A stretch of 64,000 bases of DNA, taken from the IMG/VR virus record IMGVR_UViG_3300035208_008180. One strand, written 5' to 3'. The position numbers and the translations under genes are program-made. Source of the stretch: a virus. Lineage: Duplodnaviria > Caudoviricetes. This document shows, piece after piece, positions 1 through 64,000 of this stretch (positions within the stretch are counted from its first letter, which is position 1; each line of letters opens with the position of its first letter). The notes beneath the pieces were generated by a model. That model had not been told where the DNA came from and made no database searches. It was given only the letters and a program-made list of their open reading frames with translations.

Positions 1-240
1 AGTTCAAGTTCAAGTTCAAGTTCAAGTTCAAGTTCAAGTTCAAGTTCAAGTTCAAGTTCAAGTTCAAGTTCAAGTTCAAGTTCAAGTTCAAGTTCAAGTT
101 CAAGTTCAAGTTCAAGTTCAAGTTCAAGTTCAAAAAGCTCAAAGGGTTCAAGCTCAAGCTCAAAGGGTTCAAGCTCAAGCTCAAGCTCAAAGGGTTCAAG
201 CTCAAGCTCAAGCTCAAAGGGTTCAAGCTCAAGCTCAAGC
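1..240 (+). repeat. (AGTTCA)x22 tandem repeat (1-132) followed by degenerate AGCTCA/AAGGGTTCA repeats, encoding poly-Ser
   Basis: Directly visible; frame 1 reads SSSS...KSSKGSSSS without stops into the ORF at 241. Confidence 0.95.
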
Positions 241-1047
241 TTGCCAGTGATGAAAATTTCATCACCTTCAAGCTCAAGCTCAAGCTTAGGCGGTTCCAGT
301 TCGAGTGGCTCAGGAAGCTCAGGCTCTAGTTCGAGCGGCGGCAAACCACTAATGGGTTTTGGCACGAGTATAAACAACAATGAATTAAGAAGCTTGGCAA
401 AAAATTGCAACGTAGCAGAAATTGGGGAAAAAATTACAGAAGAAACAATGGCTTTATTAATTGGACAACCTGTTAGTTTAGTTGTTTATTCATATAATCC
501 AATGTTTGAAGAAATAGAAAAAATTAAAGGAAAAATAAATTATACATTTTGTAAAACAGAAATATTTGCTTATGAAAACTTAGAAATCGCCAATTGCGAT
601 TTGCTTTTAATCAACCCATTAAAATATAATTTGCTATACAAATGTCACAAAAATGTAAATAAATGGATTGCATTAAAAAGCCCTGGAAACGATGATGCTC
701 TTTTGGTTTTGCAACATTTCTTAGAACAATATCCAGAATGGTCTATAATTTATCACAACACAGACCCATCAAAAAAATATGGGGATAATACATTGACAAT
801 ATTGAGTCGTTTTCCAGCAGATAAATTTATAATACCAGTAATGCCCCAAGTTGTATTTCGCACCCATCAAGATTCAATAAGTGTGTGCAATTCATGCGTA
901 TTCAGGAGACAAAATCGTTGCACAATCAGTGGAGGCTATTTGGGAAGAATGACAAAAGATAATGAGACAACATGGGTGTCAGATGCTTGTCCTATTGCAA
1001 CGAGAAAAAAATCCTCATCATCACTGTCCAGAAAATTCTTTGTTTAA
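1..1047 (+). CDS. 5'-truncated Ser-rich protein with methyltransferase-like and Cys-rich C-terminal segments
   Basis: Frame open from base 1; C-terminus has FLEQYPEWSII..NTLTILSR and CNSC..RC..CP motifs. Confidence 0.7.
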   Translation, partial: SSSSSSSSSSSSSSSSSSSSSSSSSSSSSSSSSSSSSSSSSSSSKSSKGSSSSSKGSSSSSSSKGSSSSSSSKGSSSSSSLPVMKISSPSSSSSSLGGSSSSGSGSSGSSSSGGKPLMGFGTSINNNELRSLAKNCNVAEIGEKITEETMALLIGQPVSLVVYSYNPMFEEIEKIKGKINYTFCKTEIFAYENLEIANCDLLLINPLKYNLLYKCHKNVNKWIALKSPGNDDALLVLQHFLEQYPEWSIIYHNTDPSKKYGDNTLTILSRFPADKFIIPVMPQVVFRTHQDSISVCNSCVFRRQNRCTISGGYLGRMTKDNETTWVSDACPIATRKKSSSSLSRKFFV

Positions 1048-1385
1048 CTTTTTCTGTCTATGACATGTAGATAGCACACATAAACAGGCAATCCTTGCTC
1101 TTGTCCAATCTGCCTATATTCTATTTCTAACTTCGTCCCAGGAAAAGTATCGTATTGCAGAAGGTCTTTTAATCGACTCAATACGCCATTGATAAAATCT
1201 GGCGAACCCGTGATACGCAATCCATCTTCTCTGAATTTAGTACCCTTATGCTGCTTGTTCACTGGAGTGGGACGCAAAGGCATATTAGGACGCAAACCTT
1301 GCCAAAATTTGATAATATCAGCCCGCTTTGCTTTCCACGGCTTCGCTTCAATATATTCTCTAAAAATATATTCTCTAAAATTCAC
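1044..1385 (-). CDS. hypothetical protein (N-terminal MNFREY motif)
   Basis: ORF track. Confidence 0.7.
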   Translation of the reverse strand: MNFREYIFREYIEAKPWKAKRADIIKFWQGLRPNMPLRPTPVNKQHKGTKFREDGLRITGSPDFINGVLSRLKDLLQYDTFPGTKLEIEYRQIGQEQGLPVYVCYLHVIDRKS

Positions 1386-1730
1386 TTGATTCCCTTGATT
1401 TTTTTAGGATTCAACACAGGACGTTTGGTTTGATGAGGTGAACCTCTTCTTCTTTTAACTTTAGCTCTACATCCACAACAACCCATAATGTCCTCCTATA
1501 AAATATTTAGACAACACAATTTTTTTTTAAACAAGAAGTGTAAATATTATAACCACCAATCAAGGAGATTATTATGCGATGCAAAGATCGTGACGGAAAT
1601 TACAGAACAGCTACATGGCGATATTTCTATGCAAGTTGCCCCAAAGTCAATCAGCTATGCAGCGGTTCGGGTGCCTATGTGGCTGCTGTAACCGTATGCT
1701 GGATGAATCTGTGGTAAATAGGGATGCCAT

Positions 1731-2309
1731 ATGTTGTGTGCCGTTTCTTTTCGCTATTTTCAAGAACACTTGAAACATAGCCCTTATAACTATTTAGAAA
1801 TCGGCATTTATAATGGCGATGGTCCTTGTCTATTGGCTAAAGAGTTCCCAAATAAGACAATCTATACTATTGATCCTTTTATTGAGGATGGACACACAAC
1901 ACAAATAAGCGGCGTACAACGAAATGAAAAACTTTCCCGTCAAAAAACAAACTTTTTGTCTCACAAGGCCGCTTTAACAAACATTGTTCATTTTGAAATG
2001 ACCTCATTTGATTTTTTACAATCAATTAAAGGAAAACAAGAGGAAATAGACAAAATGAACATTGGCAATGTTCTTATTGACGGCTCTCATCATTATGAAG
2101 ATATTTTAATTGATATTGAATTAGTAAGGCTGCTTACACATAGGCATGAAACACATATTATATTTGATGATTACAATGACAAACATTATGATGTCAAAAG
2201 GGCTGTAAATTATTTTAGGGCAAACTATGCGATCAAAAAAGAAACGCCTCTTCATGACGGAACGTTTCTTCTTATGGAAACAAAATGGCCGCTACTCAAA
2301 ATGATATAA
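1731..2309 (+). CDS. class I SAM-dependent methyltransferase (Methyltransf_24-like)
   Basis: YLEIGIYNG, IDPF, IDGSHHYE, IFDDY motifs. Confidence 0.8.
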   Translation: MLCAVSFRYFQEHLKHSPYNYLEIGIYNGDGPCLLAKEFPNKTIYTIDPFIEDGHTTQISGVQRNEKLSRQKTNFLSHKAALTNIVHFEMTSFDFLQSIKGKQEEIDKMNIGNVLIDGSHHYEDILIDIELVRLLTHRHETHIIFDDYNDKHYDVKRAVNYFRANYAIKKETPLHDGTFLLMETKWPLLKMI

Positions 2310-2310
2310 A

Positions 2311-2345
2311 CAAAAAACCCAAGCTTTTTTGGCTTGGGTTTTTTG
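2311..2345. terminator. bidirectional intrinsic terminator
   Basis: AAAAAACCCAAGC-loop-GCTTGGGTTTTTT between convergent genes. Confidence 0.8.
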
Positions 2346-2365
2346 TTTTCCCTAATCCTAAAATT

Positions 2366-2638
2366 TTACATTCCTTGTGGAGGTGGTGCCCCGGCTCCTT
2401 GATCTGGGGGTGGCTCTGCCCCTGCACCGCCACCAAGTGCTTCCTTAACCTTATTCAAAAGATCAATAGCCTGATCCAATAAAGCTGCCGGGTCGTCCCC
2501 GCCGCCTTCACCGCCTTGTTCCCCGCCACCAGCATCGCCGCCCATGCCCATTTCTGGACCGCCGCCCATCGGTGGGCCAGCTTGCTCTTTTAATAATCCC
2601 GCTAATTTCAAAGCATAGTAATTCTTTTGCATACTCAT
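2366..2638 (-). CDS. Gly/Pro-rich hypothetical protein
   Basis: ORF with GGAG SD upstream. Confidence 0.75.
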   Translation of the reverse strand: MSMQKNYYALKLAGLLKEQAGPPMGGGPEMGMGGDAGGGEQGGEGGGDDPAALLDQAIDLLNKVKEALGGGAGAEPPPDQGAGAPPPQGM

Positions 2639-2650
2639 ATTTTTTCTCCG

Positions 2651-2869
2651 TTATTGATTACTGTGTTGTTGAAGATCACTTACTTTTAAACCCAAGAAAT
2701 TTAAAATAATATCAACTGCTGCGACTTTTAATTCAACTGGCACTTTTGTTAAACCCATAGCTCGCAGATGTGGTAACACCATTCTCTCTGTGGTTTGGGC
2801 TATTTGCCACGCTGGCATGTCTCGTTGTTGCCCAAATTGAGATTCCGAGAATTCAGCAAATGTCTTCAT
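2651..2869 (-). CDS. hypothetical protein (MKTFAEFSE N-terminus)
   Basis: ORF track. Confidence 0.65.
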   Translation of the reverse strand: MKTFAEFSESQFGQQRDMPAWQIAQTTERMVLPHLRAMGLTKVPVELKVAAVDIILNFLGLKVSDLQQHSNQ

Positions 2870-2889
2870 GTCTTTATATATACTTTAGA

Positions 2890-3678
2890 ATGAATTTTAG
2901 AAAATTCCTTGAATCTGATTGGTCTTCTCTTCGCCCTCCCCAAAGGGAGTTCCCCTTTATGCATGAACCGGGCTATTATCGTAAGGCCGCACCATTCCTA
3001 GATAAAGATATGTTCAGCCCCGATGAGGACCAGGATTTTGAGACTTGGAACCTCTACCACGTCACCACTAACCTTTCCGCCGTTAGAGCTTCTGGGCGTC
3101 TAAAAAGCAGATCAGAATTAGGTCAAAATAACTGGGGATTGGGAAAATCTCAATATGACAACCCCCGAATGGTGTCCACAACCCATGATATGAACAGAGC
3201 CCGCCAAATCTATGACCAGATGAAGTTGGTAACAGAATTGGCCAGAGGCTTGGTGCCCGCCCATACGGTCTGGGATATGGCTACAGACGCTCTATACGAG
3301 CCGTGGGATCATTCGGAAATAAGAAGTGTCCTCAAGTCCTATTTGCCCCGCAATATTTATAAATCAATGGCAGAGGGCGAGGTTGAAGAGGCAGAAATGG
3401 ACAAATATATTAAGACTGCTGAAGCAATCTATGCCTTTATGCAATCCCTGGAATCGGCGGTATCAGAAATCGAACTAGATTCCAATAGAGACACAAATGA
3501 TCTGAGTGTAATGGGATTTGCAGCCGATTTTGAAGATATGAAGAAAATCGACCCCAATCAGATAGCCATTATCCAAGTGGTGGCCAGAAAAGATGCTCAA
3601 TCCGAACAAAACCCGCAAGAAAGAGAAGTTAAATTCTTCCCACAAGACCTAAGAATTATTAGGTATTGGCAGCCGTAA
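2890..3678 (+). CDS. hypothetical protein (MNFRKFLE start; LYHVT motif)
   Basis: Start moved to ATG 2890 to avoid antisense overlap. Confidence 0.7.
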   Translation: MNFRKFLESDWSSLRPPQREFPFMHEPGYYRKAAPFLDKDMFSPDEDQDFETWNLYHVTTNLSAVRASGRLKSRSELGQNNWGLGKSQYDNPRMVSTTHDMNRARQIYDQMKLVTELARGLVPAHTVWDMATDALYEPWDHSEIRSVLKSYLPRNIYKSMAEGEVEEAEMDKYIKTAEAIYAFMQSLESAVSEIELDSNRDTNDLSVMGFAADFEDMKKIDPNQIAIIQVVARKDAQSEQNPQEREVKFFPQDLRIIRYWQP

Positions 3679-4039
3679 CATCTCGAACATTTTCCAAATA
3701 TTTTCCTGCCCAATAAGCATCCATTTCTTCGATGCCATAATTTACATCATCAAACCAGGATTCTTTGCCATTATCAATAAAACACACAAATCGAGTGCCT
3801 TTTTTGAGAACTAATGCAAAGCTATTAAAAATAATTGTTTCTTTTTCTTTTGCTGTATATAACCAAAACTCTAGAAATCCCGATTCCTCTAATTCACTAA
3901 CCACAGTTTTGTCATAACTATATAAATCCTCTTTCAAAAACCCCTCTCTCTTCACGCAATTTTCGGCTGCTTCCTCCTCTTCGTGCTTCTTGGCAGCCAA
4001 AGCATACAATTCTGCTGAGGTCATTTTGCTAATGTTCAT
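3659..4039 (-). CDS. hypothetical protein
   Basis: ORF translationally coupled to upstream gene. Confidence 0.7.
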   Translation of the reverse strand: MNISKMTSAELYALAAKKHEEEEAAENCVKREGFLKEDLYSYDKTVVSELEESGFLEFWLYTAKEKETIIFNSFALVLKKGTRFVCFIDNGKESWFDDVNYGIEEMDAYWAGKYLENVRDVTAANT

Positions 4040-4281
4040 TTTTCTTCCTTAAACGCATCAATCTTGTCTTGGATTTCCTTGGCCAACTCAGGCTGGCCTT
4101 CCTTGAATTTATTGTTTAACTCTACGCAATCAGCACAAATGGCCATCACGGACACATTGTGATTGGTGCCGTTTATAACTGTTTCAACAATGATTTTCTT
4201 GCCGCATTTGGAACATGTCAAAAGATACCCCTGACAAGCAAATCCACCCTCTGGAGCAGGAATATAATAAGAATCTGTCAT
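4036..4281 (-). CDS. small Cys-containing (CxxC..CxxC) protein
   Basis: ORF with ATGA overlaps. Confidence 0.7.
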   Translation of the reverse strand: MTDSYYIPAPEGGFACQGYLLTCSKCGKKIIVETVINGTNHNVSVMAICADCVELNNKFKEGQPELAKEIQDKIDAFKEEK

Positions 4282-5114
4282 GTCAATTCTCCTATCTTAG
4301 ACTTATGACAAAATGTAACAGAAGGATACCAAAGATTATTGCCCCATCTAGGATCAGGATTGTCGCCCAACAAACAATATGTCTTTTTGTTCAATGCCCC
4401 CGCCAAATGCATCACCAAACTATCCACCGAGACTACAAAATCTACAGCATTAATAAGCCGCATAGTGTCCAGCAGATCATTCAGCCCATTACTCAATAAC
4501 TCCATATCCTCTGCCCCTGTCGTCCATTTTGGGCAGATGTCCTTCTGCAAACTAATCAACCTTCCTTTAATTCCTTTGAATTCTTTCAAATGACACGACC
4601 TATCATCATCGTTGTAATGATTCGGATTTCCAGACCAACAAATACCTACATTTGTCCCAGATGGCAATTCCTCTTTTTCATTAAAGTGAATATAGGGAGG
4701 TTGGGGAATGTCCTTGTTGATTTGTGGCATATATTCATCCAAACTCTCTCCCATCCACCACCGCTGCATTGCTCCAGGTGTTGACCGACTAAAAGCACTT
4801 GATAAAACAAATGGCAAATCCAAACTCAAGACGTGATAATCGTGCTCTGGCAATATTTCATTGTCTTTATCAAGCCATTCTTTTGCTCCTGCATAGGGTA
4901 AAAGAGGATGCAAAATAGATGAGCAATGCACAATTACATGGCAGCCCAATGCTTGTAGTCGGGGCAAATAACGAAGAAACTGAATATTATCGCCTAATCC
5001 CTGCTCACAGTATAGCATTACCCGTTTATCTTTTAAATCGTCGCCTAACCACAACTGACTATTGCGATAAACATGACGATAATACTCCATCTTGGGATTA
5101 GTAAGTCTGTGCAT
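4278..5114 (-). CDS. glycosyltransferase family 9-like protein
   Basis: EQGLGDNIQFLRY, GICWSGN, SVDSLVMHLAGAL, RW..WYPS motifs. Confidence 0.85.
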   Translation of the reverse strand: MHRLTNPKMEYYRHVYRNSQLWLGDDLKDKRVMLYCEQGLGDNIQFLRYLPRLQALGCHVIVHCSSILHPLLPYAGAKEWLDKDNEILPEHDYHVLSLDLPFVLSSAFSRSTPGAMQRWWMGESLDEYMPQINKDIPQPPYIHFNEKEELPSGTNVGICWSGNPNHYNDDDRSCHLKEFKGIKGRLISLQKDICPKWTTGAEDMELLSNGLNDLLDTMRLINAVDFVVSVDSLVMHLAGALNKKTYCLLGDNPDPRWGNNLWYPSVTFCHKSKIGELT

Positions 5115-5262
5115 TTTGATAATGTTCGAGAACTTTTGTCAAACGCCTCAGATGCCACATTGCCCCCCGATGCGTTTGACATTTGTTGTAAATATAATTA
5201 CCTGCATATACTATCCAGGGATATTTTTCACGGTCATCATATACAACTCTCAGAAATTCCAT

Positions 5263-5682
5263 TTACTCCACCTCCCAAGGAAATACCACCCAATGATGTG
5301 GCTTTTTATACACATAATAATCAGGAATTATCGTTCCCTCTTTCCAAAAGACAACAGCTACATCTGCTTCGCCAAAATGAGCCTTAAAGGCAATGACACT
5401 ACGCCCCGAATCAATCAGATCATCTACTAACAATCCGTCTGGCTCCCACTGAAAATCATCACTGATGATCGGTTCGTGCAAAACCTTAGAATCGCCATAG
5501 CAACTAATGCCTACGCTTTTATGTGGCAACCCCAATGCTTTGGCAATTGGTTCGCTAACATTAACGCCGCCGTTGCGAATGCCCACTACATATTTGTAGT
5601 GTTGTTCAGATTGGCGAATTTGATAGAGAAGATTATCAATAGCCTGATCTATTTCTTTTTGGCTAACATATAACTTGTCCAT
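5263..5682 (-). CDS. type I phosphoribosyltransferase
   Basis: GIRNGG and PRPP-binding LLVDDLIDSG. Confidence 0.85.
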   Translation of the reverse strand: MDKLYVSQKEIDQAIDNLLYQIRQSEQHYKYVVGIRNGGVNVSEPIAKALGLPHKSVGISCYGDSKVLHEPIISDDFQWEPDGLLVDDLIDSGRSVIAFKAHFGEADVAVVFWKEGTIIPDYYVYKKPHHWVVFPWEVE

Positions 5683-5705
5683 AAGGCACCAAACACTAGT
5701 GTTTG

Positions 5706-5903
5706 TTATCCCTGATCTCTACGAAGGGCAGCCATAACTCTTGCGGCTGTCTGATCTTGTTTGGCTTGCTGAGCAGCTTTTTCTACCTTTGATAAACGAT
5801 CCTGAATCGCATTGATTTCTGTGCGATCTTCTACCCTTTTGACTATTCCAGCCAACTGTTCATTTATTTTTTTAATTTGTTCTTGTATTTCTGCAAAATC
5901 CAT
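5706..5903 (-). CDS. small coiled-coil hypothetical protein
   Basis: ORF track. Confidence 0.65.
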   Translation of the reverse strand: MDFAEIQEQIKKINEQLAGIVKRVEDRTEINAIQDRLSKVEKAAQQAKQDQTAARVMAALRRDQG

Positions 5904-6223
5904 ATTTGTTTATTTCTTTCTTAAATAAATATGCATGGCAACATGTTCTTGTTTGTCGAGTGTCAATTGCCCTACCTTGGCCAAGGCATTCTTTTCATCT
6001 TGAAACCACTCGTACTCTTGCTCATTGCCAACATTATATTTTTTAGGATCACACCACGTTACAAAATAGAGAGTATCGGGCATCGTAAGTTTTTCCTCTT
6101 TTTTCAGTGAATTGCGAGGCGGCGGCTTGTCCATATTTCTCATAATGGCAGCAATGCCATCACCGCCACCATGACAAACTTCATCGCCTGGATAATATCC
6201 CCAATCATGCATTTTGTTATCCT

Positions 6224-6493
6224 TTATACCTGATTGACGGCTGGCTCATTCGGTTCTACTCCCCATTTCTTCATATCTCTGGCATCGCTACTGCCATAAC
6301 GATTGGCGTCACAATTGTCGTCCAATCTGTTCTTCTCAGTAATATAGTATCCATTTTCGTCTTTGCAGACGACTAATTTTTCATTTCCCAATTGTTCAGT
6401 CATGGCAGCATCTACCATAGAAGCATGGCTGCCATAACGGCTGGGATATGGGTACTTTTCTGTTTTGGTGGGCATCGGGGTCGCTTTAGCCAT
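6224..6493 (-). CDS. hypothetical protein
   Basis: ORF with AAGGA SD. Confidence 0.7.
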   Translation of the reverse strand: MAKATPMPTKTEKYPYPSRYGSHASMVDAAMTEQLGNEKLVVCKDENGYYITEKNRLDDNCDANRYGSSDARDMKKWGVEPNEPAVNQV

Positions 6494-6504
6494 AGTTTTT
6501 TTCC

Positions 6505-6885
6505 TTATGCGTAAATTGTTACTACGTTGCCTTTTTTCTCTTCTTCGTCCATAAAACCTTGAAGATAATCATCGTTCTGACTGATGTTGATGCACGCCAC
6601 ATCAAAGTCGGTGTTTTTTGAGAGTTCCTTCACCTTCTGGATTACTTCTTCTGTGTTGTCTTCGCCATCATTATCCTCAAAATATTCTTCCATTTCTCTC
6701 TTCATATAGGCAAGAACATCATCTTGTCCCTTGGCGTGCAGAAATGTTTCATAACCACCACGCTCAACAAGGTCGAGCAAAGTATCCGGCTTTTGCCCAC
6801 AATGTGGACATTTTCCCCTCTTTTTGACCGCAACAATGAAACTCATGCTGCTGCTATTAGACACAAAACCTATGCGAATTTTCAT
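6505..6885 (-). CDS. MKIRxGFVSNSSS-family phage protein
   Basis: MKIRIGFVSNSSSMSF; TAATG coupling with upstream paralog. Confidence 0.8.
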   Translation of the reverse strand: MKIRIGFVSNSSSMSFIVAVKKRGKCPHCGQKPDTLLDLVERGGYETFLHAKGQDDVLAYMKREMEEYFEDNDGEDNTEEVIQKVKELSKNTDFDVACINISQNDDYLQGFMDEEEKKGNVVTIYA

Positions 6886-7307
6886 TAGCAGGCGTACTCC
6901 CCACTGTGTAAAATTGCCTCTTTCCCAAATAATTCCAAACAAGCCTTGTTAGTGGCAATCATCCTGTCAATTGTCACTTGTCCCTTTCCACTGGGAGAAT
7001 TTCCAACAAATACTTGTTCTTCCGTATCACATTCACCAGTATAATTCTGAAATCCCAACCCATGCAACTCGCAAACCTCTTCTGCCCTGTTTGCCAAATC
7101 ATCTTCATCCTCTTTTACAAAGGTATGTTCTCCACACTCTGGGCAGTATAAAGCACTAGCACGATCAAATTCGTGCTCACATCCATTTACCATCTGTGGC
7201 TTTAATCCCAAAGCCTTTGCAACATCTGCTATGGAGATGAAACCAACGCCAAAAATGCAAAAAGAACTAGTTGAACTATTGGACACAAAACCTTGTCTGA
7301 TTTTCAT
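6885..7307 (-). CDS. MKIRxGFVSNSSS-family phage protein with Zn ribbon
   Basis: MKIRQGFVSNSSTSSF, CEH..CPECG. Confidence 0.8.
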   Translation of the reverse strand: MKIRQGFVSNSSTSSFCIFGVGFISIADVAKALGLKPQMVNGCEHEFDRASALYCPECGEHTFVKEDEDDLANRAEEVCELHGLGFQNYTGECDTEEQVFVGNSPSGKGQVTIDRMIATNKACLELFGKEAILHSGEYAC

Positions 7308-7353
7308 GATCTTCTCCTGACTGTCGGTATTTTATCGCAAACAAAAAATATTA

Positions 7354-7614
7354 TCAATGGGTCTTTTTCCACTTAACATATTTCCTGATTTGAGGATGTT
7401 CAAGAAGTTTTTTCTTGGTGTTATACCGCTCCCCAAGCTCTTTTTCAGAGGCAAATTCATGAATAGTCTTATGACAAGTTTTGCACAAATGCAAACCACA
7501 AGCTAGTTCAGCTTTCGTATATGCCTTTTTTATACGCTTCTTGCCATGTAGAGTACGTGGAATACAATGATGAAAATTATAGGCATCTTCATTTTCGCAT
7601 AGTTCGCATAACAT
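7354..7614 (-). CDS. small HNH-like protein
   Basis: CELC, HHCIP, CKTCHKTIH. Confidence 0.7.
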   Translation of the reverse strand: MLCELCENEDAYNFHHCIPRTLHGKKRIKKAYTKAELACGLHLCKTCHKTIHEFASEKELGERYNTKKKLLEHPQIRKYVKWKKTH

Positions 7615-7638
7615 GCCCCGATTATAATGATGAGAAAA

Positions 7639-8046
7639 TTAAATGTCAATGCCATCTGGTCTGGATAGCATGTCTTTGCCCCAAATAAATTTTAGACCAA
7701 CCCCATCCCGATCTTGCGTATGAAGAGTTTTAATAGTGTCTATCAATGCGGCTGGCTTGGCAAGCATGCCTTTGCCCCAAATAAAATTAGGTTTACCAGT
7801 CTCTTCGTGTGACTTTTCATAAGCAGGAGCTTGTATTTCTAAACCCTCTGGTTTAGATAACATGCCCTTGCCCCAAGCAAACTTTAATTTACGATCCTCG
7901 ATTGGCATGTAAGTGACAGCATCAGCAGACCACGTAATCAAATCTGATGGTGGGTAGAGCCCAATGCCTCCATATGACATGGGATAAAGAGATTGTTTTG
8001 AACCAGGGGCACCAGCGTTTTCAAGAAGCCATTCTCGGAATTCCAT
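7639..8046 (-). CDS. hypothetical protein with three F(A/I)WGK(G/D)ML(S/A)(K/R)P repeats
   Basis: Internal repeats in translation; MEFREWLLE start. Confidence 0.75.
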   Translation of the reverse strand: MEFREWLLENAGAPGSKQSLYPMSYGGIGLYPPSDLITWSADAVTYMPIEDRKLKFAWGKGMLSKPEGLEIQAPAYEKSHEETGKPNFIWGKGMLAKPAALIDTIKTLHTQDRDGVGLKFIWGKDMLSRPDGIDI

Positions 8047-8393
8047 AATAATTATATAGCATCAGTCGCCCTAAATCAAATCATGACCAATGCCAATATC
8101 TAAAATTGTTTTGTCGCTATCTTCAAACTCGGCAAAACACAAATTGTTCGTGGTATAACAATTCACCAACACCCCATCTGTTATGCCCACTTCCAAATCA
8201 AGATCAAATTCAATCAATTTTAATATCATTTCCCGCACTGTCATTTTTTTTCCTCCACTTCTTCCACCAATGACAAAGAAGCCTGTTCCAGAAAAATCCT
8301 ATCGTTGTTGTGAAAATAGAAAGCAAAGTATATGCAATAACGGTTGTGAGACTTATGCCAAGGTCTATAAAACTTCGCTTCTTTTTCATGCCA

Positions 8394-9296
8394 CTATCTA
8401 TTCCGCAAAGCCATCAAATACTTTTTGATACCTTGGTATAAATCATATTCAGGAACATAACCAAATGCTGCCTTGGCCTTCTCAATACAACATTCCGTAT
8501 AATCCTGATATGCGTCAGCAAATGGACAGTCAATAAATTCAGGCTCTATCACACTATAAGTTTCCTTGGCTATCGCACTTAAAACTTCAATAAATTTGTA
8601 TGCACAACCACAACCTATGTTGAAAATACCACTCGCATCCGACTGCATTGCCAGCATATTGGCATTTACCACATCATCAATATAAACCCAGTCTCGCCGC
8701 TGCAATCCCCATTTGAAAAGCTTGATTGGCTGTCCTTTCATGACTTTGCGAATCATTTGTCCAATCATACTCATCCTGTGGCCCTTATGATCTTCGCCAG
8801 GACCATAGACATTTGAATAACGAAGACCAATCACATTTTTCCTTAAATCAGTGGGAAGCCTTTTGAAGAAATCATATTGGTCAAATCTTAGCTTTGATCT
8901 TCCATATGCATTAAGAGGATTCTCTTCGGTTATGCCTTCAACATATGGTGCTGGGGAGCTTCCATAGACAGCACAAGAACTTGCATAAATAAATTTCTTG
9001 ACACCCCATTCACTGGCTCTCGTGAGTAAATATACAGAATCTTCGTAATTGATTCTCATCATTTCGACTTCATCTTGGCATAACGTATCGTTGTTTGCCG
9101 CCTGATGAAAAACAACATCCTTGTCGCTGGTAGCAAACCGATCAATTCCACGAAGCCCACAATATGTAACTTTAGCTCTGGGGTCGATGGTTTCGCCACC
9201 CATAGCGGTTACAGTGACTTCATGACCTTCATCGAGAAGTCTTTTGGCGAGATTGCCGCCAATAAAGCCACCACCACCTGTAACTAAACACCTCAT
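8394..9296 (-). CDS. NAD-dependent epimerase/dehydratase, HldD/RfaD-like
   Basis: VTGGGGFIG, YASS, YGRSK, NVYGPGEDHKG, RDWVYIDDV. Confidence 0.85.
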   Translation of the reverse strand: MRCLVTGGGGFIGGNLAKRLLDEGHEVTVTAMGGETIDPRAKVTYCGLRGIDRFATSDKDVVFHQAANNDTLCQDEVEMMRINYEDSVYLLTRASEWGVKKFIYASSCAVYGSSPAPYVEGITEENPLNAYGRSKLRFDQYDFFKRLPTDLRKNVIGLRYSNVYGPGEDHKGHRMSMIGQMIRKVMKGQPIKLFKWGLQRRDWVYIDDVVNANMLAMQSDASGIFNIGCGCAYKFIEVLSAIAKETYSVIEPEFIDCPFADAYQDYTECCIEKAKAAFGYVPEYDLYQGIKKYLMALRNR

Positions 9297-9593
9297 ATTA
9301 CACCTCTTTGACTCGATTATATGTTCTAAGGTTTTGTCTGTCAATCTGAAAAAAATAAACAAACAACAAGTGTAAATAAGTAGTGAGCAATCAATTCAGC
9401 AATGCTTTTAATAATGCTTTTGAAAAAACACCAACATTGGTTGTGTGTAGAGGAAAAAATTATTACTGCACATCCCTAAACCTATGTGCCACACCAATTT
9501 ATATAAAAGGAGCTTATGTTCCATCTATAACAGTGTGCCAAGCATATGCATTACTGCTAAATTTATTAAAAATATTCAGATAGGAAAAAAATT

Positions 9594-11177
9594 ATGCCAG
9601 ATACGACACGAACTCGTGATTATTTACTAAACAACAGCTTTGCAGACAATTCCAACGGATTAATTGGAGCAAACGATTTGCGAGACCTCGTGGCATCAAT
9701 CCCATTTGATATCGATGGGAATGCTGTGACGGTGTTGGGATCAGCCGCTACTTACGACGATACTGATTACGAACGCACCAACATGAAAAACGCTGCAAAT
9801 GGCTATGCAGGATTAGATAGCAATGGAGATGTAGTTGGAGTATTTATCCCACGTTTAGGAACGGTAGCAGAAATCAACGCCATCGTTCTAGAATCAGGTG
9901 AATTTGCTTATTGCACCGATACCAAAGAATTAAGAATAGGCGATGGCACAACGGCGGGCGGAAGCTTCTTATCATTCATATCAGCTACAACATCCACCAT
10001 TGGTGGATATGGATTCCAATTTGGACAAAATAATACAATTAGTGCATTAAATTGTAAATTATATCCTATTCTGGGATTTGATGATGCTTATGGCGAAGAT
10101 GAAGACAATGTTTTTTTTATAGCTGGCGATCAAACACTCACATTGCCACAAGGCACTCTAATTGTAGTTATAAGTCCAACTAATGTCAGAACAGATTTTT
10201 CTTCGACCGCCGCACCAATATACGATGCAGTTAATGATAGAACCATAATTCAGGCAAATGATACAATAGTTAGCGATTACTCATATCTGGCTGCCATAGA
10301 TCAATTGCCCTATAATTTTGCGTGTGGTGTGCTCAACTCCGTTAGTAAAGGTTCTTTTACCCACGGCATTGCAAACGAATCCAGCGATTTGTGTTCATTT
10401 ACAAGTGGCATGCTAAATAAAGCCCAATCAATTTGTTGTCATGCCGAAGGTTTGAAAACCACTGCATCTGGGGAAAATAGCCACGCTGAAGGCGAGCAGA
10501 CCACGGCTTCTGGAGATTGGAGTCATGCCGAAGGTTATAGAACCACCGCATCTAGTTCCCGTGACCATGCAGAAGGTGATACAACCACGGCTTCGGGAAG
10601 CAACAGTCACGCCGAAGGTAAATCCACAACCGCATCGGGAGGTGCCAGTCACGCCGAAGGTAATTCCACAACCGCATCGGCATCCGGTGCTCATGCACAA
10701 GGTTCATATTCGCTGGCAAACAAACGATACCAAGACGCTTTGGCAAGTGGCAGATTCTCTGTCACCGGCGACTGCCAATATACAAATATTGTTATGCGTG
10801 TAGCCACAACAAATGCTACACCAACACAATTGACACTTACTGGATTATCCCCTTCTGGAACTGTCGAAAATCTCGCAAATCGTTTTATTTGTGCAACTAA
10901 TAAATCCTATTCATGTTTTATTCAAATCGCCGCTCGTAAAAGCGATGGAACAAGTGCTTATTTTATCAGACAGGTTATTATCAAAAACGTTAGTGGCACA
11001 GTATCATTAGAGGGGTCTGTGCAAACTGTTGGTGTTGATATCAACCCAGGAGCTTGGACATCGCCAACAATTGCTGCGGACGATACCAACAAAGCACTAA
11101 CAATTACCGTAACCGGAGTTAGTGCAACAAATATTCGTTGGGGAGCTAATATTCAAGCAATGGAGATAACCTATTAA
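9594..11177 (+). CDS. tail fibre/adhesin-like protein with YadA-head-like 14-aa repeats
   Basis: N-terminal LESGEFAYCTDTKELRIGDG; repeated SHAEGxxTTASG. Confidence 0.75.
   Translation: MPDTTRTRDYLLNNSFADNSNGLIGANDLRDLVASIPFDIDGNAVTVLGSAATYDDTDYERTNMKNAANGYAGLDSNGDVVGVFIPRLGTVAEINAIVLESGEFAYCTDTKELRIGDGTTAGGSFLSFISATTSTIGGYGFQFGQNNTISALNCKLYPILGFDDAYGEDEDNVFFIAGDQTLTLPQGTLIVVISPTNVRTDFSSTAAPIYDAVNDRTIIQANDTIVSDYSYLAAIDQLPYNFACGVLNSVSKGSFTHGIANESSDLCSFTSGMLNKAQSICCHAEGLKTTASGENSHAEGEQTTASGDWSHAEGYRTTASSSRDHAEGDTTTASGSNSHAEGKSTTASGGASHAEGNSTTASASGAHAQGSYSLANKRYQDALASGRFSVTGDCQYTNIVMRVATTNATPTQLTLTGLSPSGTVENLANRFICATNKSYSCFIQIAARKSDGTSAYFIRQVIIKNVSGTVSLEGSVQTVGVDINPGAWTSPTIAADDTNKALTITVTGVSATNIRWGANIQAMEITY
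10438..10700 (+). repeat. 42-bp coding tandem repeats (HAEGxxTTASG)
   Basis: About 7 units of CAYGCNGAAGG. Confidence 0.8.
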
Positions 11178-12430
11178 TGAGAATACTCGGTAATGGCACT
11201 GGGAAGAAACTAAGATCAAAAAATTCTACAGATTTAGATTTTGAATTATCCAATTCTCCATATACGAACCTTATATCAGGAAGTTCTTCCACAGCACGCA
11301 CTGTCAAAGATTTAAATCTACAAGAATATGTAGATGCCACTTATGATAATCTAACTAATTTACTTGTGACACCAGGAATAGGCTGCGATGATAGCCCGCT
11401 CTATTATTCTTCTGCCGATGTGTCCATTGCCACTATTGACCAAAATGGCACAATCACTCAGGTAGGAAACGGAACTGGAAAATTCAATGTTACATGGAAG
11501 GGATTAACAAAACAAACCACTGCACCGATTAGCAGAGTAGGAGGGGGAACCACAGAAATATTTATTAGTTATGTCGATGGCAGCCTGGGAAAACACTGCT
11601 CCGACAATGTGGACACAAGAATCGCTGGCAAAACCAGAAGCTGTCTTCCACTATTCACTACAATGGATCACACTACTCCGCATTATGTAAGAAATACAAA
11701 TTGTTGGCTAAGTGGAATAAGTAATGTGAGTTGTATATCACCGTGGAACAGCAATGGAGGAAAAAATCAAGCAGGAACACTGATAAGTCCACGACACATT
11801 GCTTTTGCTGAACACTACCAATTTGGAGCCGGTACGGTTATTCGATACATTACCGATGATGACCAAGTTGTAGAAAAAACTGTTCTTGCTACACAAAGTA
11901 TCGGGCCACCAAATTATGCTGATATGTACTTCTCAGACATAACAATAGGAGTGCTTGACAGTGATATACCACCTACAATCAAATTTGCAAAACTCTTGCC
12001 GACTAATTGGGCAAACTATTTACCATCATTCGGGCCTGGGACTGGTAGTTTGATATTGGATCGCATACCAGGAGTGGCAACCAATCAGCTTAAAGAAGCA
12101 TTGGTAGGAGATTATGTTAGTACACATAGCGTATACTACCCAGAAAACAGTCAGCGACAATTGCTTTACAGCAAAATTATTGGTGGCGACAGCGGAAGTC
12201 CTGGTTTTATAATCATCCATGATGAGTTGGTTTTTTTAACAACTTGGACAACTCCCGGTGGTGGGCCACAGTATTTGAATTATCTCTCAGAAATTAACGC
12301 AGCGATGGCTTCTCTAAGCAATGGTAGGTTTACGGCAGGTGAGACAGCATTGGGACACGCTTATACACTAACACATGTTGATCTAAGTGATAATAACCCA
12401 GAAGGCGGATTCACAGATTTTACCGCATAA
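11177..12430 (+). CDS. trypsin-like serine protease with N-terminal Ig-like domain
   Basis: GTLISPRHIAFAEH, SDITIGVL, GGDSGSP triad motifs; YSSADVSIATIDQNG Big_2-like. Confidence 0.8.
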   Translation: MRILGNGTGKKLRSKNSTDLDFELSNSPYTNLISGSSSTARTVKDLNLQEYVDATYDNLTNLLVTPGIGCDDSPLYYSSADVSIATIDQNGTITQVGNGTGKFNVTWKGLTKQTTAPISRVGGGTTEIFISYVDGSLGKHCSDNVDTRIAGKTRSCLPLFTTMDHTTPHYVRNTNCWLSGISNVSCISPWNSNGGKNQAGTLISPRHIAFAEHYQFGAGTVIRYITDDDQVVEKTVLATQSIGPPNYADMYFSDITIGVLDSDIPPTIKFAKLLPTNWANYLPSFGPGTGSLILDRIPGVATNQLKEALVGDYVSTHSVYYPENSQRQLLYSKIIGGDSGSPGFIIIHDELVFLTTWTTPGGGPQYLNYLSEINAAMASLSNGRFTAGETALGHAYTLTHVDLSDNNPEGGFTDFTA

Positions 12431-12439
12431 ACAATTCGG

Positions 12440-12628
12440 TTAAATTTCCTTTTTGATTAGCTCATCTGGCCTTTGATAACAACGACCACCCGGCCAACGA
12501 ACATCAATTGTTTCACTGTCAATGATTTCAAGTATGATGCCTACACCTTCCCCGGCTCCCCATGCATCAAAATCGCTTGGAGTCCAGTTAGATGCATTTC
12601 TCACAACAAAATCGCCAACTTCTAACAT
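12440..12628 (-). CDS. small SH3-like hypothetical protein
   Basis: VGDFVVR..G.G.ILE..VRW. Confidence 0.55.
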   Translation of the reverse strand: MLEVGDFVVRNASNWTPSDFDAWGAGEGVGIILEIIDSETIDVRWPGGRCYQRPDELIKKEI

Positions 12629-12630
12629 AA

Positions 12631-12651
12631 GTGCTCTGCTTCGGAGTCGAA
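12631..12651 (-). pseudogene. tRNA 3' remnant (T-loop and acceptor 3' strand)
   Basis: Minus strand TTCGACT-CCGAA-GCAGAGC-AC with no 5' half nearby. Confidence 0.45.
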
Positions 12652-12726
12652 TTAAATAAAAAAAGTTTATCTTGCTTTAAAATGTAAGTTCGTCTCACTA
12701 TATACTATTATATTAGGAAACAAACT

Positions 12727-13212
12727 ATGAAATGTAAAGCCTGTGATAAATCAACAGACAATCCAAAATTTTGCTCTCTTTCGTGTGCGGCCACTTTCAA
12801 CAACGCCATCTCTCCCAAGCGATCAAAGAATAAAAAAATATGCAAAATGTGCGGTGGAAAAGTTAGTGGGCGTGGTGCATACTGTTCAAAAATATGTCAA
12901 AGCAACTTTAACTTCACAGAAAAAAGTAAAAATGGATATTATTATTCACCAGACCATAGTGGTAATACGAGATTTTTACGCAAATTTATTATAAGAAAAC
13001 ATGGAAACAACTGCATGATTTGCGGGCAATCTGGCAATGATTGGAACGGAAAACCAATTACACTCACTGTGGATCACATAAACGGACATGCCAATGATTG
13101 GTCTGTTCCAAACATAAGAATAATTTGCCCAAATTGCGATTCTCAACTACCAACATACAAGGGACGCAACAAAGGCAACAGCACCCGCAAATACACCATC
13201 ACGCAAAAGTAG
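12727..13212 (+). CDS. HNH homing endonuclease
   Basis: CMICG, VDHING, NIRIICPNCDSQ. Confidence 0.9.
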   Translation: MKCKACDKSTDNPKFCSLSCAATFNNAISPKRSKNKKICKMCGGKVSGRGAYCSKICQSNFNFTEKSKNGYYYSPDHSGNTRFLRKFIIRKHGNNCMICGQSGNDWNGKPITLTVDHINGHANDWSVPNIRIICPNCDSQLPTYKGRNKGNSTRKYTITQK

Positions 13213-13301
13213 GAGCGTAGGGAATCGAACCCTATATCTTTGGGTAATCAGCCCATAACGACGGGTATAAACCGCCTGCCTCACCATTTGGCCTCGCTCC
13301 C
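13210..13301 (-). tRNA. tRNA with TAT anticodon (nominally Ile) and long variable arm
   Basis: GGGAGCG/CGCTCCT-A; GGCGG-TTTATAC-CCGTC; V-arm TGGG..CCCA. Confidence 0.85.
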
Positions 13302-13315
13302 ATTCATTTCTCAAG

Positions 13316-13647
13316 TAGACCCGGTAGGACTTGAACCTACGACCAACAGATTATGCATACCACTATGACTTTCGCCACTCTTGCGATTTGTGGTCTGGAC
13401 TGTCTCTTCACTTTCGTGTTTGCCATTCAGTCTCTACACCTTCCACTTTGGTGGCTTGGCTCGGGATTGACATATTCTTTTCAGAACTTAGTTTTCCCCG
13501 AATTTGACAAATTCTACTATGTGCCTTCAAATGATATAATCATCTAAAAACTCATAGCAACCCAATGAAACAACTCCTGCAAAATGTATTTGTTTAGAGT
13601 TGCATCACAATCGAGTCTGCTGCTCTGACCAACTGAGCTACGGGTCC
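13316..13647 (-). tRNA. tRNA-Ile2/Met(CAT) split by a group I intron
   Basis: Exons GGACCCG..GCAGACT | CATAATCTGT..CGGGTCTA rebuild a cloverleaf. Confidence 0.9.
13356..13613 (-). mobile_element. ORF-less group I intron (258 nt) between U33 and C34
   Basis: P AAATTCGGGGAAA, Q AATCCCGAGC, R GTAGAGACTG, S AAGAGACAGTCC; P3 TTTGTCA/TGGCAAA; terminal G. Confidence 0.9.
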
Positions 13648-13949
13648 ATAACTCTCACCACACCCAAACCCTCTGGTTCGCACATTTTTTCAACGACTGC
13701 TTTGCTTACAAAGTTTGGATCACCAAAAACCTCTACCGCTTTTTCTACCGTATCAATTATTTGAGTCCATCCTATTTCACCATCAAAGTGATGGAAATTT
13801 GGGTAAACAACTAATCTGGCAAGGTTTTGAGCTTTTTCTTGTGCTTCTTCTCCAGTATCTGCAAATACCATCATAGCACAATGCTTTCGCAAAAATGCAT
13901 CTTTGCAAACACTCACCCACACATCAAATTTCACCAAATACTTATTCAT
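13638..13949 (-). CDS. hypothetical protein
   Basis: ORF; stop overlaps tRNA 5' end. Confidence 0.6.
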   Translation of the reverse strand: MNKYLVKFDVWVSVCKDAFLRKHCAMMVFADTGEEAQEKAQNLARLVVYPNFHHFDGEIGWTQIIDTVEKAVEVFGDPNFVSKAVVEKMCEPEGLGVVRVMDP

Positions 13950-14141
13950 ATTTTTGCAAGATAATCTTTAAACGTTCCCATAGGTTTTCCATTATCTGCC
14001 CGGCAACGAGTTTTATCCAATCTTCCTTGGTGCGAACAGGTAAAACCGGCGTCTCCATCACGGTGAGTCATACGACCGCATTGATACCACAACAAATTTT
14101 TTGTGGCAAATACCAATGGTTGATCGCACCAATGACAATGG

Positions 14142-14384
14142 CTATTTATCTTCGATTCCATTTTCTTTGAGATAATTGATTATATCACCAATAGTGTATA
14201 GTTTTTTAAATTCATCTTCGTCAATTGTGATATTGAATTCCTCTTCGGTTTCAATTACCATTTCTGCCCAATCTAGAGAATCCGCACCCAGATCATCAAT
14301 CAAATTGCTTTCGAGGGTTACTTCCTCTAATTTGGCCCCAAAAACTTGAGACGCCACATCTTGCAATCGTTCAAATACAGTCAT
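14142..14384 (-). CDS. acpP: acyl carrier protein
   Basis: DDLGADSLD phosphopantetheine motif, EEEFNITI; AGGAG SD. Confidence 0.9.
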   Translation of the reverse strand: MTVFERLQDVASQVFGAKLEEVTLESNLIDDLGADSLDWAEMVIETEEEFNITIDEDEFKKLYTIGDIINYLKENGIEDK

Positions 14385-14637
14385 TATTTCTCCTGTTATT
14401 TCCAACCACCACTATTATCAAAGTCCACAATTATCTCTTTGAGTTGTTTTGCGATTCCATCATAACTGGCTACCAACCGCCACCAACGATGTCGATAGAT
14501 GGCATCCTCAGTAGAATCCTTTAGAGACATTTTTTCATATGTTTCAACAAATTGTCTTGCAATGCTATCAAGTTCTCCTAAAGTATCCATTTGATTCCTC
14601 CAAAATTATTATAGCACTTCAAATGGATAAATACCAT

Positions 14638-14976
14638 ATGAAAAAAATCTTTATCTTTGAGCAAACCGTAGCTGCGACCCAACAAGCAATTGCCGACATT
14701 CAGGCTGGAAACACCCCCAATATCTATTCCTGGGGACTGTGGTGTGAAGCATTATTGAGAGAAGTGCTTTATCACGACAAACAACGAATCTATGCCCAAG
14801 ACCTTGAAAATCTACAACGAGAGACGGCAGTCTTGTTCCAAAACAAAGAATCGATTTTGTCGAACCTTGAACTCTTTGCCCAAAGATTAGTAAATATAGA
14901 ATCACTAATTAAAGATGGTAATCAAAAAATTGAATGGGAACCACCTTTTGATGTGATGTATAATACCATTCCTTGA
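14638..14976 (+). CDS. hypothetical protein
   Basis: MKKIFIFEQ start after TAAATA. Confidence 0.55.
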   Translation: MKKIFIFEQTVAATQQAIADIQAGNTPNIYSWGLWCEALLREVLYHDKQRIYAQDLENLQRETAVLFQNKESILSNLELFAQRLVNIESLIKDGNQKIEWEPPFDVMYNTIP

Positions 14977-15321
14977 AGGCTGCTCTACTTCTACTGCTGT
15001 TACCGAAGCATATCCGTGTTTTCCATATTTGCGGGCTATTTTTTTAGTACCGCACAAATGTTGTATGTTTTTGGTTACTTTGCACGCACCCTCGTATTCA
15101 ACTTTTTCTTCGTAAACTTGATATATGACATTCTTAGAATAAGAGGGTGGCAAAGTATCCAAAATAGCCCAAACGGATTGTTGAGATAAATCTAATCCCA
15201 TGACTGTCATCGTCCAGCCAAATGTTCTCTCCCCAGCAGCTATTGCCTCTGCAATGTTCTTATCTGACTCAATATGAAAAATTTCTCCTTTTTCAACATT
15301 GATAACGGCAAAAAGTTTCAT
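14905..15321 (-). CDS. hypothetical protein
   Basis: ORF track. Confidence 0.55.
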   Translation of the reverse strand: MKLFAVINVEKGEIFHIESDKNIAEAIAAGERTFGWTMTVMGLDLSQQSVWAILDTLPPSYSKNVIYQVYEEKVEYEGACKVTKNIQHLCGTKKIARKYGKHGYASVTAVEVEQPSRNGIIHHIKRWFPFNFLITIFN

Positions 15322-15341
15322 TTTAGCTGCCTATATATTTT

Positions 15342-15530
15342 ATGCAATCATTCAGACAATGGCTTAAAGAAAACGGACTAAGAACCAGCCTCGGTATATA
15401 CCCACCGAGTTATGGCGTGGCTCAATATCCGCCGCTCTATTTTACACCAATCAGTGCCGGTGCAGCTAATGCACTTACCAACATTCATCACGTAGTTGGC
15501 AAAAAGAAAAAAAGCAAAAAGAAGCGTTAG
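15342..15530 (+). CDS. small basic protein, YPPxY family
   Basis: MQSFRQWLKE; LGIYPPSYGVAQYPPLYFTP. Confidence 0.7.
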   Translation: MQSFRQWLKENGLRTSLGIYPPSYGVAQYPPLYFTPISAGAANALTNIHHVVGKKKKSKKKR

Positions 15531-16065
15531 TCGTTTATTTCCACGTCCTTTGAGTTCCATACTTTATCTTCATCGTTAAATCTCTTTTCCAATCTTTCGA
15601 GCATTTCTTCTTCATAGAAATCTCTGGATGGGGAAACAGGCAATTTTTTGACTTTGCTCAACAACCAAAGTAATGCTTCTCGATCAACGGATACTTGGTC
15701 TCTCATTTTAGTCACTCAAAAGGTCGCCAATAATACCGCCAACCATATCGCCGCCCAACAATCCGCCCAATAAGGCACTGTCAGTAGCGTAGCCAATTGC
15801 TGCCGAAAGCAAAAAATCATCACTATTATCTTCGCTGTAGGCAATGGTTCTTCCGGCGACTTCACAATAATGAGAATCCTCAACTTGTTTGTTGCAATGT
15901 TTGCAAGTATGCATGATTTAGCCTTTCTTATTTCTTTTGATAGCACCGTTTCGATGACCGCAATTAATACACCTTTTTCCTTCGTGAACTAATTGGGCAT
16001 CACATTTATCGCACCAAAATTTGCCCTGTTTGGGCATTCTCTTTTTATCTCTATTGGTTTGCCAA

Positions 16066-16422
16066 TCAGCCTGTTGAGATTTCGCCATAATGAAACACAA
16101 TGTTTTGCAAAGGGAGATCGATATTGTATTTTTCTTTTATCAAATTCCTGAAGTGTTCGCAAGCGGCTGGGATTGTCATGGTTTTCAGCAATGGTTCTGC
16201 TGCCATACCAGCCCAATAAATCTCACCCTCGGCACCAACGAAAGTCAATCCGTCGTGATCCTCAACACCACAAACTTCATAGCCCGCTTCACATCCCTTT
16301 TCACGAAGGGCGGCAAACACCCCTGATGCCTCGACAATACGATCAGCAAATCTGTTGCGTATTCCAATAATGCAAAAAGAACTTGATGAACTATTTGAAA
16401 CAAAACCAGTGCGAATCTTCAT
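16066..16422 (-). CDS. MKIRxGFVSNSSS-family phage protein
   Basis: MKIRTGFVSNSSSSSF. Confidence 0.8.
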   Translation of the reverse strand: MKIRTGFVSNSSSSSFCIIGIRNRFADRIVEASGVFAALREKGCEAGYEVCGVEDHDGLTFVGAEGEIYWAGMAAEPLLKTMTIPAACEHFRNLIKEKYNIDLPLQNIVFHYGEISTG

Positions 16423-16883
16423 TTTTTATCCTCTAATATTTCATATTTTTGTAAACCAAACTCTTTCACCACTTTTCTAGCAAGCGAGACGGGCATACAT
16501 ATAGGATTGTCTGCTGTCTCAAGCATACGTTGTTGAATGGCTTCTCTTACACTGTATTGCAATGCTGCCAAATACACAATAGTGTCTGTATCAAAAGAAA
16601 ACTTCTGCGGAGCCATAGTTGGCAAATGCGAAACTTCTTTTTTCTTTCTGCCCATATCACTTCCTTTCAACAATTTTTATCTCTAACATCCATAACTGGA
16701 CCGTAATCAACAATCTCAACTTCAAACAATATCGAAGCATGTTGCCATATGGATGTGTCTACGACTTCACACCAGCCGCATGAATTATTATTATCCAATT
16801 TAATATAAATTGTGCCTTTTTTACCGGCTAGTCCGCTGTAGTCGGAATGACTGCTGCGTTCAAAAAAATGACCTGGGGCTAAA

Positions 16884-17252
16884 TCAATAAGTTGCACAAT
16901 CGTCCTCTTGCAATACATAAGCCTCAGAGCATAAGTTACACAACACACCAAAGCCAGGATAAGATCGCACCTCTGTGCTTTCTGGCATCCCAAACCATGT
17001 TTCATTCAACAAGCTGGCTAATTTGGGATTTTTTTCTGTGCGGTATTGCTCAAATCTTTCAATCGGATCATCAGCATCTTTTGCTCGTATTGCAGCCCTT
17101 GCCTGCTCACAAATGGCTTCCGCTACCTCTGCTGTAATGGCGAAATCTGTGTAGGTGTGGTTGCAAGGATGAAATGTGGATACTAATTCCCGCAATTCAT
17201 CGTGGTATTGTTCCACAAGTGTCCACCATTGCTCTGCTGTTTCAGGCATCAT
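16884..17252 (-). CDS. hypothetical protein
   Basis: ORF track, coupled. Confidence 0.65.
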   Translation of the reverse strand: MMPETAEQWWTLVEQYHDELRELVSTFHPCNHTYTDFAITAEVAEAICEQARAAIRAKDADDPIERFEQYRTEKNPKLASLLNETWFGMPESTEVRSYPGFGVLCNLCSEAYVLQEDDCATY

Positions 17253-17436
17253 TTTGTCAGTTCCTTTTGAGCATCTTCGTGTGAGGAAAAAACTTTATCA
17301 ACAAAAAACAACTCATCCATATGAGGAAAAACTATTTGCACACATGTTGGATCATTGGGGTAATTGGCGTTGAAACTGACGATCCTTGCCTTGAATACCC
17401 AGGAATCCTGTATCACGTAAACTAATTGACCAATTT

Positions 17437-17727
17437 TCATTTACAGTTCTTTTCTAAGTATTCCCACAAAGATTTTACAGAATAGCATATTGGTTTTTTA
17501 TCTGCATCCCATGCTTTCAGATCGGGATTGCCATTCCGTTCATAAATAAACCAATCAAACCAACCTTTTCCTTCCTTGCCATATACTTCTTCAAGCAACA
17601 AATCAACAACATTATACAAATCTGTGTTAAACTCGACAAGATCAATATTCAGCTTGTATGCAGAATGAATTAATTTTTGTTGAGCTTGAATTCGTTTAAT
17701 AATTTCTGAAAAGTTTTTATAAGTCAT
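17437..17727 (-). CDS. hypothetical phage protein
   Basis: ORF track, coupled. Confidence 0.7.
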   Translation of the reverse strand: MTYKNFSEIIKRIQAQQKLIHSAYKLNIDLVEFNTDLYNVVDLLLEEVYGKEGKGWFDWFIYERNGNPDLKAWDADKKPICYSVKSLWEYLEKNCK

Positions 17728-19220
17728 TGGTCTACAAAAGTCAAAGGGTTAAGAAGCCAGTGTTGCTCCTCTGGCGAGAACATGGAATAAAGCTGCCCAA
17801 AAAATTCTTGTGTTTTTCTTAGATAATATTGGGGAAGTATCTTACTTTCACCAGAGTGAAATCTTCTGAATCCTTTATCTTTTCTAATTTCTTTTAAAAT
17901 CCTATTCATTTGCACCAAGTCTAGTTTCATAGCCCCCGACCGAAAAACATGCACAATCTTTTCCAACAAAGCCCGTCCCTGAATCCTCTTGGAAAGACTT
18001 GCCCTATTGGTCACAAAGGCAATGAAATTTGTGAATCGAAGATAAAAATCTTCGATGTCGTAATTTTTTGGCACAATAGTTAAATATGGGTTGACACAGA
18101 AGCTAAATGGCATCGGAAGAAGTCTATCCTGCTTCATCAGTTGCTTATGCAAAGGCGTTCCGGCAAAAGCCATAGGCAAATTCACATTAGGCCATATAGA
18201 TGGTACTCGACTACAAAGCTCTCTTGTGAGCCGAAGTGGAGTATCTCCCTCATCAGTGTCCAAGCCAAATATGAAATTAGACTGAATATAATTTGTAACC
18301 TCTTTTAAATTCTCTAGCACCCCCACAATATGCTCTAATTTTTCCATTGGATCGCATTTATCACACCCAGATTTCTGGGAATAAGCTGTCCAAGACTCAA
18401 TGCCAGGAGCTATCAAAACACAATTTGTTTTCTTGAGTTTCTTGACGACAGTGCTGGTCAAACTATCCAGCGAGCATTCCATCACATAGGGGTTTTGGAA
18501 ATTGATAGAAATCATCAAATCCAAAACCTCATCAATATTAGTTCCAAAGTTTGGATCATGGAAACCAATTATTGCAGAAGGAATTGTTTTCGACAAAAAA
18601 TAAAAATCTTCCCTGATTAGGTCTATCGAAAGCGGAGAATACTCAGAATTCCAATCCACACAGAAAGGGCATCTATTGGGGCAGCCCACGGAAGTCAAAT
18701 AAGGTACAACAGACAAAAATGATCTGTCTAAAATAAAAGACTTTTTTATTTCTGGAAACCGTTGCTCAACACTCGGAAACTCAAGCTTTGCAAACTCTGT
18801 GTCGATTGTGGTGCCTTTTGCGTATTCCTTATTCAATATTGATTGAATTGTTGTTTTGTCACAACGCTTGACAACAAGATCAAAAAATCTTAAAGAATCC
18901 TCTGGATAGCATTTGGCGTGTGGCCCACCCAAAACTGTAATGGCTCTGTTTTTATAAAATTTTCCCACAATATAAGCCAGATGGCTCAGATGAGTGGGGC
19001 AAGAAACAAAAACAAAATCAAGGTCTTTGGGCAGTTTTTTCAGAATGTTGCCCACACCCCAATAGGTGTTATAATAAACTTCGTGCCCCAAGCTGCGACA
19101 CCAATAGGACACTGTTTGAGGCATTATGCTTGAATACTGCCTCGACACCAACGCACCATAACAAGACTCAGATAATGAGCTTGCTGGAAATGTCAAAATC
19201 TCTAAAATACCAATCTTCAT
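17724..19220 (-). CDS. B12-binding radical SAM protein
   Basis: VLGGPHA; TSVGCPNRCPFC; FIFGLDTD. Confidence 0.9.
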   Translation of the reverse strand: MKIGILEILTFPASSLSESCYGALVSRQYSSIMPQTVSYWCRSLGHEVYYNTYWGVGNILKKLPKDLDFVFVSCPTHLSHLAYIVGKFYKNRAITVLGGPHAKCYPEDSLRFFDLVVKRCDKTTIQSILNKEYAKGTTIDTEFAKLEFPSVEQRFPEIKKSFILDRSFLSVVPYLTSVGCPNRCPFCVDWNSEYSPLSIDLIREDFYFLSKTIPSAIIGFHDPNFGTNIDEVLDLMISINFQNPYVMECSLDSLTSTVVKKLKKTNCVLIAPGIESWTAYSQKSGCDKCDPMEKLEHIVGVLENLKEVTNYIQSNFIFGLDTDEGDTPLRLTRELCSRVPSIWPNVNLPMAFAGTPLHKQLMKQDRLLPMPFSFCVNPYLTIVPKNYDIEDFYLRFTNFIAFVTNRASLSKRIQGRALLEKIVHVFRSGAMKLDLVQMNRILKEIRKDKGFRRFHSGESKILPQYYLRKTQEFFGQLYSMFSPEEQHWLLNPLTFVDQ

Positions 19221-19503
19221 TTCCAAAACTTCTCTGTAAACATTTCCCAAAGTTCTTCGGGCATTTGGTCGATTATATCGTCTCGCTGCCCAGTATCAGC
19301 ATCCTCAATGATATCAAAGGCTTTTCTGCACACCGAAACCGTTGTGCCAGGACCACCCAACGCCTTCAAGGCATCGGCAATAACTTTCTTTGATTGCTTT
19401 GAAATTTTTTCTTTCAAAGCAGATTCCAAAGACTCATAAAACGCATCATACGGAGAGGCTGTTCTTCTGCATTTAAAGGTATAGGTTATTTTTGGCGGTA
19501 ATT

Positions 19504-19851
19504 TCATATATCAATTCTCAATTTGTGATTCAATTCAAACTCCAATATCTCCACATCAAAATCGACCACATCCTTCAGTTTTCTTGGAAAAGTGAACTTG
19601 ATAGCTTCCCATCCACGATCATCCATCAATTGAGCGTCTTTCACTTGCAGGTCTACCACCCCGCACAACCAATTTTGGGGCAAATTTCTTTTGACAAATT
19701 GCCCAGCCATCAACGCTGTGTCGAATATGGGGACAATAATCTTTTCTTCTGTTCGCATGACAAGTATTGGCAGCCATTTCCCAGAGGAACACTCCTCTCG
19801 AAACTCCTTTTTGGTCATATGTCCCTGAGTACAAAACAAACAATACGCCAT
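19504..19851 (-). CDS. hypothetical protein
   Basis: AGGAGG SD. Confidence 0.7.
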   Translation of the reverse strand: MAYCLFCTQGHMTKKEFREECSSGKWLPILVMRTEEKIIVPIFDTALMAGQFVKRNLPQNWLCGVVDLQVKDAQLMDDRGWEAIKFTFPRKLKDVVDFDVEILEFELNHKLRIDI

Positions 19852-19920
19852 AGTTACCTCCTTGGAATATTGTATTGATTGGATTGAGTTCTGTCAAGCA
19901 ATTCTATTATACTTCTTTTT

Positions 19921-20280
19921 TCATAAAATTAACCATAACAAAAGACCAACCACCTCCACGGCAATTATGCCAACAATCCCCGTATACAGGCCATTTAAAA
20001 AGGCCGAGTGGGAATCCATTCCATCGAGTTGAAAAAATTTATTTTTAGGAACCTCTGGCTCCGATGGACATGAATAACCGGAAGGTGGATATGAATAACC
20101 AGATGCCCCAGAAATCGGTGTTTTCTTTTTTGCCTTGGGCTTAGCTTTTGACTGCGAAAGCTTCGTTGGGAAAAAACCCATTTGTTTGATGAGTGCCAAT
20201 GCTGACTCTTTCGATTCTGCCTCTAATTCGTCCTTGATTTCAGTTCCATTCTGATCCATTCCTTCAAATTTAAAAAGCAT
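19921..20280 (-). CDS. membrane-anchored protein with PilC/GspF N-terminal-like segment
   Basis: FKFEGMDQNGTEIKDELEAESKESALALIKQMGFFPTKL plus C-terminal TM helix. Confidence 0.7.
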   Translation of the reverse strand: MLFKFEGMDQNGTEIKDELEAESKESALALIKQMGFFPTKLSQSKAKPKAKKKTPISGASGYSYPPSGYSCPSEPEVPKNKFFQLDGMDSHSAFLNGLYTGIVGIIAVEVVGLLLWLIL

Positions 20281-20555
20281 TATGATCTCCTAATCAATTC
20301 AATGAGTTTGTCCAAATTCTGATCTCGTATCTTGCGACAAGCATCACAGCCTTTTCCGCCATTACATCTAGGTGGGCGAACACCCTTATATCTTTTTGAA
20401 TTTCCGCAGTCTTCTTTGCTCATATGTCACATATCCGAATCAAGAGGAAAGCCTGTTGCTGGATCAATGTCGTCATAAAACGCAAAATTGTCGTCATCGT
20501 CCAAATCATTATGAAACAATTTATCGAAAATATATTTGAAAATTTTAATCATGTC

Positions 20556-20789
20556 TTAACCATTCATGCCTTCCATAAAATAATCTTTTTCTTCTCTTTG
20601 ATTGTAATAATATACCAATCCAGTTTGGCTGGGAAGCTGCTGCACACCGAAAATATCACTTGCAAGTTGTGTGTAATTTATGCGAGTTTTTTCTCGGGCC
20701 TCCAACATAAATGCCACAATTGCTTGAGTTTTTTCATCCTCTATCTCATCAAGCACACCTTTGGATTTCCATTTTTCTAATATTGTCAT
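20556..20789 (-). CDS. small protein resembling the T4 gp23-type major capsid N-terminal region
   Basis: LEKWKSKGVLD..MLE..LASDIFGVQQLPSQTGLVYY. Confidence 0.55.
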   Translation of the reverse strand: MTILEKWKSKGVLDEIEDEKTQAIVAFMLEAREKTRINYTQLASDIFGVQQLPSQTGLVYYYNQREEKDYFMEGMNG

Positions 20790-21065
20790 GTCTTGTCCTT
20801 GTATAAACATTTTAGCGTTTCCTCTGCCCATCTCCTTGCAATTTCTGGGTCTTGCTGAAATAATCTTTCGGCAGCATTCATAACGGCTGTTTGATACATG
20901 CCGCATGAATTCTTTTTCTCTGGCATTACTGGTTTTTCGTAAGTAAACTCGGCAGCGTAACCAGTGCCATTACCATCCTCTGGAAAAAATGCCAAGGAAA
21001 CGCAATATCCATGACATGCCATAAAATTCAAGATGTGACTTACCGATACCATTATAAACTCCAAG

Positions 21066-21137
21066 AGCCTTGGAAGGGAATCGAACCCTCGTGATCCATC
21101 TTACCAAGATGGTGCATGGCCACTATGCTACCAAGGC
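21066..21137 (-). tRNA. tRNA-Thr(GGT)
   Basis: CCATC-TTGGTAA-GATGG. Confidence 0.9.
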
Positions 21138-21207
21138 ATACCGCTGATTTGTCCAGGCTGGCTCAGCGGAAGCCTTTGCTGGCCCTACTGCCACTGGCAG
21201 AGAGCAG

Positions 21208-21279
21208 GGCTGGGGAAGGGATTCGAACCCTCATTAGCTTCCTTACAGGGGAAGTGCATCCCAATCTAGCCACCCCAGC
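21208..21279 (-). tRNA. tRNA-Thr(TGT), atypical (C33, weak D-stem)
   Basis: CTTCC-CCTGTAA-GGAAG. Confidence 0.75.
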
Positions 21280-21318
21280 ATTTTATCAATTTTTTATTCT
21301 GAAAACAAGACTAATAAG

Positions 21319-21392
21319 CGTCCTTGAGAGGACTCGAACCTCTAATCGTCTCTTTAGGAAAGAGATGCGTTATCCTATTACGCTACAAGGAC
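21319..21392 (-). tRNA. tRNA-Arg(CCT)
   Basis: TCTCT-TTCCTAA-AGAGA. Confidence 0.9.
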
Positions 21393-21396
21393 AAAG

Positions 21397-21452
21397 TAGG
21401 GCGTAGAGGAATTGCACCCCTGTCTGAGGCTTAGAAGACCCCTGCTCTATCG
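21397..21452 (-). pseudogene. 5'-truncated tRNA-Arg(TCT)
   Basis: Anticodon arm, T arm and acceptor 3' strand present; 5' part replaced by end of upstream CDS. Confidence 0.75.
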
Positions 21453-22370
21453 TCTAAAGAATCTTGGTCTTGGAGACACCTCATAATAAACAGGCACATC
21501 AATCGTGTCTGATTCTGTGGGTGTTTCTACTACAGGCGGTGCCAACGTTGGCATGTTAGGTGTAGCTTGCTCCGCAAAACGTAGACGGCGGTTTCGCAAT
21601 CTTCGTCCCAATCTTCTTCCCCGTGTAACTACTGCCTGCTCAACATAAGTCTGTTGCTCAGAAGGCGATACCTGTTCATCACCATACGCCCCAGGCTTTG
21701 GTGCTTTGGTTCCCTTGAAATTCGGCACAAGATTAGGGTCGGGCTTTACAATTACTTCCTTCTGTGGTTTCAAAGTATTGCCCTTGAGATTTGGCACAAG
21801 GGTTGGATCGGGCTTTACAATTACTTCCTTCTGTGGTTTCAAAGTATTGCCCTTGAGATTTGGCACAAGATTAGGGTCGGGCTTTACAATCTTTTCCACT
21901 GTTGGCACTGGTAATGGAAGTTCTGTAGGGGCTTCCTGTGACGGTGCGACCGTTTGGGTTGTGGGTGTTGGGCAATTACCACCAGGACAATTACTTCCAC
22001 TTGCAACCGGGCGACGGCGACTAACAAAACTAACCGGGGCCGTGACTTTAATCTGTTCTTTCTCTGCCATGAGTTGTTTTTGCTTTTCGGCTTCTACAAA
22101 GGCTTCTTTGCAAAAAACAAATACACGGCCAACAGTATTTACCATGCCCTGAATTTCCTGCTCCACTTGTTCTGCCTGCTGAACTGAAACCTTATGGGCT
22201 TCAACTTTGGGCTTAGGGGCTTCAACTTTGGGGGCCTGTCTTGCATCAATTTGAGCAAGAGCAGCTTGTATTGCTAGCTTATCATAGAAGCTCTCACCAG
22301 TACCCAGTTTATCTCCAGCAAACAAAGAGCTTGCTGTTAACATGATCGCAATAAATAAAAAAGTTTTCAT
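21447..22370 (-). CDS. secreted Pro-rich repeat protein
   Basis: Signal peptide MKTFLFIAIMLTASSLFA; 23-aa repeats VKPDPNLVPNLKGNTLKPQKEVI; CPGGNCPTP; RPRFFRR end. Confidence 0.75.
   Translation of the reverse strand: MKTFLFIAIMLTASSLFAGDKLGTGESFYDKLAIQAALAQIDARQAPKVEAPKPKVEAHKVSVQQAEQVEQEIQGMVNTVGRVFVFCKEAFVEAEKQKQLMAEKEQIKVTAPVSFVSRRRPVASGSNCPGGNCPTPTTQTVAPSQEAPTELPLPVPTVEKIVKPDPNLVPNLKGNTLKPQKEVIVKPDPTLVPNLKGNTLKPQKEVIVKPDPNLVPNFKGTKAPKPGAYGDEQVSPSEQQTYVEQAVVTRGRRLGRRLRNRRLRFAEQATPNMPTLAPPVVETPTESDTIDVPVYYEVSPRPRFFRR
21710..21890 (-). repeat. 69-bp coding tandem repeat (about 2.6 copies)
   Basis: Directly visible. Confidence 0.85.
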
Positions 22371-22656
22371 AGGAATGCTCCTTTGCATTATATATGAGTA
22401 ACTATCCCTAAAACTTCTCTTTCTTCCAAAGTGAGCTTCGCTACAGCACTTTGGTAAATTGGAAATTTTTCCAATGGTAATACAGCATAATCAGGGATGT
22501 CAAAGCATTTGTTATGCATCTCATGGGGTAATTTATCAAATTTGACACATATTTTATGATTGTAAGCATCTTCAGAAACAATCTCGCCAGCCCGCCCCAA
22601 CAAAGGAGTGGAACTCATTATGTGCCAAATGTTTTTAATTACAATGACTTTCATAG

Positions 22657-22807
22657 TGGAGCCAATGGGAGATCGAACCCATCATAACCGTAGGTCTACC
22701 TAAAGGAATGTGTCTTGCGACCATCCATCCAGACAAAATGGGTTAGCAATGTCCATTTTAGCGTCTGGGCTTGGTTTTCTCTCGGCATATGCTTCCCTGG
22801 TGGCCCC
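22657..22807 (-). ncRNA. tmRNA-like / expanded Ala-acceptor RNA (151 nt)
   Basis: GGGGCCA/TGGCTCC-A with G3.U70; T-arm ATGGG-TTCGATCT-CCCAT; no D-stem. Confidence 0.65.
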
Positions 22808-22890
22808 GTAGCGGCAACTCCCTTTCGGTGGATGCTCAATGCGATCTCTCGCAAACTCCGACAACACACGAATGCATGTCCGTCCGCCGC

Positions 22891-22919
22891 ATTATATCAT
22901 GAAAAAAAATTTATGTCAA
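22891..22919 (-). promoter_or_regulatory. consensus sigma70 promoter
   Basis: TTGACA-17nt-TATAAT with extended -10 TG. Confidence 0.85.
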
Positions 22920-22951
22920 AGCCATATATAACTTAAAAGGAGAAATTAAAC

Positions 22952-23362
22952 ATGGCACTTCCATTCCCGGTAATTGTATTTCAAACCAACCTTACACCGC
23001 CAACAAGTGAGGCTTTTGGACCAAACTCAACTCTACAGGGCACAAACAGCCCAGACAATATTGTAGACACCCCCAATCAAACATATCTTGATGATCTAAA
23101 AGAACAACGCAAGAATGATCGATCCACCTCTATGCCTTCAGTAGGGAAATATGCTAATTACGCTTGGGGACCGCCTGAGCCAAATAAAGTAAAAAATGGA
23201 GAAATTTTTGTTGTTGCTGGACAAGCTGCTATAAATACAATGAAATTATATTGTAACAAAGCTAAGATTTTAGAAAACCTTCCAGCTTATACTGGAGAAG
23301 GTGCAGCCCCAGGCTTTGATATTTTAACAGTTTTGTATTTCGGTCCCGATCCCGGCATTTAA
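22952..23362 (+). CDS. hypothetical protein
   Basis: AGGAG SD. Confidence 0.75.
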   Translation: MALPFPVIVFQTNLTPPTSEAFGPNSTLQGTNSPDNIVDTPNQTYLDDLKEQRKNDRSTSMPSVGKYANYAWGPPEPNKVKNGEIFVVAGQAAINTMKLYCNKAKILENLPAYTGEGAAPGFDILTVLYFGPDPGI

Positions 23363-24232
23363 AGACATTTTATAATACAATTTCAAATCCAGTTCCAATG
23401 CAACATTGTTTGGAACTGGATTTTCTTTTACCCAGTCAAATAAAACTGCATCGCCTGTCGGAGATATTTGCACAAAAGTATTTGTTTTTCTTGCCCAAGT
23501 ACCACTATTGATGTACCAACCACCAATAAAACCAGGACGATGAGTGTGTCCTGTTACTAAAACATCATAATTATGCGATGCCCAATCTTGGCGATACAAA
23601 CAATGTATTCTTTTAATTCTATTGGGGTTTTGTGCGGGGGTTGTGGAAAATCCAAACCCTCCTAATCGTAGGATGGCTTTTATTTCATTGACAATTCTAA
23701 ACCACCTGCCGAGAAAACCATCAATAATTTTTTCTAAATTATCTTCTACAAAATCACCACTTTTGAATAAAGGTGATTTGTTTCTGTCTTTTGCCATTCC
23801 AGCCAAAATACTAACAATTCTTCCTCGGTATGGTGTGTCACTGGAATTAGATGCATCAACTTCATGCCCATGCATAAACTTAAAGCACTTCTCCCCAAAA
23901 TTTTGCTCAAATGACCCACACATCTTATTGAAAAAAGGATGGGTTAAAAACTCGGTTCCAATAAAATGCTGTAAATCATCGTCATGATTGCCGACAACAT
24001 AAATAGCATCCATTCGTGCCAGTCGATCTAATAATGGCAAATGTTGCATAATAATTTTGCTTGGATTCATTTGCCAAAATTCAAATAAATCACCCAAAAT
24101 TATTAATTTACCATACTGTCTCTCAACATAATCGAGAAACGAATTCAATTGTTGTTCTCTGCCACCAATGGCAAAATTATCTCTCGGTCCCCCGTCTCCT
24201 ATGTGCAAATCACTAATAACAAATGTGTTCAT
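23324..24232 (-). CDS. metallophosphoesterase (LpxH-like)
   Basis: SDLH, LGDLFE, GNHD, HGH, GHTH, NSGTW. Confidence 0.88.
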   Translation of the reverse strand: MNTFVISDLHIGDGGPRDNFAIGGREQQLNSFLDYVERQYGKLIILGDLFEFWQMNPSKIIMQHLPLLDRLARMDAIYVVGNHDDDLQHFIGTEFLTHPFFNKMCGSFEQNFGEKCFKFMHGHEVDASNSSDTPYRGRIVSILAGMAKDRNKSPLFKSGDFVEDNLEKIIDGFLGRWFRIVNEIKAILRLGGFGFSTTPAQNPNRIKRIHCLYRQDWASHNYDVLVTGHTHRPGFIGGWYINSGTWARKTNTFVQISPTGDAVLFDWVKENPVPNNVALELDLKLYYKMSLNAGIGTEIQNC

Positions 24233-24262
24233 ATATTATATGAGTAACAATTAATGCATTAG

Positions 24263-24335
24263 TGGACCACCGGGAAGTTGAATCCCGTCTTCCGCCTTGC
24301 GGGGACAGCGTGCAAACCCGTTACACTTGTGGCCC
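24263..24335 (-). tRNA. tRNA-Ala(CGC)
   Basis: G3.U70; CTGTC-CCCGCAA-GGCGG. Confidence 0.8.
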
Positions 24336-24386
24336 ATGAGCCGCCGAAGTGTGCATGCCTTGCGGCAGAGGCCCGACGACTAACAG

Positions 24387-24457
24387 AGCGGGTAGCGAGA
24401 ATTGAACTCGCCGCTCAACGTTGGGAACGTTGGGTATTACCACTATACGATACCCGC
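24387..24457 (-). tRNA. tRNA-Gly(CCC)
   Basis: CAACG-TTCCCAA-CGTTG. Confidence 0.9.
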
Positions 24458-24928
24458 TTATTATTCCTATATACTAAAAGATACCTTATAAATTTCGGAG
24501 AATCACTATGTAAAAAGGAGCCACTGATGAACATCATTAGAAAACTATTTGGCAAAAAAGAATTGCAACCAAAATGTGAACATGAATGGCATGAATACAA
24601 ACACGATACATCTGGTGAGTTTAAGTGGCGACAATGCTTAAAATGTAAACAACGACAAGTTCTACTCAACGAATGGCTTAATTATGGGAGCTAAACCACC
24701 ATTAATGTCTCTTTTTGATAACTTTTATTTGTAATGTTTTCCTATCCAACGTATTAACAATACGATTGCAGGCCATAGCATTAGACATTCGGCAATTCCA
24801 ATGCCAACAACAGGAATTGTTCTATCTGGATCAGTGCTCAATAGATAAACAGTCCTGGTCAATCCGCAGAGCAAAGCTACCACGAAAGTTACAATAAACA
24901 TTGATTTTAGACTGAATTGCATAATTAG

Positions 24929-25001
24929 TGCGGCTAGCGAGATTCGAACTCGCACTCTCTACCTTGGCAAGGTAGCACTTTAGCCATTAAGTTACAGCCG
25001 C
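24929..25001 (-). tRNA. tRNA-Gly(GCC)
   Basis: CTACC-TTGCCAA-GGTAG. Confidence 0.9.
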
Positions 25002-25250
25002 ATTTAAATCTTCCTGAACAATTTCTACAAACAACTTCCAAGCATCACGAAGTGATATATAACCGGCAGCATTATTGCAATAGTTATATTTGTTAAAAGA
25101 TACAACAACATACTTGGATGGATAATTGCCACCACTATAAATAACCGACAAATTTCCCTCTCTGTCACGATATTTGGCAATAAGCAAATTGTGATCTAAA
25201 TCAGAGAATCTAGTATCGGCATTGAAATTCATTTTTGATTTCTCCAAAAG

Positions 25251-25321
25251 AGTGCCTACGGAGATTCGCACTCCGACACCGAACTCGGCAAGTTCGTATG
25301 CAACTATTACATCATAGGCAC
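25251..25321 (-). tRNA. tRNA-Gly(GCC)
   Basis: CGAAC-TTGCCGA-GTTCG; T-loop TGCGAAT. Confidence 0.85.
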
Positions 25322-25325
25322 AAAG

Positions 25326-25396
25326 TACCCCGTAGAAGAATCGAACTTCTCCTTTCAGTTTCGAAGACTGACGTGCGTCCATCACACTCACAGGGC
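25326..25396 (-). tRNA. tRNA-Arg(TCG)
   Basis: TCAGT-CTTCGAA-ACTGA. Confidence 0.9.
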
Positions 25397-25401
25397 ATAA
25401 G

Positions 25402-25473
25402 TGAGTCGGTGCGGAATCGAACCGCTCTTCAAGCTTCGGAGGCTTGCGTGCTATCCATCACACCCACCTACTC
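25402..25473 (-). tRNA. tRNA-Arg(CCG), apparent 8/4 fold
   Basis: CAAGC-CTCCGAA-GCTTG; GAGTAGGT/ACCGACTC; T-stem GCGG/CCGC. Confidence 0.8.
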
Positions 25474-25726
25474 GAATATCATTTAGTATTTTTTCACCAG
25501 CAAACCGCATATCCTCAACTGTAATAAGCGGATTGCCATGACTGTCTTTCTGTGTTATATGGCCAACGGCCAATTTGTATAGCTCGTCATCAATCATATG
25601 CATATAATCCATGCCAAGCTGCATCGCTTCACAATCAATTACCCATTCATATTGTTGAATAGGCAGTTGAACAGGTGGTGGTATTACCTTCTTTTTAAAC
25701 CATCCCATAATTTACCTTTCAAGTAG

Positions 25727-25798
25727 TATCCCCTGTAGGTAACGCTCCTACTCCTCCAGCTTCGTAGGCTGACGTGCGATCTTTCACACTCAGGGGAC
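25727..25798 (-). tRNA. tRNA-Arg(ACG)
   Basis: TCAGC-CTACGAA-GCTGG; T-loop AGCGTTA. Confidence 0.85.
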
Positions 25799-26677
25799 GA
25801 TTTTTGACCTCACCTTTGTCCAATATCCTCGTGGCGGCTTTGATATCCCATACCACTTACACCATTTATCCACTGCCTTGTCGCTGACTCCCAACTCCTT
25901 CGCTATTACTGTTGTAGGTCTCTGCCACACCCATAACAGCAATTCGTCTTTCGTGGGTCGTTTGACTTTGCGGATACTTTCTATTGGATAATATTTGTTT
26001 TTCTCTCTTTTCGGCTTCACGCTGTCAGCTTTTATTATCTTGAATTTTGCGGCACGAAATGACCTGATACCAGTAGGCTCAACCTGTATTACTCCAATAG
26101 TGTATTTCTCTGTGCTTTCGAACTGCTCAACAAATTCTTTTAATTCCTTTATTATATTTTTGGGAGCAGAACGTAATTCGTCCCAAGAGACCCTAAAAAT
26201 TTTCCACCCTTCCGCCGAAGCTTTAGCATCTCTTTTTTTATCTTTCTCTACAGTGTTCTTATCAGTATGATGCCGCCCATCAATCTCGATATCTATTTTA
26301 AATTCTACAATCGCAAAATCAAATACATATTGATAGAATTGCAATTTTTCAAGAACAATGAATTGAGAAAAATAACTACTTTCATTTAAGGCGTTTAAAA
26401 AAAACTGTTCTGGATACGTTCTATTGTCTTTGTTTAAATTTACCGACAGCCAGCCGGGATGCTTACCCTCTGCATGTACCCTTTTCATTGATGCTGATAT
26501 TTTTGAGGAAGCCGATTTCATTGCAGCAGTTGATGACCTACTTTTCAAACAGCCCTGCTTTACTGCCCTCCGAATTAGTCCATTGTACGTCACGCCGAAA
26601 ACCTTTGCCACATCTGGCCAACTATTCCCCGCATCGTAACATCGCTGCATTAATTCCCAATTATACTGTTTTTTCAT
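25790..26677 (-). CDS. DUF559/Vsr-like free-standing endonuclease with HTH
   Basis: TYPE, DFAI, IEIDGRHH, DKKRD..GWKIFRVSW. Confidence 0.85.
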   Translation of the reverse strand: MKKQYNWELMQRCYDAGNSWPDVAKVFGVTYNGLIRRAVKQGCLKSRSSTAAMKSASSKISASMKRVHAEGKHPGWLSVNLNKDNRTYPEQFFLNALNESSYFSQFIVLEKLQFYQYVFDFAIVEFKIDIEIDGRHHTDKNTVEKDKKRDAKASAEGWKIFRVSWDELRSAPKNIIKELKEFVEQFESTEKYTIGVIQVEPTGIRSFRAAKFKIIKADSVKPKREKNKYYPIESIRKVKRPTKDELLLWVWQRPTTVIAKELGVSDKAVDKWCKWYGISKPPRGYWTKVRSKIVP

Positions 26678-26733
26678 TCGAACCTCCTATATTATATAGT
26701 AAGGTTCGAATGAATTTTTATTTCAAAAGTTAG

Positions 26734-26806
26734 TGGAGGTTGCGGGCTCTGCCCCCGCCACCTTTTGGCTGCCAGCCAAACGCTCTCCTGAATGAGCTAA
26801 ACCCCC
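26734..26806 (-). tRNA. tRNA-Ala(GGC)
   Basis: TTTGG-CTGGCAG-CCAAA; T-loop GGCAGAG. Confidence 0.85.
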
Positions 26807-26871
26807 ATATGGAGCCGGGTGGGCGTGGTTACTCGCCACGGAGTTTCCCATTCCCGGCACATATAAAACAG

Positions 26872-26944
26872 AGCGGCGGAAGAGGCTCGAACTCTCGACC
26901 ATCAGATTGGAAATCTGAGACTCTGCCAACTGAGTTACCGCCGC
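26872..26944 (-). tRNA. tRNA-Gly(TCC)
   Basis: TCAGA-TTTCCAA-TCTGA. Confidence 0.92.
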
Positions 26945-26949
26945 AAAAG

Positions 26950-27200
26950 TACCATTACCAGGGCTTGAACCTGTACTTCTGGCTCCAATTGCAAATGCTT
27001 ATGCCAGCGTGCTACCACGGCTACGATTCCATGTTATTACTAAGTTTGATGATTCTATTATATATTATTTTTTGGACCTGTCCAGCCTTTCTGCTGGCTC
27101 ACGTTTTTTATAGCTTTTGCAATTGTTATCCAAAAACTTTCAAATAGCATTTTCTCCCACTTCACAACACTACTTTCCTTTGCCTTTACACCATAATGGC
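26950..27200 (-). ncRNA. tRNA-like RNA with ~165-nt D-loop insert and 19-nt anticodon loop
   Basis: GCCATTA/TAATGGT-A; D-stem GTGT/GCAC; CTGGC/GCCAG; T-arm CAGG-TTCAAGC-CCTG. Confidence 0.65.
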
Positions 27201-27202
27201 AG

Positions 27203-27275
27203 TACCCCGTGCGGGATTCGAACCCGCAGTTTTCAGCTTGAAGGGCTGACGACATAACCCTTAGTCCAACGGGGC
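27203..27275 (-). tRNA. tRNA-Glu(TTC)
   Basis: TCAGC-CCTTCAA-GCTGA. Confidence 0.88.
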
Positions 27276-27950
27276 ATGTATCTCGGTTCCTAAAGTGCTT
27301 TCTTGACCAATGTGCCTAATCAATGGATATTGGGAAATAAATATTTTAGTTTGTGTCTCAAACAAATATTTACCTAATAACAAGTCATATAAAATAGGAG
27401 TCTCTTTAAATCCGTTTAATATAGTGCTGACTATTTCTTTTATCGGTAGAGTTTTAGGATAATACCGTGCTTGAGTGCCCGCTAAACAAAGCAATGCTTT
27501 ATTGTCTATGATTGTTTGCACTGGCTCTCTCACCAAACCAAAATCTATCTGTAATGGCCCCCGCACCATTGCTCCTGATTGGAAACCACCGAGAGGACAC
27601 CAATGCTCACCAATAGATAAAACATACTTTGAATAAACTCTCTCCACATAAGCAACAAATCTCTTTAAGTCTCTTCTCCAATCATCCCTCAACTCCACAT
27701 CATCCTCTAATATCAATGTATTCTTGCCTTCTGCCAGCATTAAACATCGACAATAGTTTCGCAAAGCACGCTCTTTGGCGTCACCATCATTGGTTGTTTT
27801 AAGCACTTTGGTGAAATTATACTCAGGAAGATAATCTTCCAAAGAATCCATAACCAAAAAAATTGGCAAATCATCTGCCTTTATGGCTCTTAAAGTTTGA
27901 TGAATATATGCCCTATTTGGACAAGTGCTTATAATAATTTGTTCTAACAT
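27261..27950 (-). CDS. putative glycosyltransferase (GT-A, GT25-like)
   Basis: TLILEDDV, IRHIGQEST. Confidence 0.6.
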   Translation of the reverse strand: MLEQIIISTCPNRAYIHQTLRAIKADDLPIFLVMDSLEDYLPEYNFTKVLKTTNDGDAKERALRNYCRCLMLAEGKNTLILEDDVELRDDWRRDLKRFVAYVERVYSKYVLSIGEHWCPLGGFQSGAMVRGPLQIDFGLVREPVQTIIDNKALLCLAGTQARYYPKTLPIKEIVSTILNGFKETPILYDLLLGKYLFETQTKIFISQYPLIRHIGQESTLGTEIHAPLD

Positions 27951-28223
27951 GTGAATTTTCTGTGCTTTTCAATCTCTCGATCAAAACTTCGCAACAATCT
28001 TTTGTTTTCTTCATCAAAACGATGTCGATCTTTTTCTTCTTCTGGCATCGCCTCCCATGCTGCTAAACCAGGGTCAATAAAATTGGCAACATCATCCGAT
28101 TTTAACTTTCTAAATTGCTCACGATCCTCTTCAGGAGCATTCAATACCACTTGCCCCGGTCCTGGTTTTCGATTCCAACAAGTGGGAACCCAAAAATATC
28201 TTGTAAGATATTCTCCAAGTTTT

Positions 28224-28652
28224 TCAAGCGACCGCATACTCATGCTTTTTCTCCCTAACAGGTTTCCCCATTACAGCCACCAATCCTTGCAAACTGGATT
28301 CTGCTTTAATTCTCAGCATTTCCAGTCGTCGCTTTCGTTCCATATACCCAAAAGACTCCAGCGGCAAACTGCCCGATTGCTTTTGCTGTTGCTTCAAATA
28401 AATAATTTTTGTTTCTTCTCTGCTCCGATCATTGTTGCACTTGGAACAAGCTAAAACCCGGCGTGGCTCACCAGAAAACATAAGCCTTCGAGGATGCAAT
28501 CTACTATACAGATGATCGATGGTGGCAGCATCACTGGGCATCGGTCCACCACGGGGCAATTCTACCAATCGCATAAGTTTGCCACACCAAAAACAATGAG
28601 GATTAGCAGCAAACATTTTTCGTCGCTGTCTGCGTAATCGTTCTCCACTCAT
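28224..28652 (-). CDS. HNH endonuclease
   Basis: CFWCG, ATIDHLYSR, VLACSKCNNDR. Confidence 0.85.
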   Translation of the reverse strand: MSGERLRRQRRKMFAANPHCFWCGKLMRLVELPRGGPMPSDAATIDHLYSRLHPRRLMFSGEPRRVLACSKCNNDRSREETKIIYLKQQQKQSGSLPLESFGYMERKRRLEMLRIKAESSLQGLVAVMGKPVREKKHEYAVA

Positions 28653-29270
28653 GTTATCAATTTCAGGGCAAATCCTGCTCCTATAATAAATGCCAAAATA
28701 ATAATAGCCCACATCAAACAACCAGGAACCAAACTGCTGTCCCCAAGGGTTCCGCCTATGTGCTCCACTATAATTATTAAAGTAACCACACCAGCAGTTA
28801 AAAGAATGAATCCTAGAATAACATACAGCAAAGTCACAGAAATCATTTCACTTCTCCAGCTTTCGTACCATCCTGAAAAACAGAATCCTCATCCCCAACC
28901 TGAGCGTGCTCGATTTCAACTGTGATTTTTATTTTTGCATGCTTGCCAGGGGCTGCAAGCGGCAAACTGTGTCCAAATAACCACAATCTCCCCGCTATCT
29001 CATCGTGTGCTATTTGCTGGCATCTTGGGCACACACAACGCATAAAAGGCAATAGCCATTCCGTCGAAGTGTGATAAGTTGTTTTCTCGTCAATGTTCAT
29101 CTGGTTTCTTGCGATCCTTTATGGAATCAAATGGCTTAAATGCATGAATTTTAGTGCCACTCCAAACCAATTGATAAACTAGAGTAATTCCCAAAATCAA
29201 CCCACAACCCACAAGTATATACAATACTGTGCTGATGTACTTCAATGCCTCAGAAAATGCCTGTTGGGAC

Positions 29271-29657
29271 TCATTCATTTTCCTTTGAAAGCTCCTCTGC
29301 AATTTGTTTTGACAAATCCTGTCCATCGGGCATAAACGCCTCAATGTCTGCCTTTTCTTCAGGAGTCAGCATGTGCAATGGTCGAGGTTTTGTTGCTCTT
29401 ATCCAAGCATCCAGTTGATTCCTTAAATCTATTGCCTGATCTGGGAGCAATCTTACATAATCATATCCCTTGGGTGCATCGTCTGCTACGTTCTTCAAAT
29501 CTTCCTCGCTCATCCCAGCCGTCCAGCCCCACTGCAATTCGGCATATTTGCTGTCATAATTGTCGCCAGGGTTTTCCTTGGGCACTAACGTAACGTTCCA
29601 AAAAACTTCCTGCGAATCAATTTCAACACCTGCCGCATACATTTTTTCATCCATCAT
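29271..29657 (-). CDS. hypothetical protein
   Basis: ORF, coupled start. Confidence 0.6.
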   Translation of the reverse strand: MMDEKMYAAGVEIDSQEVFWNVTLVPKENPGDNYDSKYAELQWGWTAGMSEEDLKNVADDAPKGYDYVRLLPDQAIDLRNQLDAWIRATKPRPLHMLTPEEKADIEAFMPDGQDLSKQIAEELSKENE

Positions 29658-29873
29658 TAGCTCCCTGTATTCAAAACGTTGCCATCGCCATAACCATACT
29701 TTCTGCCCTGCAACCGCCACTCGGCATTAAGCTCTGATGTGTCAAGATTCGATGTCCCACACTCAGGACAATACATATCGTGATAAGGATTCATGCTCGC
29801 CTTGCATTTTTCAGGCGGTCCCTCCCACTCGCATCTTCCACATTTAATTATTGCCATTTTAATTTCCTTTCAG

Positions 29874-29960
29874 TCGAGGCGGCAAGAATCGAACTTGCTT
29901 CCTCCGTCCCCTGGGAGTAAATCCCCGATAGTCGGCGTGCAACCATTGCACCTCACCCCG
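29874..29960 (-). tRNA. Pro-type tRNA body with 22-nt anticodon loop (15-nt insert)
   Basis: CGGGGTG/CGCCTCG-A; loop contains GGGA-TTTAC-TCCC hairpin. Confidence 0.7.
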
Positions 29961-30558
29961 ATTTCCGATACTCAATATTATAACAACTTTTTCTTATGGG
30001 TTGATAACTCCAAACATCACAAATTTTAGGAGCCCCCAAACAAGCACATTGGTATATGTCTCCGTTCGGCTTGATAAAAATGCCACTATCACAGGTTGGA
30101 GGAAACAATATTTTGCCTGTTGTTAATTTTCGTCCCCTTCCTATGGGATAAACAACCTTCACAGTCGCTATTTCAATCCTGCCCCTCATTGCTGCTTTTC
30201 TATAAGCCTTGCGAACAGTACGACTTATGGGTTCATGATAATCATCCAATGATAACCGCACATATTCTATTTTTCTTGTTTTGGCTAATTCTAAAAGTCG
30301 CAATGCTTGGTCAGTGCGTTTGCCATTCGTGGTAATCCAAACCCTACACTTATGCTGCATTGCAAATTCTAAAAAATAATCAAACTCTGGATGTATCGTC
30401 GGTTCCCCGCCACCAATGCAAAGCTCGTTATCATTACGCACAGCCAATTGCACGGCTTGCTCAAATATCGGAGCCCGCATATCCTCACCATCAGGTCCAC
30501 AAGAAAAACAACAATGCCGACAAAGCATATTACAACGTGTTGTTATCTGTGCATACAT
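29953..30558 (-). CDS. radical SAM protein
   Basis: CNMLCRHC, GGGEPT, TTNG, SLD. Confidence 0.9.
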   Translation of the reverse strand: MYAQITTRCNMLCRHCCFSCGPDGEDMRAPIFEQAVQLAVRNDNELCIGGGEPTIHPEFDYFLEFAMQHKCRVWITTNGKRTDQALRLLELAKTRKIEYVRLSLDDYHEPISRTVRKAYRKAAMRGRIEIATVKVVYPIGRGRKLTTGKILFPPTCDSGIFIKPNGDIYQCACLGAPKICDVWSYQPIRKSCYNIEYRKSG

Positions 30559-31034
30559 TATGTTGCTACAAATTTTTCTTGATACACCCGCATGATGGTT
30601 TCATAAACCAATTTGTTGCACATCGGATAAAACTTGTAATCCGCTTCAAATCGAGGCTGCATAATTGATGCAATTGCTTTTCCTACTGCGGCTGAACGAG
30701 ACATTCCCGCATAACAATGTGCCATCAATAAATTCGTTTTATCCCAATTCTCACAAACAAAATCAAGTATTTTTTCTGCGTGTTCCTCTTTGAACACGTT
30801 GCCAGCCTTTTGAGGGAATGCGGCTGCCCATGCTGCCCCTGGTATAGCATCCAAATCCTCAAAAGTCAATTGCAATAAAGCAATTCTATTGTTTGTGTCG
30901 ATTGTCGGCAATTCACCAGCAGTTGAAGCAATGCTAATGCAGCACCAGGGCTCTTCATATTTGAATTCCGCAGCCGATGAACGTGGTAAAACTAAAACTT
31001 TACCTATTAAAGGTCTTTCAAGGATCGTTTTCAT
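30558..31034 (-). CDS. Cys-based protein tyrosine/dual-specificity phosphatase
   Basis: HCYAGMSRS P-loop. Confidence 0.85.
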   Translation of the reverse strand: MKTILERPLIGKVLVLPRSSAAEFKYEEPWCCISIASTAGELPTIDTNNRIALLQLTFEDLDAIPGAAWAAAFPQKAGNVFKEEHAEKILDFVCENWDKTNLLMAHCYAGMSRSAAVGKAIASIMQPRFEADYKFYPMCNKLVYETIMRVYQEKFVAT

Positions 31035-31162
31035 TTGTCGTATAAAAGAAGTAATTTAATACCTCTGCCAAGAGTCCGAATTGTGTTATCAACTCATACT
31101 GTTGTCCAGCACAATCAAGACTCTCAGCACCGTTATGACCCCGCCGAGGTAGCGGGCAGAAG

Positions 31163-31233
31163 TAGGCATGGGGAGAATCGAACTCCCGTTTCCACCTTGT
31201 GACGATGGCACTAAACCACTCAGTTACACGCCT
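31163..31233 (-). tRNA. tRNA-Val(CAC)
   Basis: CCATC-GTCACAA-GGTGG. Confidence 0.85.
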
Positions 31234-31405
31234 TCAAAATCTATTTCTTCATTGACAATTACTTTTCTAAGACGATCCGCCATTTCAAAAAAAATAGCCT
31301 TTTCATTTTCTTTCATGGTTTTGTTGCCCATGTCATTTAACATATCACGAATGTGATTAATTTCTAAAACTGATTCGAATTTCATGATTTTTACCCAAAA
31401 TGTAG

Positions 31406-31477
31406 TAGGACGTAGAGGAATCGAACCTCTATCGGAGGCTTAGAAGGCCACTGTTCTATCCGTTGAACTAACGTCCC
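31406..31477 (-). tRNA. tRNA-Arg(TCT)
   Basis: GTGGC-CTTCTAA-GCCTC. Confidence 0.9.
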
Positions 31478-31982
31478 AAAAGCCAACGAATTGAATTCAT
31501 GCCTAGTTGCCGTAGCATTCGTTGGCCAAGGTCTTGTGACAATATTCCGTAATCATCCAAGACAGACAACATTCCTTTTATTTCATGCGTCTTGCCACTT
31601 CGGCAATCGTGTTGTGTGTTTTTATTTTTTCTAACTCACGCATCTTTCTGCTGTTGGAAAATTCATCCCATTCGTCTCCCAACTCCTCAGCCGAACTTAC
31701 TTCCACGCCAGCAATACACTGGAATCGCTGTGTTTCTTCAATCCATTGTTGCTTGTTTGGATTCATGATTCAATATTTTTCTAATGCCATGCTTTTTGTT
31801 GAGACCTGCAATTTCCTCTCTTGTCGCTGTATCTGCAAAATGATCGTAAACACAGCGTCCTACCCAGGTGCATCCCTTACGGGTGCAAACCTGAAACATG
31901 GTGCCGCCACCAATGTCATCAAAACCCACTTTGTGACCTAAAATTTTGCAAAGTGCAGTCATTTAACTTCCTTTGTTTTAAG

Positions 31983-32071
31983 CTCCGAAGGGAGGATTCG
32001 AACCTCCATACCGATTGAACGGATTACACGATGTTAACAGCATCGCCGCCTGCCAATTGGCGTACCTCGGA
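31983..32071 (-). tRNA. tRNA-Asn(GTT) with long variable arm
   Basis: CGATG-CTGTTAA-CATCG; 21-nt variable region. Confidence 0.85.
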
Positions 32072-32367
32072 ATATTATCGTATCACTTTCGCTTCTAACA
32101 ATTTTGTCTGCCGTGGCAGTTGCATCGGCTGCCTTGGCAGCAATCCAGATACTTGTTGCGTCACTGTAATTGATTGTCGCAACACCGCAGCTTGCATAAT
32201 GGTCGGAGAAACTACATCCTCAACAAATTGCTCTTCATTAGAATTTAATTCTCCTCGCAAAAGAGCCTCAGCTACAGCTAGTGCTGTCCCGTATTTGTTC
32301 AACAGGTCTCTTCCACCAATTCTCATAGAAACATCCTTATAACAAATACAATTGAATTTGTAAAGAG

Positions 32368-32441
32368 AGGGGGAAGTGAGAATCGAACTCACTACCTTCG
32401 GCTTAACAGGCCGACGCATATACCTAATCAGCTTTTCCCCC
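32368..32441 (-). tRNA. tRNA-Asn(GTT), U73
   Basis: TCGGC-CTGTTAA-GCCGA. Confidence 0.8.
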
Positions 32442-32970
32442 GATTATCATAACACCTTTTAAGCAAGTGTTCTGGAACTTCTGTAACGCCATTGCCAACT
32501 TCGGCATGGCAATTAGCACACACCAAAACGCATTTATTTGCTTCCGACAACATAACTTCCCAACTTTTGCACAAACCTTGCTGCGAAAGTGAAAACTTTT
32601 TATCACAAACATGATGAAACTCTAATGAGCCCTGATATTTGTTGTAACCACAAAGCTCACACCTTCCCCCAAAGTGAGCGACCAATTTTTCTTTTCTTTT
32701 TACACGGCTCTTGGTCACAGCTTCCGATCTGCATTTTTTACATCGATATCCCTTGCAATCTCTCACAAACTCCACCGCACCGTGTTTTTTGCATATTGAT
32801 GGAACGAACTTGGCAGTTGCATCTATCGTTTCATATTCCAAGTTCTTTGTGTTGTGTCTGCCAAACGGAGAACAAGATAAACAAAACTTACGACGCTGCA
32901 AATTTCTTGCTTTTCCATCGACTATTGCTTCGAGCGGAAACTCCTCACCACACTTTTTACATTTTCTCAT
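32428..32970 (-). CDS. HNH homing endonuclease
   Basis: GGRCELCGY, LEFHH, KCVLVCANCHAE; GGAGG SD. Confidence 0.88.
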   Translation of the reverse strand: MRKCKKCGEEFPLEAIVDGKARNLQRRKFCLSCSPFGRHNTKNLEYETIDATAKFVPSICKKHGAVEFVRDCKGYRCKKCRSEAVTKSRVKRKEKLVAHFGGRCELCGYNKYQGSLEFHHVCDKKFSLSQQGLCKSWEVMLSEANKCVLVCANCHAEVGNGVTEVPEHLLKRCYDNRGKS

Positions 32971-33038
32971 ATATAACCTCCATGCTATATATGAGTAATA
33001 AACCAAATGTTTAACAAAAAATATTAAACATTTAGTAG

Positions 33039-33109
33039 AGCCACCAGTGGGAATCGAACCCACGTATCCACTTTACCGAAGTGGCACTCTACCATTGAGT
33101 TACAGCGGC
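33039..33109 (-). tRNA. tRNA-Thr(GGT)
   Basis: CCACT-TCGGTAA-AGTGG. Confidence 0.85.
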
Positions 33110-33165
33110 AGACCCGGCCATTATGTTCGTCACCAAAATATGGGAGCGGAACACCGGGTACTTAG

Positions 33166-33238
33166 CGGTGCCAACGAGTGTCGATCTCGTACTTCCTGCT
33201 CGACGGGCAGGTGTGCAGGGCCGCTACACTATGACACC
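33166..33238 (-). tRNA. tRNA-Asp(GTC)
   Basis: CCTGC-CCGTCGA-GCAGG. Confidence 0.82.
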
Positions 33239-33579
33239 GAATCATCCAAATTCTGAAATGCATAAAGCAATACAAAAAGTTTCAACTTTTGCACTTCATC
33301 AAATTCTTTGTAAGGGATTGCACATCCTTGCTCTTTCATCAACTCCTTTAGTCCTTCAACATCTTCTTCTGGAATTGTGAAATCGCCAAACACATCCTCA
33401 AGCTTCATTCCAACCATCGACATAATGTTGCTGAACGATGGCGGTTCTTCTCGCAATTTCTTTGCGATAACTTGCAAAAGCTTGTCGTCATCAATGGCAT
33501 CTATTTTTGTTTTGACGGTGTGAGCAAACTTGTTTTGGACTGCTTTTTTTCCGCCAAAATATTTGAATACATCAACCAT
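33229..33579 (-). CDS. hypothetical protein
   Basis: ORF track. Confidence 0.7.
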   Translation of the reverse strand: MVDVFKYFGGKKAVQNKFAHTVKTKIDAIDDDKLLQVIAKKLREEPPSFSNIMSMVGMKLEDVFGDFTIPEEDVEGLKELMKEQGCAIPYKEFDEVQKLKLFVLLYAFQNLDDSVS

Positions 33580-33723
33580 GATTTATACCTTTGGTAGCGG
33601 TATTACAGATGGGTGCTCGTCGTCTATCTCATCCATAATGTCTGGAAATATAATTCGTAACAACAAATTCGCAAACAATATTGTCACCAAAGCCCATGCC
33701 ATGATTTTCCTTCAACTGCCATT

Positions 33724-34065
33724 CTAAATCAACTTCATGCTTTTTTCAATAGCAAGTTCTCGTGATGATCCAATTAATTCGTAAAGCTGATCTGGCAAGG
33801 GGTCGCCCGATTCGGCTTTATTATGGCAACCCTCACAAAGACTAATGCCATTTTCCGCCACATAGCCACCATTCGGCATCGCATCCCTGTCAGTGATGTG
33901 ATGTGCATCCAACTTGGCTCTTGGAATGTCTAAACCTTCAAATTCGCCAGTTTGACTACATTTCCCAGGTTGGCCACAGACCCTACATGCATATCGATCT
34001 CTTTTGAACACAGCTTTACGAAAAACTGATCTTACCGTTTGTTTTTTATGCATGATTTTCTCCAA
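33724..34065 (-). CDS. HNH endonuclease
   Basis: VFKRDRYACRVCG, DAHHI, NGISLCEGCH. Confidence 0.85.
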   Translation of the reverse strand: MEKIMHKKQTVRSVFRKAVFKRDRYACRVCGQPGKCSQTGEFEGLDIPRAKLDAHHITDRDAMPNGGYVAENGISLCEGCHNKAESGDPLPDQLYELIGSSRELAIEKSMKLI

Positions 34066-34068
34066 AAG

Positions 34069-34142
34069 CGAGCGTGACGGGGGTCGAACCCGCTACCCCT
34101 TGATCGACAGTCAAGGATGCAAAACCGTTACACCTCACGCCC
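34069..34142 (-). tRNA. tRNA-Asp(GTC)
   Basis: CTTGA-CTGTCGA-TCAAG. Confidence 0.88.
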
Positions 34143-34145
34143 AAA

Positions 34146-34369
34146 ATTTGTCATCTCATAAGCGGAATTCTGTTTACAACCATCATTTATCTCACATTGC
34201 TGTGGTCTTTCGACTGCCTCTACCCGACTTCTCAGGGTCACTCACGCCCTCAGTCTGTTTGAGTTGCATCCTCGGTAGTTCGGACGAACAAAGTTCTCCT
34301 ACCTTAAAAGTGATGATGTTCCGACTTTCCTCTACGGATTGCTCCGCAGCGATGGTTCGGATGACAAAT
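34146..34369 (-). ncRNA. rnpB: minimal RNase P RNA (catalytic domain, S-domain nearly absent)
   Basis: GAGGAAAGTCGGAAC (CR-I) and AACAGAATTCCGCTTA (CR-V); P1-P7 and P15-P17 pair; L15 GGT; AGATAAA CR-IV. Confidence 0.88.
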
Positions 34370-34394
34370 GTATATTAGAGAAAATACGATTTAG

Positions 34395-34467
34395 AGCCAC
34401 CAGAGGGAATCGAACCCACGACAGGCTGATTACAAATCAGCTACTCTACCAACTGAGTTACGGTGGC
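34395..34467 (-). tRNA. tRNA-Thr(TGT)
   Basis: GCTGA-TTTGTAA-TCAGC. Confidence 0.92.
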
Positions 34468-34471
34468 AAAG

Positions 34472-34542
34472 AGCGTCCAGGGAGAATCGAACTCCCAGCT
34501 TGACCTTGGAAGGGTCAGGTATTACCACTATACGATGGACGC
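34472..34542 (-). tRNA. tRNA-Gly(TCC)
   Basis: TGACC-CTTCCAA-GGTCA. Confidence 0.9.
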
Positions 34543-34547
34543 AAAAG

Positions 34548-34618
34548 TGGACCGTAGGAGAGTCGAACTCCTGTCTTCGCCGTGCAAGGGCGACGTAATC
34601 CCGTTATACCAACGGCCC
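34548..34618 (-). tRNA. tRNA-Ala(TGC)
   Basis: G3.U70; TCGCC-CTTGCAC-GGCGA. Confidence 0.9.
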
Positions 34619-34972
34619 ATTTCTTTTCCATCCAGAATAATCTCTGGAAGGCTCGCAAAAATGACCCTCTTCATCATAAGGCCATTCTTTATAATAAATC
34701 CAATCCTTTAAGCACTCCTCCCTGATGAATTTGTAGGCAAAAGGTCGAACACGCACCAATTGATCGTAATGTGCTTTGCTCTCAGACCCTGTTCTAATAT
34801 CCTTGATTAAAACAAGTTGCTTCTCATGCTCATGTCCAATTACTTTCCAATATGGACCGTGCAACAAAAAAGCATCCATATCCTGAAACATAAACATTTC
34901 ACCAGTTATCAAATCCTTTGCCTTGACGTGGTATCCTCCCCACCCTGGCTCGTCGCATCGCTTATCACTCAT
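34604..34972 (-). CDS. hypothetical protein
   Basis: GAGGAG SD. Confidence 0.65.
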   Translation of the reverse strand: MSDKRCDEPGWGGYHVKAKDLITGEMFMFQDMDAFLLHGPYWKVIGHEHEKQLVLIKDIRTGSESKAHYDQLVRVRPFAYKFIREECLKDWIYYKEWPYDEEGHFCEPSRDYSGWKRNGPLV

Positions 34973-35296
34973 TTTTTCTCCTCAGACGCCCATACTAAAC
35001 AACTTTCTTCCAGCCATTCTCGGCTAAAATATTTTCTATTTTTGCAAACTTTCCTTCTTCGTCACATTCAACGTCGAAAGACACTTCAGATAATTTACCA
35101 TCACACGGAGAATAAATAAGCAAATCAGCATTACGAAGACACCAATCCTCCCCAGCCACATCAGGATGCATGCCAGGAAAAACAATGCCATCGCCAGTGT
35201 GCGGAATTATTTCTAATTCCAACTCTTTACTGTAAACTGCATTCTGTGATCCCCAAATAACAACATTGCAATCAATTCTCATAATTTTCTCCTCAG

Positions 35297-35370
35297 TGGT
35301 CGCAGCAGGGATCGAACCTGCGAGCCTCTCGCACGTCAAGCGAGCGTTCTCCCAACTGAACTATGCGACC
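35297..35370 (-). tRNA. tRNA-Val(GAC)
   Basis: CTCGC-TTGACGT-GCGAG. Confidence 0.9.
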
Positions 35371-35374
35371 AAAG

Positions 35375-35448
35375 TCAAGGCGGCGAGAATCGAACTCGCA
35401 ATTTCAAGTCCCCCAGACTTGCGGGATAAACCATTTCCCTACGCCCTG
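35375..35448 (-). tRNA. tRNA-Pro(GGG)
   Basis: CAAGT-CTGGGGG-ACTTG. Confidence 0.88.
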
Positions 35449-36021
35449 TTATTTTCTAACTGCCCAATGGTAATGTATTTTACGATGGCAGTTAGCACAC
35501 AGCACTTTACACTTTGCTATTTCTTTTTTTAAATTGGGCAATCCCCAATCACAAACAGCCCTTGTAATATTGATTTCTTTTTCCCCATCGTGATGAAAAT
35601 CCAAACAACACTCTTCTTTTTCTCCGCACTCTTCACAACAATGCGTTCTTCTATATTCGCTAACAAACGCTCTGTTTCTCTGCCTTTTTACATTACTTGT
35701 TGTGGGTGGACAATCATTGCGATGAATTTTTCTATGACAATTTGCACAAACCACTTCACATTTAGCAATCTCTTTTTTCAATCTTTCTAAACCAAAGCCC
35801 TGAATAGCCGTTGCCACAGAAGTGTCTTTATCTCCAAGATGATGAAGTTGCAAACAAGCAACACACGACTCTCCGCAAGTACAAGCATGTGCTTCTTTGT
35901 ATTGCTCCACATACAGTTTGTTTGCTTGTTTTCTGTTTTTATTTCGATCTCTAAAAATTGCTTTATTTTTCTGAAAATGTTTTCTTTGAAACTCTTTTTG
36001 ATCTTCTTTATTTTTATACAT
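35449..36021 (-). CDS. tandem-duplicated HNH endonuclease
   Basis: Two copies of CGE..CL.(L/F)HH..KKEIAKC.V.CANCHRKIH. Confidence 0.85.
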   Translation of the reverse strand: MYKNKEDQKEFQRKHFQKNKAIFRDRNKNRKQANKLYVEQYKEAHACTCGESCVACLQLHHLGDKDTSVATAIQGFGLERLKKEIAKCEVVCANCHRKIHRNDCPPTTSNVKRQRNRAFVSEYRRTHCCEECGEKEECCLDFHHDGEKEINITRAVCDWGLPNLKKEIAKCKVLCANCHRKIHYHWAVRK

Positions 36022-36094
36022 TTGAACCTCACTATATTATATAGTAAGATTCAACTCATTTTAGGTGACTAAATTTATATTTTGTAGAAAAAAG

Positions 36095-36168
36095 TCGGGG
36101 TGGTCGGCTTCGCTCCGACGTTCTTGTGCTCCCGAAGCACATGGGATACTGGACTTCCCCACACCCCG
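36095..36168 (-). tRNA. tRNA-Pro(CGG)
   Basis: TGTGC-TTCGGGA-GCACA; T-loop AGCGAAG. Confidence 0.85.
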
Positions 36169-36171
36169 AAG

Positions 36172-36245
36172 TCAGGGTAGTCGGCTTCGCTCCGACGATC
36201 TCTTGCTCCCAAAGCAAGCGTGATACTAGGCTTCACTATACCCTG
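36172..36245 (-). tRNA. tRNA-Pro(TGG)
   Basis: CTTGC-TTTGGGA-GCAAG; T-loop AGCGAAG. Confidence 0.85.
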
Positions 36246-36252
36246 CAAACAG

Positions 36253-36323
36253 TCGGTCAGACAAGAATCGAACTTGTTACCCGAGTTCCCAAAACTCGTA
36301 TGTCGCCATTACACCACAGACCG
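36253..36323 (-). tRNA. tRNA-Pro(TGG)
   Basis: CGAGT-TTTGGGA-ACTCG. Confidence 0.85.
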
Positions 36324-36326
36324 AAA

Positions 36327-36554
36327 CTAAATCAACGCTTCCATAAAATAATCTTTTTCTTCTGCCACTTTCACAGCGGCAATTTTTATCACATAGCAAT
36401 GCCAAGTCCAAGTGGCCCCACCCCGATCCAGATCAACAGCATAACCAGTTTTCGTGACTTTGATTATTACACCATTACCTGCTCGTATAGGGCACAACAC
36501 TTTAACTCGATCACCGACTGCCAGCAATTTCTTCATATCAATTAACTTTGCCAA
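36327..36554 (-). CDS. SH3/KOW-like small protein ending DYFMEALI
   Basis: VGDRVKV..G. Confidence 0.7.
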   Translation of the reverse strand: MAKLIDMKKLLAVGDRVKVLCPIRAGNGVIIKVTKTGYAVDLDRGGATWTWHCYVIKIAAVKVAEEKDYFMEALI

Positions 36555-36811
36555 AGAGGCATCCAGCCAACAATTTCATCATTTTTTATTTTAACAAATC
36601 CATTCATATGATTCAAGGTTTCCCCATTATCCCAGAATCTGACTTCCATTCCTTCGGAATTTTTCATAAAATCAGCAGCATCTTTATCAATTGCATCATT
36701 TAAACCCTGGTCAATATCGATGCCATCTTTTTCCAAGTCGGCTTTGATAAATGCTGCCACATCTTCTATTTTTTGCTTTAGATGTTCTTTTCTCAACCAA
36801 TTATATTTCAT
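36542..36811 (-). CDS. hypothetical protein
   Basis: Coupled ORF. Confidence 0.65.
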   Translation of the reverse strand: MKYNWLRKEHLKQKIEDVAAFIKADLEKDGIDIDQGLNDAIDKDAADFMKNSEGMEVRFWDNGETLNHMNGFVKIKNDEIVGWMPLWQS

Positions 36812-37038
36812 ACAAACGCTTCCATAAAATAATCAATTTCTTTTTCGACCGAAACCAATTCCAACTCATTTTCCCTAAAGCCTAACGACCAGAATTTGTT
36901 ATGCGAATCTTCTATTCTCACGAAAACAAGTGGCAAAGCAACCCCTATAACAACGCCTTGCTGTCCCAGCCACACAAGATTGTTTGGAAATCTCGATGGA
37001 TATTTAACAACAACCCTGTCATCGATTTCAAATTTCAT
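36808..37038 (-). CDS. SH3/KOW-like small protein ending DYFMEAFV
   Basis: MKFEIDDRV..ENEL. Confidence 0.75.
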   Translation of the reverse strand: MKFEIDDRVVVKYPSRFPNNLVWLGQQGVVIGVALPLVFVRIEDSHNKFWSLGFRENELELVSVEKEIDYFMEAFV

Positions 37039-37274
37039 ATAAGTGCTTCCATAAAATAATCAATTTCTTCGGCAACCGATGCTAATTCATTTTCTGCAAA
37101 CTGTAAAGAACATGTTCCACTAAAACTTGTTAAATCTGGCAAGACTGTTACGAATTTTAATGAAACCAAATAATAAACTGTCGTTTTTGTGGGCAACCCT
37201 ACAACAACGCCTATAGTGGTTGTCCAAATACTATTTCCAATGACTTTAACTTTATCACCGATTTTGAATTTCAT
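37035..37274 (-). CDS. SH3/KOW-like small protein ending DYFMEALI
   Basis: MKFKIGDKVKV..ENEL. Confidence 0.75.
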   Translation of the reverse strand: MKFKIGDKVKVIGNSIWTTTIGVVVGLPTKTTVYYLVSLKFVTVLPDLTSFSGTCSLQFAENELASVAEEIDYFMEALI

Positions 37275-37480
37275 ATCAGTGCTTCCATAAAATAATCTTT
37301 TTTATCTTCAGCTAAAACCAACTCACTTTCTGCAAGTGTTAGTAATGTTTTGGAGCCATCTATTTGCACCAAAAACACAAGCACAGGATTGGTTATAAAG
37401 TCGAGCACGACACCTGTCTCATTTTTCCACTCTGACGACGACGTAACGACTTTAACTCGATCACCTATTTTGAATTTCAT
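37271..37480 (-). CDS. SH3/KOW-like small protein ending DYFMEALI
   Basis: MKFKIGDRVKV..ESEL. Confidence 0.75.
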   Translation of the reverse strand: MKFKIGDRVKVVTSSSEWKNETGVVLDFITNPVLVFLVQIDGSKTLLTLAESELVLAEDKKDYFMEALI

Positions 37481-37502
37481 AAATTTATTATAGCATAAGA
37501 CG

Positions 37503-37592
37503 AAAAAAAACGAGAGGTGTCCTCCCAATTAGACGACCAGCGGCTTTCGCAACCAAGTGGGACTCGAACCCACATTTCCTCTCTGCTTTCTT
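37503..37592 (-). ncRNA. circularly permuted tRNA-like (YrlA-like) RNA
   Basis: Order: stem, T-arm GTGGG-TTCGAGT-CCCAC, acceptor closed by GAAA, D-arm GTCT-AATTGGG-AGGAC, stem. Confidence 0.75.
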
Positions 37593-37597
37593 AAAAG

Positions 37598-37671
37598 TAC
37601 CCCGTATGGGATTCGAACCCATGATTTTCACCTTGAGAGGGTGACGACATAAACCGTTAGTCCAACGGGGC
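37598..37671 (-). tRNA. tRNA-Glu(CTC)
   Basis: TCACC-CTCTCAA-GGTGA. Confidence 0.9.
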
Positions 37672-37676
37672 ATGAG

Positions 37677-37749
37677 TAGCCGCAGGGTGAATCGAACACC
37701 CGTTTCCACCGTGTAAGGATGGCACTAAATACCACTCAGTTATGCGGCC
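37677..37749 (-). tRNA. tRNA-Val(TAC)
   Basis: CCATC-CTTACAC-GGTGG. Confidence 0.88.
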
Positions 37750-37762
37750 ATAAATAATATAG

Positions 37763-37834
37763 TAGCCCGTGACGGTTTCGATCCGTCTTCCGCTGCCTGA
37801 AAAACAGCTATCCTAGCCAGTAGACGAACGGGCC
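37763..37834 (-). tRNA. tRNA-Glu(TTC)
   Basis: GCTGT-TTTTCAG-GCAGC. Confidence 0.85.
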
Positions 37835-37844
37835 ATAACTAAAG

Positions 37845-37917
37845 TACCCTGTACGGGATTCGAACCCGTAATTTTCAGCTTGAAGGGCTGACGACATAAC
37901 CGTTAGTCCAACAGGGC
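37845..37917 (-). tRNA. tRNA-Glu(TTC)
   Basis: TCAGC-CCTTCAA-GCTGA; near-duplicate of 27203-27275. Confidence 0.88.
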
Positions 37918-37921
37918 AGAA

Positions 37922-38061
37922 ATGCATGGGATGATTCTTTCACTCTTCTAAGGAACGAAGCCGTAGCCGAATCTAATCAGGTGGCCATCTCCCTTTTGAT
38001 TCTACACCTACTTTATTTCGGAGCAAGCCCCCTAAAAAAGTGAAAGAATCACCCCATGCAT
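37922..38061 (-). ncRNA. 140-nt long-stem structured element
   Basis: About 33-bp closing stem ATGCATGGGGTGATTCTTTCACT../..AGTGAAAGAATCATCCCATGCAT with G.U pairs. Confidence 0.55.
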
Positions 38062-38489
38062 GTTACATGCATTTGGAAATTTAACCGAATTGTCAAAGAT
38101 CGGAGGGTTTACGACTACTTGCTTACCAAGCGTATTCGTCGTCCTACACCCACAGGTTTTACTTGAGGACTCTATCGAGCCACCAAGCGAAGTCTTTCAA
38201 CTCTGGATCGTTGTAAAGTTCGTGTTTGAAAAGAAGTTTTCGTTTGATGTCTTCTCTCCACATTTTAACCACTACATCCATCCAGTGTTTTCCGACCACG
38301 TATCCATTTATTTTGTTATCAAAAAGGTTGATTTTCATATTGCCTATACCTCGGGTTTCCCAGAGGTAAGCTTCCATCGCCGCCTCATCCGAAAAATCAA
38401 AATGTTCTTCGGAGAAGTAGCGGTAGATCGGCTTGAACTTCAACCAATTTTCACTGATGCCAAACGCATTTTATTTCCCCTTTGTCAAT

Positions 38490-38528
38490 AAAAAAACCCG
38501 GACTCAAGTTTCCTTGATCCGGGTTTTG
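38490..38528 (-). terminator. intrinsic terminator
   Basis: AAAACCCGGA..TCCGGGTTTT hairpin with T-tract. Confidence 0.7.
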
Positions 38529-38837
38529 ATTTTCTTCCGGCTCAAGGTTTTGCCCCTGAGCCTTGTCTAGCTCAGGGTCAAATGGCGGTATTATCTTCGA
38601 CTTCTGGACGTACCGCCACTGTGGGTATTGTTGTACCCTCAGGTGCCGGTCGTCTTGTTGTTCCGAAGAAATTACTCATCATTTGACCCTTAAAATAGCG
38701 AAACTTGGATGGGTTGGTTGTCTTAGGCGGTTGGGTAAAACCCAAACCCTCGACCAATGCTCCAAATCTCACTACCTCCTTTATATAGTACGTTCGAGAA
38801 AAAATCAAGCCCAAATTCCGAAAAATTTTTTTCTAAG

Positions 38838-38965
38838 TCCGACGACCCGGAATCGAACCGGCTATTACCCGAATGTTGCAACACCCAAAGTAACTTGAGC
38901 ATCAAGCCATTTCGCACCCAAAATCTACCCATATGTCTCGAATTTGGATACGTGCCTGTCATCGG
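38838..38965 (-). ncRNA. 8/4 tRNA-like RNA with expanded D-loop and long V-arm
   Basis: CCGATGAC/GTCGTCGG-A; CCGG-TTCGATT-CCGG; GCAC/GTGC. Confidence 0.6.
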
Positions 38966-38970
38966 TCATC

Positions 38971-38998
38971 ATTATACTTCAGATTTCGCCGTTGTAAA
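38971..38998 (-). promoter_or_regulatory. phage promoter TTTACAA-N9-CTGAAGTATAAT
   Basis: Repeated motif. Confidence 0.75.
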
Positions 38999-39007
38999 CC
39001 AAAAAAA

Positions 39008-39251
39008 ATGGCAGGTTGGGCTTGAGTACCAACTACGAACTTTGAACACCAATTTTTCGTTATTTCCCCAACGTATCAAGTGCCGTGTCTTCGTTGGGTC
39101 GGTGCCAGGGTCTAATCGCTTTGTCCTTTCCCTTGCGGGGAAGGCACGAAGTAGTCACCTACACTCACCGGGCACTACCGGATAGCTCGTGTCACCCAGT
39201 AGGCTTTCGCCTACCCTCATTGCGAAGCGTGTCCATCCACGCCGCTGCCAT
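39008..39251 (-). ncRNA. 244-nt RNA with tRNA-like acceptor, D and T arms and a large central domain
   Basis: ATGGCAG/CTGCCAT; GCGT-GGATGGAC-ACGC; GTTGG-TACTCAAGC-CCAAC; GNRA hairpins; U-tract. Confidence 0.65.
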
Positions 39252-39276
39252 ACACCGAGGTGTATCTGACAATGCC

Positions 39277-39304
39277 ATTATACTTCAGTGCCTGGATTTG
39301 TAAA
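39277..39304 (-). promoter_or_regulatory. phage promoter TTTACAA-N9-CTGAAGTATAAT
   Basis: Repeated motif. Confidence 0.75.
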
Positions 39305-39535
39305 GTCCGAATCCAGCCATTTGCAACATTCGTCAAAACCCTCAATGTGGAGGGATTGCTCTTCCTCTGTCAGTTCAACCTCTGGCGGTATTTTGACGGG
39401 CATTGGTCCAAAAAACGTATCTCGGAAAATGCCGGAAGAATTGATTTCATAGACAGCCCAAGCACCACCATAACCATCAGAGGTTATCTTGAGAATCCAT
39501 TCTTTTAATTTCATGATTTAATGTCCTAAAAGAAG

Positions 39536-39709
39536 CGTGGGGGGTAGGCATCGAACCTACGTCTTTGGTTCCGCAAACCACTGTCTTTACGCATCAATAT
39601 CCTTGCATCTTCTTTCCGACCAGCTTTCGTCGGATGTCCAAAACAACAATATCAATGCGTCCTGCCGTAGTATGTACACTTAGGCGGCAGCCAACTAAAC
39701 GACTCCCAC
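39536..39709 (-). tRNA. tRNA-Arg(GCG) with ~100-nt structured D-loop insert
   Basis: GTGGGAG/CCCCCAC-G; TGGT-TTGCGGA-ACCA; GTAGG-TTCGATG-CCTAC. Confidence 0.75.
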
Positions 39710-39713
39710 ATAA

Positions 39714-40172
39714 TCAGTTGAAAGTTGCTGAGTCTACAAGTTTGGCAAGGACGCTCATTACGAATTGCTTGCTCATGCCCTCGGAGTCACAATGTGGTTT
39801 TCCATCTTTGAGATAAAAAACCACTTCTCCAAAGCCTGCCGAGACGGTGGCCCAATGTATCCCAAAGCTGCTTTCCAATTCAACTTTAGTTACATTCCAA
39901 TCAGGCTCTTTGCCAGTATTGATGGCATCCAACATGGAATCAAGAGCACTAGGGTCTTTTGCCTCAACTTTACCTTCCCGGCAAAGTCTGGCGATGTTTT
40001 GTCTTTCTTCTTCGCTAGCTTCTTGGGGCGACGGGCCAAAATATGTGTCTACCGTCTCTCTGAGAAATTGTTCGGTGGCTTCTGTGCCAATCAATTTCTC
40101 CAATTCACGCAATTCCTCAATAGGCTCTTCCTCAATAGGTTCATCACCCATGATCTTTCCTTCCATATTCAT
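39714..40172 (-). CDS. acidic hypothetical protein
   Basis: ORF track. Confidence 0.65.
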   Translation of the reverse strand: MNMEGKIMGDEPIEEEPIEELRELEKLIGTEATEQFLRETVDTYFGPSPQEASEEERQNIARLCREGKVEAKDPSALDSMLDAINTGKEPDWNVTKVELESSFGIHWATVSAGFGEVVFYLKDGKPHCDSEGMSKQFVMSVLAKLVDSATFN

Positions 40173-40416
40173 TTAGTGTTCTGCGTCCCCGTGCTCGTTC
40201 TTCATAGTGGTCAAAACACATAGCCAGTGGTTGTTTGTCTTTATTCCACCACAACAACACATCAGCAGCTTTGCCGCAGATAACGGGTTCAGATTTGGGT
40301 CCATTAGAAAAATCAACGACAAACATACAGACATGTTCCTCTTTTGGAGGGACTGAAGTAACCCAATCTGGGTCTCCCGGCACCCGTTTGCGGTATCTGC
40401 GTTGTTTCATACAGGC

Positions 40417-40444
40417 ATTATACTTCAGAAAAGCCCGTTGTAAA
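40417..40444 (-). promoter_or_regulatory. phage promoter TTTACAA-N9-CTGAAGTATAAT
   Basis: Repeated motif. Confidence 0.75.
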
Positions 40445-40731
40445 CCCGTTAAATCTATGCCCCTACCCCCTAAATACAGTATGGCAGAAGTTAAACCTAT
40501 TTTTGGCAGTGAAATCAAATACAGCAATGCCAATAACCAATTATCAAGATTACAGAATCTATTAAATCAAACAGTCAATATCACTCCTGTTTTGCCTCCA
40601 GTGAGCGGCATTATGGCATTAACAATAATTGAAAAATCAAACAATAAACTATCCCAATTACAAAGTCAATTAGATCACATACATAATATTGCCCAAAATG
40701 GGGCAACCAATGTCTGAATAAGTGGAGAAAC

Positions 40732-41073
40732 ATGGCCGACTACACAGCAACTGGAAAAATAACCATTAAAGGTTGTGCTCTTCCAATTAAAGTCACCGAA
40801 TATTATACATTTCCTTTTGGAATAGGGTCTGTACTCTATGTTATTGCCAAGGCACGAAAAGGCGTTTTAGAAAAAGTGGTAATAAAAAAAGTAAACCTTA
40901 CAGGCTTTGATGGCAAAGCCCCGGTCTACAATTATGTGGATACCACAAACCGAGTATGGTTTGAAAGAGAACTAACATGGCAATCCACAGCAATTGAACT
41001 TGCCACGAATTTTATAGAAACAGAGATCGCACAATATCAATGCGATGAGAATGTAGTAGTGTCCTACTCTTGA
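40732..41073 (+). CDS. hypothetical protein
   Basis: GGAG SD. Confidence 0.7.
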   Translation: MADYTATGKITIKGCALPIKVTEYYTFPFGIGSVLYVIAKARKGVLEKVVIKKVNLTGFDGKAPVYNYVDTTNRVWFERELTWQSTAIELATNFIETEIAQYQCDENVVVSYS

Positions 41074-42125
41074 TATTCCGGCAGCGGGCGAGCAACATAA
41101 GGAATGTCATAAAGCATCTGCAAACTCGCTGCTCCGTACAAGCTACCGTGTCCCAAAAGATTGACACAGAAGGAGCTACAGTCTGACGGAACAATAGCCT
41201 GAATTTCATTCACTTCTTGCAAAGCTCCACAAGGAACAATTTGTGTTGTTGTAGGAGCACCTTTCACATAAGTGTGGCCATGAAGCATGAAGTTGATGCG
41301 GGGAAACAATTTGTAAAGAGCCAGTTGAATTGGCGTGTCCACAGAGGGCTTATCTGTGCCGTAATAAGCGACATATCCCTCTGCTTTCTCAACGGCAACA
41401 AATCCGTCTCTATCAATCCCTCGCTTATCAATATTTCTTTTAGATACAAAAATTATTTGCTTGTGTCGAAAAGATGGAAATCCATTCAAGCAACGAAATG
41501 ATACATTGCCCAAAAATCTTTCCGTTTCGGCGGCAACAAGCTCATGAAATCTCTGAGCGTGTCTACGCACCATATCAAAAAATTCTGTTTGCCACTCTGT
41601 TTCTGGGAACGGGATGGCTTCGCCAATCCGCATACTGGGCTGTCTTGTAAAGCCTCGTAGCACACTAAGACGTTTGAACAATGCCGATGCCAACACAGCA
41701 ATGGAGGGAGTTTGTTTAAGAAAGCAATTGCCGAGAGGGTCTAAAACAGCGGCAGAAACAAAACCATTGTTCTTTTGAAGCTCTATCAACAAATTACTTT
41801 TTGTTTGCAGGGCTCTAGAAACCAGATGCAAAGGGCCATACTTACTGGCATCGTTTCGCTTGGATGTCACCAACATGCAAGTTGGATGATTCTTTTTGAT
41901 TTCCCTAACCAATTTGGGTTTGTCATTAGGAACATCGGCAAGCCAAAAAATGGTATCAAAATCCCTGAATACAATTCTTTCCAAATCTTCGAACTTGCCA
42001 CCATTGTAGAATTGATACTCTAAAACACTCCCTTGTCGCAAACACTCATCGACAAACTTCCTGCCATAGGAAGATGGCCGTCCACCCGAATCGTCATAGG
42101 TGCCTACAACAAAAAGTGTTTTCAT
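41064..42125 (-). CDS. class II aldolase/adducin-domain protein
   Basis: GNVSFR, KPSVDT, MLHGH, LLGHG. Confidence 0.75.
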   Translation of the reverse strand: MKTLFVVGTYDDSGGRPSSYGRKFVDECLRQGSVLEYQFYNGGKFEDLERIVFRDFDTIFWLADVPNDKPKLVREIKKNHPTCMLVTSKRNDASKYGPLHLVSRALQTKSNLLIELQKNNGFVSAAVLDPLGNCFLKQTPSIAVLASALFKRLSVLRGFTRQPSMRIGEAIPFPETEWQTEFFDMVRRHAQRFHELVAAETERFLGNVSFRCLNGFPSFRHKQIIFVSKRNIDKRGIDRDGFVAVEKAEGYVAYYGTDKPSVDTPIQLALYKLFPRINFMLHGHTYVKGAPTTTQIVPCGALQEVNEIQAIVPSDCSSFCVNLLGHGSLYGAASLQMLYDIPYVARPLPEYQE

Positions 42126-42607
42126 CAGAATTCATCAATTATGTCATCAACATCCTTGCCGTATTCATCTGCCACTGCCTGGGCTCGATTGAGGAATTTT
42201 TCCATTTTTGCGTGGAGTGCATCGGCGGCTTTTTTGACTTCTTTGTTATCACGCAAAATATCTGCTGCGTCTGGCATATCGTTTACATTGATATCCAGTT
42301 CGATATCCTCTTCAAAATCGCCCGAGTGACCATTACAATCAATTTGTACCTCAAGCTCTGTGGGGTAAGTAATTGTAAGATATTCCGTATCTTGCGTGTC
42401 ACTCCACAATTCACGCAACTCATCCATTACATTTTCAGGAATTTCCCTCTCTTCTTCACCCGTCGTCAGCACAATCCCACCATCCTCTTCTTCACAGTGG
42501 CATCGATGATCTTTGGGGGTTCCCAATAGTTTTTGACCAGCATCGATAATGGATTGCAATTGATCTTTGGGCAATCCCTTCAATAACGCAAGCAGTGTGT
42601 CGTCCAT
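42125..42607 (-). CDS. acidic hypothetical protein
   Basis: GGAG SD. Confidence 0.7.
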   Translation of the reverse strand: MDDTLLALLKGLPKDQLQSIIDAGQKLLGTPKDHRCHCEEEDGGIVLTTGEEEREIPENVMDELRELWSDTQDTEYLTITYPTELEVQIDCNGHSGDFEEDIELDINVNDMPDAADILRDNKEVKKAADALHAKMEKFLNRAQAVADEYGKDVDDIIDEF

Positions 42608-42616
42608 CTTTATCTC

Positions 42617-43801
42617 CTAGTATGACCAACGGCGACCATAGCCACCATTACCTGTCGGGTTATTCTCATCAAATTGATTAAATATTGACCAAGTTGAGCA
42701 ACCAGCCGTAATCAAAAGCGTAACAATGTATGTGGTCCAAATTGACCACATGGGTGGATCAACTGTCAAATAGCTAAAATCTTTGAAATGCTTTCTGGCA
42801 AATTGTTTGCAGGATTCGTTGCTCATATACACGGCTGCATCCATCAAATCCAGCTTCTTCTGCCCCAGTATGTGTTGCCGCACATCGATTTTGAGCCGTT
42901 CACTTTCCGTCCATGAAAAAACATAGCACCATTTGATTTCTTGCTTCGCATTAGTGCCAATGCAAACTACCAATTCATTTTTATTGCCCCCCATCCACAA
43001 CGACTCTTGATCGATGGCGGTTTGCAAAGATTTGTCATTGTAAACTAAAATCCACATTCGAATTTGTTTCTCTTGTCCCAATTCAGCATTACGGGTGCAA
43101 AGAAAACGATTTGCGGGATCGCTCTCGGACACCCCCAAAATGCTGGGCACATTAGTTTCATCTTCTAGGCTGGGATAATCAAATAAGTCTGTTTTATCTT
43201 CTATCTTGGGGAATTTGAAAACAGAGTGCGAGGCTTGCACACGATTTTCATATTGATGGGAAGTTGTCAACACAATCATTGTGTCTCTTTTTTGATCCCA
43301 ATTCGTCCAATTGATTCCACCATCGCCACGGGAAGTTTGATTGACATGAATCACATTTTGATGATGCTTATTGTGCCACAGCTTTGTTAACTGATGGTAA
43401 TAATCACGGCTGATGCTTCGGGTAAGTCCGTTGTTGTCAACCATCCAAAACTCATCAGGGTGGTGGACAATGCGGTGTTCCCAATGAGCGGGAACATCCA
43501 CAACATAACGACTCGTTTGATTCTTGCCACTTCCGCTATATTCAGTATGCCCTTGTTCGGGGATATATTCGTCCCACTCCTCTGTCCATCGCTCTTGGAA
43601 TTTGGCTTGCGTAACATAGCCAGTCCAATATTCCGTATCGGCAGTAAGACAGGTTTCCACACCACATTTCATCAAAGCGATGAAGATGAGGCATACCCCC
43701 ACTGGAATAAGCAATTCCCACCATACAATTAGGTGTTTAAACCCGAAGTACAGGAAAGGGGCAGCCAGAATGGGGATTATCAGGGCAAACCAAATTATCA
43801 T
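42617..43801 (-). CDS. membrane protein (two N-terminal TM, one C-terminal TM)
   Basis: GGAGG SD before MIIWFAL. Confidence 0.8.
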   Translation of the reverse strand: MIIWFALIIPILAAPFLYFGFKHLIVWWELLIPVGVCLIFIALMKCGVETCLTADTEYWTGYVTQAKFQERWTEEWDEYIPEQGHTEYSGSGKNQTSRYVVDVPAHWEHRIVHHPDEFWMVDNNGLTRSISRDYYHQLTKLWHNKHHQNVIHVNQTSRGDGGINWTNWDQKRDTMIVLTTSHQYENRVQASHSVFKFPKIEDKTDLFDYPSLEDETNVPSILGVSESDPANRFLCTRNAELGQEKQIRMWILVYNDKSLQTAIDQESLWMGGNKNELVVCIGTNAKQEIKWCYVFSWTESERLKIDVRQHILGQKKLDLMDAAVYMSNESCKQFARKHFKDFSYLTVDPPMWSIWTTYIVTLLITAGCSTWSIFNQFDENNPTGNGGYGRRWSY

Positions 43802-43816
43802 TTTCACCTCCACAAC

Positions 43817-43844
43817 ATTATACTTCAGGAATGGAGGTTGTAAA
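43817..43844 (-). promoter_or_regulatory. phage promoter TTTACAA-N9-CTGAAGTATAAT
   Basis: Repeated motif. Confidence 0.75.
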
Positions 43845-45166
43845 CTCAATCGTGGTGGTCATCAGGCCCCTTACACGAGCTTTCCGATGATATTTCCATA
43901 CTGATGTCTACAAGCATCCCAGCATCTTCGCAGGCTTTTAATACTGCCTGGGAGAAATTGCCCAAAGCAATTACCAAAAATGCTGGTAAATTTCCGTTTG
44001 AAACCACGTCCTTATTTTTGGCAAATTGACGCACAGATATCGATAATTCTGTTGCTTCCTTCATTTTCATTTCCTTCACGATTAATGCCAATGAGTAAAG
44101 ACATGCAACCCTACATCAAATGGCGGCAAAGTGATGCCCAGTTTCTCGGCTTCTTTTTTAATTGCTGCAATAATTGCAATTCTTTTCACACCAATAACAG
44201 ATTGCAGCGTTTCAACTTCAAAACTAACTTCTATTCCTTCGCTTTCTTCCCTTGCTTTTGCAATCACTTCACCAAAGTAAATATAATTGCCATTCATGCC
44301 ATCCGTCACCAGTGTCAGTCCATTGCAACTAGTGACTTTATCCTGGTATGCGTTGTCATCGTATGGCTCAGTTAGCTCATAGTCGTCATCGGGAGTCTCG
44401 AACTCATTGTATTTGAATTTGGCTCCAAACATCACATATTCACAACGATGGCAACCCATTATTTGACTCCCAGACAAGCACATATAATGTTGGTTATTGT
44501 TGCCAATTGATCGTAAGTCTCTGAGTCCATTGTGAACTCCTCGATCCCACAACCAAGATAACCTTCCTCATCTTTTCTGGGATCATCCTTGAAATAAAAA
44601 TCAATATCTTGATATTCGCCATTATGGTGAAGTACCACCACATCGTGAAGATTTGGGCAAACCTTCAAAATCACATACATGGCGTGTTCGCCCAAATCAA
44701 TCAAATGAGATTTGGTGCAATCATCAAGATTCATTATCCCAACTCCCCGGCAATGGCTTCCAACTCAAGCTCAGCCCGCAGTTCGGGGCTGATAATTGCA
44801 TTCAATCGCCCTTCAAGTGTTTCTAGAGACTTTTTCTTAGAAGCAATTTGAACCTTGTTGATTCTTGCCTTGATGTCTGCAACCCAGTCCGAAACTGAAA
44901 AACCATCCCACGTAAACAATGGGGCGTCTACCTCCATAGCAGCCGCAGCCGTTGCATACGTGCGTTCTTTGTCCATTAAAAATGCAGCCATACCAATGAG
45001 GTTCTTCACACTCGCCTCAACATGAATATTGGTGCGACCTGCCACATTGCCTTCAATGTAGCCAAATGAACAATTGGTAATCCAATTGGGTTTTTCAATC
45101 TTGGAAATCTCTTCCTTCCTCCGCTTGACTTCCTTGATTAGGTCAAGTGTTTTCTGATCTGTTTTC

Positions 45167-46279
45167 TTAGCCATCTGCTTCTCCTTCTTGTAATAGGCGA
45201 CGTTCTGAAAATCTAAACTGAGAACCACTTTCCAACTCTACATACAAATGCAAATTTGTTGGCTCAATCCAAGACTCACTGCCACAACGGCGTTGATCTC
45301 CTGGTCGGTAAGTATAGCGACTATTCCATTCGTGGTGCAACACACCGTCTTTGAGAAAAACTCTCTCTCTAGTCTCCACATAATCTACTTTTGTGGGATC
45401 ATCATATTTGTAGTGTGTCGCACACTCCACATACTCTTCATTGGGAAGTTTTGCAAACCAAAAATCGTAATCCCAGTAATTTTTTCTGGGTTTTGGAGCG
45501 TATTCTTTTGTAAATAATCTTGCGACTTTGCTGCCGTAGATAGATTTGGCAAACTTGTCCATAAGTTCAGCATAATTCGGCACAGGTGTTGACGAATTAC
45601 AAACTGCCAAAGATTTTACATTATCCAACAGCACAAAATCTTCCTTGCCAACTTTGACAAACACCCACTTCTTGAGAGGTGTTTTATTAGATGGAAAACC
45701 CTTATGGTCCAATTCCACAGTATAATGGCAATCGAACTTGCCCAAATAAATCAGAACCCCCTGTTTCTTCGTTGTGTAAGATGCCCCCGGAATCAAATCC
45801 TTGGCCTTAACACCCTGCCCCTGAAGCTCGGTGAAATTCTGCGAATTTTTATAATCCTGAGAACATGCGGGCAGCAAAACCAACTCCGTCCCATCCCAAG
45901 CAAAAACAAACTTTCCTTCAAGTCCTTTGCCCCGACTACAATCGCATTCCCGCAGAATGAAAAGCAAATTAGCAACTGAAATTTCAAACTCGAAATCTCG
46001 GGGATCATACACCCGAATATATTCATTGCGAGCATTCCAACCATATGAATGTCGGGCTCCTCCTACACCCTTATTCAAAACAAACCCTTCGGTTGGCACA
46101 TTGGAACACTCAATTGGATCAATCTTTTTATCCCGCCAAGACTGCCAAGATTTCTCTTTCCTGAGAACGCCTTTCTGGTCATAATAAATCACATATGCCA
46201 ATTTCTTGGTATAGGTGCCCTCCCTATTTTGGAAGCCCACCTTGATTTTCTCTGGAATGAATAGCTGTTTTTGATCCAT
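45167..46279 (-). CDS. large-phage hypothetical protein
   Basis: Long ORF with AGGAG SD. Confidence 0.8.
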   Translation of the reverse strand: MDQKQLFIPEKIKVGFQNREGTYTKKLAYVIYYDQKGVLRKEKSWQSWRDKKIDPIECSNVPTEGFVLNKGVGGARHSYGWNARNEYIRVYDPRDFEFEISVANLLFILRECDCSRGKGLEGKFVFAWDGTELVLLPACSQDYKNSQNFTELQGQGVKAKDLIPGASYTTKKQGVLIYLGKFDCHYTVELDHKGFPSNKTPLKKWVFVKVGKEDFVLLDNVKSLAVCNSSTPVPNYAELMDKFAKSIYGSKVARLFTKEYAPKPRKNYWDYDFWFAKLPNEEYVECATHYKYDDPTKVDYVETRERVFLKDGVLHHEWNSRYTYRPGDQRRCGSESWIEPTNLHLYVELESGSQFRFSERRLLQEGEADG

Positions 46280-47232
46280 GATTTACTCTCCTTGTGAAAT
46301 TACGCTGGCATATTTTTTACGAAGCTGTGCTATTCGTTCCATTTGCTCAGGGGTCCAGGGCTCCATCGGCTTGCATATTTTCCCCAATACATCCAGACAA
46401 ATAGCCAGCCGTGCCATATCCTCTGTGCATTCGCTGCCAGTAACGGCGGCAACTTCCTTGACATACTGATCGATATCAGCTTGTTTTATATCGGCTTCAA
46501 ACACATCTGTAAGAGCGAGCCAATTGTCAAGAAGGTAGCTCAAGAAAAAATGTTTGGTTTTTTCCCGCAAATCAAAACAAAATCGATCTTGCACCGTTTT
46601 TATAAATGCTTCTTTCATTTTGCACCTATGTTGTCATCTGCGGCTTGGTAAATACAATATCCGTATTTCCTACCCTTGTATTTCCATGCCTTGCTTTTAA
46701 TTTTCGTTTCGCTCACACAGAATTGTCCAACGTAGCGAGGGCGATGATTCTTGCGATGTTCGATGACTATGAAATTGCCATCATCTTTGGTGTTTCCAAC
46801 AGGATGATACGCTAGACCCGCCAAATCAGTGGAGAACATTTCATGATCGTTAAAAAAATCCGACAACACATCATGGAAATCGTGAACCCAAACATCACCC
46901 TTTTTTGTTGCTTTATGTGGAAATTTCATTTCATACCTCGAAAGAAACAGCCGCCCGTTTGGGCTTATCCATCATATGTCTTCGCTCACAATATTTTATA
47001 TCAAAAGCGTTTGCAATTATTTCTTTTTGTTCTTTCCATTCTAAATGCTCAAGTTTATTTTCTGTGTCTCCCCAAAACTTTGGCCAATCAATATGATAAG
47101 CAACGAATGTTAATTCAGCCAAATGCTGAATTACTCGTTTTTGAATTTTCCACTCGGGCCAAGTTACATGACTTTCATACGAAGTCATCCATGCGTCAAA
47201 TACCCCAAAAATATGTTCCCATTTTTTATCCA

Positions 47233-47841
47233 TTAAAATCCCCTTCCCAAGCTTTCCATGATTCTGGTAATTCTTGATGGTGGAATTTTTTTCATTAACC
47301 TAAATTCGCCAGCCCCTTGAATAAAATGATCCTTTTCCTCATCAGCAGTATAGTGCGTAAGTTCCGCCATCCGACGAGCACAACTGTGCATTCTCTGAAT
47401 AAATTCCCCATCATGTTTTTCTAACCAACTTACCGGCAAAACAACTTCTACAACTATTGGAAAACTATTGGGATGCAAATTGGGCAATTTTCTGCGTATC
47501 TTTTTTTCGAGTTTGTATTTTACCAAATCATTCAATTCTCCACCATTTTTATAATGTCGAGAATATCTAGCTGCACTGATCTGTGAAGGGTGAAGACAAA
47601 TTGCTCCTTCTTCGTTCCAAAACACAGTATCCACACAAGCTTTCAACAGCTTTTCATCTGCCTCAAAACCATACATGCGAATTGCGTCTGCCACTCGTTC
47701 TGACAAACTTTTCAATGGCGGCAACAAACCATATTTTGTAATTGATGGTATAAAAACACTGGATGTGCCGTGGTATAATCTCAAGTCATTGTCAAAATTA
47801 TACCACCGCTTCGTGCCCAGCATTCTCCAAGGTTTGTGCAT
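47233..47841 (-). CDS. putative ADP-ribosyltransferase-fold protein
   Basis: LYHGTS..SITKYGLLP, late E and IPP motif. Confidence 0.5.
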   Translation of the reverse strand: MHKPWRMLGTKRWYNFDNDLRLYHGTSSVFIPSITKYGLLPPLKSLSERVADAIRMYGFEADEKLLKACVDTVFWNEEGAICLHPSQISAARYSRHYKNGGELNDLVKYKLEKKIRRKLPNLHPNSFPIVVEVVLPVSWLEKHDGEFIQRMHSCARRMAELTHYTADEEKDHFIQGAGEFRLMKKIPPSRITRIMESLGRGF

Positions 47842-47844
47842 TTT

Positions 47845-49026
47845 TTATCGAATGGCCTCCATAATCATGCCAACCGTTGTCCAATCACAAAGATTGCTCT
47901 CCAGTATTTCGTGGACGGTTCTGACTTCCAAGTAGGTCTGCTCTGAATCCGTCACATTATTTCCGTGAACTTCTCCAAGCCCGGCATTCATCTTTGCTGC
48001 CGTGATTTCCATCTTTGTCAACTCAACAGTAAACAAAGTGGCTTTGTGGGTGCTAAAGGTTCCCGCCAATTGCCGACTTTTGGCTTCCACAAAGCGATTG
48101 GGACTAATGGAAATACCTGTTTCTTCTTCCAATTCCTGAGCAGCAACCTCTCGTGGATTATCATTACCAAATGATGAGCCACTCGGCAATTCGTGGACAA
48201 ATCCATCAATTGTGCGATTTGGCGAACGGAATTCACGCACCAAAAGAATTTCCGTATCCAGCCAATCCTCGGCTTCGCCAACTCGGCCTTCCCCCTTGTA
48301 ATAAGCACAAATGGAGGAAATATCAGTGCGAGAAACAATGATTTCGTTTTCTTTGTGCCGCTGTTCTGCCTCGACCCATACATTCACCCAAATTGAAAAA
48401 CAAAATGGAAAATTGTTTTTCAACAGAAAATTCCATAGCACCTTGGCATCATCCAAACGATTGCCAACTGCCTTCAGTTGCTTTAGCCAATCTTGAAAAT
48501 GTTTAGTGGTCCAAATATGTCGAGGGATACAACGTTCACCACCTGTGCGGGAAATACCCTCTTTCAGAATGTCAGAAACCTCTTGGGCCAACTCATCTAT
48601 GTTTTTGTGTGGATAGGAATGAGTAATTTTATGATACATGTAATCCAGATAAGCGGTATGTGGAGACCCATCAGGACGACCATAAAATAATTTGCCAGAA
48701 TTAACCAACATCCCAAATTCGATGTTGGTGGTGAGTGCTGGCATATTGTGCATTTCACGGGGCACCCACATCAAAACAATGTCCGACATATTCATGGACG
48801 ATTGTTCCCACTCAATCTGTCCCATGTAATCAGTTAGCCAAACTCCATCCCGTGATTCAGGGACAAATACTACGCCATCGTAGCCTGCCTTCTCCAGGGC
48901 TTCCAACATTTTCGGTCGCCACGATTCTATGGCTAACGCCGGGGATTGGCGTGGAGTGGGACCGGCAAGAAAAATCGACTTGCTGAAAGATTCGGGAGCA
49001 GCTTCGCCAGCATAAATTACTTGCAT
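47845..49026 (-). CDS. nucleoside 2-deoxyribosyltransferase-like + NUDIX fusion
   Basis: SIFLAGPTPR..SWR..QIEWE..TTNIEFG; ELPSGS..AAQELEEETG. Confidence 0.82.
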   Translation of the reverse strand: MQVIYAGEAAPESFSKSIFLAGPTPRQSPALAIESWRPKMLEALEKAGYDGVVFVPESRDGVWLTDYMGQIEWEQSSMNMSDIVLMWVPREMHNMPALTTNIEFGMLVNSGKLFYGRPDGSPHTAYLDYMYHKITHSYPHKNIDELAQEVSDILKEGISRTGGERCIPRHIWTTKHFQDWLKQLKAVGNRLDDAKVLWNFLLKNNFPFCFSIWVNVWVEAEQRHKENEIIVSRTDISSICAYYKGEGRVGEAEDWLDTEILLVREFRSPNRTIDGFVHELPSGSSFGNDNPREVAAQELEEETGISISPNRFVEAKSRQLAGTFSTHKATLFTVELTKMEITAAKMNAGLGEVHGNNVTDSEQTYLEVRTVHEILESNLCDWTTVGMIMEAIR

Positions 49027-49944
49027 GTTTGATACTTTCTTGTTAGTTCAACTATTTTTTCTGGACGCCGCTCTCCATTCAACTCTTCAAGCAAATCTTC
49101 TGGATATGCTTGATAAAAATTTCCCCAAGGACGTTTGGTTTTTCGATTCCAAATCTTCCAGCCCTTTCCAGCCTCGGCCCTAGCAACAAATCGGTTCATT
49201 GCACTGGTTCTTCTGGACGTTTCTTGGAAAACTCTTTTTCTCCCCACACCTCAATGTAATACTCTTGTCCACTTGGTGTAAAAACAATCAGGAATGGGTC
49301 TTGTATCTTCGGTCGCTTTTTTACATCAAATTCTTCAACAATAAAATTTGCTTCTGGGCATCGCTTCTTAATATCCACCGCTGTTTGCAAAGCAAACTCT
49401 GGCATATCATTTTTGTATTGGTCAAGCGAATAACGAACCCATTTTGCCACCAACTGTTCTGGGGCTATGAAATTATAGATAATCAAATAGGGCAACAACG
49501 CACAAAGGAATGAGCCACCCAGCACACAGCCCACAACAATGGCCCAAACTGGCAAAGAGACACCAAAACGATTGCAAATTGCTGCTGTAATGCCAGCCAC
49601 TATCCAATACGCAATCGTTGCAAGCAATGTAGAACCCATACAATTGTCCAAAAAATGCAACATTTTAAATGTTGTTTTGTACTCAGGTGGCCTTTCTACA
49701 TTGCTGATTCTTGCTTCTTTGTAGGCTTGCACCGACTCTTGTGTGAATGGTCTAACATCCAAGGCGTTCAGAGCCACAATAAGCCTCCGAGCGGGGCTAT
49801 CGGCAAGCTGTGCTTCTATCTTTTTCTTCATTCGGCCATAGCCCAACAATTCATCTGCCGCCTTAGCCAAATCCAAATCTGATTTTTCACACTCTTCCGG
49901 CAGCCGCACTTGTTCTTTTACTAACGTTTGCATAATTTTTCTCC

Positions 49945-50361
49945 CTATTGTACGTCGCAAGCAGGAACACCAAACTTATGAAAATAACGCAATGGACGCC
50001 ACAGGTGCCCATTGACCCAAAATCCCCATTTGCGATATGGTCTGCCGCAAAACAGGATTGTCCACGCCCCGCCCTTGGGAATATCCAAGTAATGTCGTTT
50101 GTCAGCCTTGGATACCCACCACGAACCAGCTTTGACTTCAAATCGCCCTTCGGGAGTCACATTCGTGTAATGACCCTTGAGGATGATCGACACAAAATCG
50201 CAAGCATGATCGTGAAAATATCGTTTATCGTCGCTTCTGATCCAGTGATGGATTCGGATGGAAAAATTAAAAAAAATGAATGTCCAACGATAAAGGTAAG
50301 GACACTCAGATAAACCAAGGGGCTCCCTCCATCGAATTTGGAAATAGCGAAATGGTTTCAT
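49945..50361 (-). CDS. cupin-like protein
   Basis: HDH..SIILKGHY..H..WGF. Confidence 0.6.
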   Translation of the reverse strand: MKPFRYFQIRWREPLGLSECPYLYRWTFIFFNFSIRIHHWIRSDDKRYFHDHACDFVSIILKGHYTNVTPEGRFEVKAGSWWVSKADKRHYLDIPKGGAWTILFCGRPYRKWGFWVNGHLWRPLRYFHKFGVPACDVQ

Positions 50362-50572
50362 TGTAAAAAAAGTCTATCTGCCCCTTGTTCTTGCAACCAT
50401 CGAGTCACCACCAAATGAAACACTCGGTGTATTTGCTCTGAAGTTAGTGGCTCCCCAGGTTTTTCATAATTAAAAAAACCTGCTTCCTTTAATTTGGCGA
50501 ACTCCAATTTTTCCAACAAAGATTTGGCGTCTTTGTCTTCAATGAGAATTACTTTCATCATTTCCTCCTAAG

Positions 50573-50649
50573 TCAGCGGGGCAGGATTCGAACACTGCGA
50601 CCTTCAGCTTGTTTATGGCTGATGCTCTGGCCAACTGAGCTACCCGCCG
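50573..50649 (-). tRNA. isolated atypical tRNA (9-nt anticodon loop, bulged T-stem)
   Basis: CGGCGGG/CCCGCTG-A; TCAGC-CATAAACAA-GCTGA. Confidence 0.65.
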
Positions 50650-51154
50650 CAATTTATTTGCCTTCTAACACTCTTGATGCCGCCTTTTTCAATTCCGAGG
50701 CAACCTGACTTTGAATGACGCCCGGAAGCTGTTTTTGCACCTCCTCTATAATCATAGGCCGAATGACAGGGGCCTCAATCCGCAAGTAATTACCCACTTC
50801 GTTTCTGATTTGGGCACGCACCAATTCATTCACGGTGACATTGCCAATGTGCATTCCCTGCAAATCAATGCCTTCGGTAATGCTTTTGGAAATCCTATCC
50901 TTCAAGCTATCTGCAAGATTGGTTAGAAGTTGTTCACCAACAATAGCCTCCAACTGGGCGTCATCTTGAAGCAACCGTTCCAAAACTGCTTGCGTCAATT
51001 TGAGTTGAATTTTAATCATGTTACCACCTTTCCAGCCATTCCAAAAACTTTTGGAATAACTTCATAGCAAGCATCATACCACAAATCGCCAACATTCCCA
51101 AGACGATTGGGCCAAATGGTTTGCTTGCCTCCCACAAATGTTGTATTGTGTCCA

Positions 51155-53149
51155 TTATCCTACTCCCCACAAAGCAAGGTCTGCTTCACTCGGCATACGC
51201 CAATCTCCCCGAGGGCTCAAGCTCACCGTTCCAACCTTGGGACCATCGGGTACACAATTTCGTTTGAATTGATTGTGGAAAAATCGCTTCAAAAATGTGC
51301 GAAGTGTGTTTTTGATAAACTCTGGCGAGTAATCCACATCAAACTTGCACTGATTTGCTAAATACAAAATCTTTTCTGGACTAAAGCCATTTCGCACAAA
51401 ATGATAGAGAAAGAAATCGTGCAATTCATATGGACCCAGGAAGTCCTCACTCGACTGTACCTCTCCGTTCGGTCCAACGGGAAGCAACTCAGGCGAAATA
51501 ACAGTGTTGACAATATCCATCAAAACTTCGGCTACGCTTCCGGGGATAGCAATATCACCTTTGGAATACCGATTCCTGGCAATCCATCCCACCAAAAATT
51601 TTACCAAAGTCTTTGGGACACCACAGTTTACATTATAGCTGGACATGTGATCGCCGTTATATGTGCTCCAGCCTAGAGCCATTTCGGACAAATCACCAGT
51701 GCCCAGAACAAATCCACGGGAGAACAATTCCAGTGTCCGCACTCGGGCTTGAATGTTTTCAAACTTCAAGTCTTTGCTGTTGGGTGGTATTTCTTGGAGT
51801 AATTCTTGAAATTCATCCACAGCTTCAGGGAAAAGCAACAAATGGTCAACATCAATGTCAAAGGGTTTGTAATTTTGGTCCTTGAAAATATTCAAGCAAG
51901 TTTTCCGAATGTCGATGGTTTCACAAGGCACATCTAGTAGTTTTGCCAATCGTTTTGCATTATTTAGCGTTTTGTCGGTAGTGCCAAAACCGGGCATAGT
52001 AATAGCTCGTACATCAACCCCAGCAGCCTTGGCAACCAGCAAAGCCAATGTGGAATCCAAACCACCGGACAGCCCAAGATACATCGGGTGTCCACACATC
52101 TGATCCCATCGTTTCTGCAAGCCCAGAACCTGAATCTTGAAAATTGTTTCACAACGATCATTCAATTGAGCATTGTCGGCGGGGACAAAGGGATGAGCAT
52201 CAACGTGCCGCTTCAATGGACGACTATCACTTGAGTCACGTAAATTAAAATCAATAAAGCGATAGGTCTGGTCGGGTTCCAAAGTGGCAAAACTGATGGT
52301 CTGTCGTCGCTCGTTCTGCAACTTCTCAACATCAACATCAGTAATGATAGAAGCGTGGGGCTCCAATCGCACCCGTTCCAAAATCGATCCATTTTCCGCA
52401 ATGATGCAGTCACCGGCCATCACAATATCACTGGTGGATTCTGTGGGACTGGCACAAGCGTAAATATAAGCGGCAATACAACGTCCCGACTGGGCTTGCA
52501 CAACCTGATGGGCTCGATAATCACCCTTGCCCACCACTTCATTGCTGGCAGACAGATTGAGCAGAATGTTCGCCCCAGCAATTGCTTGATGAGAAGATGG
52601 AGGAATAGGCATCCAACCATCTTCACATATCTCGACTCCTACAACCACTTCCCCAGCACGGAATAAAAGGTCGGTGCCAAATCGAGTATTTGGCATATAT
52701 TGTCGTCCCTCACAATACCTTGGGAAAGGAATGAGGGTTGAAATATTTTTTGCAGCTTTGAACCAACGGGATTCATAAAACTCTTTGTAATTGGGAATGT
52801 GCTGCTTGGGCACAATGCCCAAAATTTGTCCATTGGAAAGAACAGCCGCACAATTATAAAGAGCGTTGCCTACACGGAAAGGAAGACCAACCACAACCAA
52901 TTGGTTTTTTTCGACGCTGTTGGCTATTTCCCACAACCCAGCTTCGGCAGCATCCAGAAGTTTGGTTTGCCCAAACAGATCGCCGCAAGTGTATCCTGTA
53001 ATGGATAATTCGGGGAAAACAATGATTTCGGCAGGATCAGTTTTCGTAAAATAGAATATCGCCTGCTTGATTTCGGCAACATTGGCAGCAACATTGCCTA
53101 CTTTAACTTTAGGGGATACAGCGGCGACTCTGACAAGTCCAAAATTCAT
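51155..53149 (-). CDS. nadE: glutamine-dependent NAD+ synthetase
   Basis: FPELSITGY, EICED, LSGGLDST, ENIQAR, QFKR. Confidence 0.95.
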   Translation of the reverse strand: MNFGLVRVAAVSPKVKVGNVAANVAEIKQAIFYFTKTDPAEIIVFPELSITGYTCGDLFGQTKLLDAAEAGLWEIANSVEKNQLVVVGLPFRVGNALYNCAAVLSNGQILGIVPKQHIPNYKEFYESRWFKAAKNISTLIPFPRYCEGRQYMPNTRFGTDLLFRAGEVVVGVEICEDGWMPIPPSSHQAIAGANILLNLSASNEVVGKGDYRAHQVVQAQSGRCIAAYIYACASPTESTSDIVMAGDCIIAENGSILERVRLEPHASIITDVDVEKLQNERRQTISFATLEPDQTYRFIDFNLRDSSDSRPLKRHVDAHPFVPADNAQLNDRCETIFKIQVLGLQKRWDQMCGHPMYLGLSGGLDSTLALLVAKAAGVDVRAITMPGFGTTDKTLNNAKRLAKLLDVPCETIDIRKTCLNIFKDQNYKPFDIDVDHLLLFPEAVDEFQELLQEIPPNSKDLKFENIQARVRTLELFSRGFVLGTGDLSEMALGWSTYNGDHMSSYNVNCGVPKTLVKFLVGWIARNRYSKGDIAIPGSVAEVLMDIVNTVISPELLPVGPNGEVQSSEDFLGPYELHDFFLYHFVRNGFSPEKILYLANQCKFDVDYSPEFIKNTLRTFLKRFFHNQFKRNCVPDGPKVGTVSLSPRGDWRMPSEADLALWGVG

Positions 53150-54654
53150 GTTTTTGACCCTTTCAATCCCTCAATGTACAGGAAAACTATCACCAGGGCG
53201 TTTTCTTCAAAATCGTCACTTTGGGGTATCCATCAAAGCCTTTAATCTCCATCCCTTTAATGGCTTTTATCATATCCCAGTTATGGTTACACTCCGTTTG
53301 TACTTCCTGTTCGGCATTGTCCAGGTCTCGCACCGCCATCTTGCCGCTGCCTCCGACATTTGTTTTAAACTCAACTGTGCCCGGCTTTGCACCATATTGT
53401 TCGTGCCATTGAAGATGGGCACTTATGGCCACATAGGTTACAAGGGCAATCACAATAAGCAAAACCGCACTCACAGGAATAATCCATTCCTTGATGATGT
53501 TCAATGTGGTTCTCCTTCGGTTCTAGATATGGTTGGGTCTATTGGTCCTAAGCTGGGCCATTTTTCCCAGTGATGTGCCCTGCGTTCTTGTAACTGTTCT
53601 TGAATATTCAATCTCAGGTCATAACACTCATCAGCAGCATAAGCTGCCTCGGGTGGTTTCCGACCTTTGATATATTTTTCATGAAATACTTCCGTTGGGT
53701 CTTCCCCAGGCATAATGTAAAGCGGAAAATTATCACCATCAAAAGTATCGTGAACTACGACAACGTGGGATGCTCCCTTGTTTTGAGCAGTTTTAATCCA
53801 CCATTCAATATCTTGTCGAGTAGCGGTCATAATTATCCTACTGAAAACTTTTTGACAATATTGCCTTTTTTGTCCACAATATCGACCTGATCGGCACCTA
53901 TAGATCGAATGCGGTCTCCATAACGCTTCTGCACCTTATCCTCTGCTTCCTGCTGCGTGTTGGCCTCATCGATCAAAATAGTTTCATTATCAAAGGTGTC
54001 CCAATGATAAATGCCAAACTTTTTTTTGTGTTTAATCATGGCTCACCTCCTTTCCTTTATTACTTTAATGCCTAGAAATGGATGTTGGTTTTGTTCGCCC
54101 AAATATCTGTTCAAAGCATCTTCGTCGGAAAAATCCTTGTCAAAAGTGCTGTGAACAATCTCTTCGTTATAGGCTTCATAAACTTGGAGAGTGGCAGTTA
54201 TCATTTTACTTCAAACCAAATAGACAAAAGATAGGCACATCCGGCAATTTTCCATTCATGATCGGGATCAAAAGACATTAGGCAAGCCTTGATATGAGCA
54301 AGGGCACGACTTTGATTGATGCCTTCTTTCACTATAAATACAACATCCTCTGCCCCGGAGAAAAACCACTTGTGGACAATTTTTGTGTATTTGTTTTCTC
54401 CCCAAAACTCTTTGGGAATATCTTCTCTTTTGGGCAGCCATTCAGCAATATGTTCTGGGCCTGCCCAAATATCCATTTGTGTAATATGTTCTTTTGGAGT
54501 CATTTTGGCTTCGCCCGTTCCCACTCTAACAGAAGTGATTTCGCCTTGCTGATAGAGGATACAACCTCTGCATCTTCCTCAACTTCATAATATGCTTCCA
54601 CAGTCTCAATGAGATCATTTAAAGCATTTGCTAGTTTTTCTTCCATGTTGCACC

Positions 54655-55548
54655 CTACAAATTTTCGAGATCATAAATCCCGTATAATTCATGCTCTCTA
54701 ATGTATTCCAACACCTTTTCATCCAATAATTTTTGATTTAGGCTTATGCCATTTTTCAAACATTCCCGCACCATCGTGGAAGATACTTCACCAATCTTTC
54801 CATCCGTATGACCCAAAAAGATGTGCGGTGGCTTCAAATACCAACCCATATCGGGGTCTCGCTCCACACCATCCCTTGGCACCACTATGAAGCGAATCAT
54901 TTTCTCAAGGTGTTCGTAATTAACCCACCTATCGAATTCATTGGCATTATCCATGCCAATGATCCAAGAAAAATCATATTGGTTTTTGGCAAAATCTTCT
55001 TCCAACAATAACTTAACAGTTTGGTAAGTTTCGCCACTGAGTTTGTTTCTAATCTCATAATCAAATGGTTTGATACGACCATCTGCCTCGCAAGCAATTT
55101 CCACCATGTTTAGGCGATGCTCGGCAGAAGCCATTTCCTTGCCAAACATATGGTGTTCACCGCACGGCATCAACCACACTTCATCAAAAGTCCGACTGGT
55201 ATTCAAAACAAACTGGGCAATGCGAATGTGGGCTTTTGTAACTGGATTGAAAGCTCCACCAAGAATAGCAACCTTGATCTTTCTTCCCAGGGAACGATAT
55301 TGCAGTTTGCGATCTTCAATCTTTGCCAATGTAGCCTGAATTAAATGTCCCGCATCCCAGCCACATTCATTGCATAATTGAATCAGGCTACAAAGGGCAT
55401 CACCAGCTTCTTCCTTCAGATTGCGAAGATCGGTGAAACGAACCAACTCCCTGACTTCACCCTCTATATCATCCAATCGCTGACGCAATGGAGTGCGACC
55501 AAAAGCACTGTCAAATGCCTCTTCGATTTGTGACTGATATGGTTCCAT
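54655..55548 (-). CDS. nadD: MazG-like + nicotinate-nucleotide adenylyltransferase fusion
   Basis: EVREL..EEAGD..L..L N-terminal; GGAFNPVTKAH, IIGMD, VSSTMVR. Confidence 0.85.
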   Translation of the reverse strand: MEPYQSQIEEAFDSAFGRTPLRQRLDDIEGEVRELVRFTDLRNLKEEAGDALCSLIQLCNECGWDAGHLIQATLAKIEDRKLQYRSLGRKIKVAILGGAFNPVTKAHIRIAQFVLNTSRTFDEVWLMPCGEHHMFGKEMASAEHRLNMVEIACEADGRIKPFDYEIRNKLSGETYQTVKLLLEEDFAKNQYDFSWIIGMDNANEFDRWVNYEHLEKMIRFIVVPRDGVERDPDMGWYLKPPHIFLGHTDGKIGEVSSTMVRECLKNGISLNQKLLDEKVLEYIREHELYGIYDLENL

Positions 55549-55549
55549 T

Positions 55550-56044
55550 TTACGCAACCTCTTCTTCCTCAATTTCTTCGGCATAACAATCATCGAGAGT
55601 TTCTTCAAGAACCTCTTTAATTGCTTGTTTGCTTTCTTTTTCTTTGTCTTTTTCTTTCCTCGGCTTTGGCAAATGCCTGAGTCGTATTTTATCAACAATA
55701 AAATTATTGATAAGAATGGCAACCGTCCTGGCTTTTTCGCCAAATTCCACCTTCAAAGCCTCTGGAAATTCCTCCACAGTAAGTGCTGGATTTTCTAACA
55801 CATGATAAGCAAACAATTCAACTCGCAAACCTTTCGTGTTGTCGGGCATAACCAAATCAAGATTTATGCCCAACTCTCTCAATGCCTTACAATGAGTGGC
55901 ACGAAGGGATGCATTCTTGAGAATTGTTTTAGCCAAGGGAGAAAGCTTTTGCCGCTTTTTTGCAGGCGGCTTCAAAGTAGTTTCATCTAATGGGGACGAT
56001 TCTGATGTCATGATGTTTTCTCTAGGTATTCTATCTTCGTACAA
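55550..56044 (-). CDS. hypothetical protein
   Basis: ORF track. Confidence 0.65.
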   Translation of the reverse strand: MYEDRIPRENIMTSESSPLDETTLKPPAKKRQKLSPLAKTILKNASLRATHCKALRELGINLDLVMPDNTKGLRVELFAYHVLENPALTVEEFPEALKVEFGEKARTVAILINNFIVDKIRLRHLPKPRKEKDKEKESKQAIKEVLEETLDDCYAEEIEEEEVA

Positions 56045-57149
56045 TCTTCTCCCGCCATAGCACGCCGCTCTCGAAGATGATTTTCACACAAACAAGTAGT
56101 TTTGCCATAGGCTGTCAATTTAGCCACAGCCTCACTTTGGCAGTGGTGCTCCATAATCCAGGCTTTGTAAAAATACTGACACTTCATGGTTCCACCGTGA
56201 TAACTACTTCTTGGGCAACAAACCTGATTAAACGAATAGTTTTTTTATAAGCCTTGGATTGGGTTTGCATTTGATTTGCGATGAGCGGCTGAGCAATCTT
56301 ATTGACATCAACCGACACCAACGGAATCAAGCCACAAGGCGTAAATCCCTGTTTAATCCCAACATCACCACTGCCTAATTCGTCTTCACCCATCCAAGCA
56401 AACAAGTCTGGTATTTTGTCCATTATTCTTCTTTCTTCAAATCCCGCTTTGCGATAGCACGCTCTCTTTGATGTGTGACGACTTTGGTTTTCTTGCCGGG
56501 TTGGTCGCCTTGCCGTTTCAATCGGGATTTCCAGTGTTCGTATCCCGGTCCCTTGCTACCTTTTTTCGTTCGGCTCATATTCTCGCTCCAATTGTTTCAA
56601 CATATCCCCAAGCTGCCGACTTGCATTCAGGGCATCAATGGTCAAGCTAATTGGGCTACCCATCGGCAAACCAGGGAGCATAAAAGGATATTGATCTTGC
56701 CAATCATGCAACAAGCTAATTATTCTTCTGAGCTTGTTGAGGGAAGTCTTCGTGACCTTTGGAGTAACCCGGTATTCATTGCTCATCTAAAAACCTCCCA
56801 TTTTCATCCATTTTATTATCCCAAACAATAATAAATGGATCGCCGTTGGGTGTGTCGTTTTCCTTGTAAAGCACAATACAGTCTGATCGTCTTCGGCGGC
56901 GGGCTTCAAAATCATCTTTTGCCCTAAATTGACCAGAACCAGAATCGGCTTCCCAGTAATAAGTGGTCATACCGATTCGTCCTGCTCTTCCAACTTTCGC
57001 AACAACCGCATCAATTGGCTTTTGGCAGCACCAGCCAAGTCCCAATCGTCCATATCATAGGTGCCTTGCCAAACTTCCAAATCAGCAATGATCTTGCTCA
57101 GTTTACGCACGGCAACCTTGGGAACTTTGGGAGACTTCATGGCAACCTC

Positions 57150-57809
57150 CTATTTCACTGGCCCTTGGCCAGGAGCAAACATGCCATTTTTCTCGGCCTT
57201 CTTTTTGCCACCATCCAGGCCAAGATCGGTATCGTCTTCCTTGCCCGTCTCGGAAGTTCGCTGGGTGTCGGAAGATGTAATAAAGATGTATTGGTGGTCG
57301 GCAGGCGTCCCATCGGCTTCGGGATGTCCCTTTCGCTTCATAGGCATAGTATCACCGCCAAACATCTTCAACATCGGGCGAGACATAAACCCAGCAATAA
57401 GCGATTCCCGCTCAGCCACCATATCCTGAATGGATTTTTGGTCACGCAGAAAAGTCTTGCGTTCCGCTTCCACAGAATTCATCAAATCCTTCCAAAGAAA
57501 CATGGCTTTTTCAGGATCGGGATATTGCTCAGAAACGGTCTTGAAGAGTGCCCCACCCTTGCGACCCTCAATCAAATCGGCGTAAATCTCTTTCAACTGG
57601 GCTTGCCCAATATTGGCGATTTGCACCTTTTGGCTGAGAATCTTCTTCATCGTGTCAAACGATGCTTCATTGGAATTGGATTTTCCCTGAATTCCCTTAC
57701 GCAACCTCACCTCATTGTCGAAGTTCGACCAGCCAGAAATAAAGGTGCAGCCCCCCATCAGTAGCAGAAGACCACAAAACACCAGGAAAAAAGCCATCGG
57801 ACGGGACAT
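57150..57809 (-). CDS. membrane-anchored LemA-like protein
   Basis: N-terminal TM followed by helical domain; AGGAG SD. Confidence 0.55.
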   Translation of the reverse strand: MSRPMAFFLVFCGLLLLMGGCTFISGWSNFDNEVRLRKGIQGKSNSNEASFDTMKKILSQKVQIANIGQAQLKEIYADLIEGRKGGALFKTVSEQYPDPEKAMFLWKDLMNSVEAERKTFLRDQKSIQDMVAERESLIAGFMSRPMLKMFGGDTMPMKRKGHPEADGTPADHQYIFITSSDTQRTSETGKEDDTDLGLDGGKKKAEKNGMFAPGQGPVK

Positions 57810-57860
57810 GAAGTTCTCCTTTTCGAGTTAGAACGGCAAATTATCTGACCTAGTACCCTC

Positions 57861-57888
57861 ATTATACTTCAGAAGTGGCGGTTGTAAA
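57861..57888 (-). promoter_or_regulatory. phage promoter TTTACAA-N9-CTGAAGTATAAT
   Basis: Repeated motif. Confidence 0.75.
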
Positions 57889-58684
57889 TCTCTATTCTCA
57901 AATCTGCCGAAATGAAACTCCAAGGATACGTCGTCAAGCCCCCGAATGGAATCACACATCTCTATGTCATGTGGTTTAATATCGTGAAAAATCCACACTT
58001 TTTTGATGACGTTGTTTTCCCGCTTGCGAAAAACAAAGGTTACAGAACGGGTATATTTAATCCACTGATGCCATCGCAATAAGTTGGATTCCTCTTCATA
58101 CTCATAACCAATCACCAATGTGCCGTGCTTAGAATAGCACTCATCAAAAAGACCTTGCTGAATCTCTAGCTCGGGTATTGAAGCCAATTCGTCAAAACCA
58201 ATACAATCCCCATCATCATCGCCGTAGAAAGGAACACACAGATGTTCCTCTGCATAGCCAGGAATTTCTAATGACCAGCAATTTCTTTGATCTCTTAGCA
58301 GTTTTTTGATGGTCATTGATGCATAATATGCACCATCAGAAAACAGAGGGCCGCCTATTAATGTGTATTCCATGATACGTATTATATCACTATAATATAG
58401 AATATGCTACCGAATTACGTTCACAAAGAAGACTTGATTGACCGCATCGCCAAAGAGTATTTTGGAGATGGCAGTATCCCCATTGCCATCAAACGAATCA
58501 ATGATCGTTGGTGCGAATTTGTTCAAGTTTTTCGTAACAGCAACTCGGCACATGCTGCCTTTGCTGGCGATTATGAAGGCCAACTCTACAAAATCTATTT
58601 ACCCCAGGAAAATCAGCTAAAATCCGTCAATGAGTTATTGGAAGAATATTGTGCGGAAAATAATATTCCGTTCGTAAATATGGT

Positions 58685-59242
58685 ATGCTAACCTTTCAAG
58701 AATATGTGCTCCAAGAAGGTGCCTACAACAACAAGCGTGGTTGCCGTTACTGGGGAGATGCTGGATCGGGTGTTTTACCCTTCTGTCAAAGCACCCGTCG
58801 ATTTGGTGCCAACCATCGGGGAGCATTTGTCAATGAAGGAGGCACATTTGGAATCTTTGGTGGCGGTATTTTCCTTGATGAATATGGCTTAAACGATGTG
58901 GAGGAATTAATAAATAGCACAATTCCCCAAGATCACGCCAAACAAGAGTTGCGTGAAGAAACAGGCTATAACGGACCCATTCGGCTTCAAGAAATCTATG
59001 TTTACAAAGACAGTAAAATAGGACCACAGGGACAACCTTGCAATTTCTTTTATTGGAATTATATTGGTATTGTTCCTCACGAATTCCCTATAAGCCCAGA
59101 AGCAAACAGTCAGTGGGAAGAAGGCGGGCAATCGGGTTGGCTAACTTTTGAAGAACTCATGCGAGTAACGCCCAAACACTTTGGCCTCAAAGCACTTCTG
59201 GATAATGCGGCGGCAAAACTCCAACAACTATCGAGGAAATAA
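58685..59242 (+). CDS. NUDIX hydrolase
   Basis: FGGG..AKQELREETG. Confidence 0.8.
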   Translation: MLTFQEYVLQEGAYNNKRGCRYWGDAGSGVLPFCQSTRRFGANHRGAFVNEGGTFGIFGGGIFLDEYGLNDVEELINSTIPQDHAKQELREETGYNGPIRLQEIYVYKDSKIGPQGQPCNFFYWNYIGIVPHEFPISPEANSQWEEGGQSGWLTFEELMRVTPKHFGLKALLDNAAAKLQQLSRK

Positions 59243-59478
59243 TGATTACTTTTTCAGAATTTTGTATAAAAAACTTGGCCAAACAAGCAAAAGTAGATAT
59301 TGCTTGCTTAGACAAAAAACAACTAGAAATGGGTGTAAAAGTAGAGCGAGAACACAATGGCAAAATGGGAAAAGATACCAAAGTCATCAAAAACGATGCT
59401 GAGGCTCTTAAAATTGCTGTTGCCCACCTGAGAGAAGACCCCAAGTATTACACAAAATTAAAGAAAATAGAACACTAA
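59242..59478 (+). CDS. DUF5661-like phage protein
   Basis: QLEMGVKVEREH..IAVAHLREDPKYYTKL. Confidence 0.7.
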   Translation: MITFSEFCIKNLAKQAKVDIACLDKKQLEMGVKVEREHNGKMGKDTKVIKNDAEALKIAVAHLREDPKYYTKLKKIEH

Positions 59479-59729
59479 TCTGGAATCTTCCAAATATTTA
59501 TCTTTGTATCGCCCCTCGTAGTATCTTTTGGATCAATAAATCCAGGCTTCAAAGATTTTAGTGGCTTCTTGTCATATTGCATAGCAAAATAAGTAATAAA
59601 ATCAGCCGAAGAAGGAGTCACATATAAGGGAGGATATTGACCCAACGCATCATAAATAGAAGGATATAATCCAAGCTTGGCACCTGTGCGTAGATCATCC
59701 TCTTTTAACAACCACTCTCTGAATTGCAT
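59475..59729 (-). CDS. small protein, YPPxY family
   Basis: MQFREWLLKE; LGLYPSIYDALGQYPPLYVTP. Confidence 0.7.
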   Translation of the reverse strand: MQFREWLLKEDDLRTGAKLGLYPSIYDALGQYPPLYVTPSSADFITYFAMQYDKKPLKSLKPGFIDPKDTTRGDTKINIWKIPD

Positions 59730-60060
59730 ACATTATCTATGCATTCAATTGCTGATATCCTTCGCCTGTGGTCGATGAAGGAAGAATAGTTCCAGCGGGC
59801 AACAAAAATGACTTACATTTATAAGTCATATTGGGCAGAACATATTCCACTTCCACCAACTTGCCTTCGGCAATCATTTCTTGCAACAAATCTGGAAAAT
59901 CGAAATTGTTGTCAAAAACTTGTTGTCGCACTGTTGGGTTTACATGATTTGCAATGTGAACTGGAAGTTCTGTTGCTTTGCAGCCTTGAATATCGGCTAC
60001 AATTCTAGCAATCAGTTCCTTGACTGCATCCTTGTCCATTAAAACACCTCTTGAACAAAG

Positions 60061-60477
60061 TTATTTGGTTTCAGTTTCGTCCACAAACTCTTGCACTTCT
60101 TGAATAGATCGATATCCCATCAATCTTGTTCTCAACCAACCCTTGACCTTCGGATCATATCTGTATCTGATGATTTGTGGAATTGGCTGTTCATTGGATA
60201 GCTGCTTGGCGAGTGCCTGATCCTTGTCAGCATCCACCATTACCAAAACTTTTTTTCCAAACTTCACCTTAGGAATAACTTCTTTTTTCAATTTTTCACA
60301 ATAATGACACCAAGGGGCACCGAGAATTACAAACAACGGTCTCTTAGAAACCGTTATGACTTTATATGCTTCTGCATAAGTCATTTCTTTCGATTTGGGA
60401 GATTCCGCTTTTTTGGCAACTTCTGCGGCTTGCACAGGAACCACGCACAACAACAAAACAAATAGTAAATACTTCAT
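60061..60477 (-). CDS. secreted thioredoxin-family protein
   Basis: Signal peptide; APWCHYC; cis-Pro IP. Confidence 0.85.
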   Translation of the reverse strand: MKYLLFVLLLCVVPVQAAEVAKKAESPKSKEMTYAEAYKVITVSKRPLFVILGAPWCHYCEKLKKEVIPKVKFGKKVLVMVDADKDQALAKQLSNEQPIPQIIRYRYDPKVKGWLRTRLMGYRSIQEVQEFVDETETK

Positions 60478-61167
60478 AACAACTCCTTTGGTTAAGGTTC
60501 CACCTATATTTACTCTTCACAAAACACTAAAGTCCTATGAATGTCAAAAGCCTGCGGAGCAGTGATGGCTTTTCCGTAACATACGACGTGCGAATAATTT
60601 CTCCATCAATTTCATTCCACAACGTATTTTTTTCAGGATCGTAATGCCATTCTCTGTTAAAGTCTTCCATGAATTTTTTTGCAAACTCACGAGCCTCAGC
60701 ATCTCTTCTGGCTATTTCTTCTAGCCATTTTTCTCGATCTTCAGAAGTCGGATATTGAGCAACGAATTTTTTGAAGGACTTGTAAAGAATGACTAAGGAA
60801 TCTTCCTTGGCATCACTGGGAAAATCGGCACAAAGCCGTTTGACATAGCCATGCACTATCGCTTTATATTTTTTGTGGTCACTACGTGCATCTTCACTCA
60901 TGATTTAACAATAATTTAATCTAAGCTTTGGATTGTTTTTTTCTGCTTCACGTCTAATCTCTATGGGATATTCACCATAATTTCGTCCTCGATGATCCCA
61001 AATCAAAACAGTGCCATCATCGGGCAAATGAAGCAAAGCAGTCATATCGCCGGGGTGCGATGTGCCAATATGGCCATGCCCATCAACATAATAGAACTGC
61101 CCCTTGTCATCCCTCCAAAAGGAACAATCGCCAGTGGCATTCTTACGCCTTTCAAGACATTCTACCA

Positions 61168-61893
61168 TTATAGTGGTTTTGGTGTAAGCAAATTGCCCAT
61201 GTCATCAAAATCTACATAGCCCATATTATGACCCCACGACGGCATATGTCCATCCAAACACATAAAAGTAGTACCCTTATACTCTTGTACCCAATTGATG
61301 TGATGATGTCCAAAAAGCCAAAGCCTTGGTCGGTGCCGCTCTAAACAGGATTGCAAAATCCTATTGGTAACACTAGGTCGGAAGTCCTGCAAGAAACGAT
61401 CCTTGCCAGTATGGGCCAATAAATAGATTATCTCTTCTGCACAATCATGTGTCAAGACTATTTCTGGCTTTGCTTTCTCATAAGCCAACACACATTCATG
61501 CCCCTGTGTCCAACTCAATTCTTCATCTGCCCACCAACTAATGCCGGGAATACGTTCTGCTCGATCAATACTGCGGGCTCCACGAATATAGAAGAACTCA
61601 AAATTCCCCTCTTTGAGCGGAAAAGAATGAGTGCCATAATCGCCAAGAGCGTGTTGAACACGATGGTCATAATCATCATGATTGCCAAGAACCACAACAT
61701 GATGGGCTTTATCAATGTTGGCTACTTGTTGGTGAAAATCTGGCTGCCCGCTCCAAGCAAATCCAAAATCACCAAGCTGCACTGAGTATTCGGCAGCACC
61801 CATTAAGTTAAAATAACTACGACTACCACCTCTATAATTGAGATAGCCGTGTATGTCGCCAATAATACGAATATAAGGTTGCGGTTTGCTCAT
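61168..61893 (-). CDS. metallophosphoesterase
   Basis: GDIHG, LGDFG, GNHD, THD, FGHHH. Confidence 0.88.
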   Translation of the reverse strand: MSKPQPYIRIIGDIHGYLNYRGGSRSYFNLMGAAEYSVQLGDFGFAWSGQPDFHQQVANIDKAHHVVVLGNHDDYDHRVQHALGDYGTHSFPLKEGNFEFFYIRGARSIDRAERIPGISWWADEELSWTQGHECVLAYEKAKPEIVLTHDCAEEIIYLLAHTGKDRFLQDFRPSVTNRILQSCLERHRPRLWLFGHHHINWVQEYKGTTFMCLDGHMPSWGHNMGYVDFDDMGNLLTPKPL

Positions 61894-62249
61894 TTTTTTA
61901 TCGGTGATTTTTCCATCGTAAAGAGAATAACCTCTTCGCCGGTTATTGTGCTAATATCATGGTGCATGCTCAAAACCCTGACGCCAGTTATTTCTGCAAG
62001 CAATGCTTCCAAAAATGGCCGAGCCGTTTCAAGCAAATGAACCCGCACTTGTTTGAGTAAAATAACTCCTTTTTCTTTCTGCTTTTCTACCAAATGTTTT
62101 TCAGAAGCAGTAAGCACCCCTGTAAGCCGGATTACAAAAAAATCACCCAATAAATGAGTGTGAATTTCTTTTGGTCCCCGTCCCATGAATTCCTGTTCAA
62201 ATCGGGTAATTCCTCCACAAACAGCAGCTTCAATTTCGCCTTGAGTCAC
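61890..62249 (-). CDS. DUF2294 (MpsC-like) protein
   Basis: MGRGP..GVLT.SE..GV.V.SMHHDIST.TGEEVILF. Confidence 0.85.
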   Translation of the reverse strand: MTQGEIEAAVCGGITRFEQEFMGRGPKEIHTHLLGDFFVIRLTGVLTASEKHLVEKQKEKGVILLKQVRVHLLETARPFLEALLAEITGVRVLSMHHDISTITGEEVILFTMEKSPIKK

Positions 62250-62415
62250 ATTTGTGTTCCTTTATCCATTTAGCATGACATTGATCTGGATCGTATTTAA
62301 GCAATTCATCAGCCGTCTTTTGGATTGCATCTTCTGCATTTGTGAGCCTTGCTTGGGCACAAATAGAAGCCAGGGCGTCTCTAAATCCAATTGAATAATA
62401 TATGTGTTGATCCAT

Positions 62416-63822
62416 CTAATCCTCCGAGGGGCTGTTATCGCCACACATTTTCACAATCTTCGGATTAAAGGTTGCAACAATTTCAACCAAATCCGATTGA
62501 GCCGCCATAACTGTATCAATATCTTTATAGACCCCAGGGCTTTCGTCTGCCGTGGCGTCCAAGACAATGACACCTTGCCGATCCAAGTTACCTTGGACAG
62601 CTTTCCAAACATATTTTTCTTTGGCTTTTTTACGAGACATCAATCGCCCCGCCCCGTGAGAAGCAGAACAAAGACTCGCCGGATTACCTTTGCCCACCAC
62701 AATATAAGCAGGCGTGCCCATCGAACCAGGAATTACACCCAGCATACGATGGCTTGCAGGGGTTGCTCCCTTACGATGCACCACTACCTCGCCTTGATTC
62801 GGATCATGCGTTTCAAGGAAAGCGAAATTGTGATGATTCTCTACATTAAATAAAACTTTGGCTCCCAAATTCTGAGCCATAGCCTTGTGAATCAATTGAT
62901 GATTGGCTTGAGCGAATCGACCCATCAATTGCATTGCGAGCCAATATTCCTGCCCATCATTGGATGCCAAATCCAACCATGCCAGATTTTTCAAATCGTC
63001 ATATTTCTTCGGCAACTTGGATTGAGCAACCCCGTGATACATTTGGCATACTGCTGCCCCCGGTCCCCGAGAACCTGAATGAGTCATAATTGCCACATAC
63101 TCACCAGGGAGCAGCCCAGCAATATCTGCAAGCGATGGCGAATTTTGTATTTGCAGAATGCCGACATCAATAAAATGATTTCCGCTACCCGAAGTTCCTA
63201 GCTGCTTCCAGGCTTTGTCTTTTTGCTGTTTGGTGACTCTGGTAATTCCCCAATCCTCATCCATAACCGGATGATTTTTGGGCTGATCGAAGACCGCATT
63301 TCCGCCGTCGCCAATACCAAAACGAGTGCTCTTGGCAATCGCTTCCCTGTACAAATTAAATTTCTTTTCCAAGGAATTGACTGGCATATCTAGGATTGAC
63401 AAGCTCATACGGCAAGCAATATCGACGCCGACCGCATTCGGACATACGGCTCCTTGCAAAGCCAAAACCCCACCAATGGGCAGTCCGTAACCAACATGAC
63501 AATCTGGCATAACGGCGGCAGTAACCGCCATCGGCAATGAACAAGCTTGCTGCATTTGTCCGTCACAACCCTCTTCCAACGACCCCCATACCTTGTAGGG
63601 GATAGCAGCAGATCGAACAAACTGTTGCTCTTGAATTAGAAGATTGGCTAAATCTCCGAAGTGTTTATCTCCGACATATTCCTGAGGGTTGGTGAAGAAA
63701 GTCTTCATGATAGCCTTGATATTGCGATCATCGCCGCCCTCTCGGGCTACACGAATAGCATCGACCGCAAGACGGGCACAATCCTCAGGACATCCAAGTT
63801 TAACAAGCTGTTTGCCGTTCAT
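62416..63822 (-). CDS. rtcB: RtcB-family RNA ligase
   Basis: MPDCHVGYGLPIGG, GVDIAC, GSGNHF, HSGSRG, HHN, HRKGAT, SHGAGR, DESP.VYK. Confidence 0.95.
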   Translation of the reverse strand: MNGKQLVKLGCPEDCARLAVDAIRVAREGGDDRNIKAIMKTFFTNPQEYVGDKHFGDLANLLIQEQQFVRSAAIPYKVWGSLEEGCDGQMQQACSLPMAVTAAVMPDCHVGYGLPIGGVLALQGAVCPNAVGVDIACRMSLSILDMPVNSLEKKFNLYREAIAKSTRFGIGDGGNAVFDQPKNHPVMDEDWGITRVTKQQKDKAWKQLGTSGSGNHFIDVGILQIQNSPSLADIAGLLPGEYVAIMTHSGSRGPGAAVCQMYHGVAQSKLPKKYDDLKNLAWLDLASNDGQEYWLAMQLMGRFAQANHQLIHKAMAQNLGAKVLFNVENHHNFAFLETHDPNQGEVVVHRKGATPASHRMLGVIPGSMGTPAYIVVGKGNPASLCSASHGAGRLMSRKKAKEKYVWKAVQGNLDRQGVIVLDATADESPGVYKDIDTVMAAQSDLVEIVATFNPKIVKMCGDNSPSED

Positions 63823-64000
63823 GATTTTTCCTCCAATAGACTATCTCCCTCATTATACTCCAGAAATGCCAGAATGTAACCCCAAAAAACTGCAATTCTT
63901 GCTCTAATAAGGCATTAGATTGTTTTAAAATAAGGACAAGTCGCTGCATATCTATCAATCATGCAATCATACCAAAACTGGAAAGCGAACGAACAGTTAT

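Follow-up and report, generated by a model that had tools for sequence, protein, structure and literature searches.

We lean towards regarding the seven tRNA-like loci in the tRNA island of a jumbo phage as heterogeneous tRNA-derived structured RNAs that constitute neither one family nor one pathway, with the mini RNase P RNA and the RtcB cassette of the same phage as general equipment for tRNA supply and repair, not as their dedicated partners. At least two of the loci, RNA5 and RNA6, are supported by sequence comparison as functional structured RNAs carried within tRNA-like ends. The earlier note on this DNA had joined all seven to RNase P and RtcB in one system; of that interpretation, the functional structured RNAs stood for RNA5 and RNA6, whereas the single system did not.

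The window, the whole stretch of 64,000 nucleotides that was analysed, is a tRNA island of a jumbo phage of about 340 kb, mistakenly binned with a bacterium of 64% GC. The phage contig comprises 340,072 bp with a GC content of 40.5%, as opposed to 64% for its bin. It bears 65 tRNA genes and one tmRNA, as well as a gene for a CCA-adding enzyme and a Y-RNA-like array adjoining the gene of a divergent TROVE-like protein. Our comparison set was a single diverged relative phage, of which about 20 kb was covered (L012 and L021), with RNA1, RNA3 and RNA4 lying outside it.

Seven tRNA-like loci on one strand

The seven loci are all encoded on the minus strand, and each combines an acceptor-like stem with a T or T-like hairpin.

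22657-22807, minus strand: RNA1, 151 nt, Ala/tmRNA-type acceptor, no D stem, two internal hairpins
26950-27200, minus strand: RNA2, 251 nt, occupying the interval between tRNA-Glu and tRNA-Gly; 7-bp acceptor, weak T arm
29874-29960, minus strand: RNA3, 87 nt, Pro-type acceptor (C1:G72, A73, G3.U70)
37503-37592, minus strand: RNA4, tRNA mimic in circularly permuted form, closing tRNA array A at its 3' end
38838-38965, minus strand: RNA5, 128 nt, five-way junction without an anticodon loop; acceptor, T arm and three hairpins
39000-39251, minus strand: RNA6, 244-nt multi-domain RNA (39008-39251) with a U8 tail
39536-39709, minus strand: RNA7, 174 nt, multi-arm, filling the gap between two ORFs

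ARAGORN called none of the seven at default settings, and none matched Rfam at gathering scores; the relaxed intron mode of ARAGORN called RNA3, RNA5 and RNA7. On the 340-kb contig, the minus strand has 12 orphan consensus T arms, which lie outside the called tRNAs, and the plus strand has none; this bias indicates that the tRNA-like loci are more than chance occurrences. The stems, the T arms (of consensus type in six of the seven) and the strand bias bear out the earlier description of these loci as tRNA-like ends with extra domains or altered topology. None of the seven RNAs can decode because the 7-nt anticodon loop is missing in all of them. The idea of a single family and pathway, however, did not hold up. 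Sequence and covariance-model comparison among the seven found no similarity, so "family" is a descriptive label only, and their contexts differ: some are stand-alone transcription units, others lie within mRNAs, and one is a terminator of an array.

Conservation of RNA5 and RNA6 in the relative phage

Both RNA5 and RNA6 qualify as conserved non-coding RNAs, and each has a predicted promoter of its own that the relative also keeps.

38971-38998, minus strand: RNA5 promoter, TTTACA-16-TATAAT (11/12)
39277-39304, minus strand: RNA6 promoter, TTTACA-16-TATAAT (11/12)

The RNA5 counterpart (L012:7580-7708) is 90% identical, compared with just 62-74% for the flanking proteins. Its 39 pairs showed one compensatory change, located in the acceptor stem, and four one-sided changes, with none broken (folding z = -2.8). 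RNA6 is closed by a terminal stem of 7 bp and contains a D-like hairpin whose loop includes GG, several GNRA-capped hairpins, a T-like hairpin with a non-consensus 9-nt loop, and a long-range helix. Its counterpart (L012:6485-6741) is 76% identical, and its 63 pairs included eight compensatory changes, again with none broken. Pairing was thus preserved at every substitution in the stems of both RNAs. For RNA6, neither a match in the Rfam search nor a paralogue was found. The expectation that the inserts would be conserved and covary in relatives held for RNA5 and RNA6 but not for RNA2 and RNA7, which the relative lacks at the corresponding positions.

The 5' end of RNA5, predicted about 6 nt past its own -10 box, coincides with the predicted transcription start in both phages, as does that of RNA6 in the relative. 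These RNAs would therefore have no 5' leader for RNase P.

RNA2, RNA3 and RNA7 as possibly interrupted tRNA genes

RNA2 and RNA7 are specific to this phage lineage. In the relative (L021), tRNA-Glu is followed by tRNA-Gly only 4 nt on, and RNA7 is missing at the matching place. The RNA2 acceptor (GCCATTA/TAATGGT) begins 1 nt after tRNA-Glu, its 4-bp T stem carries the loop TTCAAGC, and its folding z is -1.6. The structural reading of RNA2 is ambiguous; a second 5' strand, ATCATCA with one mismatch, occurs at 27053, and the insert harbors a promoter-like sequence.

27057-27084, minus strand: promoter-like TGGACA-16-TATAAT (11/12), inside the RNA2 insert

This internal promoter suggests a shorter RNA2 transcript of about 104 nt or, alternatively, a promoter-carrying spacer. 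In RNA7, the acceptor pairs except for one A.C mismatch, the T arm is perfect and a further arm spans about 72 nt; 0 of 200 shuffled sequences folded as well (z = -4.8). Both RNA2 and RNA7 may be non-functional insertions. RNA3 reads as a Pro-type tRNA body whose anticodon arm is too long: the predicted cloverleaf has normal acceptor, D and T arms and an anticodon arm of 32 nt without a 7-nt loop. It lies between two ORFs, overlapping the stop codon of a radical-SAM gene (folding z = -1.0; Rfam tRNA-Sec, 24 bits, E 0.7).

These three loci could be tRNA genes that an intron or a mobile insertion has split and that are either spliced to working tRNAs or decaying as pseudogenes. The same window does contain a tRNA gene with a true intron, and HNH and DUF559 homing-type nucleases are dotted through the tRNA array.

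13315-13647: true group I intron in tRNA-Met

Moreover, RNA2 is a promoter-containing insertion with respect to the relative phage, and the relaxed intron mode called RNA3 and RNA7, along with RNA5. However, no insert matched a group I intron up to an E value of 10, and the inserts, at 13-175 nt, are mostly too short for such introns. No EndA-type endonuclease is present, and, as read from the sequence, no 5-bp anticodon stem with a 7-nt loop re-forms when the inserts are taken out. RNA7 also folds far better than its shuffled versions. We consider interrupted genes an unlikely explanation and return to heterogeneous tRNA-derived structured RNAs.

RNA1 and RNA4 and the question of cis-acting elements

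RNA1 lies in the 5' UTR of an 88-aa ORF, downstream of a predicted promoter.

22891-22919, minus strand: promoter TTGACA-17-TATAAT with TG (12/12); predicted leader of about 77 nt, then RNA1 and downstream ORFs

Its acceptor is formed by 7 bp (GGGGCCA/TGGCTCC, with G3:U70 and A73), and a long helix abuts the T arm, which has the stem ATGGG/CCCAT and an 8-nt loop (folding z = -2.0). RNA1 scored 12.4 bits (E 0.24) with the Rfam tmRNA model, and its match to the 3' end of tmRNA was only weak; the tmRNA of the phage is a standard one (345 nt, tag ANDYVALAA) encoded elsewhere. Judged by its predicted fold, RNA4 is permuted in the same way as YrlA-type Y RNAs, and it overlaps the terminator of the array: a closing stem is followed by the T arm, an 8-bp hairpin capped by GAAA, the D arm, the other strand of the closing stem and U8. 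The order of T arm, GNRA-capped hairpin and D arm also occurs in two members of the Y-RNA-like array. The minimum-free-energy fold of RNA4 is the tRNA-like form (z = -2.4), and the YrlA model aligned over its full length and in order, albeit below threshold (20.3 bits, E 0.44).

Some loci might instead act in cis, RNA4 as a terminator with a tRNA remnant, RNA1 as a processing or regulatory element in the 5' UTR of the ORFs that follow it, and RNA3 and RNA7 as tRNA-like "punctuation" at which RNase P and RNase Z cleave polycistronic mRNA. The terminator scan detected an alternative local hairpin within RNA4 (37511-37527) that, together with U8, makes a plain canonical terminator. RNA1 is placed between a 12/12 promoter and an ATG located 3 nt past the discriminator, without a visible Shine-Dalgarno sequence, and RNA3 and RNA7 exactly fill gaps between ORFs. 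Yet RNA5 and RNA6 stand alone, each behind a predicted promoter of its own, and the best fold of RNA4 is tRNA-like and follows the whole YrlA model. An ordinary tRNA would also do as punctuation, leaving the extra domains superfluous. A cis-acting role is improbable in our estimation, and we continue to favor tRNA-derived structured RNAs.

Mini RNase P, rewired tRNA elbows and RtcB

The other components that the earlier note had singled out are indeed present: five normal-length tRNAs with rewired elbows, an RNase P RNA without an S-domain, and RtcB (Pfam, 299 bits).

25250-25321, minus strand: tRNA-Gly(gcc), T loop UGCGAAU, D loop without GG
33165-33238, minus strand: tRNA-Asp(gtc), T loop AUCGACA
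34143-34368, minus strand: mini RNase P RNA of 226 nt that retains the catalytic domain, with the S-domain reduced to one short hairpin of about 42 nt
36094-36245, minus strand: tRNA-Pro(cgg) and tRNA-Pro(tgg), T loop AGCGAAG in both, the second without D-loop GG
37762-37834, minus strand: tRNA-Glu(ttc), T loop AUCGAAA
61168-63822, minus strand: RNA-repair cassette with RtcB (62416-63822), an MpsC-domain protein (61890-62249) and a calcineurin-like phosphoesterase (61168-61893)

Exactly five normal-length tRNAs (starting at 25250, 33165, 36094, 36171 and 37762) lack the TTCRA T loop, and in two of these the D loop is also without GG. The mini RNase P RNA scored 67 bits (E 1e-18) against a gathering score of 100; a search of the phage contig for an RnpA gene found none. 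The relative has a counterpart (L021:322-514), and at least six other phage contigs (L005-L011) carry mini RNase P genes.

The integrated system would comprise a dedicated, elbow-blind RNase P maturing scaffolds that the host cannot, RtcB ligating or circularizing them, and inserts serving as functional cargo. All the parts reside on one phage, and mini RNase P accompanies an enrichment of elbow-rewired tRNAs in both the phage (10/65) and the relative (3/12). Elbow changes and the loss of the S-domain may be linked within this clade. The proposed co-occurrence of mini RNase P with insert-bearing tRNAs is found in part, as two other mini RNase P loci each have one insert-bearing tRNA-like RNA (L007:2339-2438 and L005:9305-9512). 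The tRNAs beside mini RNase P genes in other phages (five other loci, among at least six contigs) are canonical, however, with a consensus T loop in 67 of 68. RNA5 and the RNA6 of the relative, which would need no 5' cut, speak against dependence on the mini RNase P. The consensus T arm in six of the seven loci is what readers of the elbow or T arm recognize, so these are not elbow-less substrates, and M1 RNA, a bacterial RNase P RNA of full size, is able to cut tRNA mimics, M. smegmatis YrlA for example (PMC4201824). Nor are RNA2 and RNA7 conserved. A partnership with RtcB likewise found no backing: its cassette is 23 kb away from the tRNA-like RNAs, and RtcB with a phosphoesterase alongside is the usual tRNA-repair module of jumbo phages (PMC7824862). 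A splicing endonuclease was looked for, and none is present. We regard the integrated system as very unlikely.

In the favored explanation, the coaxial stack of acceptor and T arm would, by analogy, serve as a handle for end protection and processing. General tRNA machinery would recognize it, including 3' trimming, the phage CCA-adding enzyme and T-loop modifiers, and RNase P would act wherever a 5' leader exists. The outcome would be stable small RNAs, as for T4 species 1 RNA, tmRNA and YrlA. The most likely class of function for the internal domains is to bind or titrate tRNA-recognizing proteins.

Comparison with known systems

Jumbo-phage tRNA modules contain tRNA arrays, RtcB/Rnl ligases, phosphoesterases and TROVE proteins (Iyer et al., 2021, PMC7824862). 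Our phage shares RtcB with a phosphoesterase, large tRNA arrays, tmRNA, a CCA-adding enzyme and a TROVE-like protein; that review contains no occurrence of RNase P and describes no group of expanded tRNA-like RNAs. When aligned with bacterial type A RNase P RNA (RF00010), the mini RNase P RNA matches the P1-P4, CR-I, CR-IV and CR-V core from end to end but has about 42 nt in place of the S-domain and is phage-encoded inside a tRNA array. The type T RNase P RNA of Pyrobaculum is a naturally S-domain-less form.

RNA1 shares with the tRNA-like domain of tmRNA (RF00023) the GGGGC.../...GCUCC ends, G3:U70, A73, the missing D stem and the long helix into the T arm. Unlike tmRNA, it has only 151 nt and no credible tag frame, and its 12 bits fall short of the gathering score, which is 47.

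YrlA-type Y RNAs, which occur in bacteria and phages, contain a tRNA-like domain and have Ro60/Rsr partners, often linked to RtcB (Chen et al., 2014, PMC4201824). RNA4 shares with them (RF02553) the T arm, an acceptor-like hairpin and the D arm inside a stem formed by the ends (PMC4201824), and the phage, as in YrlA systems, has a Y-RNA-like array by a TROVE-like protein as well as RtcB. However, RNA4 lacks the GNCGAAN0-1G motif near the 5' end, scored 20 bits where the gathering score is 69, and lies more than 4 kb from the TROVE-like gene. The other six tRNA-like RNAs are not permuted.

The T4 stable RNAs C and D (rnaC and rnaD, or species 1 and species 2; 139 and 119 nt) are, like the RNAs here, non-decoding and encoded on the tRNA strand in a phage tRNA cluster. 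We know of no function for either. Close to its 3' end, T4 rnaC carries a canonical T arm (CCGGG-UUCGAAU-CCCGG), and it also has long extra hairpins, as seen here. It showed no homology by sequence or model: it was the best non-self match of the RNA5 model, at a non-significant 12.9 bits (E ~1). The RNAs described here differ in having a full 7-bp acceptor stem, and RNA5 and RNA6 have their own predicted promoters, whereas rnaC and rnaD are cut from the array transcript. T4 species 1 RNA, YrlA and tmRNA are the closest precedents.

The phage contig and its relatives

The window spans bases 1-64000 of contig C200, which is 340,072 bp long and has a GC content of 40.5%, as opposed to 64% for the rest of the assembly. 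ARAGORN identified 65 tRNAs and a 345-nt tmRNA with the tag ANDYVALAA, all on the minus strand. The deviating GC content together with the tRNA/tmRNA content indicates a jumbo phage that was placed in one bin with a bacterium unrelated to it. The presence of C200 in its 6.2-Mb bacterial bin (64% GC) is thus probably a binning error, and the bin should not be equated with the phage host. The full-length RNase P RNA (265 bits) and RnpA of the bin are located on other contigs; C200 also codes for a CCA-adding enzyme and RtcB.

Neither megablast nor blastn found close relatives in INPHARED, and none were found in IMG/VR by single-protein patterns or by RNA5/RNA6 sequence patterns. The RNA6 pattern gave only chance matches in JGI metagenomes and GTDB genomes. 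Protein searches retrieved phage copies from two further samples (L017 and L018), which are 100% identical to the window and therefore carry no comparative information; ERZ27247350 and SRR6484787 hold the identical phage. A 90% relative, also known from protein searches (ENA sample ERZ1426851), has a 96-nt gap after a radical-SAM gene, where RNA3 would fit. The one usable relative is GCA_043956535.1 (contigs L012 and L021), with a protein identity of 62-74%; its comparable DNA amounts to about 20 kb, in which RNA1, RNA3 and RNA4 had no counterpart, a result that speaks neither for nor against their conservation. Five more distant relatives (L013-L016 and L022, 56-59% identity) lack synteny and have no tRNAs at that place.

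Seven tRNA-like loci without a common family

Sequence, folds and scans confirmed the seven loci of the earlier note as well as its mini RNase P RNA and its tRNAs with altered D/T loops; the normal-length tRNAs of this kind numbered exactly five, as had been counted.

Features in the window
22657-22807, minus strand, tRNA-like locus RNA1
26950-27200, minus strand, tRNA-like locus RNA2
29874-29960, minus strand, tRNA-like locus RNA3
37503-37592, minus strand, tRNA-like locus RNA4
38838-38965, minus strand, tRNA-like locus RNA5
39008-39251, minus strand, tRNA-like locus RNA6, with a U8 tail from 39000
39536-39709, minus strand, tRNA-like locus RNA7
25250, minus strand, tRNA-Gly with rewired elbow
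33165, minus strand, tRNA-Asp with rewired elbow
36094, minus strand, tRNA-Pro with rewired elbow
36171, minus strand, tRNA-Pro with rewired elbow
37762, minus strand, tRNA-Glu with rewired elbow
34143-34368, mini RNase P RNA
62416-63822, RtcB

None of the seven loci was called by ARAGORN at default settings or matched by Rfam at gathering scores. They do not conform to the canonical tRNA model RF00005, which asks for at least 29 bits and for a cloverleaf whose anticodon arm has a stem of 5 bp and a loop of 7 nt; a 7-nt anticodon loop is absent from their folds. Reading the minus strand with a simple acceptor-stem-plus-T-arm scanner recovered RNA1, RNA2, RNA3, RNA5 and RNA7 at the coordinates first proposed for them. 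Over the whole contig, orphan consensus T arms outside called tRNAs numbered 12 on the minus strand versus 0 on the plus strand, so that chance does not account for them. A further acceptor-plus-T-arm RNA of 123 nt (G000:C200:73872-73994, GCAACTA/TGGTTGC), missed by ARAGORN, lies in a second tRNA array outside the window.

We also considered whether the inserts are introns. With E cut-offs of 1-10, the group I core (RF00028) gave no match in RNA2, RNA6 or RNA7; its sole match, which serves as a positive control, lies at 13382-13551 (Rfam 63.9 bits), in a 258-nt group I intron that splits tRNA-Met(cat) at 13315-13647. The splicing endonuclease EndA (PF01974) had no match in the whole assembly, while archaeal control genomes matched, and no bulge-helix-bulge motif was seen by eye in RNA3, the one locus inspected for it.

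RNA5 and RNA6 are retained in the relative

RNA6 is an unclassified covarying RNA of 244 nt with several domains and no matching Rfam family. It is 76% identical in the relative, where its 63 predicted pairs show eight compensatory changes and no broken pair, and one hairpin is swapped for a different hairpin. The RNA is framed by a 7-bp terminal stem with a D-like hairpin and a T-like hairpin bearing a non-consensus 9-nt loop, and together with its promoter and U8 it stands as a unit by itself. Neither 255 kb of phage loci nor the whole assembly held another match to its covariance model. A role as a coding sequence or tmRNA-like tag was ruled out, as the relative loses the frame and the substitutions there compensate each other within stems. 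That RNA6 might supply an RNase P specificity domain in trans is kept as a remote idea only: a search with E values of up to 10 did not match it to RNase P, and its model misses the full-length rnpB of the bin.

RNA5 is 90% identical in the relative. Its 39 predicted pairs include one double-sided change (A-U to C-G, in the acceptor stem) and four one-sided changes to another standard pair, with none broken. The predicted fold is a five-way junction of the acceptor, a 40-nt arm replacing the D arm, a short hairpin whose loop measures 3-5 nt, a long "variable" arm and the T arm. The relative keeps the TTTACA-16-TATAAT promoter of each RNA as well as the U-run 3' of RNA6, and the flanking ORFs are non-homologous between the two phages. 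The 5' end of RNA5 lies about 6 nt past the -10 box, so that RNA5 is probably a leaderless primary transcript; for RNA6, a leader of about 19 nt precedes the window copy, whereas the copy in the relative has none.

The proposal of functional RNAs built on tRNA frames is thus partly supported, for at least RNA5 and RNA6. A single family was ruled out, as no two of the seven resemble each other. The expected conservation of inserts in relatives held for RNA5 and RNA6 but not for RNA2 and RNA7, which are absent at the matching positions.

The remaining loci

RNA1 has an acceptor of the Ala/tmRNA type (GGGGCCA/TGGCTCC followed by A, giving G3:U70 and A73). Its T stem comprises 5 bp with an 8-nt loop, a D stem is absent, and a helix runs into the T arm, as it does in the tRNA-like domain of tmRNA; the constrained fold lies within 1.5 kcal/mol of the free fold. 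The locus is placed between a 12/12 promoter on one side and, on the other, an ATG located 3 nt beyond the discriminator. The 88-aa ORF starting there has no visible Shine-Dalgarno sequence, and a nearly leaderless mRNA would result if RNA1 were processed at its 3' end. The leader of about 77 nt from promoter to RNA1 (22808-22890) appears structured and could close on itself through GCGGC...GCCGC.

RNA2 is absent from the relative, in which tRNA-Gly follows tRNA-Glu after 4 nt (L021). An 11/12 promoter lies in its insert, as does an alternative candidate for the 5' strand; RNA2 may be transcribed as 104 nt, be a read-through RNA of 251 nt, or be a spacer. RNA3 has a Pro-type tRNA body (C1:G72, A73) with a 32-nt anticodon arm. 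Its classification as Ala-type was weakened, since G3.U70 is common to phage tRNA-Pro(ggg) and thus does not imply alanine identity, and C1:G72 is of the Pro type.

RNA4 consists of a closing stem (GAGAGG/CCUCUC), a perfect T arm, an 8-bp hairpin capped by GAAA, UC, a D arm (GUCU / CUAAUUGGGA / GGAC) and U8. An alternative local hairpin would make it a plain terminator. RNA7 has the highest fold stability of the seven (z -4.8) but no comparative support; both RNA7 and its adjoining 78-aa ORF are absent at the matching place in the relative. By eye, RNA7 contains CCUAAG...UACGG, one base off the 11-nt GAAA-tetraloop receptor, and also a GAAA-containing loop; these sequence motifs hint at a compact tertiary fold.

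Altered elbows and other unusual tRNAs

Two of the five normal-length rewired tRNAs also lack the D-loop GG. In total, 10 of 65 tRNAs in this phage and 3 of 12 in the relative have rewired elbows, and both phages carry the mini RNase P. This frequent occurrence in both makes clade-specific, not general, co-evolution of elbow and enzyme possible. In tRNA-Gly(gcc) (25250-25321), UGC replaces T-psi-C and the D-loop GG is absent; it resembles the staphylococcal tRNA-Gly species serving cell-wall synthesis and not translation. Bacterial tRNAs with long variable arms are normally only those for Leu, Ser and Tyr. Long class II-like variable arms are found here in the 90-nt tRNA-Asn(gtt) (31982-32071), kept in the relative at L021:871-959 with 87% identity, and in the 93-nt tRNA-Ile(tat) (13209-13301).

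No support for a dedicated link of mini RNase P and RtcB to the tRNA-like RNAs

The 226-nt mini RNase P RNA aligns end to end with the type A model RF00010 (E 1e-18). It possesses the catalytic core of P1-P4, CR-I, CR-IV and CR-V, but the specificity domain (P7-P14, CR-II and CR-III) is missing, about 150 model positions being reduced to about 42 nt, and the score is 67 bits versus a gathering score of 100 bits. The relative keeps it at L021:322-514. A pattern search of IMG/VR for RNase P RNAs without the specificity domain found seven contigs of 39-225 kb; Rfam confirmed RNase P RNAs of 198-233 nt in six of the seven, five of these six in or beside tRNA arrays. The tRNAs on L005, L006, L008, L010 and L011 have a consensus T loop in 67 of 68 cases.

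Across these seven loci, the approximately 70 kb scanned held only two insert-bearing tRNA-like RNAs, one each in L007 and L005. They come from two unrelated phages with mini RNase P: a 100-nt tRNA-like RNA with a 44-nt near-perfect hairpin as its anticodon arm (L007:2339-2438, z -5.9), and a 208-nt tRNA whose anticodon region is expanded by an insert of about 135 nt (L005:9305-9512).

The earlier note had assigned the mini RNase P to these RNAs as poor substrates of the host enzyme. RNA5, and RNA6 in the relative, speak against a dedicated role, as they would have no 5' leader to remove. Pre-tmRNA and acceptor/T minihelices are cleaved by full-size bacterial RNase P RNA. The same holds for a tRNA mimic, the YrlA of M. 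smegmatis (PMC4201824). Six of the seven loci keep a T arm of the kind read by such enzymes.

RtcB (PF01139) is a full-length domain (299 bits, profile positions 1-423 of 426), lying 23 kb from the tRNA-like RNAs in a cassette (61168-63822) with an MpsC-domain protein (PF10057) and a calcineurin-like phosphoesterase. Such cassettes are a standard jumbo-phage answer to tRNA-cleaving defences (PMC7824862). A second phosphoesterase is encoded within the tRNA array (23324-24232). Given this distance, the repair context and the lack of an encoded splicing endonuclease, RtcB does not appear to be the dedicated partner that had been proposed. Taken together, the missing leaders, the canonical tRNAs of other mini-RNase-P phages, the reach of full-size RNase P and the distance of RtcB speak against a dedicated link. 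The integrated new system is not supported and, in the form proposed, is not worth pursuing; the individual RNAs merit attention, foremost RNA6.

Possible roles

The best explanation, which we consider somewhat probable, is a heterogeneous set of tRNA-derived non-coding RNAs, in which the acceptor/T stack would serve as a handle for processing and stability, with mini RNase P and RtcB as general equipment for tRNA supply and repair. A further scenario, which we regard as unlikely, is that this phage clade re-engineered tRNA elbow recognition as a whole. Here, the rewiring of about one in six tRNAs in their D and T loops would go together with an RNase P devoid of the elbow-reading domain. Non-decoding mimics, namely the 244-nt RNA6 as a new RNA class, the Ala-type RNA1 and RNA5, could act as decoys or regulators aimed at tRNA-shape-reading factors of the host or defence nucleases of this kind. 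If so, the tRNA supply of the phage would run apart from, and invisible to, host surveillance.

The set of RNAs in this phage is unusually rich. It holds two RNAs with comparative support, one of them of 244 nt, multi-domain and without an Rfam family, as well as a YrlA-style permuted mimic far from any Ro60 gene and an Ala-type RNA in a 5' UTR, and it adjoins a phage RNase P without its substrate-reading half and tRNAs with altered elbows. If expressed, these RNAs would be tractable candidate decoys or regulators in the phage-bacterial defence conflict over tRNAs; if not, they would illustrate rapid tRNA gene decay and reuse in giant phages. Most interest attaches to RNA6 as an unclassified covarying RNA and to the combination of features in one phage.

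Comparison with known tRNA-like RNAs

RNA1 shares G3:U70, A73 and the T arm with tmRNA (RF00023), but it scores 12.4 bits instead of at least 47 and lacks a tag frame with a resume codon and in-frame stop. Inspection by eye of the frame that begins in the GUC-GCA context showed it to run to the 3' end without a stop. ARAGORN -m found no tmRNA in the window.

RNA4 has the order of YrlA (RF02553), that is, T arm, acceptor-like stem-loop and D arm, with the 5' and 3' ends paired around them, a topology described by Chen et al. 2014 (PMC4201824). It aligned with the whole YrlA model (positions 1-114) at 20.3 bits, versus a gathering score of 69 bits. The Ro-binding motif GNCGAAN0-1G near the 5' end is absent from its 5' strand, and whereas YrlA genes share the strand of Ro60 and are no more than about 4 kb from it, the TROVE-like ORF of this contig is found at ~331.5-333 kb. 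An array of Y-RNA-like genes is located near 331-335 kb (G000:C200 ~331,465-334,800; L004:6466-9800), and in each member a tRNA-like body is flanked by the two strands of a conserved stem, GUCCCAYAC...ACUUGGAC. Two members have the order T, GNRA-capped hairpin and D, as in RNA4. The adjoining 534-aa protein is divergent and TROVE-like, with a weak match to solved TROVE-domain proteins (E 0.013).

In each case, some defining features are present and others are lacking, and all seven are accordingly left outside the known classes. The analogue of RNA1 is tmRNA, and that of RNA4 is YrlA. Tests with the RNA5 and RNA6 models gave no significant homology to T4 rnaC or rnaD: rnaC was the top non-self match of the RNA5 model (12.9 bits, E ~1, not significant), and the RNA6 model gave no match. 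What the window does share with rnaC and rnaD is small non-decoding RNAs in a phage tRNA cluster, with a 3' T arm. Small RNAs resembling tRNAs have been on record from the tRNA clusters of phages ever since T4 species 1 RNA, and are not known to have been explained. T4 species 1 RNA (rnaC), 139 nt long and encoded in the T4 tRNA cluster, combines a canonical T arm near the 3' end with long extra hairpins, and is the closest classical analogue.

Follow-up and report, generated by a model that had tools for sequence, protein, structure and literature searches.

Results

An RNase P RNA homologue in a phage tRNA array

We analyzed a 64,000-nt stretch of DNA (hereafter, the window), which forms the first 64 kb of C200, a contig of 340,072 bp with 40.5% GC. 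All 31 tRNA genes of the window lie on the minus strand, and the window also contains genes for RtcB and NAD synthetase. An RNA of 224 nt, measured from the 5′ end to the 3′ end of helix P1, lies within the tRNA array at 34146–34369 on the minus strand, and the local order is Ala-Gly-Thr-(RNase P RNA)-Asp. The earlier note had placed the element between tRNA-Thr and tRNA-Asp; both genes were called, on the same strand as the RNA. The features of the locus, in the direction of the minus strand, are as follows:

34394–34467, minus strand: tRNA-Thr(tgt), upstream, 24 nt before the RNA
34360–34369, minus strand: P1 5′ strand, forming 10 Watson-Crick pairs with 34146–34155
34350–34357, minus strand: P2 5′ strand, forming 8 pairs with 34178–34185, one of them G.U; 7 of the 8 covary in 63 sequences
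34332–34349, minus strand: P3 hairpin of 7 bp with a GCAA loop; its base pairs covary
34319–34332, minus strand: CR-I and P4 5′ strand, GAGGAAAGUCGGAA, with a bulged U at 34324
34315–34318, minus strand: P5 5′ strand, 4 bp with 34267–34270; 4 of 4 pairs covary, 98.4% paired
34309–34313, minus strand: P6 pseudoknot 5′ strand, UCACU, 5 bp with AGUGA at 34238–34242 in L17; 5 of 5 pairs covary
34274–34303, minus strand: P7 (5 bp) and the S-domain stub inside it, 20 nt comprising a GA linker, a 4-bp hairpin and a 7-nt linker
34218–34266, minus strand: J5/15 (CAA), P15, P16, P17 and L15; L15 is GGGUA, with GGU at 34222–34224, and P15, P16 and P17 covary
34193–34214, minus strand: two mini-hairpins at the P18 position, GUC-GAAA-GAC and CACA-GCAA-UGUG, with GNRA loops
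34184–34192, minus strand: CR-IV (J18-2), AGAUAAAUG, placed by the RF00010 alignment and by conservation in relatives
34159–34173, minus strand: CR-V and P4 3′ strand, ACAGAAUUCCGCUUA, placed by the RF00010 alignment, the helix map and covariation
34146–34155, minus strand: P1 3′ strand, ending 3 nt before tRNA-Asp
34068–34142, minus strand: tRNA-Asp(gtc), downstream, starting 3 nt after the RNA

The Rfam model of bacterial type A RNase P RNA (RF00010, RNaseP_bact_a), which the earlier note had proposed as a check, matched the RNA end to end. In E-value mode, a search of 321 nt aligned 34143–34368 on the minus strand to model positions 1–367 with 58.6 bits (E = 1.3e-17), and a search of the whole assembly gave 67.1 bits at the same place. 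Bacterial type A was the best-matching member of the Rfam clan. At the gathering threshold of 100 bits, no RNase P match was obtained, and what Rfam reported in the window was limited to tRNAs and a group I intron; the RNA scored below this threshold because the specificity domain (S-domain) is missing. A covariance model built from relatives of the RNA (R1, described below) scored 158 bits at 34157–34359 over all 179 model positions, and R1 matched nowhere else, either in the window or across the whole assembly. The minimum free energy fold of the RNA was no better than those of shuffled sequences (z = −0.91), as expected for a pseudoknotted RNA. The match to RNase P RNA is far beyond chance.

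Catalytic domain and S-domain stub

Every structural element described in the earlier note was located on the minus strand at the positions listed above, the helices being unbroken runs of Watson-Crick or G.U pairs. P4 is composed of AAG/CUU and CGGAA/UUCCG around the bulged U. The universal nucleotides of CR-I, CR-IV and CR-V are present as GAGGAAAGUC, AGAUAAAUG and ACAGAA...GCUUA, aligned to RF00010. The distance between CR-I and CR-V is 149 nt in the window RNA, compared with approximately 270 nt or more in full-length type A RNAs. The earlier claim that the S-domain is reduced was borne out, as P7 encloses exactly 20 nt and approximately 140 S-domain positions of RF00010 are skipped, leaving approximately 42 nt of the window RNA in the Rfam alignment. 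The RNA is a homologue of RNase P RNA that descends from bacterial type A; its catalytic domain (C-domain) is intact, and its S-domain is cut to a stub.

The P18 hairpin of type A RNAs carries a GNRA loop that docks on P8. The window RNA has two small GNRA hairpins at this position, with no P8 present. The earlier description of P18 as replaced by two GNRA hairpins is fair for the window RNA but does not describe its family: the two mini-hairpins, which covary, occur in 11 of 63 relatives, the window RNA being among these 11, whereas the other 52 have only 2–4 nt there.

Covariation in a family of short RNase P RNAs

Relatives were sought in public collections using a CR-I/CR-V pattern with restricted spacing. 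On IMG/VR contigs, the numbers of matches were 1, 13, 19 and 22 for spacings of 95–125, 125–155, 155–185 and 185–215 nt, respectively. Within species-representative genomes, the 125–155 nt pattern matched 39 stretches; within metagenome contigs, it matched 112, of which 80 were retrieved as loci. Many matches had the same architecture, running from P5 through the P6 strand, P7, a "GA"-hairpin-linker and the P7 3′ strand to GCAA. The resulting R1 model extends from P2 to CR-V, with 179 positions and 35 base pairs, and contains neither P4 nor P6; P1 lies outside R1 and was analyzed separately by script. R1 recovered at least 63 non-redundant relatives at 111–178 bits on viral, metagenome and MAG contigs, which were 57–73% identical to the window RNA (n = 63).

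Building a covariance model from homologs, a further check proposed in the earlier note, gave clear support for the structure. Standard pairs filled 93.8% of pair cells across the 63 sequences, compared with 30–45% when partners were slid by 1–3 columns. Double-sided changes occurred in 40 of 48 pairs, and none of 500 shuffles equaled any of these measures. P4 was paired in 98.4% of cells, with double changes in 4 of 8 pairs, and P6 was paired in 92%, with covariation in all five pairs; as both helices are absent from R1, the alignment could not have been fitted to their pairing. P16 and P17 covaried in 4 of 4 and 3 of 3 pairs, respectively. P1 was found in the same register in the relatives with unrelated sequences, at a median of 10 bp compared with approximately 6 in shuffled flanks. 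The interior of P3 aligned poorly across relatives owing to its variable length.

The invariance of CR-I and CR-V among the relatives is by construction, because the search pattern demanded them. Other conserved nucleotides were not demanded by the pattern. J5/15 G-C-A-A was kept in 62, 57, 61 and 63 of the 63 relatives, L15 G-G-U in 63, 62 and 60, and CR-IV A-G...A-U-G in 61–63. In the P7 stub, three nucleotides were invariant (63/63): G and A in the 5′ linker, and the A that precedes the P7 3′ strand. The class spans 188–263 nt with a median of 220, so the 224-nt window RNA and its stub fit the class layout. This pattern of changes shows the structure to be under purifying selection across a large and strongly conserved phage family.

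GC-rich members of the class recur in MAG contigs of Gemmataceae and Planctomycetia. IMG/VR also contains 47 contigs with full-length CR-I/CR-V spacing, likewise in tRNA-dense DNA; thus, phage RNase P RNAs seem to span a range of sizes, with the window class near its small end. When the window RNA and a consensus-like relative were compared by blastn with 50,697 GenBank phage records, nothing matched. This method is too insensitive here, since the covariance model did find a related element in a cultured phage, as discussed below.

Linkage to tRNA genes

The association with tRNA genes extends across the family. The 63 family loci contain 389 tRNA genes in 399 kb, and 387 of them lie on the same strand as the RNA. 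Of the 39 loci with a downstream tRNA, 21 have the start of a same-strand tRNA within 30 nt after the P1 3′ end, and 12 have it within 10 nt. On the minus strand of the window, no promoter- or terminator-like site was found from tRNA-Ala to tRNA-Asp. The simplest reading is that the RNA and the tRNA array would share one transcript. Cleavage in cis at tRNA-Asp is geometrically unlikely, judging from the 3-nt tether after P1.

None of the 31 tRNA genes in the window encodes CCA, and all 31 have N73-C-U. In the trailers of the family (n = 395), C74 is found in approximately 88%, and the commonest base at −1 is U. In bacterial RNase P, C74 pairs with a G of L15; hence, the retained L15 could still engage phage precursors with C74. 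Covariation between L15 and trailer type across the family showed nothing beyond clade structure. The phage encodes a homologue of the CCA-adding enzyme (C200:175838–176203, 126 bits).

The phage and its host

C200 was sorted into a bin of 252 contigs (6.25 Mb) with a median contig GC of 69%; it is a contig of a giant T4-like phage (a myovirus) mis-binned in a bacterial MAG. Gene products of C200 include a contractile tail sheath, a phage-family DNA polymerase, a ribonucleotide reductase (RNR), an NAD-dependent ligase, a helicase and an SbcC-like nuclease. A second contig, C242, is the only one in the assembly with a T4-type capsid protein Gp23 and a gp20 portal, and it also carries a terminase. 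C242, C226 and C102 correlate with C200 in tetranucleotide composition (0.987, 0.982 and 0.945, respectively), and the group amounts to approximately 557 kb; the low-GC contigs in the bin total approximately 1.08 Mb. These genes, together with the grouping of C242 with C200, confirm that the element is phage-borne. An identical 1-kb stretch (zero differences) was found in single contigs of a groundwater study and a landfill study, one of which may be the source sample, indicating that the locus is not an assembly artefact.

The binned bacterium has an RNase P RNA of its own on a high-GC contig (399 nt, 265 bits, 71% GC), and the window RNA has only the universal CR-I and CR-V blocks in common with this rnpB. 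Recent capture from the binned bacterium was ruled out on this basis. RnpA was found only on a high-GC bacterial contig (C170), and none was found on the phage or other low-GC contigs of the assembly, in agreement with the earlier statement that no RnpA is recognizable. The earlier suggestion of a planctomycete host fared differently. The element was absent from 20 other genomes of the bacterial family of the bin (0/20), and neither a CRISPR-spacer-like match nor any other exact match of at least 23 nt was found between the phage contigs and the high-GC contigs. Therefore, a planctomycete RnpA is unsupported as the partner for this phage.

Comparison with known RNase P RNAs

The C-domain of the window RNA is identical in layout to that of bacterial type A RNAs (RF00010), such as E. 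coli M1 RNA (rnpB) and the T. maritima P RNA. It shares P1–P5, the bulged U of P4, P6, P15-P16-P17, L15 GGU, J5/15 GCAA and CR-I, CR-IV and CR-V. Unlike these RNAs, it has a 20-nt stub inside P7 in place of P8–P14, which contain the module that reads the T-loop, and two mini-hairpins in place of P18, and it measures 224 nt compared with approximately 350–400 nt. It is also a phage gene set in a tRNA array, and rnpA is neither next to it nor encoded elsewhere by the phage. In its core structure and its descent, it is a bacterial type A RNA; it departs from RF00010 on two membership criteria, as it lacks the S-domain and remains under the gathering score.

Archaeal type T, which the earlier note had cited as a precedent for S-domain loss, is likewise a natural RNase P RNA of approximately 200 nt that has kept the C-domain and lost most of the S-domain. 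This likeness stands as an analogy only, because the defining details of type T are not found in the window RNA. In type T, the C-domain is of archaeal type, P15 is shortened, P2 measures 3 bp and the P5/P15 linker 2 nt (PMC3579882). In the window RNA, P2 measures 8 bp, the linker is CAA (3 nt), P6, P16 and P17 are bacterial, and L15 carries GGU. In addition, type T belongs to cells and acts together with archaeal proteins. The two RNAs are convergent and not related.

A further comparison is with an engineered RNA. "Eco CP RPR" is the C-domain of E. coli RNase P RNA without the S-domain (Mao et al. 2018, PMC5839562). It is active, at reduced efficiency, whether C5 protein is present or absent, and it needs the P6-like pairing, whereas P18 is dispensable (PMC5839562). 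The phage family follows this pattern, with P6 conserved and P18 mostly lost. Unlike this laboratory construct, the phage RNAs are natural and selected, and they have a conserved P7 stub with invariant junction nucleotides. Another virus-encoded homologue of RNase P RNA is known from camelpox virus, a eukaryotic virus; this RNA mimics nuclear H1 RNA and was reported to be inactive in pre-tRNA processing in vitro (PMC3001073). The camelpox RNA, unlike the window RNA, is not linked to viral tRNA genes.

A related element was found in the cultured, T4-like Stenotrophomonas phage vB_SmaS-DLP_6 (DLP6; KU682439.2) at 105774–106022 (approximately 249 nt). It matched RF00010 end to end with 54.7 bits and R1 with 73.7 bits, and it occupies an unannotated gap of a tRNA cluster, ending 3 nt before tRNA-Arg(CCG). 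The genome paper of DLP6 does not mention the element. It resembles the window RNA in being short and lying in a tRNA cluster; the R1 scores (73.7 compared with 158 bits) place it in a more distant sub-class. In contrast to the window phage, DLP6 is cultured and its host is known.

Discussion

The window RNA is a real, conserved, phage-borne RNase P RNA without a specificity domain, and a function is strongly suggested. We propose that it is probably catalytic: together with host RnpA, it would trim phage pre-tRNAs, recognizing nothing but their acceptor end. According to this proposal, a shortened type A RNase P RNA with a full catalytic domain (P1–P5, P6, P15–P17, L15 and CR-I, CR-IV and CR-V) and a specificity domain down to P7 and one small hairpin would be made within the transcript of the phage tRNA array. 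Its 3′ side would be freed by an RNase P cut at the 5′ end (+1) of the abutting tRNA-Asp. The RNA may then bind host RnpA via the retained surface of P3, CR-I, CR-IV and CR-V and cleave the 5′ leaders of the many closely packed phage pre-tRNAs. We infer that it would read the acceptor end, with N−1 contacted via J5/15 and C74 via the GG of L15, instead of the T/D elbow. Transcription, catalysis and the protein partner are thus the predicted parts of this scheme; the homology, the selected structure, the phage location and the tRNA linkage were observed.

Deletion experiments on E. coli RNase P RNA are relevant here. The C-domain alone is active with and without protein, and a P6-like pairing matters whereas P18 does not (PMC5839562). 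The natural family agrees with these experiments, as P6 is conserved and P18 is absent in 52 of the 63 relatives. In weighing the proposed function, we counted in its favor the near-invariant substrate-contact and active-site nucleotides (J5/15 GCAA, L15 GGU and CR-IV) and the bulged U of P4, as well as the phage homologue of the CCA-adding enzyme and RtcB. We counted against it the score under the Rfam gathering threshold and the lack of clean covariation between L15 and the trailers, together with the poor activity of the C-domain alone as an enzyme in vitro (PMC5839562). The tRNA genes without CCA were also counted against it, since, for CCA-less phage precursors, T4 work shows that RNase P prefers a CCA end (PMC11143913), and so was the inactivity of the camelpox RNase P-like RNA in vitro (PMC3001073).

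A further possibility is that the RNA is the core of a phage-autonomous line of tRNA maturation, working with an unrecognized phage protein or with none. It would read only the uniformly tailed acceptor end (N73-C-U), so that the S-domain is unneeded, and a host RNase P that is limiting, targeted or shut off would not keep phage tRNAs from maturing. We regard this scheme as unlikely. The rival reading that the RNA is an autonomous ribozyme, constituting an orthogonal RNase P for the phage tRNAs with no protein or an unrecognized phage protein, seems rather improbable. RnpA was detected on no low-GC contig, most ORFs around the array match no known family, and the uniform N73-C-U of the tRNAs (31/31) suggests a dedicated recognition signal. 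The phage also carries a partly self-sufficient tRNA toolkit, comprising a CCA-adding enzyme of its own, RtcB and a group I intron. However, protein-free bacterial RNase P RNA needs unphysiological salt, and the C-domain alone is weaker still (PMC5839562); moreover, no candidate protein was found, and no L15-trailer covariation was seen.

Alternatively, the RNA could be a non-catalytic decoy or regulator that soaks up host RnpA or competes for pre-tRNAs, so that host tRNA maturation is shut down or redirected. The regions that bind protein (P3, CR-I, CR-IV and CR-V) are retained with no RnpA on the phage, the same role has been proposed for the camelpox RNA, which is inactive in vitro (PMC3001073), and catalysis by engineered RNAs is weaker without the S-domain (PMC5839562). 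Nevertheless, a decoy has no need for L15 GGU, J5/15 GCAA, the bulged U of P4 or P6, yet all of these are near-invariant or covarying, and strict same-strand embedding in tRNA arrays suits a processing role. We consider a decoy quite doubtful because the substrate-contacting nucleotides are conserved.

The other readings fare far worse. It is very improbable that the low-GC contig C200 is not phage DNA and belongs to a small-genome cellular symbiont with a reduced RNase P RNA. Short CR-I/CR-V spacings do occur on chromosomes of CPR bacteria and DPANN archaea, and the bin does contain approximately 1.08 Mb of low-GC contigs; however, the CPR/DPANN RNAs retain the J11/12 module and score only 25–63 bits with R1 compared with 158 bits here, the class is present on IMG/VR contigs, and the tail sheath and phage-family replication proteins of C200 and the Gp23, gp20 portal and terminase of C242 argue for a phage. 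More improbable again is a decaying pseudogene, in which a host rnpB was captured, lost its S-domain and now drifts. The RNA is shorter than every cellular type A RNA and under the Rfam threshold, but its 63 relatives keep every helix by compensatory changes at 57–73% identity, and they are not assembly duplicates of one sequence; the stub architecture recurs on many unrelated contigs; the RNA also shares only CR-I and CR-V with the rnpB of the bin. Finally, a plus-strand ORF at 34004–34378 (124 aa, TTG start) covers the region, but we practically dismiss it as a real gene, because it has no Pfam match, runs antisense through tRNA-Asp and varies in the relatives as an RNA would, with compensatory pairs and loop indels of arbitrary length.

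Only two ribozymes are universal, RNase P RNA being one of them, and its division into two domains is textbook knowledge. The earlier note knew of no characterized phage example, and we likewise found no report of a phage-encoded RNase P RNA in the full-text papers searched, which include few from subscription journals, or in a 2024 review on RNase P. For viruses, the literature yielded a single earlier RNase P-like RNA, that of camelpox virus (PMC3001073). The unannotated relative in cultured DLP6 makes the mode of action and the protein partner of the core directly testable at the bench. If the autonomous reading were true, a natural RNase P of bacterial type would for the first time be shown to work with no elbow recognition. 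A bacterial-type RNA that is natural and widespread yet has no specificity domain reveals the minimal working core under real selection: P6, L15, J5/15 and P4 are kept and P18 is optional, which fits the deletion experiments. The finding would also put a ribozyme among the translation-related genes of large phages, together with tRNAs, the CCA-adding enzyme and RtcB.

Conservation of the S-domain stub junction

We compared the S-domain stub, the 20 nt enclosed by P7 of the window RNase P RNA, with that of 63 non-redundant relatives. At the stub junction (window 34297-34299 and 34279), the P7-closing G, the "GA"-linker A and the A before the P7 3' strand were invariant in 63/63 relatives, whereas the enclosed hairpin and its loop varied freely. 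Judged from these aligned sequences, selection on the stub seems to target the junction and not the hairpin.

tRNA genes, intron and endonuclease ORFs of the window

None of the 31 tRNA genes in the window encodes CCA, and C-U lies immediately 3' of the discriminator in every one of them. A CCA-adding-enzyme homologue was found on the phage contig itself (C200:175838-176203), and a second, weaker homologue is located on contig C242. Two tRNA calls were atypical: a tRNA-Phe with the unusual anticodon AAA (window 50572-50649, minus strand) and a 90-nt tRNA-Asn(gtt) (window 31982-32071, minus strand), which adjoins a normal 75-nt tRNA-Asn(gtt) call.

The tRNA region also carries a group I intron, immediately upstream of tRNA-Ile(tat) on the same strand, and HNH endonuclease ORFs among the tRNA genes, one of which is directly downstream of tRNA-Asp:

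Intron and endonuclease features of the tRNA region (window positions)
13382-13551, minus strand: group I intron; its RF00028 score of 63.9 bits exceeds the threshold
13209-13301, minus strand: tRNA-Ile(tat) call, unusually long at 93 nt
33724-34065, minus strand: HNH endonuclease ORF, PF01844, 28.2 bits
32428-33063, minus strand: HNH endonuclease ORF, PF21368, 24.5 bits

Phage contigs in the bacterial bin

The low-GC share of the bin amounted to ~1.08 Mb. Within it, contigs C200, C242, C226 and C102 (~557 kb together) had a common tetranucleotide usage (r 0.945-0.987) and contained one T4-type capsid and portal set between them. Because of this shared usage and the single capsid/portal set, all four contigs probably make up a single T4-like phage of very large size that was mis-binned in a bacterial MAG of 69% GC.

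Short RNase P RNAs outside the phage class

Searches by CR-I to CR-V spacing also returned chromosomal RNase P RNAs of CPR bacteria and DPANN archaea, in which the spacing is as short as in the phage class:

Cellular loci with short spacing
CPR (Dojkabacteria, Saccharibacteria, other Patescibacteria): L041, L047, L052, L054, L062, L074
DPANN (Iainarchaeum): L038, L056, L069, L071

Unlike the phage class, these RNAs keep the S-domain "ACAGAAA" module, and they scored only 25-52 bits with R1, the covariance model of the phage class. On metagenome contigs (L145, L153 and L181), we found a GC-rich, short RNase P-like RNA in three tandem copies ~470 nt apart. It starts CCCGGGCA after CR-I, represents a class different from the phage RNAs and is possibly of eukaryotic origin.

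RNase P RNAs in other phages

A short, unannotated RNase P RNA homologue was present in the cultured Stenotrophomonas phage DLP6 (KU682439.2 105774-106022; L210-L212), within a tRNA cluster, its 3' end lying 3 nt before tRNA-Arg(CCG). In addition, 47 viral contigs of IMG/VR (L213-L259), several of them 340-497 kb in size, carried RNase P RNAs in tRNA-dense DNA (1.16 tRNAs per kb). The CR-I to CR-V spacing of these RNAs was full-length; therefore, some phages may encode complete RNase P RNAs.

Follow-up and report, generated by a model that had tools for sequence, protein, structure and literature searches.

The window analysed here, a stretch of 64,000 nucleotides, is one end of contig C200, which is 340 kb long and of which it forms the first 64 kb. 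The contig has a GC content of 40%, as against ~70% for the rest of the bin to which it was assigned, and it carries PHROG-type phage genes, a Mtd_N tail-fibre domain, genes of NAD and nucleotide metabolism, and a gene for the RNA ligase RtcB. Taken together, the GC contrast, the phage genes and the 65 tRNAs indicate that the contig is a mis-binned huge phage. On the minus strand of the window, two small ORFs that belong to no family, P0001 (39714..40172, minus strand, 152 aa) and P0002 (39278..39514, minus strand, 78 aa), flank an interrupted tRNA-Arg(GCG) unit of 174 nt (39536..39709, minus strand, including the discriminator G at 39536), which was recognised by reading of the sequence and by ARAGORN after deletion of the insert. 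Between the stop codon of P0001 and the 5' end of the tRNA there are 4 nt, and P0002 follows 21 nt after the discriminator; no promoter was found between P0001 and the tRNA unit, and the tRNA gene sits within the P0001-P0002 transcription unit. The signals round the gene are bacterial in type, namely sigma-70-like promoters, Shine-Dalgarno sequences and a type-A RNase P RNA.

The gene for this RNase P RNA (34143..34368, minus strand; RF00010, 58.6 bits, E = 1.6e-17) spans model positions 1-367 with the central ~145 positions absent, leaving a specificity (elbow-reading) domain of ~42 nt. RtcB (62416..63822, minus strand; PF01139, E = 9.5e-89) is a protein of 468 aa, and a group I intron (RF00028, 63.9 bits) lies elsewhere in the window at 13382-13551. 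Searches for relatives of the locus itself returned no GenBank phage similarity for 39000-40500, no relatives in IMG/VR of the proteins of the neighbour genes, and no IMG/VR matches to either the apical hairpin of the insert or the 5' exon.

A tRNA-Arg(GCG) gene split in its D-loop

What the locus holds is a real tRNA-Arg(GCG) gene of the phage, its D-loop split by a structured, single-copy insert. The 5' exon (39691..39709, minus strand) supplies the 5' strand of the acceptor (39709-39703), U8 and C9, the D-stem strand GUUU (39700-39697) and D-loop residues A14 to G19 (AGUUGG, 39696-39691). The 3' exon (39536..39588, minus strand) opens with A20 and A21 (39588-39587), the D-stem strand AGAC (39586-39583) and A26, and continues with the anticodon arm (39581-39565, with GCG at 39574-39572), the variable loop AGAC, the T-arm (39560-39544), the acceptor 3' strand CCCCCAC (39543-39537) and the discriminator G (39536). 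The insertion point is thus between G19 and A20, in the length-variable, solvent-exposed, outward-facing beta region of the D-loop, and the hairpins of the insert are flush with both junctions. The initial annotation had placed an insert of ~103 nt (39588-39690) directly after the D-loop GG; the place is right, and the boundary and length are to be corrected to 39690-39589 and 102 nt.

Joining the exons in silico yields a tRNA of 72 nt in which the universal nucleotides are present. Its 7-bp acceptor stem, GTGGGAG/CCCCCAC, is paired at six of seven positions, with an A6.C67 mismatch, and the D-arm, UC-GUUU-AGUUGG[insert]AA-AGAC, retains U8, A14, G18G19 and A21, divided by the insert. The anticodon arm, GUGGU-UUGCGGA-ACCAA, has four of five pairs (G27.A43 being mismatched) and a 7-nt loop with U33, and is followed by a T-arm GUAGG-UUCGAUG-CCUAC with the T-loop UUCGA. 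The discriminator G precedes a C, an N73-C74 ending that matches the other tRNAs of the phage. Stems without any mismatch are found in ~49 of the 65 phage tRNAs, and the split tRNA-Arg(GCG) has two mismatches. The reading with which the initial annotation began, a tRNA-Arg(GCG) whose four arms can all be folded, is upheld by folding, by Rfam and by in-silico deletion, the gene lying on the minus strand at 39536-39709.

The intact locus is invisible to standard detection, since ARAGORN makes no call and Rfam makes none at the gathering score; run permissively, the Rfam tRNA model (RF00005), whose gathering score is 29, reaches 16.1 bits, and it matches model positions 10-63, in the 3' part only. 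Targeted in-silico deletion of the insert leads ARAGORN to call tRNA-Arg(gcg) for 107 of 289 boundary pairs. In an unbiased scan of the whole 340-kb contig, in which all segments of 20-200 nt that lie upstream of any uncalled T-arm were deleted one at a time, removal of 97-109 nt at the locus gave tRNA-Arg(gcg) for 117 boundary pairs, and the opposite strand of the whole contig gave no positives among 212,856 variants. The scan also yields bridging artefacts between adjacent tRNAs, and a cluster near 334.8 kb was set aside, its "5' half" overlapping a promoter. As a chance control for the 5' half, 400-nt pieces were cut from the same contig strand, 850 in all, and three of them offer a loose 7-mer plus 4-mer pairing with the acceptor and D-stem; when U8, A14 and G18G19 are also demanded, a single piece of the 850 passes, and it is the real locus. 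The unit is 100% identical in two further assemblies (Logan SRR18595299 and the JGI metagenome 3300037067), making three independent assemblies in total, and it is therefore no assembly artefact.

The exons also carry the features expected of an arginine tRNA. Bacterial arginine identity is determined by A20, C35 and G/U36; the base that follows the insert becomes A20 on joining, the GCG anticodon supplies C35 and G36, and the joined exons, as read from their sequence, would present all three identity nucleotides. The GG-A arrangement in the D-loop recurs in 20 of the 20 listed uninterrupted phage tRNA-Arg(GCG) genes. The 65 tRNAs of the phage called by ARAGORN all lie on one strand and none of them reads CGU or CGC, the arginine tRNAs being confined to the anticodons CCG, CCT, TCG and TCT; CGT and CGC together make up 30% of the arginine codons in long ORFs of the phage. 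As the phage has no other reader of CGU and CGC, the split gene fits a real gap, and the only one, in its arginine decoding. The GCG anticodon, described initially as uncommon in bacteria, is not so in the setting that matters, where 140 uninterrupted genes were fetched from phage and metagenome contigs; it follows the general G34 use of the phage, whose other four-codon boxes likewise use G34, and tRNA-Arg(GCG) is common in MAGs of Patescibacteria and Chloroflexota.

Fold of the insert and search for splicing signals

The insert consists of two hairpins joined by a single G (39661). Hairpin 1 (39662..39690, minus strand, 29 nt) starts directly after G19 and pairs CUGCCG with CGGCAG around an inner 4-bp AGUG/UACU helix. 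Hairpin 2 (39589..39660, minus strand, 72 nt) ends directly before A20; its base is a 13-bp stem, ACGCAUUGAUAUU/GAUAUUGAUGCGU, that includes three G.U pairs, above which lie helices of 4 bp and 2 bp with an internal loop GGACA/AAGAA, and its tip is a 6-bp UCCGAC/GUCGGA helix closed by the loop GAAAGCUG. Folding bears out the two-hairpin structure that had been drawn by eye, with its CTGCCG..CGGCAG stem and its long stem topped by TCCGAC..GTCGGA. The minimum free energy of the insert is -41.4 kcal/mol (z = -5.47), and none of 200 shuffled sequences is as stable. Because its helices include about six G.U pairs, the insert folds 11.5 kcal/mol better as tRNA-sense RNA than in antisense (-41.4 vs -29.9 kcal/mol), and this sense-only, G.U-dependent fold points to selection on an RNA rather than to a DNA palindrome. 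When the cloverleaf pairs are enforced both hairpins still form, at -60.5 kcal/mol compared with -65.0 kcal/mol for the unconstrained minimum.

BLAST of the insert against the 6.2-Mb bin returns the insert itself alone, and BLAST against ~2.5 Mb of fetched DNA found no relatives; inspection of the sequence revealed neither terminal inverted repeats nor a target-site duplication at the insert. A mobile insertion, whether MITE, IS or other repeat element, was ruled out on these grounds, namely the single copy, the lack of terminal repeats and target duplication, and the strand-specific hairpins.

None of the known classes of intron could be recognised. There is no match to the group I model RF00028 at E <= 10 in 39400-39850, the same library detecting the intron at 13382-13551, and a permissive Rfam cmscan of the locus listed no group II intron or ribozyme, its only matches being the partial one to tRNA and a chance one to a snoRNA; the insert itself matches no Rfam family at E <= 10. 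The initial impression that the 102-nt insert has no group I or II core is thus confirmed at E <= 10 in Rfam, and a group I intron is also excluded because 102 nt is far too small for one. A bulge-helix-bulge at the junctions had been suggested as a check; the search, which admitted the relaxed hBH and HBh' forms, gave 11 candidate geometries vs 7.8 in shuffles, so that nothing stands above the shuffled background, and the best candidate needs three G.U pairs in its 4-bp central helix. No endonuclease of the EndA family (PF01974) was found anywhere in the 6.2-Mb bin by a search in which archaeal controls were positive; a divergent or host-supplied EndA-type enzyme may act instead. A ligase of the RtcB type, which joins 3'-P to 5'-OH ends, is encoded on the contig itself (62416-63822).

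Relatives and recurrence of the split gene

The closest relatives, L005 and L006, are 79-92% identical to the phage in nucleotide sequence and collinear with it from 40317 to 38052. In both, a block of ~200 nt (39516..39716, minus strand), comprising the whole unit and the 21-nt spacer that carries AGGA, is replaced by ~10 nt, and the flanking genes are 2 nt apart. The boundaries of this indel coincide with the tRNA ends, and since the relatives lack gene and insert together, the two were evidently gained or lost as one piece. The initial annotation had looked to homologs lacking the insert as a sign of a recent disruptive insertion; what was found instead is a closest relative without the whole gene, which neither supports nor refutes an intron. 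The insert offers no covariation, as all three copies of it are identical, and no close uninterrupted ortholog was found among 140 tRNA-Arg(GCG) genes, the best of which is <=76% identical to the exons against a background median of 74%.

In IMG/VR, a pattern scan directed at the 3' half of tRNA-Arg(GCG) uncovered a second tRNA-Arg(GCG) gene with a split D-loop, at L102:6851-6993 on a 137-kb contig of an unrelated phage (IMGVR_UViG_3300036715_002050) that has 29 tRNAs in 9 kb. Its sequence is TCGCGUG-UG-GUGU-AAAAAGUGG[67 nt]AA-GCAC-A-CUAGC-UUGCGGA-GCUAG-AGGAU-GUAGG-UUCGAAU-CCUGC-CACGCGG. Like the gene in the window, it gives no intact call, is split after G18G19 and before AA and the 3' strand of the D-stem, and belongs to a large phage tRNA array; deletion rescues it for 129 of 169 boundary pairs. 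Its exons are only 68% identical to those of the window gene, and their stems are different and fully paired. The inserts differ further, that of L102 being 67 nt long, with one hairpin and an 8-nt tail and weakly structured (z = -1.6), whereas that of the window has 102 nt and two hairpins, and no similarity was found between the two. The L102 record, which is 85% complete, yielded no RtcB and no RNase P RNA, and neither is therefore an obligatory partner of such a gene.

Clean D-loop-split cases number two among ~250 tRNA-Arg(GCG) genes sampled from viral, metagenome and genome collections; the metagenome scan met 112 normal genes and the genome-collection scan 90, with no further clean case in either. 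The apparent restriction to tRNA-Arg(GCG) is a search bias, because tRNA-Arg(GCG) alone was probed. In three other records, L146, L183 and L259, a truncated duplicate of Arg(GCG) stands behind a pair of CYCCGAC hairpins; as this is another architecture, they were not counted. A GTAGG T-stem was considered as a mark of interrupted genes and ruled out, since normal Arg(GCG) genes share it.

Possible fates of the insert

The general view, to our knowledge, is that nothing but self-splicing group I introns interrupts bacterial-type tRNA genes, and these in the anticodon loop. The group I introns of bacterial, cyanobacterial and phage tRNA genes are ~200 nt or more in length and possess a catalytic core; the insert described here resembles them in interrupting a bacterial-type tRNA gene and differs from them in core, size and position. 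Most archaeal-type non-canonical tRNA introns, for their part, are smaller than this 102-nt, two-hairpin insert. The non-canonical tRNA introns of archaea and of Cyanidioschyzon, which include introns in the D-arm, are cut by EndA at a bulge-helix-bulge and the exons joined by RtcB (PMC4090602; for A. pernix, PMC3241643). They share with the insert a position outside the anticodon loop of an otherwise canonical tRNA, and RtcB is encoded nearby in the phage; unlike them, the locus has no bulge-helix-bulge above chance, its assembly has no EndA homolog, and its signals are bacterial in type. The closest published case is that of the Lak megaphages, in which "enigmatic" non-self-splicing introns with no known splicing route were described in tRNA genes (Devoto et al. 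2019, PMC6784885). These introns were predicted with tRNAscan in eukaryote mode, and the D-loop is not mentioned (PMC6784885); because the prediction was made in that mode, they are taken to lie in the anticodon loop. As in Lak, a short insert of neither group I nor group II type occupies a tRNA gene of a huge phage, here in a unit that is invariant between three assemblies. The differences, in a comparison drawn without the Lak sequences, are the position (anticodon loop in Lak, D-loop here) and the phage lineage, the present one having 40% GC and T4-like features. We could not find in the literature a report of an insert at the D-loop position for bacteria or their viruses.

The best explanation of the locus, to which we give a probability of roughly 0.4, is that the D-loop insert is removed by protein enzymes to yield a working tRNA-Arg(GCG). 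The transcript would fold as a cloverleaf from whose elbow the insert projects, and RNase P and 3' enzymes would trim its ends; the RNase P RNA of the phage itself is without the domain that would need a free elbow. One or more protein nucleases that recognise the hairpins or the D-loop junctions would cut the insert out, and an RNA ligase, for which the phage RtcB is the obvious candidate, would rejoin the halves to give what would be the sole phage tRNA able to read CGU and CGC. An insert after G19 would sit on the elbow, which seems to fit a phage RNase P RNA without an elbow-reading domain. Judged from known tRNA-ribosome contacts, passage through the ribosome is unlikely for a tRNA whose elbow bears a domain of 102 nt; a decoding role therefore needs removal of the insert, and a retained insert implies a role outside decoding.

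Removal is favoured by the split gene itself, in the form of the rescue by deletion, the universal nucleotides of the exons, the decoding gap and the sense-only fold of the insert, and further by the L102 case, the single-copy nature of the insert, the presence of RtcB and a reduced RNase P RNA on the contig, and the published megaphage introns. Counting against it are the lack of a bulge-helix-bulge, of EndA and of any known ribozyme or intron family, and the two stem mismatches, together with the lack of covariation, the lack of RtcB and RNase P RNA in L102, and a site that also suits a tolerated, retained expansion. More generally, and more doubtfully, large phages of bacteria may practise protein-dependent excision of short structured tRNA inserts at non-canonical positions and rejoin the halves; the parts of such a pathway, an elbow-independent RNase P RNA, a nuclease, and RtcB or another ligase, would be phage-encoded. 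With such a pathway, tRNA splicing in the style of archaea and eukaryotes would exist in the bacterial world, and the D-loop insert would be the first case of it to lie elsewhere than in the anticodon loop. There is one earlier report of short inserts without a ribozyme in the tRNAs of megaphages. A canonical tRNA split at its elbow provides a sharp experimental handle, because it recurs in a second phage, has RtcB and a reduced RNase P RNA beside it, and is the only candidate reader of CGU and CGC. The phage would either remove the insert or use the enlarged RNA outside decoding. As standard tRNA finders miss genes of this kind, the decoding capacity of phage is under-counted.

Possible too, if somewhat unlikely, is that the insert is kept, and that the 174-nt RNA is a stable, non-decoding RNA built on a tRNA scaffold. 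The tRNA body would provide processing by RNase P and CCA addition as well as stability, the elbow domain would serve as a protein handle, decoy or regulator, and the model would be the species 1 RNA of T4 and the other oversized tRNA-like RNAs of this phage. The site, exactly in the variable, outward-facing beta region after G19 and the same in L102, is where such a domain would be expected, the insert has a highly stable fold that is confined to the sense RNA, and such RNAs would need for their processing just such an enzyme as an RNase P RNA that lacks the elbow-reading domain. The same contig also has tRNA-like genes of this description, in that a conserved 58-nt module occurs in the D region of the Phe(GAA), Asn(GTT) and an Arg(CCT)-like gene at 333.6-334.1 kb. 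The module's hairpin has one compensatory change (GGAC/GTCC to GGAT/ATCC), and searches of IMG/VR and Rfam with the module gave one random match and no family. The D-arms of these genes are not restored by deletion and stay poor, so that they look nearer to scaffold RNAs than to split tRNAs. Oversized tRNA-like RNAs in the neighbourhood have promoters of their own, and the tRNA-Arg(GCG) unit does not. Against retention, the locus keeps all its decoding and arginine-identity features (including the 7-nt loop, U33 and A20), which a pure scaffold would not need, and it fills the one arginine decoding gap of the phage; moreover, the insert is not conserved with that of L102, and there is hence no evidence of a shared functional domain. 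T4 itself offers rnaC and rnaD (species 1 and 2), oversized stable RNAs encoded in a T4-type tRNA region. The rnaC RNA combines a genuine T-arm and acceptor-like ends with a long hairpin in its 5'/D region; unlike the unit in the window, to which it has no sequence similarity, it has no canonical D halves and no identity-bearing anticodon loop, and it is not spliceable in silico.

That the gene is simply dead, whether disrupted in place or acquired already disrupted, is unlikely. The event would be recent and harmless, the host supplying a tRNA that reads CGY. A recent gain, or a dispensable gene, is suggested by the closest relative, which does without the 200-nt unit and has its flanking genes 2 nt apart, and decay is consistent with the mismatches A6.C67 and G27.A43, with the lack of splicing signals of any known kind, and with the rarity of split D-loops (2 of ~250 tRNA-Arg(GCG) genes). 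A random insertion, however, is not expected to be highly ordered (z = -5.5), to have G.U pairs that work on the tRNA strand alone, or to hit precisely the G19-A20 junction with both hairpins flush, and this one has no second copy, terminal repeats or transposon signature. The unit is also identical in three samples, the same topology with intact stems occurs in an unrelated phage (L102), and since the insert arrived with its exons as one block, no in-situ disruption took place at the locus.

Quite improbable is a reading that partly overlaps with removal, being itself a removal route, in which RNase III cuts at the long hairpin, which is excised without re-ligation. The outcome would be a two-piece tRNA held together by its acceptor and D stems, or simply a processing site at which the mRNAs of P0001 and P0002 are parted. 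A two-piece tRNA that occurs naturally in bacteria is not known to us, nor is a tRNA example of an intervening sequence of the kind seen in 23S rRNA. In bacterial 23S rRNA, the hairpins of intervening sequences are excised by RNase III without a ribozyme, and the rRNA is left fragmented yet functional (PMC4990558). As in the intervening sequences of Salmonella, Coxiella and others, a long hairpin stands at a loop of a stable RNA, and its geometry is compatible, hairpin 2 forming a near-continuous duplex of ~25 bp (13 + 4 + 2 + 6 bp); the position of the unit between two ORFs of one transcript, with no promoter of its own, would also suit a processing site. The 23S cases differ in that the host is an rRNA, that there is no re-ligation and that the inserts replace helix tips. 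Cleavage by RNase III would, moreover, leave helix stubs, and hairpin 1 on the 5' fragment, and the ends that it makes (5'-P and 3'-OH) are not substrates of RtcB. Ligases of the Rnl2 type and an archease are found on other contigs of the bin, the Rnl2-type ligases being confined to low-GC contigs, with their link to the phage unproven.

Finally, the probability that a structured RNA and, downstream of it, an unrelated 3' fragment of a tRNA have come together here by accident is negligible, for although the Rfam match is confined to model positions 10-63 (16.1 bits) and bridging artefacts do arise in the deletion scan, the strict 5'-half control passes the real locus alone of the 850 pieces, the opposite strand is free of positives, and the indel boundaries are the tRNA ends.

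Small RNA genes and processing functions in the window

A tRNA-like RNA of 128 nt lies on the minus strand at 38838-38965 of the window. It has the acceptor strands CCGATGA/TCGTCGG and a T-arm, its D position is taken by a long hairpin, and it possesses its own promoter, TTTACA-16-TATAAT. This RNA is missing from L005, a close relative of the window phage, which instead has an unrelated block of 182 nt about 40 nt upstream (L005:1092-1274). The small RNA genes in this region undergo cassette-wise turnover.

Further unusual genes, all on the minus strand, include a compact group I intron of about 170 nt at 13382-13551 (RF00028, 63.9 bits), which is flanked by tRNA-like ends and adjoined by a tRNA-Ile(TAT) with a long extra arm at 13210-13301. 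The 90-nt tRNA-Asn(GTT) at 31983-32071 has a long variable arm, an unusual feature for Asn. Just downstream of tRNA-Gly(CCC), at 24250-24380, sits a structured RNA that contains GCAA tetraloops and finishes in a T-arm-like element, CGGGA-TTCAACT-TCCCG; the deletion scan, in which segments upstream of uncalled T-arms were removed in silico before running ARAGORN, marked it as a bridging artefact.

The phage also encodes a type-A RNase P RNA at 34143-34368 on the minus strand (RF00010, 58.6 bits, E = 1.6e-17), which standard annotation missed because its score falls below the gathering score. The P4 core motifs are present, and about 42 nt stand in place of the specificity domain, which spans about 145 model positions. 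At 61168-62249 (minus strand), RtcB is succeeded by genes for an MpsC-domain protein (PF10057, E = 3.4e-33) and for a calcineurin-like phosphoesterase, and the three may make up an RNA end-processing neighbourhood.

tRNA-like genes elsewhere on the contig

Beyond the window, positions 73866-73995 of contig C200 (G000; minus strand) contain an uncalled tRNA-like gene with the acceptor GCAACTA/TGGTTGC, the T-arm ATTGG-TTCGATT-CCAGT and about 50 surplus nt from D-arm to T-arm; the identity assigned by ARAGORN varies with the placement of the deletion, being Cys, Leu, SeC or Arg. At 333600-334500 of the same contig (locus L263, minus strand) is a cluster of tRNA-like genes with a conserved module, GTTCAGTTTCCCAAACTTGGAC-[8 nt]-GTCCCACACCTGAGAGACATACAAACAA, that belongs to no Rfam family and of which IMG/VR contains no copy. 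In Phe(GAA), Asn(GTT) and an Arg(CCT)-like gene the module occupies the D region, and longer variants, 91 and 101 nt in length, separate other pieces of tRNA. In one of the arrangements the T-arm comes first, then the acceptor 3' strand, CCAAAA, the acceptor 5' strand, the D-arm and the anticodon arm, so that it looks like a circularly permuted tRNA.

Unusual tRNAs in other phages and metagenome contigs

A 95-nt 'tRNA-Arg(TCG)' occurs in three more distant relatives, L007 (9504-9598), L009 and L010. Its anticodon-stem strands are 28 nt apart, CTTCG-GGCTAGACAGCC-CA-CGAAG-TTAA; about 21 of these nt are surplus and lengthen the stem to a long hairpin. In the unrelated phage contig L102, an uncalled tRNA-like gene (6778-6849; acceptor GCTCTAG/CTAGAGC, anticodon loop CTGTCTA) lies directly 5' of the second split tRNA-Arg(GCG).

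On the minus strand of three metagenome contigs (L146, L183 and L259), a normal tRNA-Arg(GCG) is separated by about 15 nt from a pair of CYCCGAC..GTCGGRG hairpins, after which comes another Arg(GCG) of which the 3' two-thirds are present. Two pairing options exist for the strand G+CUCCGA, a local one and one that engages the distal acceptor strand; this strand shows covariation between contigs.
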